A DNA stretch of 64,000 nt from Stegostoma tigrinum. Taxonomy: Eukaryota. The stretch spans positions 20,899,410-20,963,409 of the forward strand of contig NC_081366.1 of the NCBI RefSeq assembly GCF_030684315.1, read 5' to 3'. This document shows, piece by piece, positions 1 to 64,000 of this stretch. The notes below the pieces were generated by a model, which had not been told where the DNA came from, searched no databases, and saw only the letters and a list, made by a program, of their open reading frames with translations. A program made the translations under genes and the position numbers. How positions within the stretch are numbered: the first letter of the stretch is position 1; each line of letters opens with the position of its first letter.

Positions 1-160
1 TCAGTGTTCTAGCCTCTACAATTCTCTGGAACAGAGAATTCCAGACTTTTACTACCTACTGAGGGAAGAAATTCCTTTGCATTCCTTACATTTCTCCCTA
101 ATCAGTAACTATGCACCCTAGTTTCAGATACCACACTCCCCTCCCCAACAGTGGAAACAT
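1..160 (-). mobile_element. Degraded CR1-type LINE 3' end fragment
   Basis: gagaattccagact...actgagggaagaaattcct...agtggaaacatctt is the reverse complement of the 3' segment seen in the + strand CR1 copies (e.g. 8420-8540). Confidence 0.5.
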
Positions 161-1279
161 CTTGCCATCTACTCTTGATCTTAAAACTTTACCCTACACT
201 TTCAAAAGTCCAGTGGCCTCAGCCCTCCATATCAGTGTAATCGCCTCTGATCTTGAAATTCCTCTAATTCCAGAGTTTTTAACTATCCTGAGTTTAACCA
301 ATCCATTGCTTGGTGAGATTGCTTTCAGATGACAAAATCCTAATCTCTGGAATACTCTTCATAAATTTATAATCTCTAATTGCTCTTTTAAGGTACTCCT
401 TAAAGTATCTATATTTTGGGCCAAACTTTTGATCATAAATGGCTCAGTGCCCAAATTTTGTTCTCTAATTCTCCTTGTTATGATTGTAGCCCTGACTGCC
501 AACTTTGTGATGATCCCAGGTGAGACCACCAAATTATGTTCCGATCTGCTTAGTTTTGAAGTTGACAAGACATGAAATCCAGGAGACTTATTCAGAACTG
601 TAGAACTGTAGGATCTGCAATATATGTACAACTTATTTTTAACTCCCAGATTAACATGTAGTAGACATGGGTAGTACACTGTAATCAAACACCCTACAGT
701 GCATATAAATTAGCAAATGCAATCAAGGTAGATGCTACAGATCTCTCAGCTGTTCACCCAGATGTTAATGATACAAAGCATTGTGAAATCTTATTGAACT
801 TCACAAGGGATTATTGGGCTTTAAAAACTCCTGTCAAGAGCCATGCCATTATGAACTGCCTTGATAACTACTCTTGTTCTGGTCAGTCACCCTCATTTTC
901 TGTGTTCACTCTTCCCTGGTCTCCAAATACAGCACCTCGCTAATTATTCACAGGCATAACTTCCAGCTTTTCACTGACACCTGACTTCACTAAGTTAGAT
1001 ACGTCCCTTGGTTTCAACTGAAGACTAATTTTACTCAGTTGCACAAAGCAAATGCCACCTATGGACTTGCCAAATCATACTGTCAGGTGCACTGATCAAA
1101 TAATGCAATCCTGCTTCTATTGAGCTGGCACAACTTACAGAACTTCTCCTCAGCCCTGTCTGCAACATCAAACTGCTTACTAGCTGTTTGGCCAAGGTCA
1201 AAGTCCTAATAGATACCTAACTGTTCTTGGCTTCCCACTGGGTTCCCAACTACAGAAACTCAGTATAGCACAGTGGTAT

Positions 1280-1520
1280 AAAGCAAAGAACTGTAGGTGC
1301 TGGAAATCTGCAACAAAAACAGAAATTACTTAAGAAACTCAGCATCTGTGAAGAGAAAATAAGAGTTAATATTTCTGGTCCACTGACTCATCTTCAGACG
1401 GTATAGTACAGTTGCCTTTTCATCAATAGAGGTGAACAGTTCATTTCTGAGTGGAGATGGCTTCTCTTTCTCAGATTGCTTCCATGAACCATAGCCACAC
1501 AGAGCTTTTCGACTCCTCTG
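1280..1520 (-). mobile_element. Penelope-derived short element, family B (degenerate), with hammerhead core on the - strand at 1368-1397
   Basis: Contains tgctggaaatctgcaacaaaaacagaaatt...gagttaatatttctggtccactgactcatcttcag. The minus strand reads CTGAAGA-T-GAGTC-AGTG-GACCA-GAAA-TA-TT. Confidence 0.6.
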
Positions 1521-2146
1521 CAACTTCTCTGAGTACTCCAACTATATAGAACTCATACGTCAATTGCTACCCCTGCAGTACAGCTAAAAATAAGCGCTGG
1601 GGCCAGCACCTTACTTCTTTGTGACCTTTGATTTCTTTCTGCCTTCTTGGAACTCCATTTCAGTAACCTATTGAAAACAATTCAATAAGCTTTTACCCCT
1701 TGTAAGGCTAAATTGAATATTCCAGCTAATAAATCTATCAACTGAGAGTGCTCTGAATGTTAATTTGTCAAAAAACTATACAGATGTACAGCATGTAAAC
1801 AGAAACTTCAGTCCAACTCATCCATGCCAAACAGATATCATAAGTCATCTGAACAATTGTGGACATTATTAACATATAACTCCAAGATGTGCTTTCTGAA
1901 AGAAGTATCCTGCAGCCAAAAATGATTGCAGTTTTAACTTCAGTCACTGTCCAGTAAAATCCTGTGGGACTCAAGGAATGTTGCACTTATAGATTGTCAG
2001 AGAAACCTCAAACAGAGGGAGTGATACAAACAGCAAGAGAAAAGGAGAAGATGACCATCTCCCCACATTTAGCAAAAAGCTACTTCTTGCAAATTTTTTG
2101 TATTTTGACCTTCCAGAAATACATAAAAACAAGCATAATGAACTGA

Positions 2147-2335
2147 GTCAGAGATAGTAGGAACTGCTAATGCTGGAGAATCTGAGATAACGAGGTGTAG
2201 ACCTATATGAACACAGCAGGCCAAGCAGCATCAGAGTAGCAGGAAAGCTGTCATTTCATCAAAACGTGAGCTTTCCTGCTCCTCTGATGCTGCTTGGCCT
2301 GCTGTGTTGATCCAGCTCTACACCTTATTATCTCA
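2147..2335 (-). mobile_element. Penelope-derived fold-back element, family A
   Basis: Inverted arms span about 2183-2256 and 2261-2335. The flanking direct repeat cataatgaactga (2134-2146) / cataataaactga (2334-2346) has one mismatch. The ribozyme centre is deleted. Confidence 0.85.
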
Positions 2336-2364
2336 TAATAAACTGACAACAACTATAGTGAGTT

Positions 2365-2396
2365 TGTGTGTATGTGTGTGTGTGTGTGTGTGTGTG
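2365..2396 (+). repeat. (TG)n microsatellite
   Basis: About 16 TG units with one interruption. Confidence 0.95.
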
Positions 2397-3978
2397 CATG
2401 TGTAACTGGCCTGACCTCCTACTGTGTGCATTATTTGGCTGTCAGCATCACAACATAGAGAACAACCATTTAAACACCCCTGCACAGCAGGCAAAACAAG
2501 TTGGAAAAAATCCATTTTCCATTGAGTGATATCAGGCAGCCATCATTGAAAGCTATTGGGACAGAAGACTTTCAATCAACCTACAAAGCTTCTGAACCAA
2601 GAGTTTAGAAATCAACTGAAGAACCACCAGTGTCAACATTACCAGTATCTGCTCTTCACAAACAACTCAGAGATTGATCTGTATTTCGTTTTAACTTTTT
2701 GGACTCAACTTCTGTGTGTCTGTTGTGTTACTCTTTCTTCTCATGTTTGGTATTTCATAAATTTAGTCTTTTTGTTAATTCAGTAAATCTTGGTTCAACT
2801 GACTCCTTTGGGTCAGGCACCCAAGGCACCCTCAGGAGCTTTTAAAATTAGCCTCATTTCAACCAGTGAGGGAGTAGGTGAATAGTCAAGGGAAGTTAGC
2901 TCACATCCGCTCACCTGGCAACCTAAAGGTTTGAGGTATCCCATCTGAACTGTGATAAATTGGGGAACCTCAGCTGGAGACTGGTTGTTATAAATTTCAC
3001 AGAGAATGCTAGCTTCCCCGGTACAAAAGAACTGGATAAAACTGGAGGATTTCATCACATTCTATCAACCACTATGCAACATCAAAAGGTATCATATTAA
3101 TTCAAGTTAGAGTTGTTGGTAATAGGAAATTGAAATGAACTGATTATCTAGAAGCATGATAACTTTAATGATTTTTCTTCAGAAAAATGGATCTCTGTAT
3201 AGCCAGAACATATCTCCACAGTCGCATGCATGAAGCAGTGTAGGTAGTGAGATCTAGTATGTTGACGGTTGGTGATTTGGCAATTTAGAACAGCATTGCA
3301 ATAACAAGAGAATCATAGATCTACCACGGAGGGTGAGTGATGAGTGAAATAACAGCGATAGTCCTGGGTGCCAATACGACAACAAGCCAGGCTGAGACCA
3401 ACCAGCAAAGGAATTCTGACCTGGGGTAGAAAATAATGAGGAACAGGCAGGTAGAAAAGCATACTGAGCATGAACAGAGATGAAAAATAGCCTCAAAAAG
3501 ATAGTTAGATCGAGAAAAAGACCAGAAAAGGACAATCTGGACAATGGTATCTAGAAATTAGTTGCAGTTCAAAAGCACCAGGGAAGATTGCAGCTGGTTT
3601 CAAGAAATGATATGGGCAAGAGAGACGGTGAGGAATACATACTGGGTACGCAAGTAGCAGACCTTAGAAACAAGACCCCATGAAGGAGCATCTGGCAAAC
3701 CATAGGGGAAAGGAAAACACAAACAGATTAAAAACAATAGCAGCTGAGGCTTGCAATTATGCTTCATTTTGTCTTTCACTTTGTGCCTGGATGGACACTA
3801 CTGCAACTAGTTTTCTGTTCAATCAGTCCTATGTACGCTTCTTTCTGTAGCGGCATGGAATTCAACTTTACTGTTGAAAGCATATTAACTTTTATTTGAC
3901 CTATTAATTAAACATAATCACTGCAACACTTGCGATCCTATGTTAAATATTTCTGAAGATTGTGTTAATATTTTCTGA

Positions 3979-4292
3979 TCAGTGGTTAGCACTGCTGCCT
4001 CATAGTGCCAGGGACCGGGGTTCAATTCCACCCTCAGGCGACTGCCTGTGTGGAGTTTGCACATTCTGCCCGTGTCTGCGTGGGTTTCCTCCGGGTGCTC
4101 CAGGTTCCTCCCACAGTCCAAAGATGTGCAGGCTAGGTGGATTGGCCATGCTAAGTTGCCCAAAGTGTCCCGGGATGTGTAGAATAGTTGGGTTGTAGGG
4201 GGATGGGTCTGGGTGGGATAGTTTAAGGGGAAGTGTGGACTTGTTCGGCCAAAGGGTCTGTTTCCACGCTGTAGTGATTCTATGCTTCTGTG
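3979..4292 (+). mobile_element. HE1/V-SINE-type tRNA-derived SINE (slightly 5'-truncated)
   Basis: A-box/B-box-like head (cagtggttagcact...ggttcaattcc), V-domain (gtgtggagtttgcacattct...gggtttcctccgggtgctcc...cccacagtccaaagatgtgcagg) and a CR1-like tail. Two further copies lie in the window. Confidence 0.9.
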
Positions 4293-4535
4293 AAATTCTG
4301 AGATCAGAACATATTTTGGCTTTCAGCTAAAAGCTTTCAATGATTTCAACAGTTCTATAACACTGTAGGTACTATTAGCACAAACAAATAGATGTCTAGC
4401 AGCATGTGTACTTCTTGAACAGTGTTAGAGTACCTGAGGATGTTGCTCTCAGAGGTCGAAGCATCTTAGTTGTCTCAGTGTTCAACAAATTCAGCCAATA
4501 CAGAACAGCAATCAACAAACCAATATAACATTGAG

Positions 4536-4735
4536 CTAAAAACAGAAAATGCTGAAAACACTCAGCAGGACTGGCAGTATTGGTAAAGAGAGAAACAGAG
4601 TTAATGTTTCAGGTCGATGACCTTTCATCAGCTCTAATGTTGAGAAATGTTGAATCTCTGTTAGTCTCCACAGATGCGGCCTGTCCTGCTGGGCACTTCC
4701 AGCATTTTCTATTTCTATTTCAGATTCTGCCAACC
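4536..4735. mobile_element. Penelope-derived fold-back element, family B, with hammerhead core on the - strand at 4603-4631
   Basis: Imperfect inverted arms. The minus strand reads CTGATGA-A-AGGTC-ATC-GACCT-GAAA-CA-TT, with a perfect 5-bp stem II. Confidence 0.75.
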
Positions 4736-7237
4736 ACTACATATTGATTTTGTTATAACATAAATCTGTCGTGCTAATACAGTTGTACACAAACCAAGGG
4801 AAGTCACAATCAAACTGTTCTTTATTAAATATAAGTGTGGTGCTGTTTAAAGTGCTAATAATCATTTCTCCCTTTTGTTCTCTACTCTTCTTCCAATCCA
4901 CCCACCAATTTTTGTTCTTCAGGGACCCCCTCCAGGTCCTACCCCTCTTTCAGCATTCTCTTTTTCAGTTTTGACTCTTGCTCTGCTATAAACCTGGTGA
5001 TCATACCATCTGACTCTCAATCAATGTTTAAAGCCTTTTCTCTTTCATCTCATCTGTCTGCATTTTTATGTTTCATACTGAGCATAGATGCCACCTACGA
5101 GATCCTTGTTCAGCCTTACAAAGATTCATCCAGCACAAATTGGGCTCACTCCAACTTTTGTGTCAGTTCTATTAACAAGAGCCCTTGATAACAACCTATC
5201 TTTTTCTAATGCCTCCTGTACTGAGTTGTCCTCCAGAGTCTTTGCTACGCAACTGTATTATTTTGTGTCCGTTGGCCGTGCTAATTATGGTTGGTGACTG
5301 AAATGTGGTCACCAATTTTGTAGTTCTGCTTCGATAATTCAAGGTGAGTATCCTGTACGAGACACCAGCTGATGTCTTGATTTTATTTCAAAGTCAGCTG
5401 CTAGAGACAGAGTATGGGTTTTACAATTATTTTACTGAGCAATGCAATGACTCGGTTGTTACAGTGAAGCAAAACTCTAAAACATACAGAAAAATTGAGT
5501 ACCTTATACCATTATCAACCTCTTATCCACATTACAATCTAATTTAGTGCGCAGCAAATAGAACAGATGTATTTTTTTCATTATAGGTTAATGTGCCAAG
5601 GTGTCCTTAACCCGTCCAGGGTATAAACAATCAATCTAGCCCTGGATATTGCAGTCTCTTCCTTTATCACTACTTGTCCTACACTGCCTCTTCGCAAGCC
5701 ATTCTTCGAATGTTTTCATTCACATTGTCTCCTGTTTACAAGTGCCTACAGAGATGAGATTCTAAACTGTATTAGATTAATTAAAAGCCTGCCTTCTCCT
5801 TCTAATATGGAACAATCATTTAACTCTTCAAATCTAAAAATCTAAATTTTCCTCCAATAATATAATCAGGGATTCAAAAGTACTCAGCAGGAGAGTCTGT
5901 TGCACATATAAGCTGGTCAGATCACACCTTGATGACTGTATCCTGTTCTGATCACCAAGACACAAAGGAGATGTAAAAGAATGCTAGAGGGAGTGCAGAG
6001 ACTGATCTCCATATCTGGGATCTGAAGTAACAGGAAAAACTGACTCCTCTTGCAAAAGCAGACGTTTCTTGGAGTTGATAATGAAGGGGGTTTAAAGACA
6101 TAATGAAAAAGACAATCCAAAAGTCAACTTGCAACTAAATTATAGAACAAGGATTCTAACTGGAAAACAATAGCTTTCGTGTTGATACCATGTGATTTTA
6201 CTTCATTGGAAAGAATGGTCAACAATTCAACTGCAATTCTGGACATAATTGAAGAACCTAAGGTTATTGATGATGAGCGTATTCAGATTTGGCCAATGGT
6301 TTTCCTCACCTATAAGTATCTGTGATCTTTTAAACACCAAAATAACGCCTACCATTAGACTGAATCTACATCCATTGAACCTACAGGTGCACTATCTAGG
6401 GATATCTGGAAGCTGGCCATAACACTATAGTTTTTGTTCAGTCACTACAGGCTGCAGCACGACTGTGAGCATTTAATGTCAGTCAGCTGCAGGTTGACAT
6501 TAATCAGATAACTTCCATTGCTGGTTTGCAAAGCATGGTTCAAATCAAATGGAGGGTGTACTGGACACCATGTAGAACATTTAAAGGCTATTTTAAAGCT
6601 GCTAAAAGTATAGGAGTCCCATGTGCTTTTCACACAACTGGAAACATGCTAATATTCCAAATTGCTCATTCAAAAGAGAACATTCTGAGCCGGACAGCAG
6701 CGTTGAATCGGCTGGCAAACATAGATTTAGAAGAAAAATGTCTCAATTGTACTGGCCGATATTTTAACTCGATAATTACCGCTTGCTTCACAACTGCAAT
6801 TACCGTGGGACGAAGCCCACATGTTTGCTGCTGCTAGTGATATTGATACATATTTAGCAGCAGATTGGTCATTGCTAAATAAATAAATGCTTTCTTCAAA
6901 AAATAGTCACTGATAGCAATTTGGTGAACATGCCGGGGAGTAACTAACGAATTTCTCTCAGGAGGAAACTGGCATGCTGAGAGCAGCGCAAGAGGTTTTC
7001 CTCTGCATTGGCATTTCAGTTGGGAAAGGGACGTTTCTAAAACTTAATTCATTCGAAAAATACATGCCACTCTTTTCTTACGGACAATGGGGGTACTATT
7101 GGCAAGATGCATTAATCAGGATAGCTGTTTGCAACTGCCTTCCCAATGAATCATTATGGCATCCAGCTGAATTTAGTCATGGACTCACTTCACAACTTCG
7201 TCTGTGAGCTGCCAATGTGCTCCCTAAAGGGCAGTGC

Positions 7238-8727
7238 CTTAGCCCATTATTAAGAATGAGATCGAAGAGTATGTGGAAGTGCACAATAAATTGGGCTGAG
7301 TCAGCACAGCTCCATCAAATGGGAGTGATGCCTGACAAATTTGTTAGAATTCTTTGAGGAGATAACGAGCATGTTAGACAAAATAGAGATCATTGATGTA
7401 ACAAGGTGTGGAGCTGGATGAACACAGCAGGCCAAGCAGCATCTTAGGAGCAGAACAGCTGATGTTTCGGGCCTAGACCTGAAACGTCAGCTTTTGTGGT
7501 CCTAAGATGCTGCTTGGCCTGTTGTGTTCATCCAGCTCCACACTTTGTTATCTCGGATTCTCCAGCATCTGCAGTTCCCATTATCAGAGATCATTGATGT
7601 GATCTATTTGGATTCTAGAAGGACTTTAACAAGGCACTGCACAGGAGGCTGCCCATAGTGTTCGGGCAAAATACTGGCAGGGACAGACAATTGGTTGCAT
7701 GGCAGAAGGCAGAGAGTAGGAATAAAGGGGTATTTTTCAGGATAGCAGCTGGTGGCTCATGGAGTTCTGCTACTCATATTATGCAATAATGATCTAGATG
7801 AAGGAACTGAGGATATTGTGCCACGTTTGCAAATGACACAGAGCTAGGTCTAGGAACAGGTAATGTTGAGGAGGAGGGTAAGCTACAGAAGGATTTGGAT
7901 AGTTAGGAGAATGGACAAAGAAGAGGCAGATAGAATATAGTGTGGGAAAATGTGAGGTTATACATTTGTTAAAAAGAATGAAAGGCATAGACTATTTGAT
8001 AAATGGGGAAAGGTTTCGGAAATCTGAAGTACAAAAGGACTTGAGAGTTCTGGATCAAGATTTTTTTAAGGCCAACATACAGGTTCAGTTGGCAGTTAGA
8101 AGGGCAAATACAATATTAGCATTCATTTCAAAAGGGCTAGAATACAACAGCAGAGATATGCTGCTGAGGCTGTAAAAGGTTCTAGAAAGACCACAGTTGG
8201 AATATTGTGAATTGTTTTGGGCCCCTATCCAAAAAAGGCATTGGAAGCAGTCCAGAGGAGGTTGACAAGAAAGATTCTGGGGATGAAGGTCTTATCACAT
8301 GAGGAGTGGTTGAGGACTCTGGGTCTGTACTCAATGGAGTTTACAAGGATAAGGACGGGGGAGAGATCTGATTGAAATTTACAGAATACTAAGATGTCAG
8401 GAGTAGAATGCAGAAGTGGAGAAGATGTTTTCACTAGTCGGAGAAACTAAGACCCAAGGGCACAACCTCAGATTGAAGGGATGATACTGTAGAACTAAAA
8501 TGAGGAAAAATTTCTCCAGCCAGAGTGTGGTGAATCTGTGGAGGCTAAGTCATTGAGTTTATTTAAGACAGTGATTGATCATTGATTAGTAAGGGGATCA
8601 AAGGTTACATAGAGAAGGCACATAATGGGTTGAGAAATAGATCAGCCATGATCGAAGGTGGAGCAGACTTGATGGGCTGAATAGCCTAATTCTGTTCCAA
8701 TACGGTGTTATGGTGTTATGGTGTTAG
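7238..8727 (+). mobile_element. 5'-truncated CR1 LINE (RT domain to 3' tail), decayed
   Basis: Fragmentary translations CLTNLLEFFEEITSMLDK, DVIYLD, FANDT, GKCEVIH, KDLRV, ANTILAFISKGLEY and RPQLEYC, with stops and frameshifts. It ends in a tandem (atggtgtt)n tail and is interrupted by a family A element. Confidence 0.9.
7400..7585 (+). mobile_element. Penelope-derived fold-back element, family A, nested in CR1
   Basis: Perfect 15-bp flanking direct repeat agagatcattgatgt (7385-7399 / 7586-7600). The inverted arms meet inside the hammerhead stem II (gtttcgggcctagacctgaaacgtc). Confidence 0.9.
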
Positions 8728-8819
8728 GCTGCATATACTCACATACAGTAACATTTCTGTGGTGCAATAGTTATCATGTTGCTTCACACATGTCTAAAAC
8801 ATAGCAAAAACATTGTGAA

Positions 8820-8945
8820 GGTCTTGTGATGCAAGTGATAATTTCCCTACCTCTGGGCCAAATTATTCGGGTTAAAGTCCTATCTCAGGGTGTATTTGCT
8901 CTGGTAAGTGTGTCATAACATGTGAAAACTGGTTGATTTAAAAAA
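8820..8945 (+). mobile_element. Short tRNA-derived SINE remnant
   Basis: Contains gtcttgtgatgcaagtg...cctacctctg...gggttaaagtcc...ataacatg...ggttgatt. Related reverse copies lie at about 29105-29215 and 39625-39730. Confidence 0.5.
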
Positions 8946-9465
8946 AAACTCACACTCAGGACCTTGTTATGAATTTCTACAGCATCCATTGTATTTGTTT
9001 CAAGTCTCCAGTATCAAAGGTGCTTAACTCTTATTTGAGTGCCACATTAAGAAGTCTGGATATTCAAGGCTGTTACAATGAGGAATGTTGGGTGTTTCAT
9101 AAAATGTTATAGTGAAGAGTGTGAGATGTATTTTAATGGGAAATGTTGGGTGAGTTTAAGGTAAATAAGAAGGAATTATAGCTATAGATAAATCCAGACG
9201 TATGAGGAAATGAGAGTACATGTGCAAATTACATGGACTGAAATAATTTCTGAAAGTTTATATTTTATTTGTAATGCAGATTCACTGCTCACAGTTATAG
9301 TTTTCATGGTTATTATGCAATTTTATTCAGAATGAGATAAAGAGCTCAGGCTGGAACTGACTTGAGTTCCTTCTCACTGTACATATCTAATACTCTACAG
9401 TATGACTGCACTGTCTCAGTAAATAGGGAGTGCATGATGTGTATCCTTCTTTTCTTTATGTGCAG

Positions 9466-9735
9466 GAGCCAATTTCACACTGACAGAACTGGGAATCTGT
9501 GAGCCCTCCCCTCACCGCAGCACTGCTTATTGTCCAGACATGGGGCTCCTCCATCGTGGATATTCCCTGAGCGACGCTGAATCTGACACAGAAGGTGCCA
9601 TTTCTCCAGAGCATGCTATTAGGTTATGGGGGAGGGGCATCAAATCCAGACGAAGCTCAGGGCTGTCCAGTCGAGAGAATTCAGCCCTCACATTGACTGA
9701 TTCAGACAACGAAAAGGATTCTGATGAGGAAGCAG
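9466..9735 (+). CDS. TENM2: Teneurin-2 internal coding exon (N-terminal intracellular domain; equivalent to human TENM2 coding exon 2)
   Basis: Polypyrimidine tract plus CAG acceptor (tccttcttttctttatgtgcag|GA, AG at 9464-9465) and G|GTATG donor (GT at 9736-9737). The exon is 270 nt, phase 1-1, and translates as (G)[89 protein letters not shown](G). This closely matches the teneurin-2 motif [37 protein letters not shown] as I recall it. The ORF-track entry 9540..9791 is part of this exon plus intron read-through. Confidence 0.95.
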
Positions 9736-11224
9736 GTATGTGCATTTATAAGCTGGTAAAAGCACAGCCTTCAGTCTTGCCACCACATTGAAGTGGGAAC
9801 TTGCTGCTCATTGTAGTGTTGACTGTTTTTAATGTGGTGGTACAGTAAGCAGGATAAGTTTGCAAGGGATTCCATTTTATACTGACTTACAAAAGGGCTT
9901 ATGCCCCTGATACTTTAGGCCTGTTCTTATTTCATGGCTTAGGTCTTCAGGAAGTTTCTGGAGTGGCAGAATGAGATAATGAACACATGTAATAAAGCCA
10001 TGACACTAGTGTCTTACCGTGGCTCAATATCCGGTTTAGTGGCTGGAGATTTGAACTGAATAACTCATATTACTGAGTATTCTTCATAATTTCCAAAAAT
10101 ACATAAAACATACCCAGTGCACAATGACTGGTCTAACACATCACTTGGCAAACAAACATTGACTCACTGACTTGTAGCAACTTAGTTGACTGTGCGATCA
10201 AGTAGTAAGGTCAAATTGCTATACTTTTATTAGAGGGCCACATTTTGACCCTTTCATTTAATAATGGAACCTCTTTATATGACAACAGTAAAAAGCATTT
10301 GAGCTGCAATAAGAGTACCAGGTTTTACTCAGCCAGCAGGTTTCCTCCTTCCACTTGTGAATGTATTAGCACAACATATGGCTGATTTATATGCTAACAC
10401 CTAAGTTTATTCTATTTGCTGTAGGGGAAGCTAGTCATTAAAGCAGCATTTGATTATGATTTGATTATTGTTGGTTGTGTCTTTTAACATTCGGCTGGTC
10501 ACTTCTTTGTGTTTTTGAGTGTTTTCTCCTGTATGTATGTATCCAGTTTTAGCCCCCAAACATACTAATATTGACTTTGTGGAAAAAATGCAGGAGCTGA
10601 TTGTATTTATAACAATAGTATTCAAGAGGTAGGGCTGTTTACTCTGACCTGGTGGTGATAGCATTGAGATTTTTGGTGAATAAAAGGATTGGACTGTGTA
10701 TTGTGGATAGATTATTAAAGCTAGATATGAACTGTAAGACGATATGCCACAGGTAGAAAATACTATATGTTAATCAAACAGCCTACCAAAATGGCATAAA
10801 GTATTTTTTGTCACAGAATTACTGGCTTCTGTGTAAAAAAAAATCAAAACACACAACGGATACAGTTATATCATAAAAATTTGACAGCAACTTGACAAGT
10901 TCCTGAATGAACAGCACGTTTCTATCAATAAACATAAGAGTTGCTATATAACTGCAAAGGAACACTAGAGCACGGTCTGAGACATTTGTGGTTCTTTACC
11001 CACTCACTTTTTTTCATTTGTTGGGAGGCACATGCAATAACATGTTTTACAACACTCTGATGTATTATGGCTGAACTGGGAACAAGAACAATTTTTAAAG
11101 CCTTTGATATGAATATAAATCTTTAGTGTAAGATTCAAGTCAACATTGATATAATTTCTATTGTCAGTTGAACTTACTGAGGTTCATCTGGCCATCTGAT
11201 GCTTCTTTTAACCAGTATAGCTGC

Positions 11225-11560
11225 CTCAGATATTAATATGGATCATATGGATCAAACAAATGTAGGACAAATGGGTATGAACAAACCACAGATGTGTTTT
11301 TATTTCCAAGCTTCATGCAGCACAAAAGAAGGATCCATCTTTCCTTGACTAACTTTCGGAGAGAGCTATCGATTAGCCCCCACTGCTTTGTTCTTTCCTC
11401 ATAGCCTTGTAAATGTTTCATTGTTAAGTGTATATCCAACGTATTTTTGGAAGTTCTATTGAATCAGCTTCGACTTTCTGTTCAGGCTGTTCATTTGAGA
11501 TTGTCATTGGTTGGAGAGTAAAATAGATTTTCCTCAAATCTTATATGTTTCCTTTGGCTA
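11225..11560 (-). mobile_element. Degraded CR1-type 3' end
   Basis: Resembles the reverse complement of the CR1 3' UTR (tatatccaac...ttttggaagtt...attgaatcagcttc). Confidence 0.45.
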
Positions 11561-11758
11561 TTGATCGTCTTCACAATAGAAATTATTTCACTTTATATAT
11601 TTGGGGAAAAGCCCTTTAAATTTGGAGTAACTTAAATATTATTTTATGTAAGTGTATGAAATCAAAAGGGCAAGGAAGAAGCTGGCTGAGGAGATGTGAT
11701 CGCAGCGAACCCATCTTCATGATTCACCTTGTGAACTGCTTTTTCTGTCAAAATGCAT

Positions 11759-12094
11759 GGATTGTCCAGCATCTGCAGTTGCCATTATCACTGATACAAT
11801 TTTAACCTCACTGCGAAGCCTCTTCGAGGGATGCCTAACCTGAAGAAGTTACCCTCCTCCCTCTGGACCAACTTCAGGGAATCTCTCTCCCACTGCAACT
11901 CTCTTGTAATCTCTTCCTCTCCACCTATCTTGTTTTCTCTCCATCTTCGGTCCGCCTCCCCCTCCCTATTTATTCCAGAACCCTCACCCCATTCCCCTCT
12001 CTGATGAAGGGTCTAGGCCCGAAACGTCAGCTTTTGTGCTCCTGAGATGCTGCTTGGCCTGCTGTGTTCATCCAGCCTCACATTTTATTATCTT
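11759..12094 (+). mobile_element. Circularly permuted 336-nt Penelope-derived unit (family A) with intact hammerhead motif
   Basis: Starts with ggattgtccagcatctgcagttgccattatc, the terminal block of other family A copies. It ends at cacattttattatctt, the block that immediately precedes that terminus in other copies. It contains a pyrimidine-rich spacer and the ribozyme core. Confidence 0.8.
12001..12028 (+). ncRNA. Minimal (PLE-type, type I) hammerhead ribozyme motif
   Basis: CTGATGA-A-GGGTC-TA-GGCCC-GAAA-CG-TC: all catalytic-core nucleotides are present, with an extra A after A9 and a palindromic ACGT stem III. Predicted cleavage is after C12028. Stem I in cis is only about 2 bp. Confidence 0.75.
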
Positions 12095-15000
12095 CCACTG
12101 GCCATCTGTTTTGTGGTCGGAATTTCCTAGCCCCATCAGGCAGAAATAGACAAGAAAAGAGAAAAGCCCAATTACGTGGTCAGATGTCCTACCTCTGTTC
12201 TGTTGTCCCCTATATTCCAGTGGTGGTGGATGTGCCGGTGGTGGAACGGCTCTGCACAGTTCCCCAAAATTGCCCAAAAAGCCAATTAAACTCACTATGG
12301 GCTTCTTACATTTTCAAATGTTTCTGGACAGAAACAAATGTTTAAGCCACTGTCTGTGTCAGACCAACTGAATGAGTGTGAGCACCATGCCCGTGGCATA
12401 TCAGGGAAGCAGAAGGAATTGTAAAAAGGGAAATGAAAATACTTTACAATGTTTAAATCACATGGGTATCATTGCAGCAGTCCATCAGAAGTCAGTGGAG
12501 AGGCTGGAATGAAGAATTTTGCCAATTCAGATCATCATCACCTCCTGGGCATAATGTAGACATTACAAGCAGTGAGCATAATCATCTAGACTCCAACTAA
12601 GCAACAGGAAGTCTGCAGCTGGAAATAGGTGCTGCAGCCACAGTGTGTTAGGCTGTAGAGATAAAGCAAACCAACCCGCACATGAAGGTCAAAACATTGA
12701 GCCTCTAGAGTCCAAAATAGACTAAAGAGAGTCACATAGGTGAAAGATGCATTAATGGAAGCACAGAATCTGTAGTCAGATGCAAATGGATATAACTAGA
12801 AGGAGCCTGTTGGTGCTTTCATCAGTGTGGATCTGTGTAACAGCTCACAGGCAGTACACATCAGTGCTTCACCTAGGTGACAGATGCCTTCTTTACCAAT
12901 GCTGAACAACACACCAGCCTGCCCACTGATGAGACAACACAGGCTCAGGGGTATTGGATTTGGTGCTTGGTGCAGTCACCTAAAGCCCTGCATTACTTTT
13001 CTGCATCGGTGTTCGGCAATGTGTTAGTCTTCTGTGCTCCATTACATGGTGTACCAGAAAGATAAAGACTTTGAGGGCAGTGAGGCAAAGGACAGGTCAC
13101 TGGGGCAGGGGCACGGAGTGAGACAGGAGGAGGAACGAGAGGCAGACAGAGATTTCACTGAACAAAAGGGTGTCTCTAATGCATGATAACATGATCTCTG
13201 CTTTCTGCCCTCCCAGAGGAAGACTTCCTTCCTCTCTTTGTGGATGTAGGTCTTGGGTTCCCCGTGACATCTCAGGTCGATATAGTTCAGCACAACCAGC
13301 AATCTTGGTGATGGCTGCCTTCAGTGTTTGAAACTCGCCTCCATTCATGATTCCATTAGCTTTAATAAGACAGGAAACCCGTCTCCACAAAATTTAAGAG
13401 TTCATCTTAAGGAAAGTAAAGAACGCAGTCAGTGAGTTTCTGACACAAAATTATATGTGACTTCTCATTTCTGTCTTCAAGAGGAAAATCATGATCTTGT
13501 GTACTGTTGCACGCATTATTTCTCATCATTCTTCTGCAGCTTTTGTTACAATTGCTGTACCAACACCGTGACGGAGCAAAACCTTTCACCAGAAGTCCCT
13601 GTTCATTTGGCTATCATGCAAGCCTTTACTGGTGTTATAAGTATTTTTAGAAGTCCAGACATGCAGCAATGGATAATTGTGCAACACTTCAACATATTTT
13701 ACCATCTTTGTGTGTTGCTGCTGTTTTATTGTTAATGGGGATTTGCCTGCCTGTGTCTCTATCTCATTAGGCTGTATTGGTTGTAGGTGCAGAATTATTT
13801 GTCTTCATGAAAATTCCAGGAGATGACAAATTCTACCCACAAGTGGCTGGTAGACTTATTAAAAATTGAGGGAGAGGAATGTGATTTTTTCATTGTGAAA
13901 CAGGGCTTGGTTGCCTCAGCATAAATGGGACACCATTAACATTGCTCCTCGAAACAAAAACTGTGTACAGAGCTCCTGGAAGGAAAACTTATAGTTTTCT
14001 AAGTGTGAGCACGAGCCTCCTGATGTTCCAATGAGTGGCTCAGTGTGAGCAGGATTATATTGTACAAACATAAGTTTGTCTTAATCAGTGGGGGAAGCTT
14101 TCTGTCACACTCAGAATGCAGATCTTAACCCATGATATTCAAACTGGTGAGCCTATTCTGACACATTTCAGCAACACATATTACTTCTTGCAGTCTCATA
14201 TGGTCTTGTTAGCCTAGTAAGTTGAAAATGTGGTTTAGGAAGCAAGTTCCTATTTGAATTCTGTTGGAAATGTTATCCAATACTGTGCCAGGCAATTGAA
14301 AGTGGTCTCATAGGTGTCAGCAGCTATGCACAAAAGAAATTGCAAATAATGACAATTGAAAACTAGGGATTTATAATTGGATGGATTTGCTTGTACTGAG
14401 TTCCTATGCCGTTTCATTTTCTTTTTAAATGAACATGTTCCTTTGTTCCTTCTTATCATGAGACTTTTTTATTAATATTACAAATTGTTCCAAACATTTT
14501 GCATGCCTGACTGATGGTCCTGCTGTCAAGAAATTTTGTTGTAATGACACACTAAAGGAACAATCTTTCACAATTGGACTATGTGCCGCATAATTCTTTG
14601 TCCCTGACTGTACCTTGTTACTCAGCTTGTTTCACAATCTGCCAATGTCAATAACAGTGTGTGCCTTGCAGGTCAATATTATCTGTCTCAACCTATGCTT
14701 CTCCACATAGCCTTATCAATGACTGTGCATGCTGAGTAGCCCTATAAGTGTATACTTCTGTTTCACCACCCAGCTCCACAAGGACAGTGGTCACATTCCT
14801 GGCTTGCCTTATACAGGCAAGCATTTCATCATTGGACTGTTCATGGCAGTATACATGCTGGTGGCCAGCCCAGTTATTCCATCAGAAAATACTCGCAGTG
14901 CATATCTACCAATTGGACCGTGGGTCTCATTGTCTTGTTGACCTCGAATCTCATTGCTTGGCCTTGCACATCTAAGTATGCGTGAGCCATATCAATCTCA

Positions 15001-15149
15001 ATACCAAGATCTGCCTCTATCAATATGCCCCTTAACCTTGTGTTCATTATTTGCCAATATTTAGTACAGCTTGCAATTCATAACGCTCTCAGTCTCAAAC
15101 TCCATGTTGTAACAAGAAGTGAGAAGACCGCAGCTCAATAATTCATACA

Positions 15150-15355
15150 TTTTTTTGTATTTATACATGGGATATGGGCATCGCTGGCTAGGCCAGCATT
15201 TATTGCCCTTCTGTAGTCGCTGTTGAGAAGGTGGTGGTGAGCTACCTTCTTGACTGCTGCCTTCCAGTTATTGTAGGTAGACCCACAATACTGTTATGGA
15301 GGGAGTTCCAAGATTTTGATTCAGAGACACTGCAGAAGCAGTAATATATTTTTAT
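15150..15355 (-). mobile_element. LINE 3' end fragment (second CR1/L2-clade family)
   Basis: ggcatcgctggctaggccagcatttattgccc...gagaaggtggtggtgagc is the reverse complement of the tail at 33800-33900 and 57940-58000. Confidence 0.7.
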
Positions 15356-15712
15356 GTTGAGTTGCTTCAAAATGAATGTCCTTTGAAGTGCCTTCTGGAT
15401 CTTAAACTGAAAAATTTCTTACAAAAAATAAAAGGAAGCTGCTTTATCGGACTGTTTTAAGAAATTCAGTGGGTGCTGGAGTTAATTTTTGTACTGCGAA
15501 CAATGCTAACTGCAATGGAAGAATGTCACATGACTCAATGCCAAGTGAATGAAACATAATGGAAAGTTGAGATTACCAAAGTTAATTCATGTAAAATCTC
15601 CATTCTGTCATCAATACAAGCACCCATTTTTTAACTAAAGTAAGCCATTTGTCTTTTTTTAAGTTAGTTGAAACATATATCATTACTCTTTGACCTAATA
15701 TTTCAGAAGGAC

Positions 15713-15804
15713 TTTTCTGATGAAGGGTCTAGGCCTGAAACGTCAGCTTTTGTGCTCCTAAAATGCTGCTTGGCCTGCTGTGTTCATCCAGCTCCACACT
15801 TAGT
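15713..15804 (+). mobile_element. Short family A Penelope-derived element
   Basis: 14-bp flanking direct repeat tatttcagaaggac (15699-15712 / 15805-15818). The element begins 4 nt before the ribozyme core. Confidence 0.9.
15717..15744 (+). ncRNA. Minimal hammerhead ribozyme motif
   Basis: CTGATGA-A-GGGTC-TA-GGCCT-GAAA-CG-TC. The core is intact, with a G-U closing pair in stem II. Confidence 0.65.
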
Positions 15805-16503
15805 TATTTCAGAAGGACACTATGTATTACAATTTTCACATAGTATGTATTTGGTTTCGCATGACTGTTAGTCACTAAAGGTTAGATGCCACAATGACAC
15901 AGTGAATTTCTCCTTCTAAGTACATATGAAATGCTGTGTTTATACGGTACGTTCCTCCAGCTCATCACTTTCAGTAAATGTCAAGGTAGCCTAGGAAAGA
16001 AATCAATGCAACCCAATTGATCTGTTGATCCTAAATCATCTGTAATATAAGATGGTAACATAATAGTTTATGTAAAATAAATAGACAAATCTACAGCACT
16101 ATGGTATATCTGCATGCCATCTGTACAATGTAAGATGTCTTTAAAGATGTGTTTCATTCTTGAGACATCTTGCCCTAATATAGTTAGCTTACAGTTGAGT
16201 TTCATGTCCTTAAAAATTGTGGTACCAAATTGATGATGCTTGGTGTAAAGTTCAAGCAATAAGTAAGCAGTTTAATTGGACCCAAGAACCTTGAATACTA
16301 TGTATTAAGAAATTCACTTGAGATTTCAAGCCTGGCTCCAGGGATTTCAGGACAAACCTTACATTGACTGTCCACTGTGATACTGAGAAAGTGCTGCACT
16401 GGTACGGTACAGTTACAAGTCTTTGATTACTGAGAGATCAATGACGACATGATAGATTTTGCACAACGTTTCATCACTTGTCACAAGCAGCTCTGTTTTC
16501 TTG

Positions 16504-16665
16504 GCTAACAAAGTGTAGAGCTGGATGAACGCAGCTTGTTATCTCAGAAGAAGGTCTAGGTCCGAAATATCAGCCTTCCTGCCCTTCTGATGCTGCTTGG
16601 CCAGCTGTGTTCATCCAGCTCTACACCTTGTTATCTCAGATTTTCCAGCATCTGCAGTTCCTACT
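16504..16665 (+). mobile_element. Family A Penelope-derived element with short inverted 5' arm
   Basis: 15-bp flanking direct repeat agctctgttttcttg (16489-16503 / 16666-16680). Degenerate ribozyme cagaagaaggtctaggtccgaaatatc. Confidence 0.85.
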
Positions 16666-17189
16666 AGCTCTGTTTTCTTGTCCTTTCCTTTGTTTTTGTT
16701 TCACAAAAGAGATTTTAATAAGTTTATGTCAAGTCTGTCCTCATGTTTTATGATCCAGGCAGTTTACATGCCATTTGGTAGGCCTATCTGTGTTCTTGGC
16801 CCTGAATCAAAGCAATCACTGTGTGTTTGAAGTACTCGCTAAGTTGCAAAAGAAAGTACCAGGCAGAGAACTGCTAACCCAAGAGTAAAACTTTGTGCAA
16901 AAGCATGCTTGTCAAAAAAAGATCAATTCCAGGGGGAATATAGAAGTTTCTCCATTACAAAGGGGCTGCATAAAATTTTGGAGCTTGGTGCTGTGTTCTA
17001 TGATTCTGACTTGAACAGAGCAGGATTATAAGAGTTACATTCAAACTTTCACAATTTCTAAAAGATCAAAAGACTTCCATTTGTATAACATTGATGTCAA
17101 CAGAACTGCTTTACAATGAAATGCTTTGAAATACCATTGTAAATAAGAATTCTAAAAAGCAAAAATTGTTTCAAAATGTGTTCTACAAT

Positions 17190-17515
17190 GTATAGTGGAT
17201 AAACAGAGAACCTGCTTCTTCTGGGAAAATCCAGAACAAGGTGCACATTCTTAAAGTCAGAACAATGGAATTCAAGATCAAGATCAAAAAGTATCTTTTC
17301 ACTCCAAGCAGAGGTGAAGAGGTGGAATTATTGACCACAAAAGGCTGTGATAGCTGGATCAATTGAAATTTTCAAGACTGTGATCGAAGTATGGGTCTCA
17401 GAGGATTTAGATCAAAAGTAAATAAATGTGATTTGAAGAACAGATCAGACATGATTTAATTGGAAGTGGAACAGGCTCAAAGTGCTGTATGGTCTACACC
17501 TGCTCCTATGGCTAA
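17190..17515 (+). mobile_element. Degraded CR1 3' end
   Basis: Same organisation as 8400-8700 (ccagaacaagg...aaggctgtg...gatcagacatgatttaattg...caggctc...tacacctgctcctatg). Confidence 0.6.
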
Positions 17516-17649
17516 AGGATTTAACAATTTCTATTCCTTTCTACTGAATATTTTTTCTTATCCAGGCATTCTCAATACACTGTTAGTAGAAGCAGATTGC
17601 GTGCTGAGGGATACGTTGTTCGGGAAAGGGACAGCCTGGGTTTGAATTC

Positions 17650-18905
17650 TTTCAGAATTGGTCAGTTAAGAAAAATCTAAATTGGAACCTATTAATGTAC
17701 TACTGATAGATTTCCAGAAAACATTTGACAAAATGCAGCCCCCACAGGTTACTGTGCAAAATAAGAGCTCATAGTGTAGGGAGAAACACATTAGCATGCA
17801 TTGAGGATTAGTAAGCTAACAAGAAACAGAGCGTGGACAAAAATGTGTAATTTCCTGGTTGATAAGATGCAGTAAGTGGAGTACTCCTGAGATGCTGCTT
17901 GGCCTGCTATGTTCATCCAGCTTCACACTTTGTTATCTTGGAGTACCACAGGGATCAGTGCTGGAGCCTCGACTATTCAAAGCTAAATTAGTAAGTTGGA
18001 AGAAGAAACAAAACGTGTAATTGCTAACTTTGCTGATGACACAAAGATAAATAGGAAACTAAGTTACGAAGAGGACATAAAGCATCATCAAAGATATATA
18101 AAATGGGTGGGTAAATGTTTGGCAGATGGTGTATAATTTAGGAGATTGTGAACTTGTCCACTTTGGCAGAATGAATAGAAAAGTAGGATACTATTTCAGT
18201 CAAAAGGGATAGTAGAACTCTTGAGTAAAACAGGCATCTTGGTATCATGGTACGTGAATCATATAAGTGCAACTAGTGATGAGGTAGGTAAGAAGAATTT
18301 GGTCATTTGTGGAAGGGGAATAAACATGGGAATGTTTTGCTACAGCTGTACATTGTGGGCTAAACTACAATTGGAATATAGTGTACAATTTTGGCCTAAT
18401 ATGTAAGGAAGGCTATTAAGGTGTAGTAACCAGTTCACAGAAGTTTCAATCAACTGATACCTGTGATATCTTACGGAGAAAGGTTGTGCCAGTACCTATT
18501 GCAAACTGGAAAAATAACTAATAATATTTTAAGCACACATAAGATCCTGTAGGGATATGACAGAGTGGATACTAAAAGGATTGTTTCCCATGGGAGAGCA
18601 AATTAGACTGGAGGACACAGTTTAAAAGTAAAGGGTCTCCCATTTATGGTGGAGATGAATCTTCTGAGTCTGTAGAAGTCTTTTTCCACAGTGCAGCGAA
18701 GGTTAGTTCATTGAATTTGTTAAGGTGACGGTAGATAGATTCTTAACTGATAATGAAGTCAAATGTTATCGGGGTAGTTGGGAATGTGGGGGCTGAGTTT
18801 GCGAACAGTTCATCCATGAATTATTCAGTAATGGAGCTCGCTCAAGGGCTTAAAAGACCTACTCCTTTTTGTAATTTGTATGTTTGTAATGTATGTTCCT
18901 ATATG
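17650..18905 (+). mobile_element. Decayed CR1 LINE RT fragment to 3' end
   Basis: Motifs DFQKTFDK, SGVPQGSVLEP (split by an insertion), FADDTK and QLEYSVQFWP. Confidence 0.85.
17885..17938 (+). mobile_element. Tiny family A fragment nested in the CR1 GVPQG motif
   Basis: 8-bp flanking direct repeat tggagtac (17877-17884 / 17939-17946). Confidence 0.85.
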
Positions 18906-20319
18906 TGAATATTTGTGGCTAAATCTCCATGAAATAGAATGACAGCACTGCACTGTCAGGGCTGGACCAAGGTACTGCAATGTTTACTTTTTACACTGCA
19001 TTAAATTTGCGAGAGTGCAATGCATTAGGTTTGCAGGAACCAAATATTTATGTTGAGATCAGTTTGAAAACACAAGGAAGGAATAATTCTGTGAGCAACA
19101 ATTTTCATAAAACCGCATTTATGTGATGTCATCAGTTAAATTTGTTTTAAAATTGTATTGTAAATGTCTTATGCAAAGCATTTTGCGGCTGTTGATTTCA
19201 ATTTTGTTCTCACATTTGTACAATACAATTAGTTTGCACGGCTCAGTAGTTCCATCACCATTTATCTGCTGATGGTCATAATGAAAGATTTCAGCATGGT
19301 TTAAGCTGCATGAAAGGCCTTGTGCTTTAATCAGCTTTCTGTCCACTATTCCAACATAAAACATATTAAAGGCATTGCTACAGAATATCCAAACCAGCCT
19401 GAAAACATATTTACAGAAGTTTTTTTTGAAGGCCAACAAGTAGATGCAATGCCGCACAGCCTGGCCAGCTATACAACATATACACACAAAATAATAAATG
19501 AGGCAGGAATAGCACAGTGCTGTACAGGGGGTAATAAAAATCTACACAAGTCAGTATGGCATCATCTTTTTTCATTTCACTGTTGTTAGTTAAGCACCGT
19601 TATCATCTGGCAAAAATACCCAACTTTTCAGTGAAAATTCTTCATTAACCCAACACAGATAGAGAGTAAAATTTTGTAATAACATTATATTCACCTAAAT
19701 TTACTGATGTGTCCAGAGACAAACAAATCAGATAAACACATAAGTTGCAGCCTTTGGCATTCTGCGTGAACGAATTTTCAGTTATGTAGTGGCTAAATTA
19801 TTCAATCACTTTGTCATCTTCTTGCATTTCTATGATATTGTAAGGTCAATTTGGAAAAGCTTATTCCCCACAGAGTTCACAAATTTAAAACAAAAACATT
19901 GAGTGGAGGCCGTTTACAGAAGACAATTTATCTAGCTTCAGAGAGATCTGCATGAAAATGATTAGACGCCATCATTGATGAAATTTATTTTTTAATCATT
20001 TCCTACAAACATGGCAATGTTCAGTTTGTAATTCTTGAAAATTGGAATTGATGGACCTTTGCAAGCCTAGTTGGAACAGTTAACTTTTCACTTAAGCCAG
20101 TAAATTGAGTGCAGGCTGTTTATTTCTGTGGGGATATATTGAAATAATTCTGCTCTTCATTTAAAACAAGATGAGTGTTTCATCATCAAAAAACTTGAGT
20201 TATGATTCAGGTGATATGGTATTTCAGCAACTTGATAATAATTCACAATATTACTAGAGGTAGCAGTTGTGAACTGGGCAATGAACAGCTTAAAAAACAA
20301 AGTGATAGGGTATTGAAAC

Positions 20320-20776
20320 AGATTACAATATATGGAATAGATGTTCTCATTGCAGTTTAGAAGAATGAGAGGTTGAAACATAAGAGGGTTGACAAGGTAA
20401 ATGATGAGAAGATGTTTCAGCTTGTAGGAGAGTCTAAACTTGGAATAGAGTGAGATGAGGTGTGTAGTTTAAAACTGAGCTGAAGAGGAATTTCTTCTCT
20501 CAGAGCATTGTGAGTTTTGTAGTACCTTGCCACAGATAGCTGGGTGAAAACAAGTTTTCCTGAAATCGGTCCTGCCTTTCACTTTAAAAGTGGCTGAGTT
20601 TTTGTGTATATTGAAGGGTGAGATAGATTGTAAATTGGTCGGGGAATCAAGGGTTACATGGGAAGGGCAGGAATGCGGACATGAGGAATGTTGGATGAAC
20701 AATTATCCTATTAAATGGCAGAGCAAGATTTAGGTCAGATGGCTTAGTCCTGTTCCTCTTTCTTATAGTCTTATGG
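20320..20776 (+). mobile_element. Degraded CR1 3' end
   Basis: gagtttagaagaatgagagg-like start, then gaggaatttcttctctcagag and a tail tcctgttcctctttcttatagtcttatg. Confidence 0.7.
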
Positions 20777-21419
20777 GGATGAACGCAGGAGATTCCACAG
20801 ACATCTTCTCACCAACATATACACCGAGAAAATGCACAGACTGAACGCAAGTTAAGATATTTTGTGATGCTGACTTTGTCTGTGCACTGTATTTGTATTT
20901 CATTGTCTTTTAGATTTTGCCCCGGATATTCTTACTGGAAATCAATAAGCACTTAATTGGAAAGAGGCGTAAGATGTCAAGGGCTCTTTGAACATTCTTT
21001 TGTGGTTCAAAGGGATGAAAATGTGTAATGATTGTCAGCACCTATGTTTTTTCCTTATGAATGCTTCAGATGAAATCCTACGTACAAATGGCATTTCAAC
21101 AAAAATATCACATGGACTTGATGAAATCGGGTATTTAAATTTTGAGTGGAGGTAACCCACTAACAAACAAACCAAATCATTATTAATGAAAAAATGCACA
21201 TGACGGTTTTTAAATATGCTCATAAGATTTGGATGATGTTTTCAGGGTATTTTTGACTGTTTCTCCATAGTTGCAATTACCAGGTGATCATATTTCTTCT
21301 ATGTGAACTGTTGCAGTTCCTGTGGTAATGGTGCCTTTATTACTTCTCTGATTCTTTCATGAAATGTGAATGTTGCTGGCTATGTCAGCATTTTGTCTAC
21401 TGCTATTTACCTTTGCAAA

Positions 21420-21690
21420 GTTGTCAATAATAAGGGGGTATAATTTTAAAGTGAAAGGCTGGAATAATTTCAGGTAAACATTTTTTCACCCAGAGGGTTG
21501 TGGGAATCTGGCATTCATTGACTGGGTGGCCAGCAGAGGCAGGACCCCAAACAACCTTTAAAAAAACATACATAGATGAGCTCTTGAAATGTCATAAATC
21601 AAGGCTATGGACTATGTGCTAAAAAGTGGAATTAGTGTTGATAAGTCAGTACAGACTTAATGGGCTGAAGGACTTTTCTTGAATGAATTT
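21420..21690 (+). mobile_element. Degraded CR1 3' end
   Basis: tttttcacccagagggttgtgggaatctgg...tgggctgaagg matches the CR1 3' region of other copies. Confidence 0.65.
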
Positions 21691-21789
21691 TCGAGTTGGT
21701 GTATGGCAAACTAGTCAGGTGGGCTGTTTATCCTGGATAGTGCCAAGTTTCTTTCATTACAGAATTATATCATCATAAAATTAAGTAAT

Positions 21790-22021
21790 TGCAGTGATAT
21801 GAACCAAGGCCAGGTACAATGCATTGACAATGAGATCCTCAACTGAGGTTGCTAACCTGGGCCAATCAGGGAGCTCTGGCTGACAGATATAAACAGGGGT
21901 TTAGCAGGACTCCACAGTCCAGGGACTGGCTTTCAGCTGGCTGGTCTGAGCCCACGTACTGTGGACATGTAAACAAAGGGTGACATGGTGACAAGAATCT
22001 GGCCTCTGCACAATTATTTCA
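21790..22021 (+). mobile_element. Probable solo LTR (about 232 bp)
   Basis: TG...CA termini with near-matching 5-bp flanks gtaat/gtaag. Internally a CCAAT box (gccaatcag), a TATA-like gatataaa and a decayed polyA signal (taaacaaa) occur in LTR order. Confidence 0.6.
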
Positions 22022-25000
22022 GTAAGGAATTGCAGTCTGTTAATCCAACAGTGATGAAGAAAGAGTGATAAAAATATCCATGAATCTTACAATATTTGGA
22101 GGGGAACTGTGAATTGATGGTATAATATTGCTGCTGTTAGGCTTTAGAGTTTACAGGCACAGAGGTGCTATTGAAATAATCTTGATGTCGCAGGTCAATG
22201 TGCAGATTGTACATGCTGATAAAACACTGCATCACCACAGGATTTTCCCTTTGATTCTCCTTGACCAATGTTTCTGAGGCTTCTTAGTTCCATAAATGAT
22301 CAGCTACTTACTTTACGCGGAGGTAGCTCATAATCTTAGCTTTCCTTTTGGCATTTACCTTTTGTTTCCATTTTCAGTTCAAGATATTCATGAAGTGTGG
22401 AGCGACTTGGCTCTGACATAACCTGAACTGAGCATTGATGAGCAGGTTATTAGCAAGTTGGTATTGCTTGATGGCACTATTGATAGCTTCTCTCATCAAC
22501 AGCTAAGTTGATGGATCACTAAATATTGTCGATTTGTCAAGCTTCCTATAAATTACGCACATTTTATCTTTGCATTGTTGCTAATCTACTACAATGCTCA
22601 CTAAATGAGAACAGTTTGGCAAGGGGCCTGCTAATTCTAATGCAGGGTCATTTTTGCACTTTGTGAGTTCTCTTTTGGTAGATGCGGTTATGAAAAGTTG
22701 TCAAAGATCATTCACCACCCCTATTTTAGCATTGTGATGCTGCATTAATTCCCTATATTGTCAATGATGTCTATACCCAACACATTTTCAAAGACTACCC
22801 ATTGCCCAGATGTTGACAGTTTCATATTATTGAGTTGCTTCTTAATATCTTGTGAAATGAAGTAAACTACATTGAACTGGCTGTGAACAGGCATGTCTGA
22901 TGGTGAAGACTTCAGGAAAAAGTTGGGGAGGTCATTAATTTTGCACATTTGGCAGAAGACACACTTGAGTCCCATCTCTTGTACTTACGTGCTGAGCAGC
23001 ACCATGTTTGAGGATGTCTGCATTCACAAAGCAATAACAAGTTATCTCATAATGACCAAAGCAATAGAACCAGAGCACGTAGACTGTGATTGAAGGATCT
23101 AAGATAACTAATGTGCAGATATAAGTGAGGGATCAATCAATGAAACAGGCTCCCCATAGAAATGTTGAAAACTACTTACCACTAGCATTTTCCTCATATC
23201 TGTGTCTGTTGTAAATGAATTGATAGAGGCTGATTGTCCATTATAGTTGAAACTCCAATAACCAAAATTGTAGATATTATGCCAGACGGACTTTGATCTC
23301 TTTTCACTCTGTCCCCCTTCTCTTTCCATTTCTTGCCTGTTTAACCATCCCTTGTCCAGGCAGTGTACCAAAACTTTGTTCTGATCTGCCAATAGGCACA
23401 CCATTTAGCTGTGTTGATAACCTGCTGCTTTTATGTTTCGCATCCAGGTAGCCCAGCACAGCAGTCTCCTTGGTTTTGAACCCATGACACTGTGTCTGAT
23501 GTTGCTCCAAGAGATTCTTCCCCATTGTACTGTGGTTGGTCTAACAGTTCCTTGGTGATAAAGAAGATAGTGAGAAGTAGCCATGAGATTATGAATATAG
23601 GTAAACAATTCTGCTACTATAATTACAAAGACATGGATGAGTCAAAATTGAAAGAAATAGGTAGTAAGAACATAAGACATAAGAGCAGTTGTTTAAAATG
23701 AAGGTGAAGTAAATGGGAATCAGTTGAGAGAAACAGGCAAGAAATTAAAGGAGAATCATTGACTTTCATGATCTATCTATTGATTTCATCTTCCATTTCT
23801 TTATAAAGATGGTTATGATTGGTTGGTATTCAGACCACAGTGAACATCTGTTAAGTGATTTGAAATGTGTGTAAAAATTTAACATTGATCAGTAAAAAAT
23901 GAAAACTGCAGATTTATTGCAGTTATCTACTTTTGTAATTCTAAAAGAGATTAATGTTCATAGTTTAATGTTTGTATTATACCTAAGTTTAGGATACAGT
24001 AAGTTCTTACTTAAAGTTGTGGTTGCAATTCCTGAACATTTCAACTTTTAGTGAAGCAATTTTAAGTTGAATCCTATGGCATCAACATTAAAAGTGGAGT
24101 TAGGTTCTGGACAGTCTTCTGTATCAGTAAAAAATTCAAAACACTATGTTCTGTAATTTCAGATATTTTATTCCTTCATTCAGAAATGAAATGGCTTTTA
24201 AAATAAAATGACATTTTAAATATCAAAGAAAAGAAAGTGACTTTCGAGCTACATCACTATACTACCTGCTCATTACCGATGCTGCACTCTGAACGTACCA
24301 TTGCTGCTAATCCTTCCCCTTGCTGACCCCACAGGCTGCAACCTGCATGGAGAGGTGCGGTGGTGCCGAAGAAACCACCAAGCTTAATCATGGCCAATGC
24401 CTGTTGACCACAAAGTGGGAAGAAAAGGTCAAGGCCCCACAACAAGTTAAGAGGAGCAGCCCCACCATGTTGTGAGGGTCATGGAAGTAGTGGTTTCAGT
24501 CAAGAAGGGGCATGCGACCACTTGAAGACAGCTGTCAAAAAGTTGCTATTAGGCAGAGGTGACAACATTGCCTGGATATGTATTGACTCAAGTAGGCAGC
24601 CTGAAGCCTGGTGAGTAAAGGCTCCATCCTGCTGCTGACCTGAGGCTTCAATGCCTCTGACGCCATGCTCAAGGAATAGGCTACAAGTCAGAGTGTCAGG
24701 AACAGGAAGAGACTGCACCTCAAGGCCAGGCACAGGGTGTTGCCTCAAATTGAACAAAAGGAGAAGCTGCTGTAGAACGGTACCTATCATGTGGGAAATG
24801 ATGTTAAAATGAATCTCGCAATGCTCAGTGATATTGTATGCTGCATTACCAACAAGAAAGTAAAACGGTGTTAAATGGGGCAACTTTAATTGACGACTTA
24901 GAGTACTGGATACAATTCTATATAATGAATAAATCATGTAGAAAGTGAAAGCACAAACAAAAGCAGCAATTTCAATAGTTTTGTAAAATGTGGCTGTCAA

Positions 25001-25797
25001 AGGAACCAGTAGACATAAGACCACTTACTGCATGCGTACAAGGGTTTACACGTCTTGTACAAATTTCTTCCCCTGCTGCTGAACAACTGAAGCCCAGGGA
25101 GAGAAAATATAACATTGGAGGTAGGTTTTCAAAACCAATTCATATGTTATTCATTGCAATAATGAATTGTAGGTATCACTGGCACGAACCTCAAATTTTT
25201 GTTACATTTTAAGTGTACTTCAGGCAGATACAGTGAAAATGTTTCATTTCCAAACTTGTGCTGGGGTTTTCACCGTCAGTCCTGGGGAAGAAGTCCTGAT
25301 ACACCATTTCCATTCGGCCTTCAGATTCCTGGCTGCAAAGCAGGAAGCTAATTTCCCCATATCTGCTGGGTTGAGGGCAAGCGTCAAGAGCCATGCAGCA
25401 GCAATGGAGTGATGGTGGGCTTTACAAATGCAGCAGGCTCAAGGAATGCCAGTTAATTCCCAGATATTCCAGCAGTGGCAACTTGTTCTAGGAAGACTGC
25501 GTGGTCAGACTGTGCTAGAATTGTATGTGAGAAATATCTAGGGGTGGGCTAGATTGTTAATGAGGTGAGTTTGATAAAATATGATGAGAAAACCCATTGG
25601 ACCTCATGTTGAAAAACTTTCCAACAGATGATGTGGCTCACACTTTACAAAAACAAAACATATTATTCGACCACAGTTTTTGTTTAATCATATTTAAATG
25701 TAAAGTCCCTACTATATCTCTTTCAGATCCCTTTCATAGTCTTAATGTTTAGGTTTCAACCTGAGTTGGGGTGTTTGTACCGTCATACATACCAAAT

Positions 25798-25932
25798 CAA
25801 AACTGAAAGAACTGCAGATGCTGGAAATCAGAAACAAGAACAGAAATTGCTGGAAAAGCTCAGCAGGCCTGGCAGCATCTGTGGAGAGAAATCAGAGTCA
25901 ACATTTTGTGTTCGATGACCCTTCCTCAGAAC
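25798..25932 (-). mobile_element. Family B Penelope-derived element, degenerate hammerhead
   Basis: Contains gaactgcagatgctggaaatcagaaacaagaacagaaattgctggaaaagctcagcagg. The minus strand reads gttCTGAGGAAGGGTCATCGAACACAAAATGTT. Confidence 0.8.
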
Positions 25933-25959
25933 ATAATAAATCATATTGACAATCAACAC

Positions 25960-26405
25960 TGTGTGTGCTAACCTACATTGGCTGTTTTTCGAACAACACC
26001 TACATTTAAAAATGATCACCCTTCATTCCAAATATTTCCAAGGTCTTATCCCTCTCTGTCCCTCTAAGTTCCTCCAGATTTAGAACTCTCTAGAGATCAC
26101 TGAATTTCTCTAATCTAGCCTCTTTGCACATACCCAATTTTTATCCTTCCATCTCTGGTGACCATGCTTTCCATTACTTAAATCCTGGAAGTTCTGGAAC
26201 TCCCTCCCTAAGCCCATCATTGTACATCTCTCGTCTCCCTTTAAGATGCCCCTTAAAACCTACAGCTTTGCTCAAGTTTTCAGTCACTTGTCAAAAGGCT
26301 ACTTATACTTAAGTGTCATTTCTTTTTTGACAGTGCTTCTGTGAAGCAGCTTGGGACATTTTATTATGTTAAAGGCCCTATATTAATAACAAGCTGGTGT
26401 TATTT
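25960..26405 (+). mobile_element. L2-type LINE 3' end remnant
   Basis: gttctggaactccctccc...ccttaaaacctac...gtgaagcagcttgggacatttt...gttaaaggccctata, an L2-like 3' tail. A related remnant lies at about 250-460. Confidence 0.55.
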
Positions 26406-29400
26406 TGTCTTATTTCATGAAACAATGCATCTTATAAAGTTGTGCATAGGTTTCCAATGTAAATTTAACAATAATATGCAATCACTCGATGCTTAACTCC
26501 TTGTTTCAAAGCACAATGTTATAGGTCAGCTTCAACCCAATGTGCAAAAGCATATCTGTTGAAAGGCCACTACTAGCTTTCTCAGCTCAAAATGTCATCA
26601 ATCCACAGCAAGCGTTTGAAAAAAATTTCCCTCTCCTTGTTTGGAGAAAAAAACCTTGATCAGTCAATACAACTGCAATATTCAAAAGGAAACCAGAATA
26701 ACAAATCCAGGCCTGTTGAGTTTCTCCAGCAATGTCTGTTTTTGTATCAAATCTATGCAACCTGTCTGATTTTAATTTCCATCAAACTCACTGGCTGAAA
26801 AGTTAGGATGGTCTATGTGATTATACGATTTAGGAGCAGGAGTAACCTATACAGGTTCTATGTGAATCAAGCAATCTATTCACAAGTTAATGCCAAATTA
26901 GTGGACGTTACAAAATATCTCTTTCACAAGGTAGGTTTAGATAGCAAGAGTCCTTCAGCCCTTTTAATATCATCCTTCCAGAAATACAAAGCTTCTCCCC
27001 TTTCATTGTAGCATGAGCTGTCTCATAAATTGTTCATGCCTCGAACTCAACAATCCCAGCTTTTAATCAATGTCTATGAAAAAGAATACTTTTTAACCTT
27101 GATCTTAAACTTGCCCTTCCAAACATTATGCCTGTGCCCTGCTGCTGGAATATCTGGGATTATTGTTTTGGGTCTACTTTATCTGTTCGATTAAGTATCT
27201 AATATACTTCTGTAAAGTCCACTCTTAGACATGTCTTTTCAAGGCTTGTGCACTGCATTCAGAAAGGCAGATTTCAATCTTAATACTGCAGGGCTTAAAA
27301 GCAAAGTGATTTCATTGTACAACAGGAGTGATTTCATCCTAAGACTCCCAGCGATCCACTCTGCCATACTGTTGCTGGTAAATGCCAATATCATAGTTTT
27401 TACACTGGTATAAATAAATTGAAGTCATTCTCTGCACTACAAAAATGCAATTAAGGAATCAAAATAAAGCAACAAAGTGGGAATTCAGTGCTAAAAGTAA
27501 TTTAAGAATAGACTATGGATTGTGTGCAGAAAGCATTCACTGTTTTGGCATCTGCACATTGTATAGAGCAATCCCTTAAATTCAAGGCTATGATTAACAA
27601 ATGCAAACTGAAGTAAATTACAAACCACTTTCATCCAAAGCAGCTATTAATAGTTCCTTCCACAGTAATGAACAATATCCAACCACTTTCATTGCAAATG
27701 CTGTTTAATGTTAAAATCCACACAATCATTAAACACTTATTAACTTAATTTTAAATTGTGAAATTATTAATCATTCTTCCATCTCTGCTATAATGAGAAA
27801 AATAAAACATATCTTTATAAACAAGCAAGTGAATTACTGTAATTATAAAAGTGTCTTTGTAGATAACATTTGGCCCATGAGATCTTCTGAATTGGCTTTG
27901 ATTGTCCAAGTGGTGGGGAATTGAGGGATTTTTCAAAGCAATGTTTTCTTTGTTGGTTCAGGGATTTTTCTTTGTAGCTTTGTGGGGTATTATAGTGGAG
28001 GGATGTGGGTGGTTTGTAGGGGTGGCCGTTATTGATGGGAGTACAGCTCATAGGAGATATGGGATATTGTTTAGTCATAATGCTTTTGCTGTCAAGCTGG
28101 GAAGCAGTTAGCTTATAACACAATCATATCAACTGTTCACACTTAATAGCTACTTTTGAAGAATTGCAATGATATACCATCTTTAAATTATCATAGATGG
28201 ATGTCCACCCTTCATCGTGTGTGGAATATTCTGGAGAGCAAGATTTTTTGTCCTGCTTTCAGCAAGAGGCAATTTCAAAACCTGATGCCATAACTTTAAT
28301 AAGAAAATGGGACAGTTGACTGCCTGGTGGCCATTTTGATGTATGAACTGCCATGTACCTGAGCTTCAAATCTATCAAAGAAAAGGGACTGAATGCGAAT
28401 GGAAGAAGTAACACTTCACCAACTCAACCAACAATTGGTTCATTGAACTCCTGGAGGCTTGGATCTTGAAATAATTTTCCTTCCAACAATTCAGTGAAGG
28501 AACAATTTATGGCACCCATTTCAAAATCAAGAATAAGTCTCATCAAAAGCTATTGATAAAACAAAGTGTGTTTTCTTTAGTTTGTCCTCAGTAATCTGAA
28601 GTTTCAATTCAGTGAAAAGATTGGCGTGGTATTGAGGTTCTACCACCAGATGTCACTACCATACTGTGTGGGTCCTATGTAAACTATTTGTAAAGCACCA
28701 CTGAAGATATCTGAGGTAGAAAATTATAACTCCATCTTTTTTCAACATTTCTAATTGACATCGTGTCAAATCAAATTATAGCAATAAGACCACTTGGATA
28801 CCAAGAGTATTTTGTACTGATAAACCATGGTAAAATTCTAAAAAAAATTGAAGATTTATTCGTTTGACCTTGTCTGCATTGCTAGTGCTGCACGTCAGCA
28901 ATGTAGTTACTGCTGTCAAATGGATAGCTGAAATACAATTACACTAAAATAGTTCTAACATGCTGAGCCTCCAAATCCATGACAGTAATTTTGTCTTCTG
29001 TATGCTATGACATCCAGTGTATAATGTATGTCTATGAAATCAACCAATAGGTAGCTTGTGCTTGGGAATTGAGTGGTTGCCATTAATCCTCCTTTCTAGA
29101 AATTTTCTAATCAATCTCTTCAAAGATGTTTATAGCATAGCTCTGGAGCAGATGGGACTGTTACCCAGCTCGACCTGATTCAGAGGTACACGCATTGCCA
29201 CTGTGCCATGAGAACCTTGACAATCCTTTTTATACTATTCCTAAGGCCCAGCTCATTTAGCAGCTAGACTCAACACTTGTGAGGTATGTGTCTTCGCAAC
29301 GAAATAGCATTTATTGCATGATAGCAACAGGTACAAATTATGTCAGCTCATTGGGCGTAATTACAAAGACTTTCAGGACCTAGAATTGAATTCCTCATTC

Positions 29401-29829
29401 TTTACCCAGGAATCCATGACATCATGAGATAAAGTGAAGTTTATTATAATCACCAATATTAACCCTTCTGGAACCATTGCCTTATACAACTTAGAAGCTG
29501 CTTATGTTCATACAATTTCTATGTGATTTCATTAATTAAGAATTTACCTGTATGATCAATTTTTGGAGAAATACTGAATAACAAAGGGTACATACTACTC
29601 CAGAGATTATATGAATTGACAGCTGAAAACAGTGTGTACTATACACTACAATAAAGTTTGTTACACAAGATAAGGTTGTTGGTAAGCGAGACAGAGGACT
29701 TTTTTATGTCAGGAGATGAATGTCACACAAGGGGAAGAACAGAGTGAGAATGAATTTCAGTATTTTTGAACACTGATTTGAAGTCTCACTTGATTGAAAT
29801 GGAAGGTTATAAAATTTGATGGACGTTGG

Positions 29830-30200
29830 AATAATAATGTAAAATTTAATGCACCTGGTGCCACAAACTTCAACAAAACCTCCACGACCCTGAGAGAATT
29901 AAGTTTCCATTTAACAAAGGGAACATTGCTGCCACAGCTTCCGTCTGAATGAGGACCACTGATTCCTGGACTTGACTCAGTTGGGTGGAGATCGCAGCCC
30001 CTTGATCTCCAAGCAGCACCAGCGAGGAGGCTGCTATCAGTAATGCATTTGGACGTTCACCAAATATCATCAATGGACCTTTGGACATGGTGGAATGAAG
30101 GTCATGAAGGAGGGGCTGCTGGCAAGGTGGTTGGTAGCTGGGCAGATGGCTGGTTCTCCCTTGTGATGATTGGTCCTTTTATTAAGCATTGTCCTCTCTT
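29830..30200 (-). mobile_element. Possible PIF/Harbinger transposase remnant
   Basis: Minus-strand HD...SKGP..IF...PNAL...LLGDQG loosely resembles the Harbinger HD....S.VP..F....WLLGDKGY segment. Confidence 0.3.
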
Positions 30201-31225
30201 ATTTGAATGTCAGTGATGGGTGCATAAATTGTCCATTCATGGGCCTCAGTTGTCATGGGACCAGGCAGACCAACCACAGAGGAGAAAAGGGATGCTAACT
30301 ATGCCAGGTGAAAAATCCCTTAATTTCTGAATCCACCTCCGTTGGGACATTAGTACCACCCATAATGCTAAATGGCCAATTGTGCCCTATGCCAGCATTT
30401 TGCAAGAATTGTTTGGTTTCATTTTCTCACAAATGGGCAAATTAGTCCTTGAATATGCTAAACTGCTTTATGAAATTTCCTGACAAATCTTGCACTGCCT
30501 CCATCAGGTGTTGCATTGCAGATCTTAGCAGCCTTTCTGTGAAAAATGTTCTCCTCATTTCTCTTCTCATTCATTTGCCCAACACTTAAATTCATGACCT
30601 CTGCCACTTGCCAAAGGAAACAATTTCTCCCTCCTTTCTCTGTCAAAACTCCTCAATTTTGAATTTGGGCTATTAGGTCTCTATTGAATCTTTCCAAAAG
30701 AGCAGGCACATAATGCCAAATGTTGAGGTCCTGGAGTTCGAAGAAAATATTTTGGCCATATCATTGCCAAATCAATTATTGGGTTGTTTTCCGGTGTATT
30801 AATAGTTTGAGAATGCATAATGTGCAATAAGTGGATGCACAAATTTCACCCTAAGTTATGTTGCTTCTCCATGTTATTTCTCATAATTAACCAGAAAGAA
30901 TGTTCTAACACCCAAAATTTTACCAGCTGGTCAAGTAAAAATTGATTACTCTGCTTTAATGTTCTTCTAAGGTCATTCCAACTTTACCTGTGAGGTGTAT
31001 CATGTCAAACAATCAGTGAAATTTATGATGAAATCCAACTCCAGTGTCCTGTGAGAGTGCAACATTCAGGGTACAGACAGTTCTAACAATTGCTGTGTGG
31101 TAACATTCAATCTTGCGCAGCAATCAGGACACAGCTCATTGAAAAGTTTCCAGTCGGAAAGCAAAAATAAACAATAGTTTCAGTCCAACAGTTAGTCAGA
31201 ACAGGAGACAGACAAGTTATTTTCC

Positions 31226-31545
31226 TTTATTCTTTCACTGGAGTAAAGTGTTGCTGGCAAGGTGAGAATTTGTTGCCAGAATTGCGAGAGCAGTTAAGAG
31301 TCCGTCGCTATGGACCTGGAGTCGCATCTAGGCCAGATCTAGTAAGAATGGCAGATTTCCTCCCCTGAAGTAATTTGATGAAGCAGATTTTTGTTTTAAA
31401 ACAATAAACAATGGTTGCTTCAATTCCACATTTTATTGAATTTAAATTTCACCATCTCCCATGGTGGAATTCAGACCCGGGACCCCAGAACATTCGCCTG
31501 GGGCTCAGGATTAGTAATTCAGTGACATTACCATGATGTTACCTT
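31226..31545 (-). mobile_element. tRNA-derived SINE (family 2)
   Basis: Reverse complement of the 57656-58010 element. Confidence 0.75.
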
Positions 31546-33429
31546 TGTCAAGAAATGTACATACCATGTTGAGAAGGGCTGCTTTTAGCTGTACCGTTGT
31601 AAAAACAACTGAATTATACTGAATCTGATAAGTTTTGAACTCAGAAGTCAAGATTGATTGGATATTTCTGTGTTGTTAGAATTCAGGGAGAAGTTTTGGG
31701 AATTAACAATGCTAAGCACTGGAGCCGGGACTCAGGAGAGGTCCTGCGAGCTGTGGGGATGCAGAAGAAGCCATATACAAGAACAATTCAGTGCAGTTGA
31801 GAGTCAGAGTTGAAATGCCAACAAATAGTATATTCTTAAGGCAGCTGAACAAGATTAGAGCTTAAAAAAACATAAGGGTCAGCCCCAGCTTAGCAAAGCT
31901 AGCTGTCTACAAACAAGCTGAAATTGTACTTGTGTGTAAGTACTGGAATGCAGTTTCACAGTCCAGAGGAGTGTAGCTTCAGGAAAGGAGGGTGATTGAC
32001 TAGAACAGGATCAGTTAGACATGCAGCGCATGTTGCATCAACTCTTAAGAGGAAATTTCAAAGCCAGATCAAAATCATAATCTTTTGTGAAGTTTAATAA
32101 GAATTGATAGCCCATAGTGTTATTAACATTTGTGGGGTATTACCAGTGATCAATATCAGTGTAGAGTATCAGTGGGATTTGTGTTGATCACATTTCCAAT
32201 CTGATATGTGCTCCAACGTGATTGATCATAGTTTATTGCCAATATTTGTCAATGTTACTTCTGAGTGTTAGAAGTAAGTTGAAGTTTTATTGTAGATCGT
32301 ATTACTGTTTTGAAGACGTTTTCTAAGTTTAGTGTTATTTGCTCAAAACTGTGGAACCTTGTGGTTCTACTCTTTTGATAACTCCCCCTTGATTTCACAC
32401 TATTTTCACAGATAACAAGAATACTTTCTGTTCCCTAGCTAAGTTGTGACATATATTTGGCAGTCTGGCCTGGGATTGTATCAAATTACCTCTCATTACA
32501 TATTCCTAAGTATCCATTATTCCAACTGATTTTAATTAGGACATTGGCACAAGGGGAAGAATGAGCAAAAAATAAAAGATTGCCTAGCATTTGAAGAAGA
32601 GCAAGATTTTATTTAAACATGGCTGTGTATGTCATTTTAGTCTTAATTAGAAGACACTGGGCAAAATCTTCCCAAGCCCTGAATGATGTGGACCATGAAC
32701 AGAAATGTGAGAGAATTGTGTGAGAAGCTAGTAAGACCTTTCTCAATGTCAGGAGGAACAAGTCACATTTCCAACAGAGTTCCAGACGTTGAGACAGGAT
32801 TCTTTCTGGTGAGCAGCAAGAGGCCTATTAATGAGGACGGTATCTTATTACCATACAATCTCACCTTATTATTATACTGTTTCCTAGTCTATCTCCTGTT
32901 GGGAAATGGAATTCCTGACATGAAAGTCTGAGTGGGTACCCAGAAACTCCAGCTCGCTGTTTGCTCCTCCAAACTTCTATCTTGGACAGCCAGCATCAAC
33001 ATCTCAGTGTACATTTCCCAGGTAGCAGCCACAAATGCCCTACATCTATGAATGCTGGTTTGTCCAGGCTATCACAGCACATCTCCAAACCCTTTATATT
33101 ACACCACTGCATTTTCATGCTGTATTTTGGAGTGTATTGGCACCTCTCCTTGTGATGCTGCCTCATGGACACCACCTCAGCTACAAGCACCCTAATTGTG
33201 GACTAGACAAAGTTGCATCTTAGAACTCTTCATTTGTGTACTTAGAGTCTACCTAGATGCTCACTGCATCACTGTTTTATGCTTTGCCAATCAATGAAAG
33301 CTTACAAGCATTTCTCCAGACTGCAGAGACTACACTGACATCAGAACAATAAGATTTAAGGGGAACTTTTAGGACTTCAGGAAACCATGAAGGATAATAA
33401 ATAATGGAAACTATAGAAAGTCTCTTGGA

Positions 33430-33905
33430 TTATGTGGTGAGTAACTAACCTCCTGACTCCTTAAAGCTTGGCCACCATCTACAAGGCACCAGTCAGGAGT
33501 GTGATGGAAATCTGTTTGCTTGACTGGATGAGTCCAGCTGCAGCAACATTTGAGAAACTCACCATCATCCAGGATAAAAGCCTGTCGTTCAATTCACACT
33601 TCACCTAACACCTTCAACATTTAGTCCCTCCATCACCAGAAGATAGTGGTGTCAGTGTGCACTGTATACAAGATGCACTGAAACATCTCATCATCTTGAT
33701 TTGGAGCTATATTCCTACTCCCTTACTGTCACTGGATCAAAAATTCCTGGAACTCTCTTGTTAACAGCAATGTGAATGTTTATACACCTCAAAGATTGCA
33801 GTGCTTCAAGAAGACAGCTCGTCAGCATCATCTTCAGGGCATTAACAGGTGGACAATGCATGCTGGCCCAGCAAGTGACATCTACAGCCTGTGAATGAAG
33901 TTTTA
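33430..33905 (+). mobile_element. LINE 3' end (RT C-terminus plus 3' UTR; second CR1/L2-clade family)
   Basis: TIYKAPVRSVME-like translation followed by a tail cagggcattaa...atgctggccc that is shared with SINE family 2. Confidence 0.7.
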
Positions 33906-34794
33906 CAAAATGCAACATGTTTAATCAACCATTTTTTGATACTCTCTTTCTCTTTGTTTTATTTTGTTTCATTTATGTTTCTATAAAAGGAAATTGTTTC
34001 AATAATATTCTTTGTCATCTGAAAAAAAAGGATTCTGATTGAAGTTTCATTTGATTTCTCACACATCAGAAAGTACACTTCATCCATCCATACTGTGAAG
34101 AAATGAATTGGGAGAGTCAGTTCTAACATGGCTTCAACTTGTGCTCAGAGGTTAGATATTTCAAAAGACTTCGATGTTCAAAAACATACAGCAAACTTAA
34201 GTCAAAGAAGTTTTTATTCCAGCTGGTACAAGGCAAAAAACAACTTAAATCACAGATAGAATTCTGAGTTGCATTTTTGGATCCAGGCATTGGGAATCAA
34301 TATTGCATGGGAATCAATATTAGAAGCTTCCCAGTCAAAGATTTCATCGTTATCAGTGGCATCATCAATTTCTGATTGGTCTCATTCTGATTCTGATCTC
34401 CAGACAGTGTGAAGAGCTGGTTGATTGTAATTCAGTGCTTCAGGCACAGAAATCAGTAATGGAATTTCTGTGTTTAAACATAAGAACTAAGACTGTATTC
34501 ATGAGAGCTAGAAAACAAGTCATTTTTAGTGGTCGGTGCTGAAAGTCTGTGGCAAAATGGGCTAGGTATCTCATTCCAGGCATGGGATGATAAGACAGAG
34601 GCTCAAATGCCTGCCATTTCCTCCTAGCAGCATGTGTAGTCCATTTAGAAGATATGGCCAAACCACTGTGCAATCAGCCATCTTCATGCTTTGAAAGGGA
34701 GTCATGCTGGAGCTAACTACTGTTGAGCAAATGAAAAGTTTGAAGAGATGGAAGAAAGCTATGAGCAAGGAGCTAGGGCAGCAGCAGATCACAC

Positions 34795-35620
34795 ATTTTT
34801 AAATCTTTCATTGGATTTTGGCATCACTGGAAATGCTATCATTTATTGCTTCTCTCTAATTGCCTTTGAGAAGGTGGTGTTGAGCCATCTTCTTAAACTG
34901 CTATAATCAATCTGAATCGGCAATCCCCATAGTGGGAATGCACGGTGGTTCAGTGGTTAGCACTGGTGCTAGGGACCCGAGTTTGATTCCAGTGTTGAGT
35001 GACTGTCTATGTAGAGTTTACACATTCTCCCTGTGTCTGTCTGGTTTTCCTCTGGGCGCTCCTGTTTCCTCCCACAGTCCAATGATGTGCAGATTAGGTG
35101 GATTAGCTGTGCTAAATTGCCCATGGTGTCCAGGGATGTGTAGGCTAGGTGGATAAACCATGGGAAATGTAGGGATTGTTCAGGGCAAATGAGAGTAGTT
35201 GGAGTGCTTTCCAGAGGGTCAGTGTGGACTTGATGGACTGAATGTTTTCACACCGTAGTAATTCTATGATTCTATAGCACTCCTATGCACTTGTTGCTAC
35301 CCTTGTTCTTCTCAATTATGAGGTTGGATGGTCCTGTCAAATGAATCTTGACATGTTGCTGAAATGCATGTTTAGATCACACATACTGTGGCCATAGTCC
35401 ACCACTGGTGGAGAAATTTTAAATGTAGGATGAGGTGCTGATGAAGTGGGCCGCTTTATCCTGAATGGTGTTGAGCGTCTCAAGTGTTGTTGCACTTATC
35501 CAGGTCAGAGGAGATTACTCAATGTCACACTCCTAGCATGTTCCTTAGAAACGGTGGCCTCACACTGGGGAGTCAGGAGCTGAGTGAACTTATCATGGAA
35601 TTCCAACCTCTGAGAACCTC
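34795..35620 (-). mobile_element. LINE 3' fragment (same family as 33430-33905) interrupted by a V-SINE
   Basis: Reverse-complement similarity to 33430-33905 on both sides of the SINE. Confidence 0.6.
34934..35276 (+). mobile_element. HE1/V-SINE-type SINE
   Basis: gcacggtggttcagtggttagcact head, V-domain and an (attctatg)n tail. Confidence 0.9.
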
Positions 35621-37566
35621 TTGTATTTTACATTACATGAGATATGTGGAGCCCAGAGGAGATTACTCCTTTCACTTGTGGTCTGACAGAAACATTTACT
35701 TACTGTTTCTTCAGACTTCTTGCACATCAAAGTACAATGAAACAGACTTGGTTTTTTTCTGAATTCAATTAGATGTCTTTCTACATCAAAAAAAGCCCAA
35801 TGTTCATATTTTCATGAGGCCCAGTGCCTGATTCAGTAGAATGGCAGCCGAGTACAAATGGGGCAGTAAGCTTTGTGCAGCAGTTTAAATTTGTATGATA
35901 CCACTTCTGCCTGGTGGCCTGGCATTTGCTGTCTTGCTAAATTTTTCATTCTTCAGTCAGGCATACGATAGACAAAGTTCTTTGGGCAAGACTTTTTTCT
36001 GTACTGGGAACTTATTTAAAGTAGATGCTGCACTTTATATTGCAGACTTCCAGCAGCCTAATTGTCATGCTACAGATAAAGGTTTTGTTCACAACGTGGG
36101 CATGCACTCATTCAGTTTTCATACTGCAAAATGTTTAAATATCCCAGGGGAAATATGTTTGATAGATTTCAGTCAAATTAGATGTGGGCATGAGCCTACT
36201 GCAGAACAGTGCCCGTAAGTAGACACAAATTGGCACCAATTTGACTGCCATATGTGGAAAGGTCAAATGAATGGCTTTTAGAGAAAGTGCAACAGACGGT
36301 GTCCTTCTGGGGTTCAGGTTAATGTCCACTGCTGGAACAGAATAAAGGGCAGGTTTTAATTTACATCTAAGCTATCCTGTTTGCTTTATAGAGATACTTG
36401 GTGTGGGGTGTTATTTCTTTTTAAATATTTGATGTTCCACATCTTTCAGACCATAGATTAGAGGGACATTTATAACTGACAGGTGTCAGAATGATAACAG
36501 GCATTTACCTGCTTTCAGGCTGGTACATGGGGAAAAAAAATTGTGACTTCTGAATTGCTGCAATAGACAAAATTGAATGATTTTGTATGGAATTAAAATA
36601 ATGAGTAGGTACATGATTTCACCATTGTATTTTTAGGCCACGTGTACAACATCAACAGCTGATTTAATGAGTAAAATGTCTTCAAATCCCCATCTCATGA
36701 TAAACTTCCTCCTCTGAAAACATTATTTTCAATTGCTGTGGAACACAGATTTTGCACGGTAAAATTCAAAAATCTCAAGCTGCCTTGCTGTTTTGACTAT
36801 ATTAATAGAGGTATTGGCCAAAGGACATGTGCTTTATAAACACAAATCAACTAAATTCCTAAAAGGATTAGAATCCCAATTTCTATGGGGCTGGAGCATA
36901 CCTTTTCTAAATTAATGCCAAGTCAGTGTGCTTATTTTGCAGTTTACTTTTCTCGTGTTAAACGTAATGAGAGTATTAAAAACTCCGAAATAAGCAAGCA
37001 GCCCCGCGCTTTCATTATTTAGATTTATTCAAGTAGTGCATGTAGCCTGGACAGAATAAATATTAATATTGCACCTACTGTTTGATCTTTAAATGACTAA
37101 AATCCATGGCTCTACCTTGTAGATTGTGCGCCTCGTCCTCCATTCCACGCGGCTGAGAATCGGGATTTTCATGTGACTCATTGGGCACAGATTGAGCAAT
37201 TTCCATTAGAATGTATGAGATTACACCTACATCGGAATCCCTCACTGGGAAATGATTTCTTGCTATTATTTGGGGATGATACTTCGAATGATCACCAGGG
37301 GAATTAAAGAACGGCACACTTGAGTTCTCAATTGATTTTGTTTCTGCTTTTTAGGGGATTTGAATTGTTGGGTACTTCTGTTCTGCTGGAAGAACAGCAA
37401 GTGAAGCCTCTAGTGAAACAAGAGGCCAAACCCATAAAAAGGGGATTACATTGTGTTTGAAGATCAAAATACTATAGAATTAATGTTAAATTTATGTTCA
37501 AGAAAATGCCTTTTTTTAAAAAATGAATATTGGTTAAAAGAAAGTGTAATTGCATGACATGCAATG

Positions 37567-38337
37567 TACACACTGTGACACACCTGATCTGCAGAATGAA
37601 GAAGAAGAACGCCTCCACAACGTCTTTACCAGGAATGGATACCCTCACAGCTTCATCCACATATGGCTAGCCAACAGGCAACACAATCAGGACACACCAA
37701 AATGCAAAACAATAACCATCATACCATATATAAAAAAGCACCTCAGAACTGACAGCCAGACTGCTCAGACCGCTAGGAATCATAACAGCAAACAAACCAG
37801 CAGCCACTCTAAGACAGCAATTGACCAGAGCTGAAGACCCAATAGGTACCATGGACAGGACGAATGTGGTTTACAAGATACCATGCGGAGACTGCACAAA
37901 ATACTATGTGGGACAAACAGACAGAAAACTAACAGCCCATATCCATAAACACTAGCTAGCAACTAAATGACACGACCAGGTGTCCTTGGTTTTGATACAC
38001 ACAGATGAAAAAAACCACACTTCCAACTGGAGCAACACTACTCTTGTTGGACGAGCCAAACAGAGGACATCCAGGGAATTCTTGGAGGCTTGGCCTTCAC
38101 CCACAGACTCCATCAATAAACACATTGAACTAGACCCGATATACTGACCATTACAATGCACAACTGGAACCAGTACCCACCAGAAGCAGCAAAAACCAGA
38201 GCATAAATTCAAACCGGCACTTCACAGGAGGCCCCACAGCACTAAAGATGTCACCTAGTAAGGGGACAAAATCAAACCTCCCAGCTTGGCGAACACACCA
38301 ACATCTACAGCCAGCCCCTCAGCTACAAATCTTCACT
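37567..38337 (+). mobile_element. 5'-truncated Penelope-like retroelement (RT thumb/linker plus GIY-YIG endonuclease pseudogene plus pLTR)
   Basis: Translates as EEEERLHNVFTRNGYP...IPYIK, then a frameshift in the A-run near 37735, then NVVYKIPCGDCTKYYVGQTDRKL..HKH*...NWSNTTLVGR..REFLEAW....SINKH. The GIY-YIG signature is at 37863-37920 and there are three in-frame stops. A decayed hammerhead follows at 38242-38273. Confidence 0.92.
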
Positions 38338-38472
38338 CAGACCCTTCTTCAGGACTGAATACCCGGAATGTTGACTGCTCCTTTCCTCCAGATGCTGCCT
38401 GGCTGGCTGTGATCTTCCAGCCTCCCATTTGTCTACCTCGGATTCCAGCATCTGCAGGATTTTTTGTCTCTA
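38338..38472 (+). mobile_element. Penelope-derived short element (family C variant)
   Basis: gacccttcttcag...cccggaatgttgactgctcc...gatgctgcctgg...ggattccagcatctgcag shares architecture and terminal motif with families A and B. Confidence 0.65.
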
Positions 38473-38755
38473 AATGAGATGTGAAAACTATCAATAGTGC
38501 ACTACTGACTGAATTTTGACAATTGATGTAGTTTACACTACTACTGCCAAAAAAAAGCAAATTAAGGTATTCATGAGCCATCTGTTGCAATTTGAGGCAA
38601 ATCACAATATTTCCAACTGGAGTTTGTAGCAAAAAGCCAGTTTTCATAAGTCAAATGAGTGACAGAAGAATCGAAACTTGCATGATTGTGCACAGTATAT
38701 CCCAAGCCTTGGTTAAATACATCAGAATATCAGTGACTGGGTAGAATTCTCAAAG

Positions 38756-38918
38756 CTAAAACAAAAAAAAAATTGCTGGGAAAACTCAGCAGCAATTCCC
38801 AGTTACTGGACCCAAAATGTTAACTCTGTTTTCTCTCCATAGATACTGCCGGACCTGCTGAATTTTCCCAGCAATTTCTTTTCTTGTTTCTGATTTTCAG
38901 CATTCACAGTTCTTTGCT
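38756..38918 (+). mobile_element. Family B fold-back element
   Basis: Inverted aaattgctgggaaaactcagcag / ctgctgaattttccccagcaattt with a ribozyme 3' half remnant ctggacccaaaatgttaact. Confidence 0.75.
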
Positions 38919-39624
38919 TTTTTTATACTCACAGTGCTCCTTGAAAGGTTGGCCATGTTCGCACAGTTATTTCATTTTATTCAGGTTCAAATTAATTGCT
39001 GAGTTCATTTACAAAGAATTTGCACAAATTCTGAGGGAACATGGTACAGATATGACGCAATGCAAGTTTGGTAGTGGAGGAGGTTCAGAATTTGTACTAC
39101 CAGGAAGGTAATTATATAGAAGCTGAAAATACAGAAACGTACTGATAATACATTTTTTGACAATTATGAACAATGCACCACTCCAGCAAGTGCTTGGATG
39201 TATGTATTAGAAGTACTACTTCTGAATATATTTTTGCACAGTCTGATAATATCTAAGACTTTCAGAAGATACAATTTTATTGTGATTGTTTGCAGTGAGA
39301 AATTGAAGAGCTGATATGCCAAACTAACTCACAAATGTTCAAAACTGAAAAACATTAAGTTCTGCATTTTTTCGTTGAGTTCTGTTTTATTATCAGCTGA
39401 TTTCCAGTGATACATTGATTGTCACCCATTTACCAAAGGAGGAATCAAGGGTTAGTCTGCCTTCCATAACTGTTCAATTGCATTTTAAAGTTCAATACTA
39501 ATTCCAATCAACTTTCTTGCCTTCCTCGATATCCTTCCAGCATTGGCAGTTCTTACTATCTCTTTCCTTCCTGACCATTTCTCCTTACTGGGTAAAACAC
39601 AGTTTTTTTTAAAAAAATATATTT

Positions 39625-39950
39625 TGTAATCAACCTGTCCAGTCATACTATCATACACGTCTAGAGCAGTTGGAACTTGAACCTGGGTGTCCTATCTCAG
39701 AGGTAGGACACTACCAACGCACTACAAAAACACTGGAAAGCCAACCCTGAACTAAAACCACCAAAGTCCCAAGGATCATAGGACTTCTCTCTCAGTAGCG
39801 AGGGATGATTGATGATGTTTTAACCCATGGGTTGTCACGTCTGAGGTGAGAGGAGAGGTTGAGAAGAAGAGTAACGTTAGCCAGTGTGGGAATTAAAGCC
39901 ACGCTGTTGGCCCTACCATAGCCATCCCGCCAATTAGCTAACGGACTGCC
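39625..39950 (-). mobile_element. Two adjacent tRNA-derived SINE remnants
   Basis: Reverse-strand B-box-like ggttcaagttcc (about 39675) and a second head ending gttagctaattggc (about 39940). Confidence 0.5.
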
Positions 39951-40061
39951 TCAGCCTTAACCATACACCCCAGTGAGCATTAATTGATCTTTGTTATTTC
40001 TGGAGTATGTCATGCTTTGTTTTTAAGGAGACCTGTCATCCAGGTGTGTGGGGACCCCATT

Positions 40062-40376
40062 CATTTTTTTTCATTCAGTAACAGGAAGAGAATGATATTG
40101 CCCATCCCGCATTGCATCCCAGCAGGCAGTTCAGAGTCAATCACATTGCTGTGGTTCTGGTAAGGATTGCTAAAGGGCCTAAAGCATTAGAAACCCATTT
40201 CCTATAGGGAAATTGACAATGGATTCATGCTCATCATTAGGCTCTTAACTCCAGATATTTATTGAATCCAAATTCCACCATCTGCTGTGGCAGGATTCGA
40301 TCCTGGGTCCCCAGAACATTATCTAGGCTTTTGGATTAACTGTCCAGTGACAATACCACTTGGCCATCACCTCCCC
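40062..40376 (-). mobile_element. tRNA-derived SINE (family 2)
   Basis: Reverse complement of 57656-58010. Confidence 0.75.
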
Positions 40377-40879
40377 TATGCAGGAGGGCATGTGCATTAA
40401 GCCAAAAGTGAAGTGATGTCATGCATTCCATTTTTGTTCAACTCTATTTTGTTTTCTATCATTTCAACCTCATGTAACGACTTGAATATTTTCAATCATG
40501 GAACACCTTTCAAAACTCAGGATATTCAAAAGCACTTTAAGGCCAATGATATAAAGTTGCTGTTGTAAATTTGGAAGTGTTGCCGCCAATGCACATGTAA
40601 CAATATTCCACAAACAGTAAATGATGATGACCACTTTTTCTTTTGTTATGCTGGTTGAATAATATTAGAAAAAGTATGGACCAGAATGTATGCAAAATAA
40701 TGCAGCTTAGAGCTGGTGTACCAGGTTTGAAAATCATTCTTTTCAAGTTCAAAGTAACTTCAAAAAGGCAAGCTTATTCCTTTCTGTATGTTGTAAGAAC
40801 TTAATTGCAACATTTTAAACCATCATTCAATGCAGTGAACAGTATTGTACTGTGCAGACAAATCACAGCTTACATAAGT

Positions 40880-41036
40880 GCAAAAGCTGACGTTTCAGGC
40901 CTAGACCATTCATCAGAGAGGTCGAGGCCCGAAACGTCAGCTTTTGTGCTCCTGAGATGCTCCTTGGCCTGCTGTTTTCATCCAACTTCAGACTTTGTTA
41001 TCTTGGATTCTCCAGCATCTGCAGCACCCATTATCT
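40880..41036 (+). mobile_element. Family A element with inverted 5' arm carrying a - strand hammerhead motif (40889-40916)
   Basis: 11-bp flanking direct repeat cttacataagt (40869-40879 / 41037-41047). The minus strand reads CTGATGA-A-TGGTC-TA-GGCCT-GAAA-CG-TC. Confidence 0.88.
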
Positions 41037-42989
41037 CTTACATAAGTACATCAGTGTATTAGAACAGAATGCAGAATATAGTTTTGCAGATGCAGAGAAG
41101 GTGCAGAGAATGATCAATTTTAATAAATGAGAGGTCTGTTCATAAGCCTGATAACAGCAGGGAAGAAGCTGTTCTTAAATCTGTTGGTTCCTTTTTTTTT
41201 CAAACTTTCGTATCTTCTGCCTGATGGAAGAGCCTATAACCAGTGTGGGAAGGGCCTTTTATTATGTTGGCTGCTTTCCCAAGACAGTGGGAAGTATCGA
41301 CAAAGTCAGTGGAAGAAAGGCTGGTTTTTCTGCTTAGAGGGAACTACACATTGAAAATCTCCTCCATAGCACGCTCCAAAAGAATTTCCAGTAGGGAAAT
41401 TGAATTTTCCATTGGGTGATTCAATTATGACTGGAGCCCTCCAAAAGTTTCCAAGTAAAAACTTTTTGGTTTTTGGATGGTTCTGATGAAATTCTCTAAT
41501 ATAGTTACTAGAGAAAATTTAAAATATACTTTGTAGTATGATGGGAATTTGAGTGCAAGTTCCATTAGAAAATTAAACATTGAAACAAAATCTATTCAGT
41601 GACTTGTGGATCGAGGTCATCATGGCAAAATTGTAAGATGTTCTGTCTTTTTCTCACCCAAGCTCCCATCAGATTGCATAAATGTGAATGCAGCTTCTGA
41701 CAGTAACCTTTTCAGAGCTATTAACTTATACGACAGATAATTCTCTATATTTATGCTATTTAGTAAAAGACTGACATTCCACCCCCCCCCACCTCCTTTC
41801 AGACAGACCACTTTGCACTCACCAGTAGGAATCTCTTTCAAATTCCACCTGTGGGAGGAGAAAAAAAGAACAGGGGAAATGGAATCAGGTCAAATTGATG
41901 ACACAAAACGCCTGCTGGACAACGTACAGTCACCAAATGATTGCCTATAATGGCTGAAACTGTACTTTATAACAAAGCTGTCAAGTGTAACACTACTTGG
42001 CAAGAGAATGAACAATCCTTCTTCACTACATATATTGCTTTGCAAGTGGTTGTTTCGTCACCACTACCTTTAAATTCTTGGCTCCAGGGCTATTTTAGAT
42101 AGTCACAAGGTACATCTATGATGAAAAGCAAAGCAGCTGACCATAGATGCATTGAGCTGAACATGGTTGCATTATCCTCAAGATGAAGCATCAAAACAGT
42201 TTCATTTTACAATGCTCTTATTACCACCAAAGGTAAATCACTGAAGATATGAGTGAAATACAGGTTTCTGCCAGAAAGATGTGAGCTCAGGTCCTGACTG
42301 AAAATGGGAAAGAAAGTAAGAAAGCTAGAAAGATGCAGTGTGATGAAACTTCAACAATACCAATGCATCTATGTGGAAAGAAAAATTGAGTTCTGTAGCA
42401 TTAGTGTATCCACAATCAGCCTTTCTTTACAAAATCATAAAAAGAAGGGTCATAGCTCCTAAAACTTGGGCTGTAAATTGACTGTAAGCAAGCATGAAAT
42501 CATAGCCTGCCAGCATTTTTTTAATCTCCAGCCACCAGCGTACACTTCTTGTTAATTTATGAGGGTAAATGTAATGGCAACTCTCAAATTATGCCAAAAT
42601 GTATTTTAATGGGAGATTCAAGTAGTTTTTTAATAAGCATTTTGAATAACTTACAAGATAGAATTGCAGGAACTGCTGGCTGATTTATGTCTGAAACAGG
42701 TTGTGATTAATATCGCTTAGCGTGGATTCCATGAGCAGAATCTGGCTGAATTTGTTTTCTCGCTTTCCTAGCTTTTTTCATTGGTGTGAAAAATTAGTGG
42801 TTGCTTTCAGGAGTCGTCACTGTTTCTTCATGTTGCGTTTCTTATTGAGGACATTCAATTGCCGATAATCAGGCATTCTCATTGAAACAAGGACACATCT
42901 GTGGTAATCATAGAAAATCTGTGTTGTTAAGGAATCCTATATTGTGCATCAAGTCACAAATGACAGAACAGTCAGAGTTCAAAGCCGGG

Positions 42990-43595
42990 CTGGATTGAGT
43001 TTTTTGAGGATGTGACCAAAAAGATTAAAGGTAGAGCAGTAGATGTTGTTTACATGGTCTTTCATAAAGCCTTCGGTAAGGTTCCGCATAGTAGACCAAT
43101 TAGTAAATTTAGATCATGGGGATTCAGGGTGAGCTCGCCAATTGGATACAGAATTGGCTATATAGTAGAACCTGGTGGTGGAGGGTTGATTTTCAGACTG
43201 GAGGCCTGTGACCTGCGGTGTTCTACACGGTTCTGTACTGAGTCCACTTTTGTTTGTCATTTATATAAATGATTTGGATGGGAATTTAAGAGGTATGGTC
43301 AGTAAGTTTGTGGTTAATGTCAAAGTTGGTGGTATAGTGGACAGTGAAGAAGGTTATCTAAGATTACAAAGATAGTGGTTTGTGTGTAGCATGAACTGCC
43401 AGAGGAATTGGTGGATGCAGGTACAGCTACAGTGTTTAAAAGACATTTGGATAAGTACATGAATTGGAAACAATTGGAGGGATATGGGGATATGGAACAA
43501 ACACAGGCAGGTGGGACTAATTTAGTTTGCGAACGTAGTTGTCATGATCTAGTTGGACTGAAGAGACTATTTCCATGGTTTATGACTCTATGACG
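42990..43595 (+). mobile_element. Internally deleted CR1 LINE fragment
   Basis: EFFEDVTKKIKGRAVDVVYMVFHKAFGKVPH is joined directly to the 3' end, which has a tatgactctatgac tail. Confidence 0.88.
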
Positions 43596-44239
43596 CCAAC
43601 ATGGTAGGACTGGTTGTCCTGTAAGTGACTGCATAGCAGAGTTGCCAGTTCCAGTTTTGACTTTCTATTAGAACTGAGAGCATCAATGCTTCTACATGAC
43701 TGAACGCCTGAGTAATTTATTGGAACTGTTAATGCTGACTGTGAGGAAAAAGACCAGTTACTACAGTACACATTGGGTAGTAGAAGTGCAAAATAGGCTA
43801 GAGAACGATCACGGTCATCTTGAAAAGTGCACCTGATTTTCCTTTCTATTGGAAAAAAGGGAACTGAAAGACATGCGTTTGTAATATGTTTTTCATGATC
43901 AACGATGTATTTTTGAAGTAGGGGCACTGTTTTAAGTTTGGAAGCACACACACAGACACCCACAAACAACAGTGATAACTACCAGCTACTATGTTTCTGT
44001 TGTCTTGATAAAGCAATAATTATGGGTTAAGACACCGACAATAATTCTCCTGCAGTTCTTCAAAACAGTGTGGTGGGATTGTTTGTACCTGCAGTGGCAG
44101 AAAATTATTTGGGAGTTAAGTCCTTTTTCCAGGAGGTGTTCATCATCTGTACAGCATATGGGTCATTGAAATAGATGCTGGAATTAGGGAGAATATTTGA
44201 CAAATGAAAGCTGATTCTTCCAGCATTAAATAAAGGCTA

Positions 44240-44430
44240 AAGAATCGGGGATACTGGAAATCTGAAACAAAACCAGAAAATAGTGGAGAAACTCTGCAGG
44301 TCTGGCAGGATCTATGGAGATAAAGCAGAGTCAACACTTCAGGTCCAGTGATCCTTCTGAAGTTTGCCTTTTTCTTCACAAATGCTGCCAGACCCTCTGA
44401 GATTCTCCAGCAATTTTGTTTTTTTTTTCA
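44240..44430. mobile_element. Family B fold-back element
   Basis: Inverted arms around a ribozyme remnant cttcaggtccagtgatccttctgaag. Confidence 0.75.
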
Positions 44431-45374
44431 GTATCTATTTTGCTTATTCAACTCAGATCAGTGACTAAAATAAACTTAGCCAGAAATATTAGGGCAGTTA
44501 ACATCGGGAGATGTGCAAGCCACAGAATATCAGATACGTTGAATGTCAGCTTTTATTCAATATGTGCTGTATATGTGTGCACAGAACGTTTAATTTGTCA
44601 CAAATTGCTGGTGGTGTAACTGAAAATATTTTAATAATAATGAATGAACACATGGACCCATCTGTTCATTATAGCTTCTTGACAATCAGCTCTTCACATT
44701 TTTTTATGAAAGTGAAGCTAGTTCTTCTTAATAAAAAAATTCCTTAGAAAAAAAGATTTTCTTCTCCAAAATAATTGCTCCCTCAAGTGTCGACAATCCA
44801 TTCTACAAGAACAATAGTCTTTAGATTGCAGAAACACTCACTGCTATCTTACAGAGTACAATTTACCCTTCAAAAAAAAATTCTCACTTTCCTTCTGAAT
44901 GGAATATGACATTTCAATTCATGCACAGTAATAGTTTAGGTTTCTGTTACGGAAGAAGGAATTTGTATTGTTTCATAAGGCTTTTTTATTCACTGGTGAT
45001 TATACGAAATTGACAGGTAATACTGTATCACGCTGTGAAAGTGAGTATTATGCAGATGGCATGTTTAGTACAATTCAGCTATGTTTGCAACAACAAAGAA
45101 ATGGGAGGAGTGGTTGACATTTTTCTGCAATAAACCAAATCTGAGTGAGAGCAGTGGAGAGTCAGAAGAGTGAATAAATGAATTAATTTTCTGCATATAG
45201 CGTACTCTTCTTATTTCCATCTCTTGACATTAGGATTGAAGTTCTTGTCAAATTTTCTTGGGAGATTTACTGAAAGTTATTGACAAAGAAATTGAGCACA
45301 ATTTGGTAGGTGTAGAGGTATATTGAATCATTAATATTTAAGGTTAATAGAGTTTTAATGGAAACAAGAAAAAT

Positions 45375-45946
45375 AATTACATTTACAGCACCCTTTCATT
45401 ACCTCCAGAATTCTCAGCACCAGTAAAGTACTTTTGAATTATAGTTACAATTGTACTGTAGGAAACAGAGCAGCCAATTTGCACACAGCAAGCCCCCTCC
45501 AAACATAACCTGATCCTCTCTGGTGAAGGGTCTAGGCCCGAAACGTCAGCTTTTGTGCTCCTGAGATGCTGCTTGGCCTGCTGTGTTCATGCAGCCTCAC
45601 ATTTTATTATCTTGGAATTCTCCAGCGTCTGCAGTTCCCATCATCTCTGATCATTTCTTTTATTGTCATGTGGTCAGGGGATATTTATTGACCAGGGTAC
45701 CAGGTAAAGTTTGCTACTTTAACTCTAAAGAGTGCCGTGGAAACTTTCACAACCAGCTGAAATGGTAAATGATGCAGCCTCAGTTTAACAACCTCTACAT
45801 ATGCAACATTTACAGTTTTACAGCATTATAATAGCACTACATTGGAGTGATAGCCTTCCTGCTTGCGCTCAAATCCTGAATTGAGATTTTTGAACCCAGA
45901 ACCTTGTGTCTCAGAGACAAGAATACGAGCAACCAAGCTACAACCA
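45375..45946 (-). mobile_element. Deu-domain-type SINE (SacSINE1/AmnSINE1-like), split by a family A insertion
   Basis: gtaggaaacagagcagccaatttgcacacagcaag...cctcagtttaac...gaacccagaacct...tctcagag matches the Deu-SINE layout as I recall it. Weaker relatives lie at about 40490-40700 and 43880-44150. Confidence 0.6.
45516..45646 (+). mobile_element. Family A element with mutated hammerhead (45520-45547)
   Basis: CTGGTGA-A-GGGTC-TA-GGCCC-GAAA-CG-TC, with an A6->G change in the core. 6-bp flanking repeat ctgatc (45510-45515 / 45647-45652). Confidence 0.88.
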
Positions 45947-46779
45947 ATTGATGAATTGCAGATATGGTGAAAGGCTTTGGAAAATGGAAGAGAGATGAAT
46001 GTTGCAATTTTTGCTTTTTTTGCATTTTGTTATGGTGGTAGAAGCGGGTGGAGAGAAAATCTTCAGAGCTTGGCAAGTGTCATTAACTCACAAGACAAGG
46101 TGAGTATTAGGCTGCAGGCTTATTGTTATGGTTGAAACCATTGTTTGTCTGTAGAACACCAGCTCCTTGGGCACATTGATAGAATAACAGGCTCAATTCT
46201 ACTCACAAGGCTGTCACTGTGAAGTCCTGTTGGAGCTCAAATAACTGTAGAGATGGACAATGGCTATGTTGCTCATCAATGAAAGCAACCTCACTGTTCT
46301 CAATGTTTATGTCAAAGTGACTTTCCAGGCATCAAATGCTTCATCATTCTTCATGATTTCTGACAATTTTTGCATTGCTGTTCGCTTCATTTAGTTGTGA
46401 TGAGGAGTGGTGCCCACTTATGTGGTATGCCACAGGTGTGCATTGTGGTCCACTGGGCTACTGTTCTGTGAAGTTGGGTGCTATCTTATGAGTGCATAAC
46501 TGTACTTGTCTATTTTTTACTGCTGTTGTTGAGATTAGTGTTATGTGCTTGTCGATATTTCAGGTACATTTGTTCAATACCACAGAAATTATAGAATACT
46601 TGACCGGTAATAATTGTTGCTACTTTTGACCTTAATCTCAGAAGATAGAACTGTTCTCAGGTCATAAGATCAGATCCATTTTCTGCTACAGTTGAAATTT
46701 GAACTATCCATATGTAATTCATTGCTGAAATAGATTCTGTGACTGTGTTCTTGGAGGAATTATTTATTGCCTTTTGTTT

Positions 46780-47065
46780 TTGTACGACCAAGGGTCAAGA
46801 GTAGATCACTCAGCCCTACCCTCCACCATCCAATAAAGTGATTGCTGATCTGATTTTAATCTCAACTCTACATTCCTGGAAACCCCTAATAACCATTCAT
46901 TCCTTTGGTGTAATCAGGAAGTTTTCTATCGCTTCCTTAAAAATGTTTAAAGACTTTGCATCCACCACCTTTTGAGGAAGGGAATTTCAAAGACTCGCAA
47001 CCCTCTGAAAGAAAAAAAAACTCTAATTTCTCTCTTAAACGGGTGCCCCCTTATTTTTAAACCGC
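46780..47065 (-). mobile_element. CR1 3' end fragment
   Basis: Reverse complement of the CR1 tail (gctgatctgattttaatctcaactctacattcc...gcatccaccaccttttgaggaagggaatt). Confidence 0.7.
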
Positions 47066-47443
47066 ATGCACCCAGTAAAGTCCCCTCAGGAGCTTATATT
47101 TTTCAGTTCAGTCACCAGATACAGCCCCAGATTGTCTATCTTTCCATGTATTGAATGCATGAGGGAAAAACACAACCCTGTCTTCCCAAAAATGTCCACG
47201 TTGCAGGGGAGTGAATTCTCTCCATACTTCATAAAGGTTAAGAAAATAAAAAACAGATAGGTAATAAAAATAATTAATATTGATTACCTGCCAATTGCAT
47301 AAACTTGCAGTCTTAATGTCTGAATTCAATTAAACTAAATCTTGTTTGATTGATGTCATTTCTTGATGTTAATGGATTCCTTTTATCTTCAAACAGTCAC
47401 TACAAGAATTAGCTCAGAGCAAAACAGGTTCAGTTATGCCAAT

Positions 47444-47636
47444 ATAATAAAATGTGAGGCTGGATGAACACAGCAGGCCAAGCAGCATCTCAGGAGCACA
47501 AAAGCTGACATTTCGGGCCTGGACCCTTCATCAGAGAGCTCTGATGTGCTCCTGAGATGCTGCTTGGCCTGCTGTGTTCATCCAGCCTCACATTTTATTA
47601 TCTTGGAATTCTCCAGCATCTGCAGTTCCCATTATC
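47444..47636 (+). mobile_element. Young family A fold-back element with perfect 57-bp inverted arms and a - strand hammerhead motif (47507-47534)
   Basis: Arms 47444-47500 and 47545-47601 are exact reverse complements. 14-bp flanking direct repeat tcagttatgccaat (47430-47443 / 47637-47650). The minus strand reads CTGATGA-A-GGGTC-CA-GGCCC-GAAA-TG-TC. Confidence 0.92.
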
Positions 47637-49639
47637 TCAGTTATGCCAATGATCCTTTGTTTTACCCAAGTCTGTTCAGCAAAAGAAAGTTGATAAAAGA
47701 AAAAAAAATCAATGTCCCACATTTTAGGGTTTCCCAATTCAGCCTGTCACACATCCAGGTAAGTACTAAATTAAAGAAACGTAAGAACATTCGTTTCTAA
47801 TGTAAAGCTTCTTTTTTTGCCAGTCTCAAAATTTATTAAAGAGAGTGGATAAGTCTTTGGAAGAAACCATGTTAAGCTAAGTGAAGTGCTACAGTCTGGT
47901 GAAGTGTATTGTTTGCTCTGACTTCTATTTAATATTCTTTTTTTAACAAATATTAACTATTAGTTTTAGTCTGAGCTAAACGACAACAGTGAGGTGTTTT
48001 CTGTCAATCACTAATCAAAAGAAACAGTAATTTACACATATGCTTCAATGATAATATATTTTGTTATTCGCATTCTAGTTGTTTCTCACACAAGTAAAAG
48101 TTTCAGTTCATAAAAACAGAATCTACTGATGGAAGCTGATTTTTGCTCTCATTGAATGTAAAAAGTTTGGAACTGCACATAAATCGTGATATGGCAAATC
48201 TGGTGGGGGTGAAATTATTTTTTGCCATTAGTTCATACTAAATTGGCAGCCAGCGTTTCCCTGCTACACTCCTTCTGTTCAGCTAATTTGGAAAATATTG
48301 TGAAGACTTTTAATTTTAACCAAGTGAAAGGGATGATGACACTAAGGAATAAGTCTCCAAAAGGAGAGGAGCTTGATTCTATACACTATTCTATACACAT
48401 CAGGGGAAAGAATATCAGGCCTAATGAAAAATCAGTTGCCTATTTACAACTAAGACATTTCAGGCAATGAGCAGTGAATAATTAAACTTCCAATGCCTTC
48501 TTTGCTAGTCTTTGAGCAATTGAACAATATTTGCTCATATGATTTACCTGCGTTTGAGAAGAAACAAGCTTTTGGCTTGGTAGTAACATTCCCATCTGTG
48601 ACTCAGAAAATGAAAAATGAGTGGAATCTGAAGTGCTGAATCCAGATTGGTTTCATCCTCATTGTATAGTTAGGGAAAGTATATCATCTGCAATGGAGCA
48701 CTAATTGCCCTGTTGACTGGAAGAAACATTCACATTGCAGTCTGCTAAATTGTTCATCAGGTTACAAATCACTCCACTACTTCCTACTAATTTTGAATTA
48801 TGAAGACACAAAGCAAGATACCTTTTTGAAGTAAAAGGCTTCTTGCTTTCTCTTGAGAATTGAGATCCATAAGAATGCTGTAAACAAGAGGAATCATGGC
48901 TTTCTCTATAGCAATTCGTTTGTGTTATATATCCTCCAGTCTTAGCACGCCATAGTAGTATTTGATTACCATTTTATTTCCATGAGTCTACATTTTTGTC
49001 AAATTGTTCCCTGAATCAGAAGTTGACTTTAATCTCTTACAACTGTTACATTTCCTCATCAAACAACATCTTGTGATCCTCCATTGCAGGAATATTGCTC
49101 TTTGTTACATTGCTTCATCCAGATCTCTTACTTTGCACTCTGTGCTAATTCTATTCATTATGTTTACTGGTAGGTAGGTAGATTACATTATTTGGGACTT
49201 CACTTGTGTTCTTATAAATAGGAACCATATAAACGTTGAGGCTAGTTTAGGAAATGCATATCTGCAATCTGTATCTCAGTAAATAAAAGATAATGGAAGT
49301 GTGTAAAAACTGATACTCATTCTATCCTTCACCACCTGAATTTCTGGAACGGAACACCTTACATTACATTCTCTGCACTAAAAATATCCTTGTGTAATTC
49401 AATAATGGCGTTTAACACCATTTGCTGAGCATTATTTTTTTTTCTTTTGTGCAGTTACATTTTCAGTAAGAATATTGTGTTATGTGGCTGGACTTATCAA
49501 ATTGAAATGGGCCATAACTTTTTCACACTTTATCAAAATTCAACCTTTTCACCATTAAAAAAAAAAGATGGGTCCCTGAGGATAATTTAAAAGGATGCAA
49601 ATCAGACAATTGAACTAAGCTTGTGGAAAAGTGTGGGAT

Positions 49640-50100
49640 TTACTTCCTCCAGTGTCCAAGATTTATTGTATCCCTAATTTAGTATCATTCATAAACTTGG
49701 AATCTGAGTTCCCTATTCCTTTATTCACATCCACTTTTCATGCTTCTTTTCATCCATTTCTCCTACTTTTCAAGCAATTATCGATTGACATGACAAAATT
49801 ACCTTCTTCAATCCTGTTCACTTTTTTTTAGCCAATTGTATGAAACCTTACCAAGCAGTTTCTGGAAATCCATGCTGTCAATATCAATAGAAACACCACT
49901 ACCCTCCAAGCTTACCAAAAAATTCAACAGCATTAGACAGACATTAAGTAGCCTTCAAATATCCATGCTACCTCTCTTTGATAAGTTTGTGATCATGTAA
50001 CTCGACTTTCTCTCTTTTCCAGAAGATAGATAATAATTACCTCCTCACAAATGATAATAAGCTGATAGGTCTGTAATTGCCTGGTTTCTACTTTCTTTCC
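49640..50100 (-). mobile_element. Highly decayed CR1 RT remnant
   Basis: Minus-strand DIDSMDFQKLLGKVSY resembles the CR1 D..YMDFQKAFDKVPH motif. Confidence 0.45.
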
Positions 50101-51249
50101 AATTGTGTAAAATTACAGGGATTCAAGAAAAGTGTTCAAATTATCTACTAGTGATCGGATCTGTTAATTATTTTACCTTCTAGGGAATACAGAAGATAGA
50201 CCTATAGCAATGATATCACCTGTTCATTGCTTACTTCCTAATTTTGCTTTATGTGTGTTAAGTTTTAAACAAATTCATTGTGTGCCTTCAATTTTGGTGC
50301 TTCAATTGAAATTTTATGAAAACAAGGGAACTGAATAATCATTATTAAACCTGGTTTGTTAATTCAGGCTCATAACCAACAGTTTTCCAAGATGAAGGCT
50401 ACAAGAGTTGCAAGTCACCCATGAGTGATTTGAAGCTTGAATCCAGAATGAAATCAAACAAAAAAAAAGCTCGGCAAGACAAGCTCCCTGGTCTAAGCTA
50501 ATCTGTGCCTCAAAACGGTTAAAGCTACCAACTATATGATGGGCCAAAAGGTCTCCTTCTGTGTTCTAATTCTCCATGACAGCATGTTAATACTAGAACA
50601 ATATGTTTATGGTACTCCTTAGAATTTTGAACCAAAATTGCATTATAACTCACAAATGTGTAGCAAAATTATATTAATGATAAACAGGGTAACAAATTAT
50701 AAATACTTTGAGGAAATTAGAAAGGAATTAAAAAGTGGCCATCTATCCAAAGCCACACCAAGGAGGATATCCAAAACAAGTTAAAATTACAGAAAGCAGG
50801 AAATGGAAATAAAAACTGTATCGAGAAACACATAGCCAGAAGTTATAATAACCAGACAGCCTAGAGGTAGGGTAGAAAAGCATGTAAAAGAGGAAATAAG
50901 ATGTGTTTATGCAATGCAATGTATTTATACAAAACAAAAGAGGGAAACTACAAAATCACTAGAACTGAACAACCTATGACCTGCATTAAAAATAAGTATC
51001 ATATGGAAGTAACTCCATATATAATTACACTGTGACCCTTCGCTGCAATTGTTAGTGCTGTGCATTTTCAATAAGTAATTCATTTATGTCAGAACAAGAA
51101 AATCCAGTTATGATTATCATCATAACACTGTAAATTATTTATCATGTTATTGTAATATATCTCAGCCTTGAACTGTGTGCTATCATCTGAAAATGGCTGA
51201 AAAACAAATTTTGCTGAAATAGTGGAGATACAAACTAAAGTAATAAAAT

Positions 51250-51860
51250 TGCCCTATTTATACTTGGATTTCCAGAAGGCATTTACAAATATACTACATC
51301 AAAGGTTATTACAGAAGATAAAATCTCATGTTTAGGGGATAACATATCGTCTGGATAGATAATTGGCTGGGTCATGGAAAATAGTGTGTGCATAAATGTC
51401 CCTTTGTCTGATTTGCAGGTTGTGACAAGTGAAGTCCTGCAGGGGTCAGTGCTGAGACCTCAACTTCTATAATTTACATCGTGAGCGGAGTGAAGGCATG
51501 GTAGCTAAATTTGCAGATGGCACGAAGATAGGTAGTAAAATATGTCATGAAGAAGGCATAAGGAGCTTGCAGATGGATATGGATAGGTTGAGTGAGTGGG
51601 CAAAAATCTGACAGATGGAGTATAATTTAGGAAAATATAAAGTTGTTCACTTTGGCAAGAATTTGTTTGAAAAATCAGAGTTTCTAAATGGAGTGCTATT
51701 ATAGATATCTGACGTGCAGAAGGAGTTAGTGTTCTAGTGCATGAGTAGCAAAAAGCTAGGACACAGGTATGCCAAGGAACTAGGAAAGCCAATGAAATGC
51801 TACTCCTGATTTTGAGAAAAATTGGACATAAAAATAAGAGTGTCTTGCTTCATTTTTACA
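51250..51860 (+). mobile_element. Decayed CR1 RT fragment
   Basis: Motifs YLDFQKAF, VTSEVLQGSVLRPQL and VAKFADGTKIG. Confidence 0.85.
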
Positions 51861-52189
51861 TTATTTACATTGAATGTTTATACATTTGCATTTGCTTATA
51901 ATTTTCCTCATCATCTTACAGCATAACTTTTTATGAAGACGTGTAAATCTGATTTATATGATTAAGGTGAAAACCTGTTTTAAAATTTCAGATCGAAAAT
52001 AGTATCAGCGTTCAAATAGTTGAGGATTCCATGATGCATAAGCATTGGAGATAGGGGATCCAACACACAACTTATCCAGAATACTAAACTACCCATGTGT
52101 TTTAAAGCATGTATTTGTACCTTTAATGCCACAAGATCCCTGGAAATTAGATATTCTGTTGGGATAAGACCCTGAAGAAAATCTATGCA

Positions 52190-52401
52190 CAGATAGTAGA
52201 AACTGCAGATGCTGGAGAATCTGAGATAACAAGGTGTAGAGCTGGATGAACACAGCAGGCCAAGCAGCATCAGAGGAGCAGGAAGGCTGACGTTTCAGGC
52301 CTGGACCTCGAGGACCTAGGCCCGAAACGTCAGCCTTCCTGGTCCTCTGATTCTGCTTGACCTGTTGTGTTCATCCAGCTCTACACCTTGTTGTCTCAGA
52401 T
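52190..52401 (-). mobile_element. Family A fold-back element
   Basis: Inverted arms about 52219-52305 and 52314-52401 meet in the ribozyme stem II. Flanking repeat aatctatgca (52180-52189) / aatatatgca (52402-52411). Confidence 0.9.
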
Positions 52402-52520
52402 AATATATGCATCTTGTTTATGGCCAGGGAAGCAGACATATAAAACCCCAGAACCAACAAATAAAGCACATCTGCTTTTAAATTACCAGTAACTTTTCTT
52501 TTGTAACTCTACAAATAATA

Positions 52521-52870
52521 GGGCCAGCCTGGTGGCTCAGCAGCACCAGGGACCGGGTTCAATCCCAGCCTTGGGTGACTGTTTGTGTGGAGTTTGCACA
52601 TTCTCCCAGCCCTTGGATTACCTCAGTTTTCATTCTCACAGTCCAAAGATGTGCAGATTAGGTGGATTGGCCATGCTAAATTGCCTGTCATGCCCAGGAA
52701 TGTGTAAGTTAGGTGGATTAGTCATAGCAAATGCCAGGTTACAGGGATAGGAGAGGGCTGGGAGTTATTCTAGGTGGGATGCTCTTGGGAGAGTCAGTGT
52801 GGACCTATTAAAACAAATGGCCTGTTTCCACATTGTAGGGAATCAATGATTAAGAGATTCATGATTCTCT
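52521..52870 (+). mobile_element. HE1/V-SINE-type SINE
   Basis: ggtggctcag...gggttcaatccc head and V-domain, with a partial internal rearrangement. Confidence 0.88.
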
Positions 52871-53764
52871 AATGACAAATGTTTAAAGGCAGTGCTAAAT
52901 AAATGCATAAAATCACAGAACACTGAGATAGTACAATAGCAGAAAAAGTCATCTTTTCATATTTTTGATAGGTGGACAAAAGTGAAGAGCTGCTGCAATT
53001 CTCAAAGAGTTGCGTGCAAAACAGTCAAGTTCTTCTGCTCAACGTTGATTGCATTTGTTCATAACTAGCACAGTGAAGCACTGCAGAATATATTTAGCAA
53101 CTGGCTCACAGGTAATTAGTGGCAGTACTAAGCCACATATCCAGTTTTCTCAAAAATAACTAAGGGGTGCTGGCATATTTTACACTTAAGAACATTTAAT
53201 ACATGGGCTCCCATCCAGTGTCTTTACTTTTTATAACAACAAATATCATAATCGTGTTATTTTCAAATCTCTTTGGGTACTACATCAATCCGTGGATCCA
53301 CTTTAACCTAATTCAATTAACTAGCAGACTTTGTACGGTGCGAAGAGCCTGATAATCATATTATAGAATTAATATAGTATGATGTATTGTCACACTGAGC
53401 AACTGTGACAACTGGAGGTATGTGCACTTACATCTTCCCATTACAGTAATTTGAAAGTCCTGTGCTTTTTTTCTCCCTTTCAATTTTACAGGTTTCTTTA
53501 GCAGTGCGGCATTCTGAGCAGTAAAGAAATGGGGTCGGGGGGAGGAAGGTGATTGTACTGCACCATTACAATGAATGTCGACACTGCACTGTACCACAGT
53601 GTGAGACAAACGATAAAACACTCATCATTTATTTTAAACAGCAGTTTAAAACTATTTTTAACTACCTTGTTGTTAATCCACACTGGGATTGGTGCAAAAG
53701 AGCAACTTCACACTGATCATTGTTTTATGTTTGCTTCTGCATCACTATGAATGTAGCCAGGAAA

Positions 53765-54005
53765 TCAGTGTGTTTCATGCATCAAAAGGGATCCAGGTTC
53801 AATCCTTGGTCTACGCTAAATTAACTAATCTCGCCACGGTGCTGGTATAGTCACTGCAGTCGCCTCTAGTGTCCTTAGGTTATTTAGTGACCCCTGCTAA
53901 ATGCATATCTGTGTGTGAGGAATTTCAATGAGGACAGGGTTAGCTTTGCTGGGTTAACTCTAAGGGTTAAATAGACTGCCAAAATACATTGTTAAGGCTT
54001 CACAA
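53765..54005 (+). mobile_element. Ancient tRNA-derived SINE remnant
   Basis: B-box-like caggttcaatcc followed by agtgacccctgct...gaggacaggg. Confidence 0.4.
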
Positions 54006-57000
54006 AACGGGGAGGGATAGTGAAGGGCAACTAACCTCTACAGAATTGTACCGCAGAAAGGAACAATTTTCTTCGAATTTGCTCCCTCTCTCAGAAGTGG
54101 GAAGTCTTGCTCTGATCCCAGTCCAATTTGTTCTAGGCACCTCATTAAGTTGCCAGAAAATCATCACCATCAAAAAAGGAGACACTATTTCCGAAGAGGA
54201 AAATGCATCAGATGTATATGGGGAACAATGTTTAAAGAGAAATGTTGAATGTTAACAAATAACTTCATTATATTTTAGTGAAAAACTCAGATTAGAGGGA
54301 ACTCTTCAGTAAGAAAGTATTTGGACCATTATGGAGGAACAGTAGGTTACTAAACAAATAAAGCAATGGAGTTTCACTAATACCCTCTGGATTTCTCCCA
54401 TTGCTGCCCTGACAGCAGCCCCTGGGAGCGATAATATCAGGGTAGCAAGAAGAAAAATAAATCAAATGTCTTCTGCCATTGGCTTTAATGATCAATCTTG
54501 GCAGGGTTAGGGAAGTGGACCCAAAGTTAGGCTGGGATTTAGCAATAGACTGCATTGTCCTAAATGGTCATAATATGTGTTGCCAACAACAGGCTGTTTG
54601 ACTTCTCCATTGTGAAATTTCATTGCCTCCAACCAAATAGAATAGGTGTTTTATAATTTTGCCATTAATAAATATTTTAAACATCACAAGAAAATGGAAA
54701 GCCTTTGAGAGGGGGTGTTTTCTGAAGTTTCTTATGACAAAGGCACCATAAATAATGTGACTTATGACAGAGGTTACCATGCTATTGTATACTGAGTGGC
54801 TACTATAAGTAGACAATTATAATCTGTTGCTAATGTTTTCAGCCATGATACTGTGAGAATCTGTTTTCTTGCTAATATCAGAGAGGCCATCAAGTATAAT
54901 ACCTAGTCAATAAAGTGGAATTAGAAGCAAGACATATTGACCAGTTTTAAATGGTGCTGTCACTTGAGTGCTGACATACACTGTCTAGCATTATTACTTC
55001 TCTGAATGCAGAACCAGATCCAAAACATGCCATTTTTTGGCACTTGATAAAGGGCACATCAACAGACTGTCACCATCTATTTACCACTCATTGTAGTGGG
55101 CTGGCACATCAGTCAGAGAGTGACTGTGAACCTTCTGTATAACTGACAGGATCAGATAGTTTGTATATCGAAAAATGAGTACCGATGAAAGATTGTGAGG
55201 TTAGAATCCAATAAACCATTTTGCTGGTCAAATGCAAGATGTGAAGTAAGCTTTCGACACCTCTCAACTTATAACATTTGCAAAACATTCAAAGTGACTG
55301 CTGCAGTGCACTATAAATTCACTTTGTGAGCCCTCTGTTAAGGAGAGAGAGACACACACAATGCAAGCTGTGTCCAGCGTCATTTTGTTTAGTAACAGAA
55401 ATGGCACTAAAGGTCATGCAGTGTCATGTTTGTTGGGTGCTCATGAGGCATCTTTGACAGCTACCTGAAACAAACCAGACCATCATTACAATGTGTTCAT
55501 AATTATAATGTGCATAGGGCACTTTTAAAAACATTAGGACCCAGAAGTATTTAAGATATGATTTTGCAAATTAAAATGTGCTTGGTTAGGACTGGCATTC
55601 ATTAGGAACATTACCACCATTGAGGTAGCTTTCTTGGCAGTCATTGTCAGGTACTTCTGGGCTAGTATTTTTGGCATTTTTGGTGGGTTTTTACAATGGA
55701 ATACTTTGAGAGCAAGGTTAATGCTTTTAAAAAGTTTTTGAGGATTGTAACCATTCTTCAAGAGTGATGTCATCAATTAAGGCAGCAGACCTTGGATGTG
55801 ATCTTTCACTCTGGTCAGGTGTTTCTGAGCTGGAATCTTGCCCAGCGCTGTTTCTCTAGACTATTACTGGATGTCTCTTATGTGGAATCTCCCAGCCTGG
55901 ATCAAAGTGTTACTTTGTTTTCTGAAGTGCTGCCTGTTCTTGAATCAACTCCATGGTTATTGGAGCTTCTGAAACTGAAATGGAAGAAATTGCCAACATG
56001 ATATTCTTCCCCTTAAAGAGATCAGACCACCTTTAAGTATACTAAGCAACACACTATACTGATGCTCGAAAAGTAAAAAAAAACTGCCAATGCTCTATCA
56101 CCTCTTCTGTGGCACCATCTGTTTTAGCCCCTCACAGACATAAATTTTAAAAAGTAGTCAGATTAACTGGGATTGATAATCTCAATCTTTCTGGGCACTT
56201 GGAACTTGCATAGTTACTTGCAAATATTGAAAAGGAGAGGCATTTTCAAAGTCTTGTTTTTCTTTTCTGAATTTGCCCAGAGATTTTGCATTTATTTTTG
56301 TTTATCCCAGATGTTTTCTTGACTGAGAGGTAAGGGATGGGTTGATCAAATGTGCAGTTTTCTCCCTTTTGAGCTGGAACCAGTTCAAGGGGATAATTGA
56401 ACTGTTCCTGTGTTATCTTGTTTAATTGAGGAGAGTGATGGCTTTGGTTGCAAAATTTCTGAATTTTACAGTGATGGATTATGTACATCAGCCAGAGTTA
56501 AAGTGAGCAAAGTGTTCTGTTAAGAGAATATTACTGTGATGGTGGAGGTGACATAACTAAGTGATACAGAATACCAGCAGTATTTTTTTTAATTTTAGCT
56601 ATAAATAACAGTACTACTAGTGCAGCCCAGAATCTGAAAGAATTCAAAGAATACTTTGTTGGTGACAAGCAAGTGGCAAGGTTGTGCAATTAGTATATAA
56701 GTAAAAGAAAAGTATGTTATGTTATTTGCAAAGTGCAATTTTTTTATACTGTGCAATCATTTGTGCTTTCAGCCCTTTAGTGTTCAATATATCTAGATGT
56801 TATAACATTGATATTCATGTTTCCTGAATAGAGAATCCAGATAATGAGTTGCAGTATAGATTTAGAGCAGCATTTACTTGTGAAATACGTTATTGTTAGG
56901 TGCAGCAGTTGCAGTAATTATAGTGGCTCAATAGCACACAACTTGAATATCTGGAACTTTCTACCACATTGTGTTGTTACCTGAAAGACTGTCAAATCTC

Positions 57001-57655
57001 AGGGGTTTACTTCAGACTTCCACGGTTACTGTCTCAAGCGCAGGGGTCACAATCCAGCTCTCTTTCTGTTGGTAATGAGTTTTTTTTTACTAAGCCTGCC
57101 TATGCTCTCATCATATGGTCAACCAACTGAGTGCAGTTTGTGTCAGAGGATGAAGATGGCTTTCTCCTGGATGAGTTTGGTTCAGGTGCGACTGGATGTC
57201 GAAAGTATTAAAATATGAAGGTAAAAATTAAGCATGATGGTAGCTTGATTGTTTAATGTCATGAAAATGCCTGTATCCTTGTCCTGATGACCAGGCTGGT
57301 TAATAAAATGAACGTGTGGATTCATGTCATTGCATGCCACGTGTAAAGATAGTGTACATTTCTTTCATTAAAATTATTTGTTACTTTCAAGTGAGTTTGT
57401 AAAATTTACTGATTGATGGAGATGCAAAGTAGATGCCAATGATTAAAAAAGGTTCCAGTTTCTGATTTTATGGGAAATATTATGGAACCCACAAGTGTGG
57501 GAAACATGTGTAGGGGTGACACAATTAGGAGGGATACAAAATTCCTAAGCTTAAGAGTAAATTGAGATGCAGCACTAAAGGTGGTTGCATGTTTGCTGTG
57601 TTTCAAAATAATGCACTGACCAGCGGGGGCTTCATATTTTATATTTTATAAGCAT

Positions 57656-58010
57656 GGGTGTGGTGGTGATAGGCTAGCGGTATTATCACTGGATTGTTAA
57701 TTCAGGGACCCAGGTAATGTTCCAGAAACTCAGGTTCAAATCCTGCTATGGAAAATGGTCGAATCTGAATTCAGTACAAAACAAATCTGGAATTAAGATT
57801 CTGGTGATGACCATGAACCCATTGTCGATTATCGGGAAAAACCCATCTGGTTCACAAATGCTCTTTCGTAGAGGAAACTGCCATTCTTACCTGCTGTAGC
57901 TCCAGACCCACAGCATATTGGTTGACTTTTAACTGCAATCTGGGCCATTGGGATGGGCAATAAATGCTGGCCCTACCAGCAATGTCCTCATCCAATGAAT
58001 GAAAAAAAAA
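57656..58010 (+). mobile_element. tRNA-derived SINE (family 2) with LINE-derived 3' tail and A-rich end
   Basis: A-box-like ggctagcggta, B-box ggttcaaatcc, a tail ggatgggcaataaatgctggccc shared with the LINE at 15150 and 33430, and an A9 end. Confidence 0.85.
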
Positions 58011-59129
58011 GTACATTGACAAGTGAATACCTTTTGTCTCTTTTACAATAAAGGAAATGCTGTACCATCAGTGTGTGCCAACTATAAGGAGTGCCAGGAT
58101 ATTTAGCTCGCCGACTAAGCTAATCTCAACAAATAATGATGATGCAGTCATGAATAAAGTGAAACTAATATAATACTAATTTATTTTTAAGTGGGATTTA
58201 ATTCTGAAAAATGCCTGTGCTACACTTATGCTCCTAAATCCTATGTTTACTGAAATGTAGTTAAGAAAAAAAGTACTGGGCCATGATGCAGAGCCTCCCA
58301 ATTCGATTAGGAAGCTCTTCAGTAGGTTACATGTCAATGCAGCATTGTCAGCCGATGACAGGTTCACTGAAAAGCTTTCCCAGTCAGCAAATTGAATATG
58401 TTTTCCATGCACACAATTAGCACATAAAATTTTAATTATAATTTAAAGTCAAAGACGTGAAAAATCAGAATTGCGCAATTCTGGTTTAAACATTGGAAGT
58501 GGCATGCTGTTGATAAATTATCAGTTCTGTGGACATATTGCTCCAACAGTATCTGATAAATAGAAAGTCATGATTAATGTCATTCTGCACAATGTAATTT
58601 CACATTAATGTCAATATCTAATCAATATCCTGCAATGCCATTGAATTGCTGCTGTTTTGCATTGTTAAGGTCATAAGACCATAAGAAACCAAAAGAGGAG
58701 TAGGCCATTCAGCCCCTTGAGTCTGCATTGCCATTCAGTAGGATCATGGCCAATACTGAGCCTGTGAGGACCCGATCATGGGTGAACTGGAGAGCAGGAC
58801 GTCTCAGAAGGTCGTAGGCCCCAGGCAGATTGAATTCAGCCTGGACCATATTTGTGCTGGATCCAGATTACACTGCCCTATTGTGCTCTGCAGTGGTTTC
58901 TTTAAAGACCACTGGTCAAACACTCAGTAACTCTCATGGTTTAGATAGGTTAAATATGCAACATGTTATTTTGTGAATCATTCAAAACTCAATAATTTCT
59001 CATCACCATCATGGTTGTCTTGATTTGTTGTGACATTTTTCGTTAATTTTGCCCAAAAATTCATTGATAGTGGGTCAAAAAAGCCAATGGTTATTAACTG
59101 CTTTCCACTGATGAAAGACCATGGAACAA

Positions 59130-60260
59130 GTTGAACTTCGAGTAAAATTATATCTAATGGAAAAAACTTTGAAAGATGGCAATATGCAGTAAATATTGCT
59201 AGAGCTCTTCTCTTGTCAGAAACAATGGTGAGAACAACTGTGTAAAGCACTAATGAAATAAAACGATTTGGAAAACTTACCACTTTGGCTACTGTTGTAG
59301 AAATAATGTAAAAAGTATAAATACTGAGTGCAGCTATAACAAACATGGGAAGACATCTAATGATTTGGATTGAGCAAGAAATTCAATAATGGGTATCTTA
59401 GATTAATGCTTCTTCATAAAATGAAGATTTTTTTATAATTTGTATAATGATCTGGACTGTCTTTTTTCAAATTGGAACACATGACCATTTAATATTTGTG
59501 TAAATGGTTTACAAGGAATAAAACAGGAAGACATTAGTGCTGATAATAAAGCAACTGAATTGTTCATTAAAATATGAAGTGAAAGCACTGAAGAGGGTGC
59601 ATAGACTCTTCAACAGGTGTTAATGTGGATGAGACTGGTTTATCCTGGAAAGGAATGCTTTCCAAGGAACACATTTGAAGAGAAGGAAAGCAGATCCCAC
59701 ATTTTAAAGCAGCAAACAATTGCTTTTGGTAAAGACAGCAGAATGAATTCACTGCCTCGTTACAGTTGTCATACACACAGGGCACTGGAGGTTATTCAAA
59801 GAACAAGCAACGTATTGTGAACAGGTTAATTAAGAAGGCATGGGTGAAGCAAGCAATTTTTAAGGACTGGTGTATATCCTCCTTTGTCTAGCTGTCAAGG
59901 ACAATTGTTCAGCACATAATCTTACAAAAAAACCCATTGCTCATATTGAATAATGATCCTGGCCATCCTTTAGCTCTTGATAGCCTTAGTGACAGTGTTA
60001 AGGTAAGCTTCCTACAATCAGACATCATTTTCATCTAGCCTTTAGGAAACAAAAAATGATGAAAACCTTCAAGGTCTATCACCACAGAAGAACTTGTGGA
60101 CAGGCCACCAGTGAAACTGAGGGTAAACTTGCTCACACTCTCAGTGAATTTTTGAAAAAGAATATCATTGTTAAGGTCATTAACAACAATTCTATGGTAT
60201 GGAATGAGATTCAGTTACCATTAATATGAATGGTGTATGGAGGAAGTTGTAATCAGATTG
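59130..60260 (+). mobile_element. Tigger/pogo (Tc1-mariner superfamily) transposase fossil
   Basis: Ordered motif remnants NMGRHLMIWI, NVDETGLSWKGM (59622), PHFKAA, KKAWVKQAIFKDW, LLILNNDPGHP, KTFKVYH and NMNGVWRKL, with many stops and frameshifts. These correspond to Tigger motifs NVDETGLFWK, KAW and DNAPGHP. Confidence 0.85.
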
Positions 60261-62594
60261 TGTTGGAGCCAAAGGCTGTGTTGACTCTATTGAAAAAAAG
60301 TCATAAAGAACGCCAAAAGTAATGATCCGGGTCATTTTAATAACCAGAAGATAAATACCCACTATAGGCTTACACCCAGTCAGTGTTCCCTTGATGTAAT
60401 GTAGTGTAGGACGGAAGATGGTAGACATCTGTATTGGTTAACTGGAAAAACAGGCAGAAACTATTGAAGTGAAGGAAAATTTACAAAGTGCAAGCTGGGT
60501 GGTCAGTTCGCCATTGTCTATTGCCCAAGAAACCAAGTTGATTTAATGTCCCAAATTATTGTAGATTGGCTTTATTAGTATTATAAATGAAAGTAGAGGT
60601 ACAAATGAAGATAACTCAATTGCTGGGTGCCATTGAATGAGTTGAATTTCTATCAGAGGCGTATGAGAATTTTTCAATGGATTGAGCTTAAATAATTCAA
60701 GCTAAATCCTGACAAATCTGTAATCAGTTAGCCAAAAATTTCTATCCATGGATTAACTTGTTCTTGTCTCAGAATGAAGATTTTTAATAAATTAAAGATA
60801 CATGTAGCCAACTTGCAAATCTCTACATCACAGCCCATTATTCACTCTGTAATTAGATCAAGTTTTGGGATTCTGTGTCTCTAATTAAGATTTCCTGTAG
60901 GTTAATTCTTTCAGTGTTCTGAGTGATGTACATAAATTACTGAGGAAATATTGTGCACCGGAATGAGGAATTTGGTGCAATGGGAGTGAATAAAAAACTG
61001 AACTTGGCTCATGAGAATTTTATACCTCTTTATCTCCATCCTGCAATTTAGACACCTTCTGTTGTCCTTCATCTCCAATGTTCCCAAAACTCTTTTATTA
61101 ATATAGATCACCTCTCGAGATTTTCTCTTAATTTTCCTTTCCTCTTCTTATTCTTCTGCTCTCTAACTAATTAAACTTTGTCCAATGCACAACACCTGTT
61201 TTCTGTCTTCCATTTCATGCTGTCTGTCTATCACCCTTGACCTTACTTGTTCATTAAATTTAACTTACTGTTCCTTATATTTAAATCTCTCCATAGCCAC
61301 ACTCCACCTTCCCTTTGCAACATGCTTCAGCCCTGGAATTCCTCTGATACCCTTCAGACCCGTGATAATCTTTGATTGAATTCTCTTTCTTTGGATACAG
61401 CACTGATTACAGCACTTTCAGTCACTTACCTCCTCATTGTCTCTATAGTTCTCGTTCTGCATTTTTAATGAAGTCATAAAATCAACCTTAATGGCCAAAG
61501 TTTTTGCCATCTCTCCAAACTATTGTACTGTTTTATTCTCCAGACAGCATCTTAGTTTATCTTCAACGAGTCAACCTAGGACATTAACATTACTGGAAAC
61601 ATTTTCATCACAATTGGATAAAAAATTATTTATTTAATTTTAACATTGCAAGGTTTTACTTAGCAACAGTCTAAGCCACTATACAATACTGTCATGAATT
61701 CCCATAATGGGTTGGTACATATAATCACCATTCCTTAATATTATGTAGGATTGTAGATTAAATTTACCCCGCTCTTGATGTCATTGACCAATTCTTGAAG
61801 CCCAGTTGAATACCAGACAAGCCCACCTGGTGTTGCATTGTGCCTAAATAGATCAGACAGGGAGGGAATGGCTGCAGCATGAAGCAGGTTAGACAACAGC
61901 ACATTCTCATTGAAAAATCTAAATATCAATTTGGTTTAAATGGAAGTGACACTAAACTGTTGTCAATTGCAGCAAGGAATGGATGCACAAACTGGCAAAT
62001 AGTTAGCATGTCAACTCTCATTCTGATGAGACTACACTCAGCATCATAGAGTGATGAGAGAAAAAATAGGGAAAGCTGTATGCCATCTCTAGGGAGTTGA
62101 GAATCATACTACAATTTCCCATTGACTGCAGGATGATAAAAAAAACAATATCAAGGTTTGGAGTCCGTTGAAGCACGTAAGGAAACAGAGGGCCTAGATT
62201 TGAGGATGAGGACAAAACCTTAACAAAAGCCAGGAATATTTTATAAAATATTCTGAAATTAATCTGCACTTATTTGGGTGTATCTCTGTTAGGATCATCT
62301 GCACCATTTCTGAACAGAATGAATAAATATTTGAGATTTTATCAAGGAAACAATTATAGCTTTTAAATAAAAAGAAATTAAGTGATGAAATTGGTGAGGC
62401 AAATTTTCTAATCTATGATTTACAGATGAAAACAGAGACATAACTGAAAAAGAGCTTACAAAGAACTTTTTAAAAAATTGGGTTATTTTATTGTTTTGCA
62501 CTCATTATTTGTGCAATGGCCCGGATTATTAGATTGCACTCACAACTTACACCATTTCCAGATCAATGTTTCGGCCAAACACCCAGTTCTCACA

Positions 62595-62785
62595 TAGTAG
62601 AAGCAGAAAGTGCTGCTAAAACTCAGCAGATCTGGCAACATTGTGGAGGGAGAAGTAAAGAAACTCTTATGGCACTTGAAACATTAACTATTTCTCTGTT
62701 CACAGATGCTGCCAGTTGTACTGAATTTCTCCAGCACTTTCTGTTTTCATTTCAGATTTCCAGCATCCACATTATTTGCTTTCAT
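62595..62785 (+). mobile_element. Family B fold-back element (degenerate)
   Basis: Inverted arms cagaaagtgctg / cagcactttctg, a ribozyme remnant gaaacattaact and a terminal tccagcatc. Confidence 0.7.
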
Positions 62786-63009
62786 TAACGTACTCTAGGT
62801 GCTGTTAATGTGGAGAAATTCATTCAACAAACCAGAAAATTTGCTGTATGAGAAAGGATCCTCTGCATTGAAGGACGTACTGGTGCTGTAGGCTGTAAGA
62901 GTATATTTTGCCTTTGGCTTGTAGGTGCCGTCTATGATTACGCCTTAGGCACAATCTTTAGGCACTGAATAGCAAAAGAACTGCACGTTCTATTTCATAA
63001 TAGCAAAAC

Positions 63010-63225
63010 AATGTGAACTGGAAACTAAATGTGCTGAATGTATTTCAGTGGTTCACTCAGAATCTGTGGAGTGATCACATGAGTTGATACTTCAGATATG
63101 GCGTCTTTGTCAGAACTGAAGTTCATCCATTTCTAATGAAGGACGAATACCCAACACATTAACTTATCTACTTTTTTCACTTTGGTCACTGACCCACAAT
63201 GTGTTTCTGGTATTTCATATTTTTT
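63010..63225. mobile_element. Very old family B-like fold-back element
   Basis: Decayed ribozyme-like ctaatgaagg...cccaacacattaact and an inverted partner ending tttgtcagaact. Confidence 0.4.
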
Positions 63226-64000
63226 TTAATGCTACCAAGGTGATTACTTCAAATGGGAAAATATCTTGACTTGGCAGACCCAACTGAATACAACAGCCTC
63301 CTCAATGAGACCAGCTGGGAATTCTATCAACAGAGAAAATTGACTAGATGCCAGTTTCTCCCAATTTCCATGATGAATGCTTGCCTCACCTCCAAGACAA
63401 AAAAACATACATGGACATTTTTCTTTGTTTGATTAACGTCTTCATGAGATAATAAACTATTTTTCTTTGTGCTGTTTTGTCAGTGTGTGCTTATTTGCTC
63501 AAGATTATGATGTATAAATTGAAGAAAAGATTTTTTTTGTTGATGCAATGAATGCTTTTCAAAGGTTGGAAGATATTAGGTCTTTTTCAAGGTGGATTTC
63601 TGAAAGAAAGTTTTTATTTAACATTTCAAGGCTTCCTATCGTTATGGTAAAGCTCATTGGTTCTATATATCGTGCCTTCTGGGTGAATGGGCATAAGGAG
63701 TAGTGATAAGCTCTTTTAACCTCACCTTTCGGAAGGTCCCCAAATCCAGACAGTGATTCACAACTGTTCTGAAGGGGCATGAATTGCAGCTCATCCAGAA
63801 GCAGCAATGACATTATGGAAATCGTGTGAAGTGTTTATCCATATCCCATGGCAGGACTGAGGGCAAGAATCCCAGAGTTGAAACTAACTATCATTTTTAA
63901 ATTAAAATCTACAGCTGAAATACAATTCAGTTGTTTATCAAATGAGTTCAAAAAAAAGAATTGCCTAGAATTAAGGCCCTGTTAGAACCTAGACATTGTA

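Follow-up and report, generated by a model that had tools for sequence, protein, structure and literature searches.

The short hammerhead-bearing repeats dispersed through the window, the 64,000-nucleotide stretch of Stegostoma tigrinum DNA analysed here, match the pseudo-LTR (pLTR) ends of three coding families of Penelope-like elements (PLEs), and most of them are probably dead-end copies left when reverse transcription ran off uncut element RNA. The initial annotation had described about 17 short elements in three families of SINE-like or retrozyme-like parasites. The related set itself is real: self-BLAST placed 20 window intervals in one group, and a profile search gave 18 clusters corresponding to 19 insertions of the hammerhead families, one per 3.5-3.6 kb. 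The families, however, are pLTR ends of coding PLEs, and the parasite description is not supported for the set as a whole, which comprises 17 stumps (60-220 nt) of pure parent pLTR sequence, one Poseidon remnant and only one deletion unit, of 340 nt. Ten of the 19 insertions, all of them stumps, are head-to-head palindromes, a feature absent from the initial annotation, and several stumps are flanked by target-site duplications. Arm positions below are relative to the predicted cut site.

1267..1398, minus strand: family B (older Neptune pLTR) single stump, -30 to +93; hammerhead 1368-1397 decayed
2146..2339, unstranded: family A older-subfamily head-to-head palindrome; long arm -7..+104 (minus), short arm -8..+71 (plus); centre in stem III, core lost
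4526..4726, unstranded: family B head-to-head palindrome; hammerhead 4603-4631 on minus arm
7396..7591, unstranded: family A palindrome; short arm -18..+65 (minus), long arm -19..+103 (plus); centre in stem II; 15-bp target-site duplication
9466..9735, plus strand: host teneurin coding exon, 270 nt, AG/GT flanked; insertions in the introns on both sides
11758..12094, plus strand: family A non-autonomous retrozyme-like unit, one unit long; core 12001-12028 intact, with the cut predicted after 12028
15712..15814, plus strand: family A single stump, -32..+70; core 15717-15744; 14-bp target-site duplication
16499..16672, unstranded: family A older-subfamily asymmetric palindrome; short arm +32..+69 (minus), long arm -30..+101 (plus); 15-bp target-site duplication
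17882..17945, plus strand: family A stump lacking the hammerhead, +9..+72; flanked by an 8-bp target-site duplication
25802..25932, minus strand: family B single stump, -32..+98; core decayed
26707..26764, plus strand: family B fragment, +29..+85 (profile search)
37562..38347, plus strand: family C, a decayed PLE of Poseidon type, truncated at its 5' end; retains RT thumb and a GIY-YIG endonuclease interrupted by stops and frameshifts; pLTR bears the GUCACC/GGGGAC hammerhead at 38242
38361..38472, plus strand: an older stump of Neptune type, -9..+101, distinct from the Poseidon copy and directly next to it
38744..38938, unstranded: family B head-to-head palindrome (self-BLAST, profile search)
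40872..41045, unstranded: family A palindrome; clipped minus arm -32..+17 (core 40889-40916), long plus arm -23..+107; 11-bp target-site duplication
44229..44431, unstranded: family B head-to-head palindrome (self-BLAST, profile search)
45515..45653, plus strand: family A single stump, -32..+105; core with A6G; 6-bp duplication
47436..47643, unstranded: family A palindrome; short arm -31..+71 (minus, core 47507-47534), long arm +6..+104 (plus); 14-bp target-site duplication
52184..52401, unstranded: family A older-subfamily palindrome; long arm -18..+105 (minus), short arm -20..+70 (plus); centre in stem II
62596..62786, unstranded: family B head-to-head palindrome, decayed (self-BLAST, profile search)
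63046..63225, unstranded: very old B-like remnant, outside the 19 counted; minus arm 63046-63120 alone scores (E=0.002 on 500 nt)
Hammerhead cores, minus strand: 1368-1397, 4603-4631, 40889-40916, 47507-47534
Hammerhead cores, plus strand: 12001-12028, 15717-15744, 45520 (A6G)

All seven cores first reported lie where they had been placed, the minus-strand numbers being the low, cut-site ends, and the core pattern matches six times in the window against 0.08 expected, a count reached in none of 100 shuffles. The CUGANGA/GAAA/UH core is present with stem II and a palindromic stem III, and on sequence grounds the motifs are minimal type I hammerheads of PLEs, an identification borne out by comparison with the pLTRs of coding PLEs in the same genome. 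Of the seven, only 12001 is fully intact: 15717 has G10.1-U11.1, the first stem II pair is broken at 40889, the ACGU palindrome is broken at 4603 and 47507, and stem II is disturbed at 1368. The copy at 38242, originally taken for a mini-element of a third family, forms the end of a protein-coding PLE remnant of 786 nt, and its core is decayed. Stem II covariation, offered as support for a conserved structure, is real between Neptune and Poseidon hammerheads, where both partners change in pairs 2-4 of stem II and in pair 1 of stem I; AGGUC/GACCU, by contrast, belongs to family B as an infrequent variant (4 of 30 B cores have A-U at that pair, half of the change being a CpG change), and variation within families is mostly decay. 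Single-strand folding of monomers did not yield the hammerhead fold, as one would expect of minimal motifs; z was 0.3-0.95 in four of the five stretches, and folding was not used as evidence. An Rfam search of the window gave no hammerhead family at E<=10; its microRNA-like matches are the palindromes, all below gathering score. The host exon at 9466-9735 (Ten_N E=3e-40) is that of a teneurin; its homology names the family only, and the gene is presumably TENM2 rather than another teneurin.

Hammerhead-bearing PLEs of this kind are already known, as are vertebrate retrozymes, and the shark set is in itself an ordinary catch. In the available portion of Cervera and de la Pena 2014 (PMC4209133), metazoan PLE pLTR hammerheads have the same type I core with an extra nucleotide before stem II, the same palindromic ACGU replacing stem III and the same location in Neptune and Poseidon pLTRs, and likewise are mostly dispersed single or opposite-strand motifs from truncated PLEs. 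Shark family A differs in its stem I of merely 2 bp and in abundance: that portion gives about 4,000 copies for coelacanth and about 9,000 for Xenopus, and a genome-wide search found 92,176 exact family A cores here, and the estimated number of insertions is some 800,000-820,000. The same portion names no shark; non-LTR retrozymes with a mean length of 363 bp have been reported in one chondrichthyan (bioRxiv 10.64898/2026.07.22.740005).

Comparison with full-length shark elements found pLTR homology for all three families, each of which is the pLTR end of a protein-coding PLE in this genome. The parent of family A is a young Neptune with intact copies of about 1,075 aa, that of family B an older Neptune with broken copies only, and that of family C a Poseidon, whose truncated window copy keeps an endonuclease remnant. 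Full, intact family A copies (L213, L215 and L217; 94-99% alike) have ORFs of 1,073-1,084 aa with RT and GIY-YIG; the domain matches (RVT_1 E~1e-4 to 2e-5, GIY-YIG E=0.0025) are both under curated cut-off, and homologues of the Neptune parent ORF carry RT families. In L213-L221 two cores 3.6 kb apart flank the ORF, and the parent, with a period of 3.6 kb, runs 3'UTR, hammerhead, cut site, tail sites (~+63, ~+99), ATG (+139), ORF. Downstream of GIY-YIG, a family A hammerhead follows in 8 of 10 endonuclease hits and a family B hammerhead in one; B loci run on into Neptune ORF and C loci into Poseidon RT (RVT_1 E=4e-8 in L134). Clades were assigned by motifs: the CX4CxxC linker between RT and endonuclease occurs in L217 and in B copies, and no CX2-5CxxC precedes GIY-YIG in the family C translations examined, matching the distinction in PMC8557442 between Neptune (A, B) and Penelope/Poseidon (C), which share RT as well as GIY-YIG at the C terminus; Nematis also has the CX2-5CxxC linker motif. 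L214 was rejected as a full element with an extra mini-unit, its extra 345 nt resembling an older copy into which it inserted.

The ends of the insertions were read from a sample of 95 hand-placed, non-random stretches of large contigs (950 kb), which held 243 insertions against none in a reversed control. PLE-derived sequence makes up 6-8% of this DNA, the window density equals the genome average and is not peculiar to the host gene, and 43 of 122 family A arms spanning the core keep it fully intact. The PLE insertion signature is present (a 30-40 nt tail at one end, an inverted 5' copy and a target-site duplication). Stumps finish at one of two tail sites about 35 nt apart (about +63 and +99), and most of them begin at, or within, the hammerhead. 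Their 5' ends pile up just before the core rather than at the cut site: in family A, 60 of 214 arms end at -40..-26 and only 11 at the cut site, and in family B the counts are 39 of 77 and 2. This -30 peak persists in single stumps and young copies, the DNA upstream of it is not pLTR, and an alignment artefact was tested and ruled out. One long and one short arm are combined in 45 of 50 family A palindromes (p=4e-9) and, more loosely and with cruder end calls, in 9 of 15 B palindromes. The same rare deletion junction occurs in both arms at 17 of 18 loci, indicating one template for both; rare variants are common to both arms only about twice as often as in nearest non-partners (8 in 34 pairs; 0.24 versus 0.11). 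Duplications of at least 7 bp flank 51 of 131 short insertions against 6 expected, those of stumps being 8-18 bp, and outer-end microhomology is 1.69 versus 0.54 at long ends and 1.46 versus 0.39 at short ends. Partial tandems, inverted 5'-truncated copies, 30-40 nt tails and target-site duplications are likewise features of known PLEs (PMC3846280); unlike those, the shark has ORF-less, pLTR-only stumps as its majority product, a sharp 5' boundary and a near-strict arm rule.

The very regular stump ends likely record how PLEs copy themselves. With about 800,000 estimated insertions and intact, near-identical Neptune copies, the question of where the tail and inverted repeat of PLEs come from can be put as rules open to counting (a 5' boundary where the hammerhead begins, a long arm combined with a short one, a single template for the two arms, and microhomology at either end) and to direct biochemical test. 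Most stumps are probably dead ends, made when the PLE's own enzyme reverse-transcribes just the first 100-135 nt of an uncut RNA. A TATA-like box and initiator in the pLTR would start the transcript 2-6 nt before the core, the GIY-YIG nuclease would nick both target strands, and RT would prime inside the RNA at a tail site, aided by 1-5 nt of microhomology. Running off the RNA 5' end would leave a single stump; alternatively, the second target strand would prime at the other tail site of the same RNA, and the two cDNA ends, joined via stem II or other short palindromes, would form a head-to-head copy with one long and one short arm. Longer or full copies would arise only by a jump to the RNA 3' end. 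There is in vitro precedent in the anole Poseidon element PAc (Frangieh 2024, PMC11167929), in which the tail is set by two internal initiation sites that lie downstream of the hammerhead, each strand of the target is cut and extended, uncut RNA serves as template, and a dimer is predicted. Shark family A differs in being Neptune, in having its tail sites before the ATG and in its junction microhomology; no homology between target and priming site was found for PAc, which speaks against the microhomology step, and the main text of that study models neither inverted arms nor a 5' boundary.

It is possible, and we suggest it tentatively, that the Neptune pLTR is a TATA/initiator promoter setting the hammerhead at the RNA 5' end and that a dimeric PLE protein primes one RNA twice, with one subunit per tail site, each from one target strand. 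If so, run-off 'strong-stop' cDNAs that failed to jump would be the main product, and one model would explain the PLE tail, the inverted pLTR, some 225,000 hairpins and repeated retrozyme birth by mis-jumps. In LINE-1 twin priming two target ends prime on one RNA to give an inversion, and retroviral strong-stop DNA is a short run-off cDNA that must jump; in the shark PLE, the two cDNAs would instead overlap the same RNA stretch, with priming internal and near the 5' end.

The palindromes could also form by snap-back, a long-site cDNA folding on stem II or a short palindrome, priming itself back to the short site and being resolved by a nuclease, as proposed from palindromic junctions in rotifer PLEs (PMC3846280). 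This route, which we regard as somewhat unlikely, accounts for the single template of both arms, the same centre junctions, the stem II centres (7396 and 52184 in the window) and the one-long-one-short rule. However, short ends are also primed ends in family A singles (43 short-ended, 58 long-ended), and target microhomology is as high at short arms as at long ones, which fits priming there, though end-joining could mimic it.

In support of a promoter, 19 of 26 B copies have TATAWA at 33 nt before the core and 20 of 26 have TCAGTT immediately ahead of it, and TATWWA lies 34-35 nt before the core in 54 of 61 A copies. TATWWA is kept in just one of five unselected, diverged B copies, and since the motifs are inherited by descent within each family they count as two observations, not 80. 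An unlikely alternative to a transcription start is that RT stops, or that an exonuclease is blocked, at a folded or protein-bound hammerhead. The 25 singles with duplications show no consistent cap-derived extra G at their 5' junctions, truncation is raised across the whole hammerhead (-25..+3) at about 1% per nt, and Poseidon copies show no pile-up (0 of 22) although they have an AT-rich box some 47 nt ahead of the core, and because of that box they were dropped as a 'no TATA' control. Yet the peak falls after RT has traversed the whole fold, not at entry, and in B it lies where the canonical TATAAA-to-TCAGTT spacing would place it. A splice acceptor (an intron end at helix I is reported for D. 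virilis in PMC4209133) was set aside because, although an AG stands two nt ahead of the core in B, A has none there, and target duplications directly adjoin the 5' ends.

Under the run-off model, occasional mis-jumps between pyrimidine-rich stretches would create ORF-less units of 250-640 nt that keep promoter, hammerhead and tail and are copied in trans, as true non-LTR retrozymes whose lineages each stay small. The insertion at 11758-12094, by its sequence the only true non-autonomous unit among the 19, joins parent +66..+224 (tail and first ~29 Neptune ORF codons) to -116..+66, and its junction has just 20 exact matches genome-wide versus the 92,176 cores. Units needing trans mobilisation are equally scarce in the sample (2 of 166 family A insertions). 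ORF-less units were found at 60 loci, with 27 different unit lengths, many junctions and few copies each, often in tandems of 2-3 with an identical junction, indicating that the deletion was already in the template. The window unit is a monomer whose junction recurs in tandems at L003 and L017, and L223 has near-identical 301-nt repeats within one target duplication. This unit and its relatives are thus short, ORF-less hammerhead units found in tandem, as retrozymes are. The 17 window stumps contain no tandem unit-length hammerhead repeats, only single or opposite-strand arms of 60-135 nt, and show no SINE-like internal promoter, small-RNA head or short master copies; no amplified short lineage was found. 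Published non-LTR retrozymes (PMC7229834; bioRxiv 10.64898/2026.07.22.740005) are the same 250-640 nt, pLTR-derived, ORF-less tandem units with a type I hammerhead; the shark units, known here from DNA, are about 1-2% of A insertions, have a minimal rather than canonical hammerhead and reach at most three tandem units, with no long arrays seen. Their exact parent and junctions are visible, so that retrozymes are seen arising repeatedly from an identified parent.

Tandems with identical junctions, and a window unit exactly one unit long, would also suit rolling reverse transcription of self-cleaved, re-ligated circular RNAs (the model of PMC4209133). As the source of all copies this is very unlikely: a circle offers no reason for stumps to stop at -30, cleaved linear RNA would end them at +1, a position with no surplus of ends (11 of 214), family A has a two-pair stem I and its monomer does not take up a hammerhead fold, and published activity is low (PMC4209133; one of nine dimers cleaved in bioRxiv 10.64898/2026.07.22.740005). 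Most unlikely is the initial reading, largely refuted for the stumps, of independent non-autonomous families with their own short masters mobilised by PLE proteins, which is true of the deletion units, as their tandems and the L223 repeats attest, and suits the fairly fixed stump lengths, but meets the rarity and heterogeneity of those units and stumps that lack the upstream TATA-like box, hold nothing beyond parental pLTR sequence and differ in palindrome centre from copy to copy.

About a quarter of insertions are hairpins of 70-100 bp. Whichever strand of an intron they occupied, such hairpins would give rise to double-stranded RNA, a side effect for the host.

The hammerhead repeats are real, Penelope-derived and of a kind already known; PMC4209133 describes minimal hammerheads in the pseudo-LTR ends (pLTRs) of fish Neptune and Poseidon elements, and also dispersed ones, single or on opposite strands, with low activity. 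Seven cores had been named in the initial annotation, and all were found: six fit the core pattern, against 0.08 expected and with none of 100 shuffles reaching six, and the copy at 45520, with A6G, is the seventh and falls outside these matches. Of the seven, 12001 alone has a fully intact core. Self-BLAST of the window placed 20 intervals in one group, and profiles made from natural copies detected 30 arms (each one oriented pLTR copy) in 18 clusters; one cluster fuses the Poseidon copy with the stump next to it, which brings the number of insertions to 19. Ten of the 19 are palindromes, with two arms head-to-head. Signed positions are counted from the predicted cut, +1 being the first base 3' of it; the first C of the core lies at -27 in family A and at -29 in family B. 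At 39536-39563, 28 nt of a family A tail also remain.

Features of the window
9466-9735: teneurin exon (we take the paralog to be TENM2)
11758-12094: ORF-less unit in which parent +66..+224 is followed directly by -116..+66; 94% identity with the full-length A copy L217
7396: palindrome, 15-bp target-site duplication
16499: palindrome, 15-bp target-site duplication
40872: palindrome, 11-bp target-site duplication
47436: palindrome, 14-bp target-site duplication
15712: single stump (short pLTR-only insertion), 14-bp target-site duplication
17882: single stump, 8-bp target-site duplication

The proposed covariation of stems between families is borne out: Neptune and Poseidon stems differ at both partners of a pair, and these two-sided changes support the hammerhead fold. 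Stem I of family A has 2 bp, and folding prediction did not return the hammerhead fold in monomers. The hammerheads at 12001 and 15717 lie on the same strand (teneurin sense), 3.7 kb apart, and the other stumps have no same-strand partner nearby; cleavage of the host teneurin pre-mRNA appears unlikely.

A genome search for GIY-YIG yielded 10 loci, in which the endonuclease is followed by an A hammerhead (eight loci) or a B hammerhead (one), the last being cut off before the hammerhead. Full-length copies, found by extending downstream from the A hammerhead, are 94-99% alike; two cores stand ~3.4-3.7 kb apart in 9 of 10 fetched stretches, and three stretches (L213, L215, L217) hold uninterrupted ORFs of ~1,075 aa with RT and GIY-YIG. 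Counted from its cut site, L217 has the ATG at +139, the stop at +3360 and a period of 3,612. The best named protein match of the parent element is from Chiloscyllium punctatum (76% identity), in keeping with a shark host. B copies are ~88% alike and broken. A CX4CxxC linker is present in both A and B and assigns them to the Neptune type as defined in PMC8557442. The third family is the pLTR of a Poseidon-type remnant (37562-38347), whose relatives run on into RT. The three hammerhead types had been read as mini-element families; instead, each traces to the pLTR of a protein-coding Penelope-like element (PLE), A and B to Neptune and C to Poseidon, so that none belongs to a mini-element alone. 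Almost certainly, the set consists of insertions that derive from the pLTRs of three PLE families with protein-coding members.

In the intact Neptune ORF (loci L154, L159, L213-L222), variable tandem repeats rich in proline and threonine form an insert that separates the N-terminal domain from RT, and repetitive sequence extends the C-terminus beyond GIY-YIG. A short inverted repeat (37543-37571) marks the 5' truncation point of the window's Poseidon copy. PLE insertions often lie in or directly beside other PLE copies (window 38341-38472, L051, L097, L214, L135); Neptune copies, for example, have entered Poseidon copies and older Neptune ends, and the junctions show microhomology.

In 95 stretches of 10 kb, hand-placed on large contigs, we counted 243 insertions in 950 kb (A 166, B 55, C 22), and none in the reversed control of this sample. 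At one per 3.9 kb, the sample makes the window average. Extrapolation from these large contigs gives ~820,000 insertions (bootstrap 700,000-930,000) and ~225,000 palindromes. Genome-wide, exact matches number 92,176 for the 28-nt A core, and matches to one B core pattern number 1,550. Of the sampled DNA, 6% is covered by pLTR-end profiles and 7.9% by the full A element.

The 5' ends were tallied for 214 A arms scoring at least 20 bits, those at stretch edges being dropped: 49 lie beyond -290, 29 at -289..-41, 60 at -40..-26, 42 at -25..-3, 11 at -2..+3 and 23 later. For B, 39 of 77 fall at -40..-26 and two at the cut; none of 22 C arms falls in that interval. These counts, worked by hand, correspond to a stop rate of ~2.9% per nt at -40..-26 versus 0.15% farther upstream; the cut site is not enriched (~1% per nt, the same as the remaining hammerhead). 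The peak persists in singles (A 19/99, B 20/35) and in young copies, the DNA upstream of these ends is not pLTR, and ~2-6 templated bases are retained before the core at 5' junctions. Family A has TATWWA 34-35 nt upstream of the core in 54 of 61 copies; among best hits, B has TATAWA 33 nt before it (19/26) and TCAGTT directly before it (20/26), and TATWWA is retained in only one of five unselected B copies. These motifs may mark a promoter, as judged by general promoter consensus sequences. Against it, 5' junctions show no cap-like G, and Poseidon has an AT-rich box yet no 5' peak. PMC3846280 notes a TATA box and initiator in a rotifer pLTR, and the D. virilis promoter is given as TATA-less in PMC2377424. 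By listings outside subscription journals, we found no paper describing 5' ends bounded by the hammerhead.

The 3' ends of A arms are bimodal, at about +55..+69 and +94..+105, and these two sites are the PLE tail; PMC11167929 reports uncut RNA primed internally at two tail sites. One long arm (ending at the farther site) is paired with one short arm in 45 of 50 A palindromes (p=4e-9 versus 50%), 9 of 15 in B and one of two in C. Of 131 short insertions in the 950-kb sample, 51 carry duplications of at least 7 bp, against 6 expected, and because duplications flank whole palindromes, each palindrome is one event. Both arms come from one template, since unit length is equal in both orientations at 17 of 18 loci with deletion junctions in both (the 18th is off by 1 nt), although the 60 loci with deletion units have 27 lengths between them; rare variants common to both arms point weakly the same way. 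Microhomology with the target was measured for 46 A palindromes whose duplications reach 8 bp or more, taken from the window and every fetched locus; once arms with poorly aligned ends had been set aside, 36 long and 37 short ones remained. It is 1.69 nt at the long outer end and 1.46 nt at the short, versus 0.54 and 0.39 when swapped.

Twin priming, in which both target strands prime one RNA, would produce such palindromes and is consistent with the duplications, the long/short rule, the microhomology and the single template. Snap-back, in which the cDNA folds and self-primes (PMC3846280), fits most of the palindrome observations, versus all for twin priming. The mechanism as a whole, combining run-off with twin priming, is possible, and we advance it tentatively; listings outside subscription journals showed no paper that deals with PLE twin priming. 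Hairpins of 71-93 pairs (-115 to -164 kcal/mol) are predicted for the palindromes at 2146-2339, 7396-7591, 47436-47643 and 52188-52401; these give sub-threshold microRNA matches in Rfam, and an annotation could mistake them for miRNA precursors or MITEs.

The SINE-like or retrozyme-like parasite reading holds for one of the 19 window insertions (11758-12094), which encodes the first 30 ORF residues. Related units stand singly or in tandems of two or three, and many have an inverted arm as well. The junction is identical within the locus at 23 of 25 multi-junction loci, chosen by sequence searches and thus an unfair sample of junction frequencies, and differs between loci; the deletion was therefore already in the template, which, lacking the ORF, must be copied in trans. 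Exact genome matches number 20 for the window unit's junction and seven for that of L223. Among the 166 A insertions sampled, 2 are units of this kind. The name that suits them best is non-LTR retrozymes, with frequent birth and little amplification. L223:4976-6183 comprises a tandem of three 301-nt units and an inverted copy, which all have a private change at +1 in common and lie within one short duplication; this locus is the best candidate for a copy from a circular template. Vertebrate retrozymes derived from pLTRs, one chondrichthyan included, are reported in bioRxiv 10.64898/2026.07.22.740005, with cleavage in one of nine dimers. The PLE tail, inverted copy, duplications and retrozyme circles are covered across PMC8557442, PMC3846280, PMC2377424 and PMC7229834. 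Judged by listings outside subscription journals, Repbase and Dfam, no literature on this shark family was found.

Several other repeats share the window. LINE reverse transcriptase-like translated fragments lie at 7903-8175, 18023-18172, 42964-43272 and 51504-51849, and we take them to be CR1/L2-type. A ~200-nt repeat with a tRNA-like head is present in three copies (3979-4194, 34950-35169, 52546-52733) and may resemble shark HE1/V-SINEs. Four small groups are unrelated to the hammerhead families: 15143-15258, 34789-34902 and 57952-58010; 31422-31533, 40211-40374 and 57662-57830; 759-902 with 31980-32132; and 33444-33578 with 35455-35585.

Follow-up and report, generated by a model that had tools for sequence, protein, structure and literature searches.

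The unit at 11759-12094 of the window (the whole 64,000-nt stretch of DNA that was analysed) is, judged from its sequence, a one-armed, 5'-truncated and non-coding copy of a young Neptune-type Penelope-like retrotransposon. The best explanation for the family of short copies to which it belongs, and one to which we give an even chance of being correct, is that reverse transcriptase copies a short linear RNA, jumps from one end of it to the other and may then go round again. The evidence for such looped copying comes from other loci and not from the 11759-12094 copy; this locus is itself ordinary, and it is highly probable that the copy is a Penelope derivative whose unit length is due to chance.

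The unit runs from a 5' start of ggattgtccagc to a 3' end of ttattatctt, and element positions are numbered from the point where its two ends meet, so that +1 is 11759 and -1 is 12094. Its first part, the element start at 11759..11916 (+1 to +158), has 94% identity to the start of the full-length element L070; it opens with the "tail" (approximately +1 to +35/45) and includes, from an ATG at 11831, the first ~29 codons of the autonomous ORF, the 1089-aa ORF of L070 opening with the same residues. At the internal junction, 11915..11916, this ORF start is joined to the 3' UTR with ~3.3 kb skipped and with 2 nt of microhomology when compared to the UTR of an older subfamily. The remainder, 11915..12094, is the last ~180 nt of the 3' UTR or pseudo-LTR, again with 94% identity to the L070 3' end, and in L004, L011 and L012 this stretch comes after a GIY-YIG-coding stretch. 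The final positions, 12092..12094, are one of the two standard 3' ends of the family ("site 1") and presumably mark the start of reverse transcription; all of these features lie on the forward strand. That the two ends of the unit are contiguous in other copies within the window, as the first-pass annotation had noticed, was confirmed, and the same is true of full-length elements.

The insertion site, 11757..12093, is seen in a contig from a related species (run X17 record 9) where 11659-11757 is followed without a gap by 12093-12344, so that the two positions adjoin. The net insertion is 335 nt, blunt and with both flanks intact, these figures being good to 1-2 nt as the letters at the join are not shown. 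Each flank matches only itself in a genome search and is thus single-copy, and both ends of the insert are spanned by contigs of run X1, which is of the same species and may be the sample behind the assembly; contig depth rises about five-fold near 12000. The reported lack of a target-site duplication therefore stands, and the intact flanks exclude an ordinary insertion with later deletion, which had been put forward as the alternative. Later deletion of a longer duplicated insertion was also rejected, as it would need to remove exactly one copy of the duplication. An open frame at 9438..9788 on the forward strand contains a teneurin intracellular-domain exon (Pfam Ten_N, E 2.9e-40, residues 9-103) and the insert is 2 kb downstream of it on the same strand. 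It is likely that the insert sits sense in a teneurin intron, a placement we infer with no downstream exon located, and the 64-kb window is probably mostly teneurin intron.

Copies that have only the right half of the unit run upstream into a GIY-YIG-coding frame, and a search with the protein gave 113 scored matches at 97-100% identity. Over 349 aa most of these copies show 100% identity, and there were 276,448 first-look candidates. The autonomous element is very young and abundant (L067-L074), and its protein is nearly invariant and apparently active. Three of the eight long copies fetched show the full start, with 3' UTR, +1 and an ORF of ~1,090 aa; full-length partial tandems have a period of 3,660 nt. 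The partner protein matches RVT_1 (E 1.9e-5) and GIY-YIG (E 0.004), both below the Pfam curated cut-offs, and it has the motifs DKG, YIDD and VY..CxxC..YIG. It also has a CX4CxxC linker at residue 912. A CX2-5CxxC zinc-finger linker before GIY-YIG is described for Neptune/Nematis and as absent in Penelope/Poseidon (PMC8557442); the partner is therefore assigned to the Neptune/Nematis type rather than to Poseidon. The 11759-12094 copy, with both halves derived from the termini of such an element, is a non-autonomous derivative of an EN+ Penelope-like element.

The joining of ORF start to 3' UTR is concentrated in one hot spot. When the genome was searched with gapped patterns of equal width, for which reversed controls gave 0, the central pattern gave 532 junction matches; the ORF-side patterns before and after it gave 235 and 40, the UTR-side patterns gave 92 and 33, and ORF anchors at about +320 and +1660 gave 0 and 1, counts to which an array contributes one match for each unit and in which the anchors may be specific to a subfamily. 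The breakpoints lie within the first ~160 nt of the ORF. The junction of the 11759-12094 copy, which had been singled out as the sequence to look for elsewhere, was found genome-wide in 23 exact and 36 one-mismatch matches, tandem arrays included, and is one of many junctions. From the first 100 listed of the 532 matches came 67 loci, of which 60 were fetched as the sample, six being already in the set and one being left out; two complex loci were set aside. After 9 of the 60 had been dropped for more than 2 mismatches, the 51 loci used fell into 27 junction classes, 16 of them seen once. The class of the 11759-12094 copy occurs on at least four subfamily backgrounds and the common classes on several, which together with the number of classes indicates that junctions have been made repeatedly in one hot spot; on this evidence descent from one inherited mini family was rejected. 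A back-splicing or lariat origin was also rejected, as the UTR-side starts lack a preceding AG and do not open with GT. A cap-derived extra G at the junction is disfavoured, as many junctions end in T or C. Among the listed joints of contigs at the autonomous start in four small sequencing runs of unrecorded kind (X6-X9) no hot-spot junction was seen, contigs being unable to show RNA ends or circles. In the literature covered, which was incomplete and did not extend to Repbase or Dfam, no account was found of junctions that cluster in a hot spot, are private to a locus and are shared by its arms.

Junctions within a locus tend to be the same. Two or more junctions were present at 44 loci (26 of the sample and 18 fetched earlier), and 35 of these loci were concordant by a strict identity test, as were 25 of the 32 with junctions on both arms, where agreement between random loci is 4.5% (0.045). 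On inspection by eye, the junction is in fact the same in five of the nine failures, which have an indel close by or a shifted anchor, two others are parser artefacts, L131 is ambiguous and L130 truly differs; both L130 and L137, the latter missed by the parser, are two-armed with a different junction on each arm. The array at L110 has six full periods of 329 nt, with 10 of 15 pairs identical, and a private substitution is present in 8/8 units across both arms, the combination of junction and substitution occurring nowhere else in the genome. The L026 junction has 5 exact copies, all at the one locus, and a single one-mismatch match elsewhere, whilst the junctions of the C27 array (8 units) and the C42 array (6 units, on both strands) are unseen elsewhere in complete lists. 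A private junction on both arms, with no parent mini locus found for the arrays searched, suggests that one short RNA was likely copied repeatedly during a single insertion, and that the point at which the unit closes in arrays is likely not the ribozyme cut. In two loci a 28-nt stretch of the ORF start is reiterated at the inner arm end, about nine times at L135:1059-1328 and about three times at L143:885-1026, which by analogy may be telomerase-like slippage. Other young long arrays have units of 302 nt (C4:124485389-124488679), 289 nt (C5:14422955-14428778) and 269 nt (C27:44581600-44583528); those on C4 and C5 have units on both strands, and the C5 array has a gap of ~3.4 kb between its arms that may hold a full-length piece.

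The ends of the arms give further information on how they were made. The 3' ends of 85 of 91 arms are at one of two sites, with and without the tail: 43 are at about -1 and 42 at +26 to +48, and the 11759-12094 copy ends at the no-tail site. The 5' ends are evenly spread: among the 75 arms that cross a junction, a single one comes within 3 nt of a multiple of the unit length and 5 come within 10 nt, where by our own arithmetic an even distribution predicts about 1.6 and 4.7. A duplication of at least 10 matching nt is present in 28 of 35 two-armed loci and 10 of 25 one-armed loci (null 4/900); it is absent from the other 7 and 15 respectively, and thus in lacking a duplication the 11759-12094 copy is not, as had been thought, unlike its relatives. 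Similarly, the exact permutation of the unit, which the first-pass annotation took as a sign of a circular template, needs only the standard 3' end and an ordinary 5' stop at one unit, and a unit length beyond what chance would give finds no support in the arm lengths. Of 33 simple two-armed loci, 26 pair an arm that ends at the no-tail site with one that ends at the tail site, and in the two-armed loci L110-L169 the inner arm ends are often at similar element positions; both patterns fit twin priming by a dimer. Overall the family has the anatomy of a Penelope-type insertion, with two 3' ends, partial tandems and an inverted arm. Its two 3' ends correspond to the pair of internal start sites, on either side of the tail, that were found in vitro for an element of the anole (PMC11167929), and direct Penelope insertions without a duplication, as well as a tail on one arm only, have been described (PMC3846280).

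If the linear jump is correct then the template would be a putative RNA of ~330 nt, deduced from DNA only, that comprises the pseudo-LTR, the tail and the ORF start and has ragged ends near -160 to -200 and +120 to +175. The enzyme would copy backwards from -1 or about +35 to the likely 5' end of this RNA and jump from there to its other end with 0-4 nt of pairing, many rounds being possible so that arrays of up to about 12 units could form. Where both target strands prime, the product would be two outward-facing arms, one for each start site and with the same junction, flanked by a duplication of 10-19 nt; the 11759-12094 copy would represent one round, with a stop at +1 by chance. There is precedent for parts of this scheme, as in vitro the anole element extends both strands and inserts independently of the hammerhead (PMC11167929), and in DRT2 exact repeated jumps on a linear RNA give concatemers (PMC12039810).

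A jump is preferred to ligation on the basis of excess microhomology, the 28-nt reiterations, stops at the junction, the run-on at L026 and the differing arms of L130 and L137. Mean microhomology is 1.96 nt, compared to 0.8 for random pairs, or about 1.6 by our own arithmetic if four doubtful values of 7 nt, which an imperfect reference has probably inflated, are set to 2; 27 of the 51 junctions have 0-1 nt. By eye, three arms stop within ~1 nt of their own locus's junction where about 0.8 would be expected (9 compared to 5.7 over a wider interval), a signal that is weak, and the last pass of L026 runs beyond the junction to -279. Several observations sit less well with the linear jump. The 8-9 exact repeats with 0-1 nt of pairing at L110, L112 and L026 would come most simply from a covalent circle, the excess of microhomology is modest and would also be expected if one jump at a parent locus later yielded circles, and the single junction of the 11759-12094 copy shows no reiteration. 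Furthermore, pairs of loci with the same junction within a subfamily are closer (0.026, n=5) than pairs with different junctions (0.043, n=152), which would fit some descent from parent minis, and the missing parents may be unfixed or unassembled. A fuller version of the scheme is offered more tentatively and we would put it a little below an even chance. In it, a dimeric vertebrate Penelope-like reverse transcriptase primes both target strands from two internal sites of one short promoter-proximal RNA and loops on that RNA in the manner of DRT2 or telomerase, and retrozyme-like arrays are born fresh within single insertions, hundreds of times per genome, without ribozyme cut or circle. If it is true, many of the "retrozyme" arrays of animals would be a side effect of looping by Penelope elements, and the same jump could give rise to the pseudo-LTR tandems of full-length elements.

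A minimal type I hammerhead motif is present at 11999..12030 on the forward strand, as identified from sequence and a constrained fold, and the first-pass annotation was right that its core is intact: all core boxes are there, with CUGAUGA at 12001-12007, an extra A at 12008, GAAA at 12021-12024 and a GUC ending at 12028, after which the cut is predicted. Helix II has 4 bp (12009-12012/12017-12020), helix I has 2 bp and helix III is absent, with a palindromic ACGU in its place. The core is conserved across 56 aligned units, and the conserved core, the extra base before helix II, G10.1-C11.1 and the palindromic 15.2-16.2 are the features of minimal hammerheads of Penelope-like elements (min-HHR), which were defined with an extra base and a palindromic centre (PMC4209133). 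In the Schistosoma min-HHR families helix I is 4-5 bp and helix II 7-8 bp, and in D. virilis helix I is 2 bp (PMC4209133); the helices here are shorter than those of Schistosoma, and a dimer folded freely does not take up the hammerhead form. Rfam gave no hammerhead match at the gathering score across the whole window, and at E up to 10 over 11700-12150 it gave no hammerhead and one chance match. The linear fold of the unit is no better than that of shuffles (z -0.07) and 47% of its circular fold is paired; nor are 5' ends of arms enriched at the predicted cut, with 2 of 91 within 3 nt where 1.9 would be expected. It is proposed that the hammerhead is carried as a passenger and plays no part in setting where the unit ends.

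In a classical retrozyme cycle the junction would instead be formed once by a template jump, after which a locus with two hammerheads would be transcribed, cut twice and ligated into a circle of ~336 nt that is copied by rolling circle by the Penelope protein. Such a cycle has been proposed for Penelope-like elements (PMC4209133) and circles have been shown for coral retrozymes (PMC7229834), and it would account for seamless arrays with one junction on both arms and for the microhomology, the core boxes being intact. However, each array would need a parent locus and none was found for the arrays at L110, L026, C27 and C42, the same junctions recur on different subfamilies, helix I has 2 bp, minimal hammerheads cut poorly in vitro (PMC4209133), and the unit is not highly self-paired, unlike the circles of PMC7229834, and has no excess of 5' ends at the cut. 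We therefore consider the cycle unlikely as the source of the arrays.

A covalent circle could also be closed at the junction itself, by ligation of the ends of a short transcript independently of the hammerhead, and then be copied by rolling circle. This would readily explain exact repeats (4-8 times) with 0-1 nt of microhomology and locus-private junctions, and ORF-side and UTR-side ends that combine freely. A capped 5' end would need to be removed before such a circle could close. Internal initiation needs no RNA 3' end (PMC11167929), a point in favour of a circle; microhomology that is about twice random, the last pass of L026 that ignores the junction and ends that misfit back-splicing, with no AG before the UTR-side starts, nevertheless leave it improbable.

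Finally the arrays could have grown in DNA, by unequal crossing-over or slippage, after a single internal deletion had arisen while a long RNA was being reverse-transcribed. A deletion of this kind is sufficient for the single-junction copy at 11759-12094, a satellite-birth scenario is set out in a preprint (bioRxiv 10.64898/2026.07.22.740005), units of L111 share some differences in pairs, and the long 5' piece of L026 fits a single jump. Expansion in DNA cannot, however, provide two inverted arms with an identical private junction and substitution, as in the 8/8 units of L110 and the 25/32 concordant loci, and it leaves unexplained the confinement of breakpoints to the ORF start, so that it is disfavoured for two-armed arrays and as a general account is quite improbable. 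The literal form of the original suggestion, in which the mechanism itself sets the unit length (by one exact turn of a circle or by precise excision out of an array), is very hard to sustain, for whilst the two ends join to within 1-2 nt at a blunt insertion, whole-unit lengths are as rare as a flat distribution would make them, the net insertion is 335 and not 336, and a missing duplication is usual in one-armed copies and is described for Penelope partial tandems (PMC3846280).

Compared with the EN+ Penelope-like elements of the Neptune/Nematis type, the 11759-12094 copy is without ~3.3 kb and codes for no enzyme, and its unit closes at a recurrent hot spot instead of showing a plain 5'-truncated end. 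It resembles the non-LTR retrozymes of metazoans, which are non-coding units of 270-390 nt with a type I hammerhead motif that occur as monomers and tandem arrays and derive from Penelope pseudo-LTRs; a preprint gives 363 bp as the mean consensus length for the single chondrichthyan it includes and argues that animal retrozymes are non-autonomous Penelope derivatives (bioRxiv 10.64898/2026.07.22.740005). The differences are that the motif here is minimal and not canonical, that the unit is not self-paired, that the units are polyphyletic with junctions that are often locus-private rather than an inherited family, and that the arrays sit inside two-armed Penelope-type insertions. In the sibling arrays every repeat of the short non-coding tandem unit contains a type I hammerhead; the 11759-12094 copy is a solo monomer, which the 2026 preprint does not count as active (bioRxiv 10.64898/2026.07.22.740005). 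The defining feature of a retrozyme is circular RNA, which has been shown for canonical retrozymes (PMC7229834). Here neither a canonical hammerhead nor a highly self-paired circle was found, and the unit is filed as a non-autonomous Penelope derivative. Of the retrozyme suggested by the first-pass annotation, a repeated, hammerhead-bearing and retrozyme-like unit thus survives, and a self-standing family does not, given the 94% identity to the ends of the autonomous element and the occurrence of the junction on several subfamilies.

Telomerase adds its repeats by tandem copying on a linear RNA. It and DRT2 (PMC12039810), both of which make tandem DNA by repeated jumps on linear RNA, would be analogues if the linear jump is right; DRT2 is an unrelated system that has a programmed, fixed template and a role in defence, whereas in this family the ends differ from molecule to molecule and the product is integrated into the genome. 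The Poseidon element of Anolis (PAc) is similar in having two internal starts around the tail, extension of both strands, no need for cleavage and a requirement for the ORF start in its template (PMC11167929), but it belongs to a different clade, and the available sections of that report describe no end-to-end jump, hot spot or mini arrays. To explain how Penelope-like elements make tandem and inverted copies and how animal retrozymes arise from them, circular templates made by ribozymes have been put forward (PMC4209133) and later expansion in DNA has been discussed (bioRxiv 10.64898/2026.07.22.740005). The junction provides a natural barcode in hundreds of young insertions, one that is private to many loci, common to all units and both arms of a locus and away from the ribozyme cut, a pattern that favours one RNA having been copied repeatedly in the course of a single insertion. 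As a near-invariant and apparently active protein is encoded in the same genome, the linear jump could be tested against the circle in vitro.

The window also contains ten further short fragments of the same or older Penelope ends, at 2148-2333, 7399-7586, 15716-15807, 16542-16672, 17881-17942, 38390-38457, 40881-41038, 45515-45651, 47436-47638 and 52188-52396. Several are two-armed with duplications, and many start near the 5' edge of the hammerhead core and cross the predicted cut without a scar.
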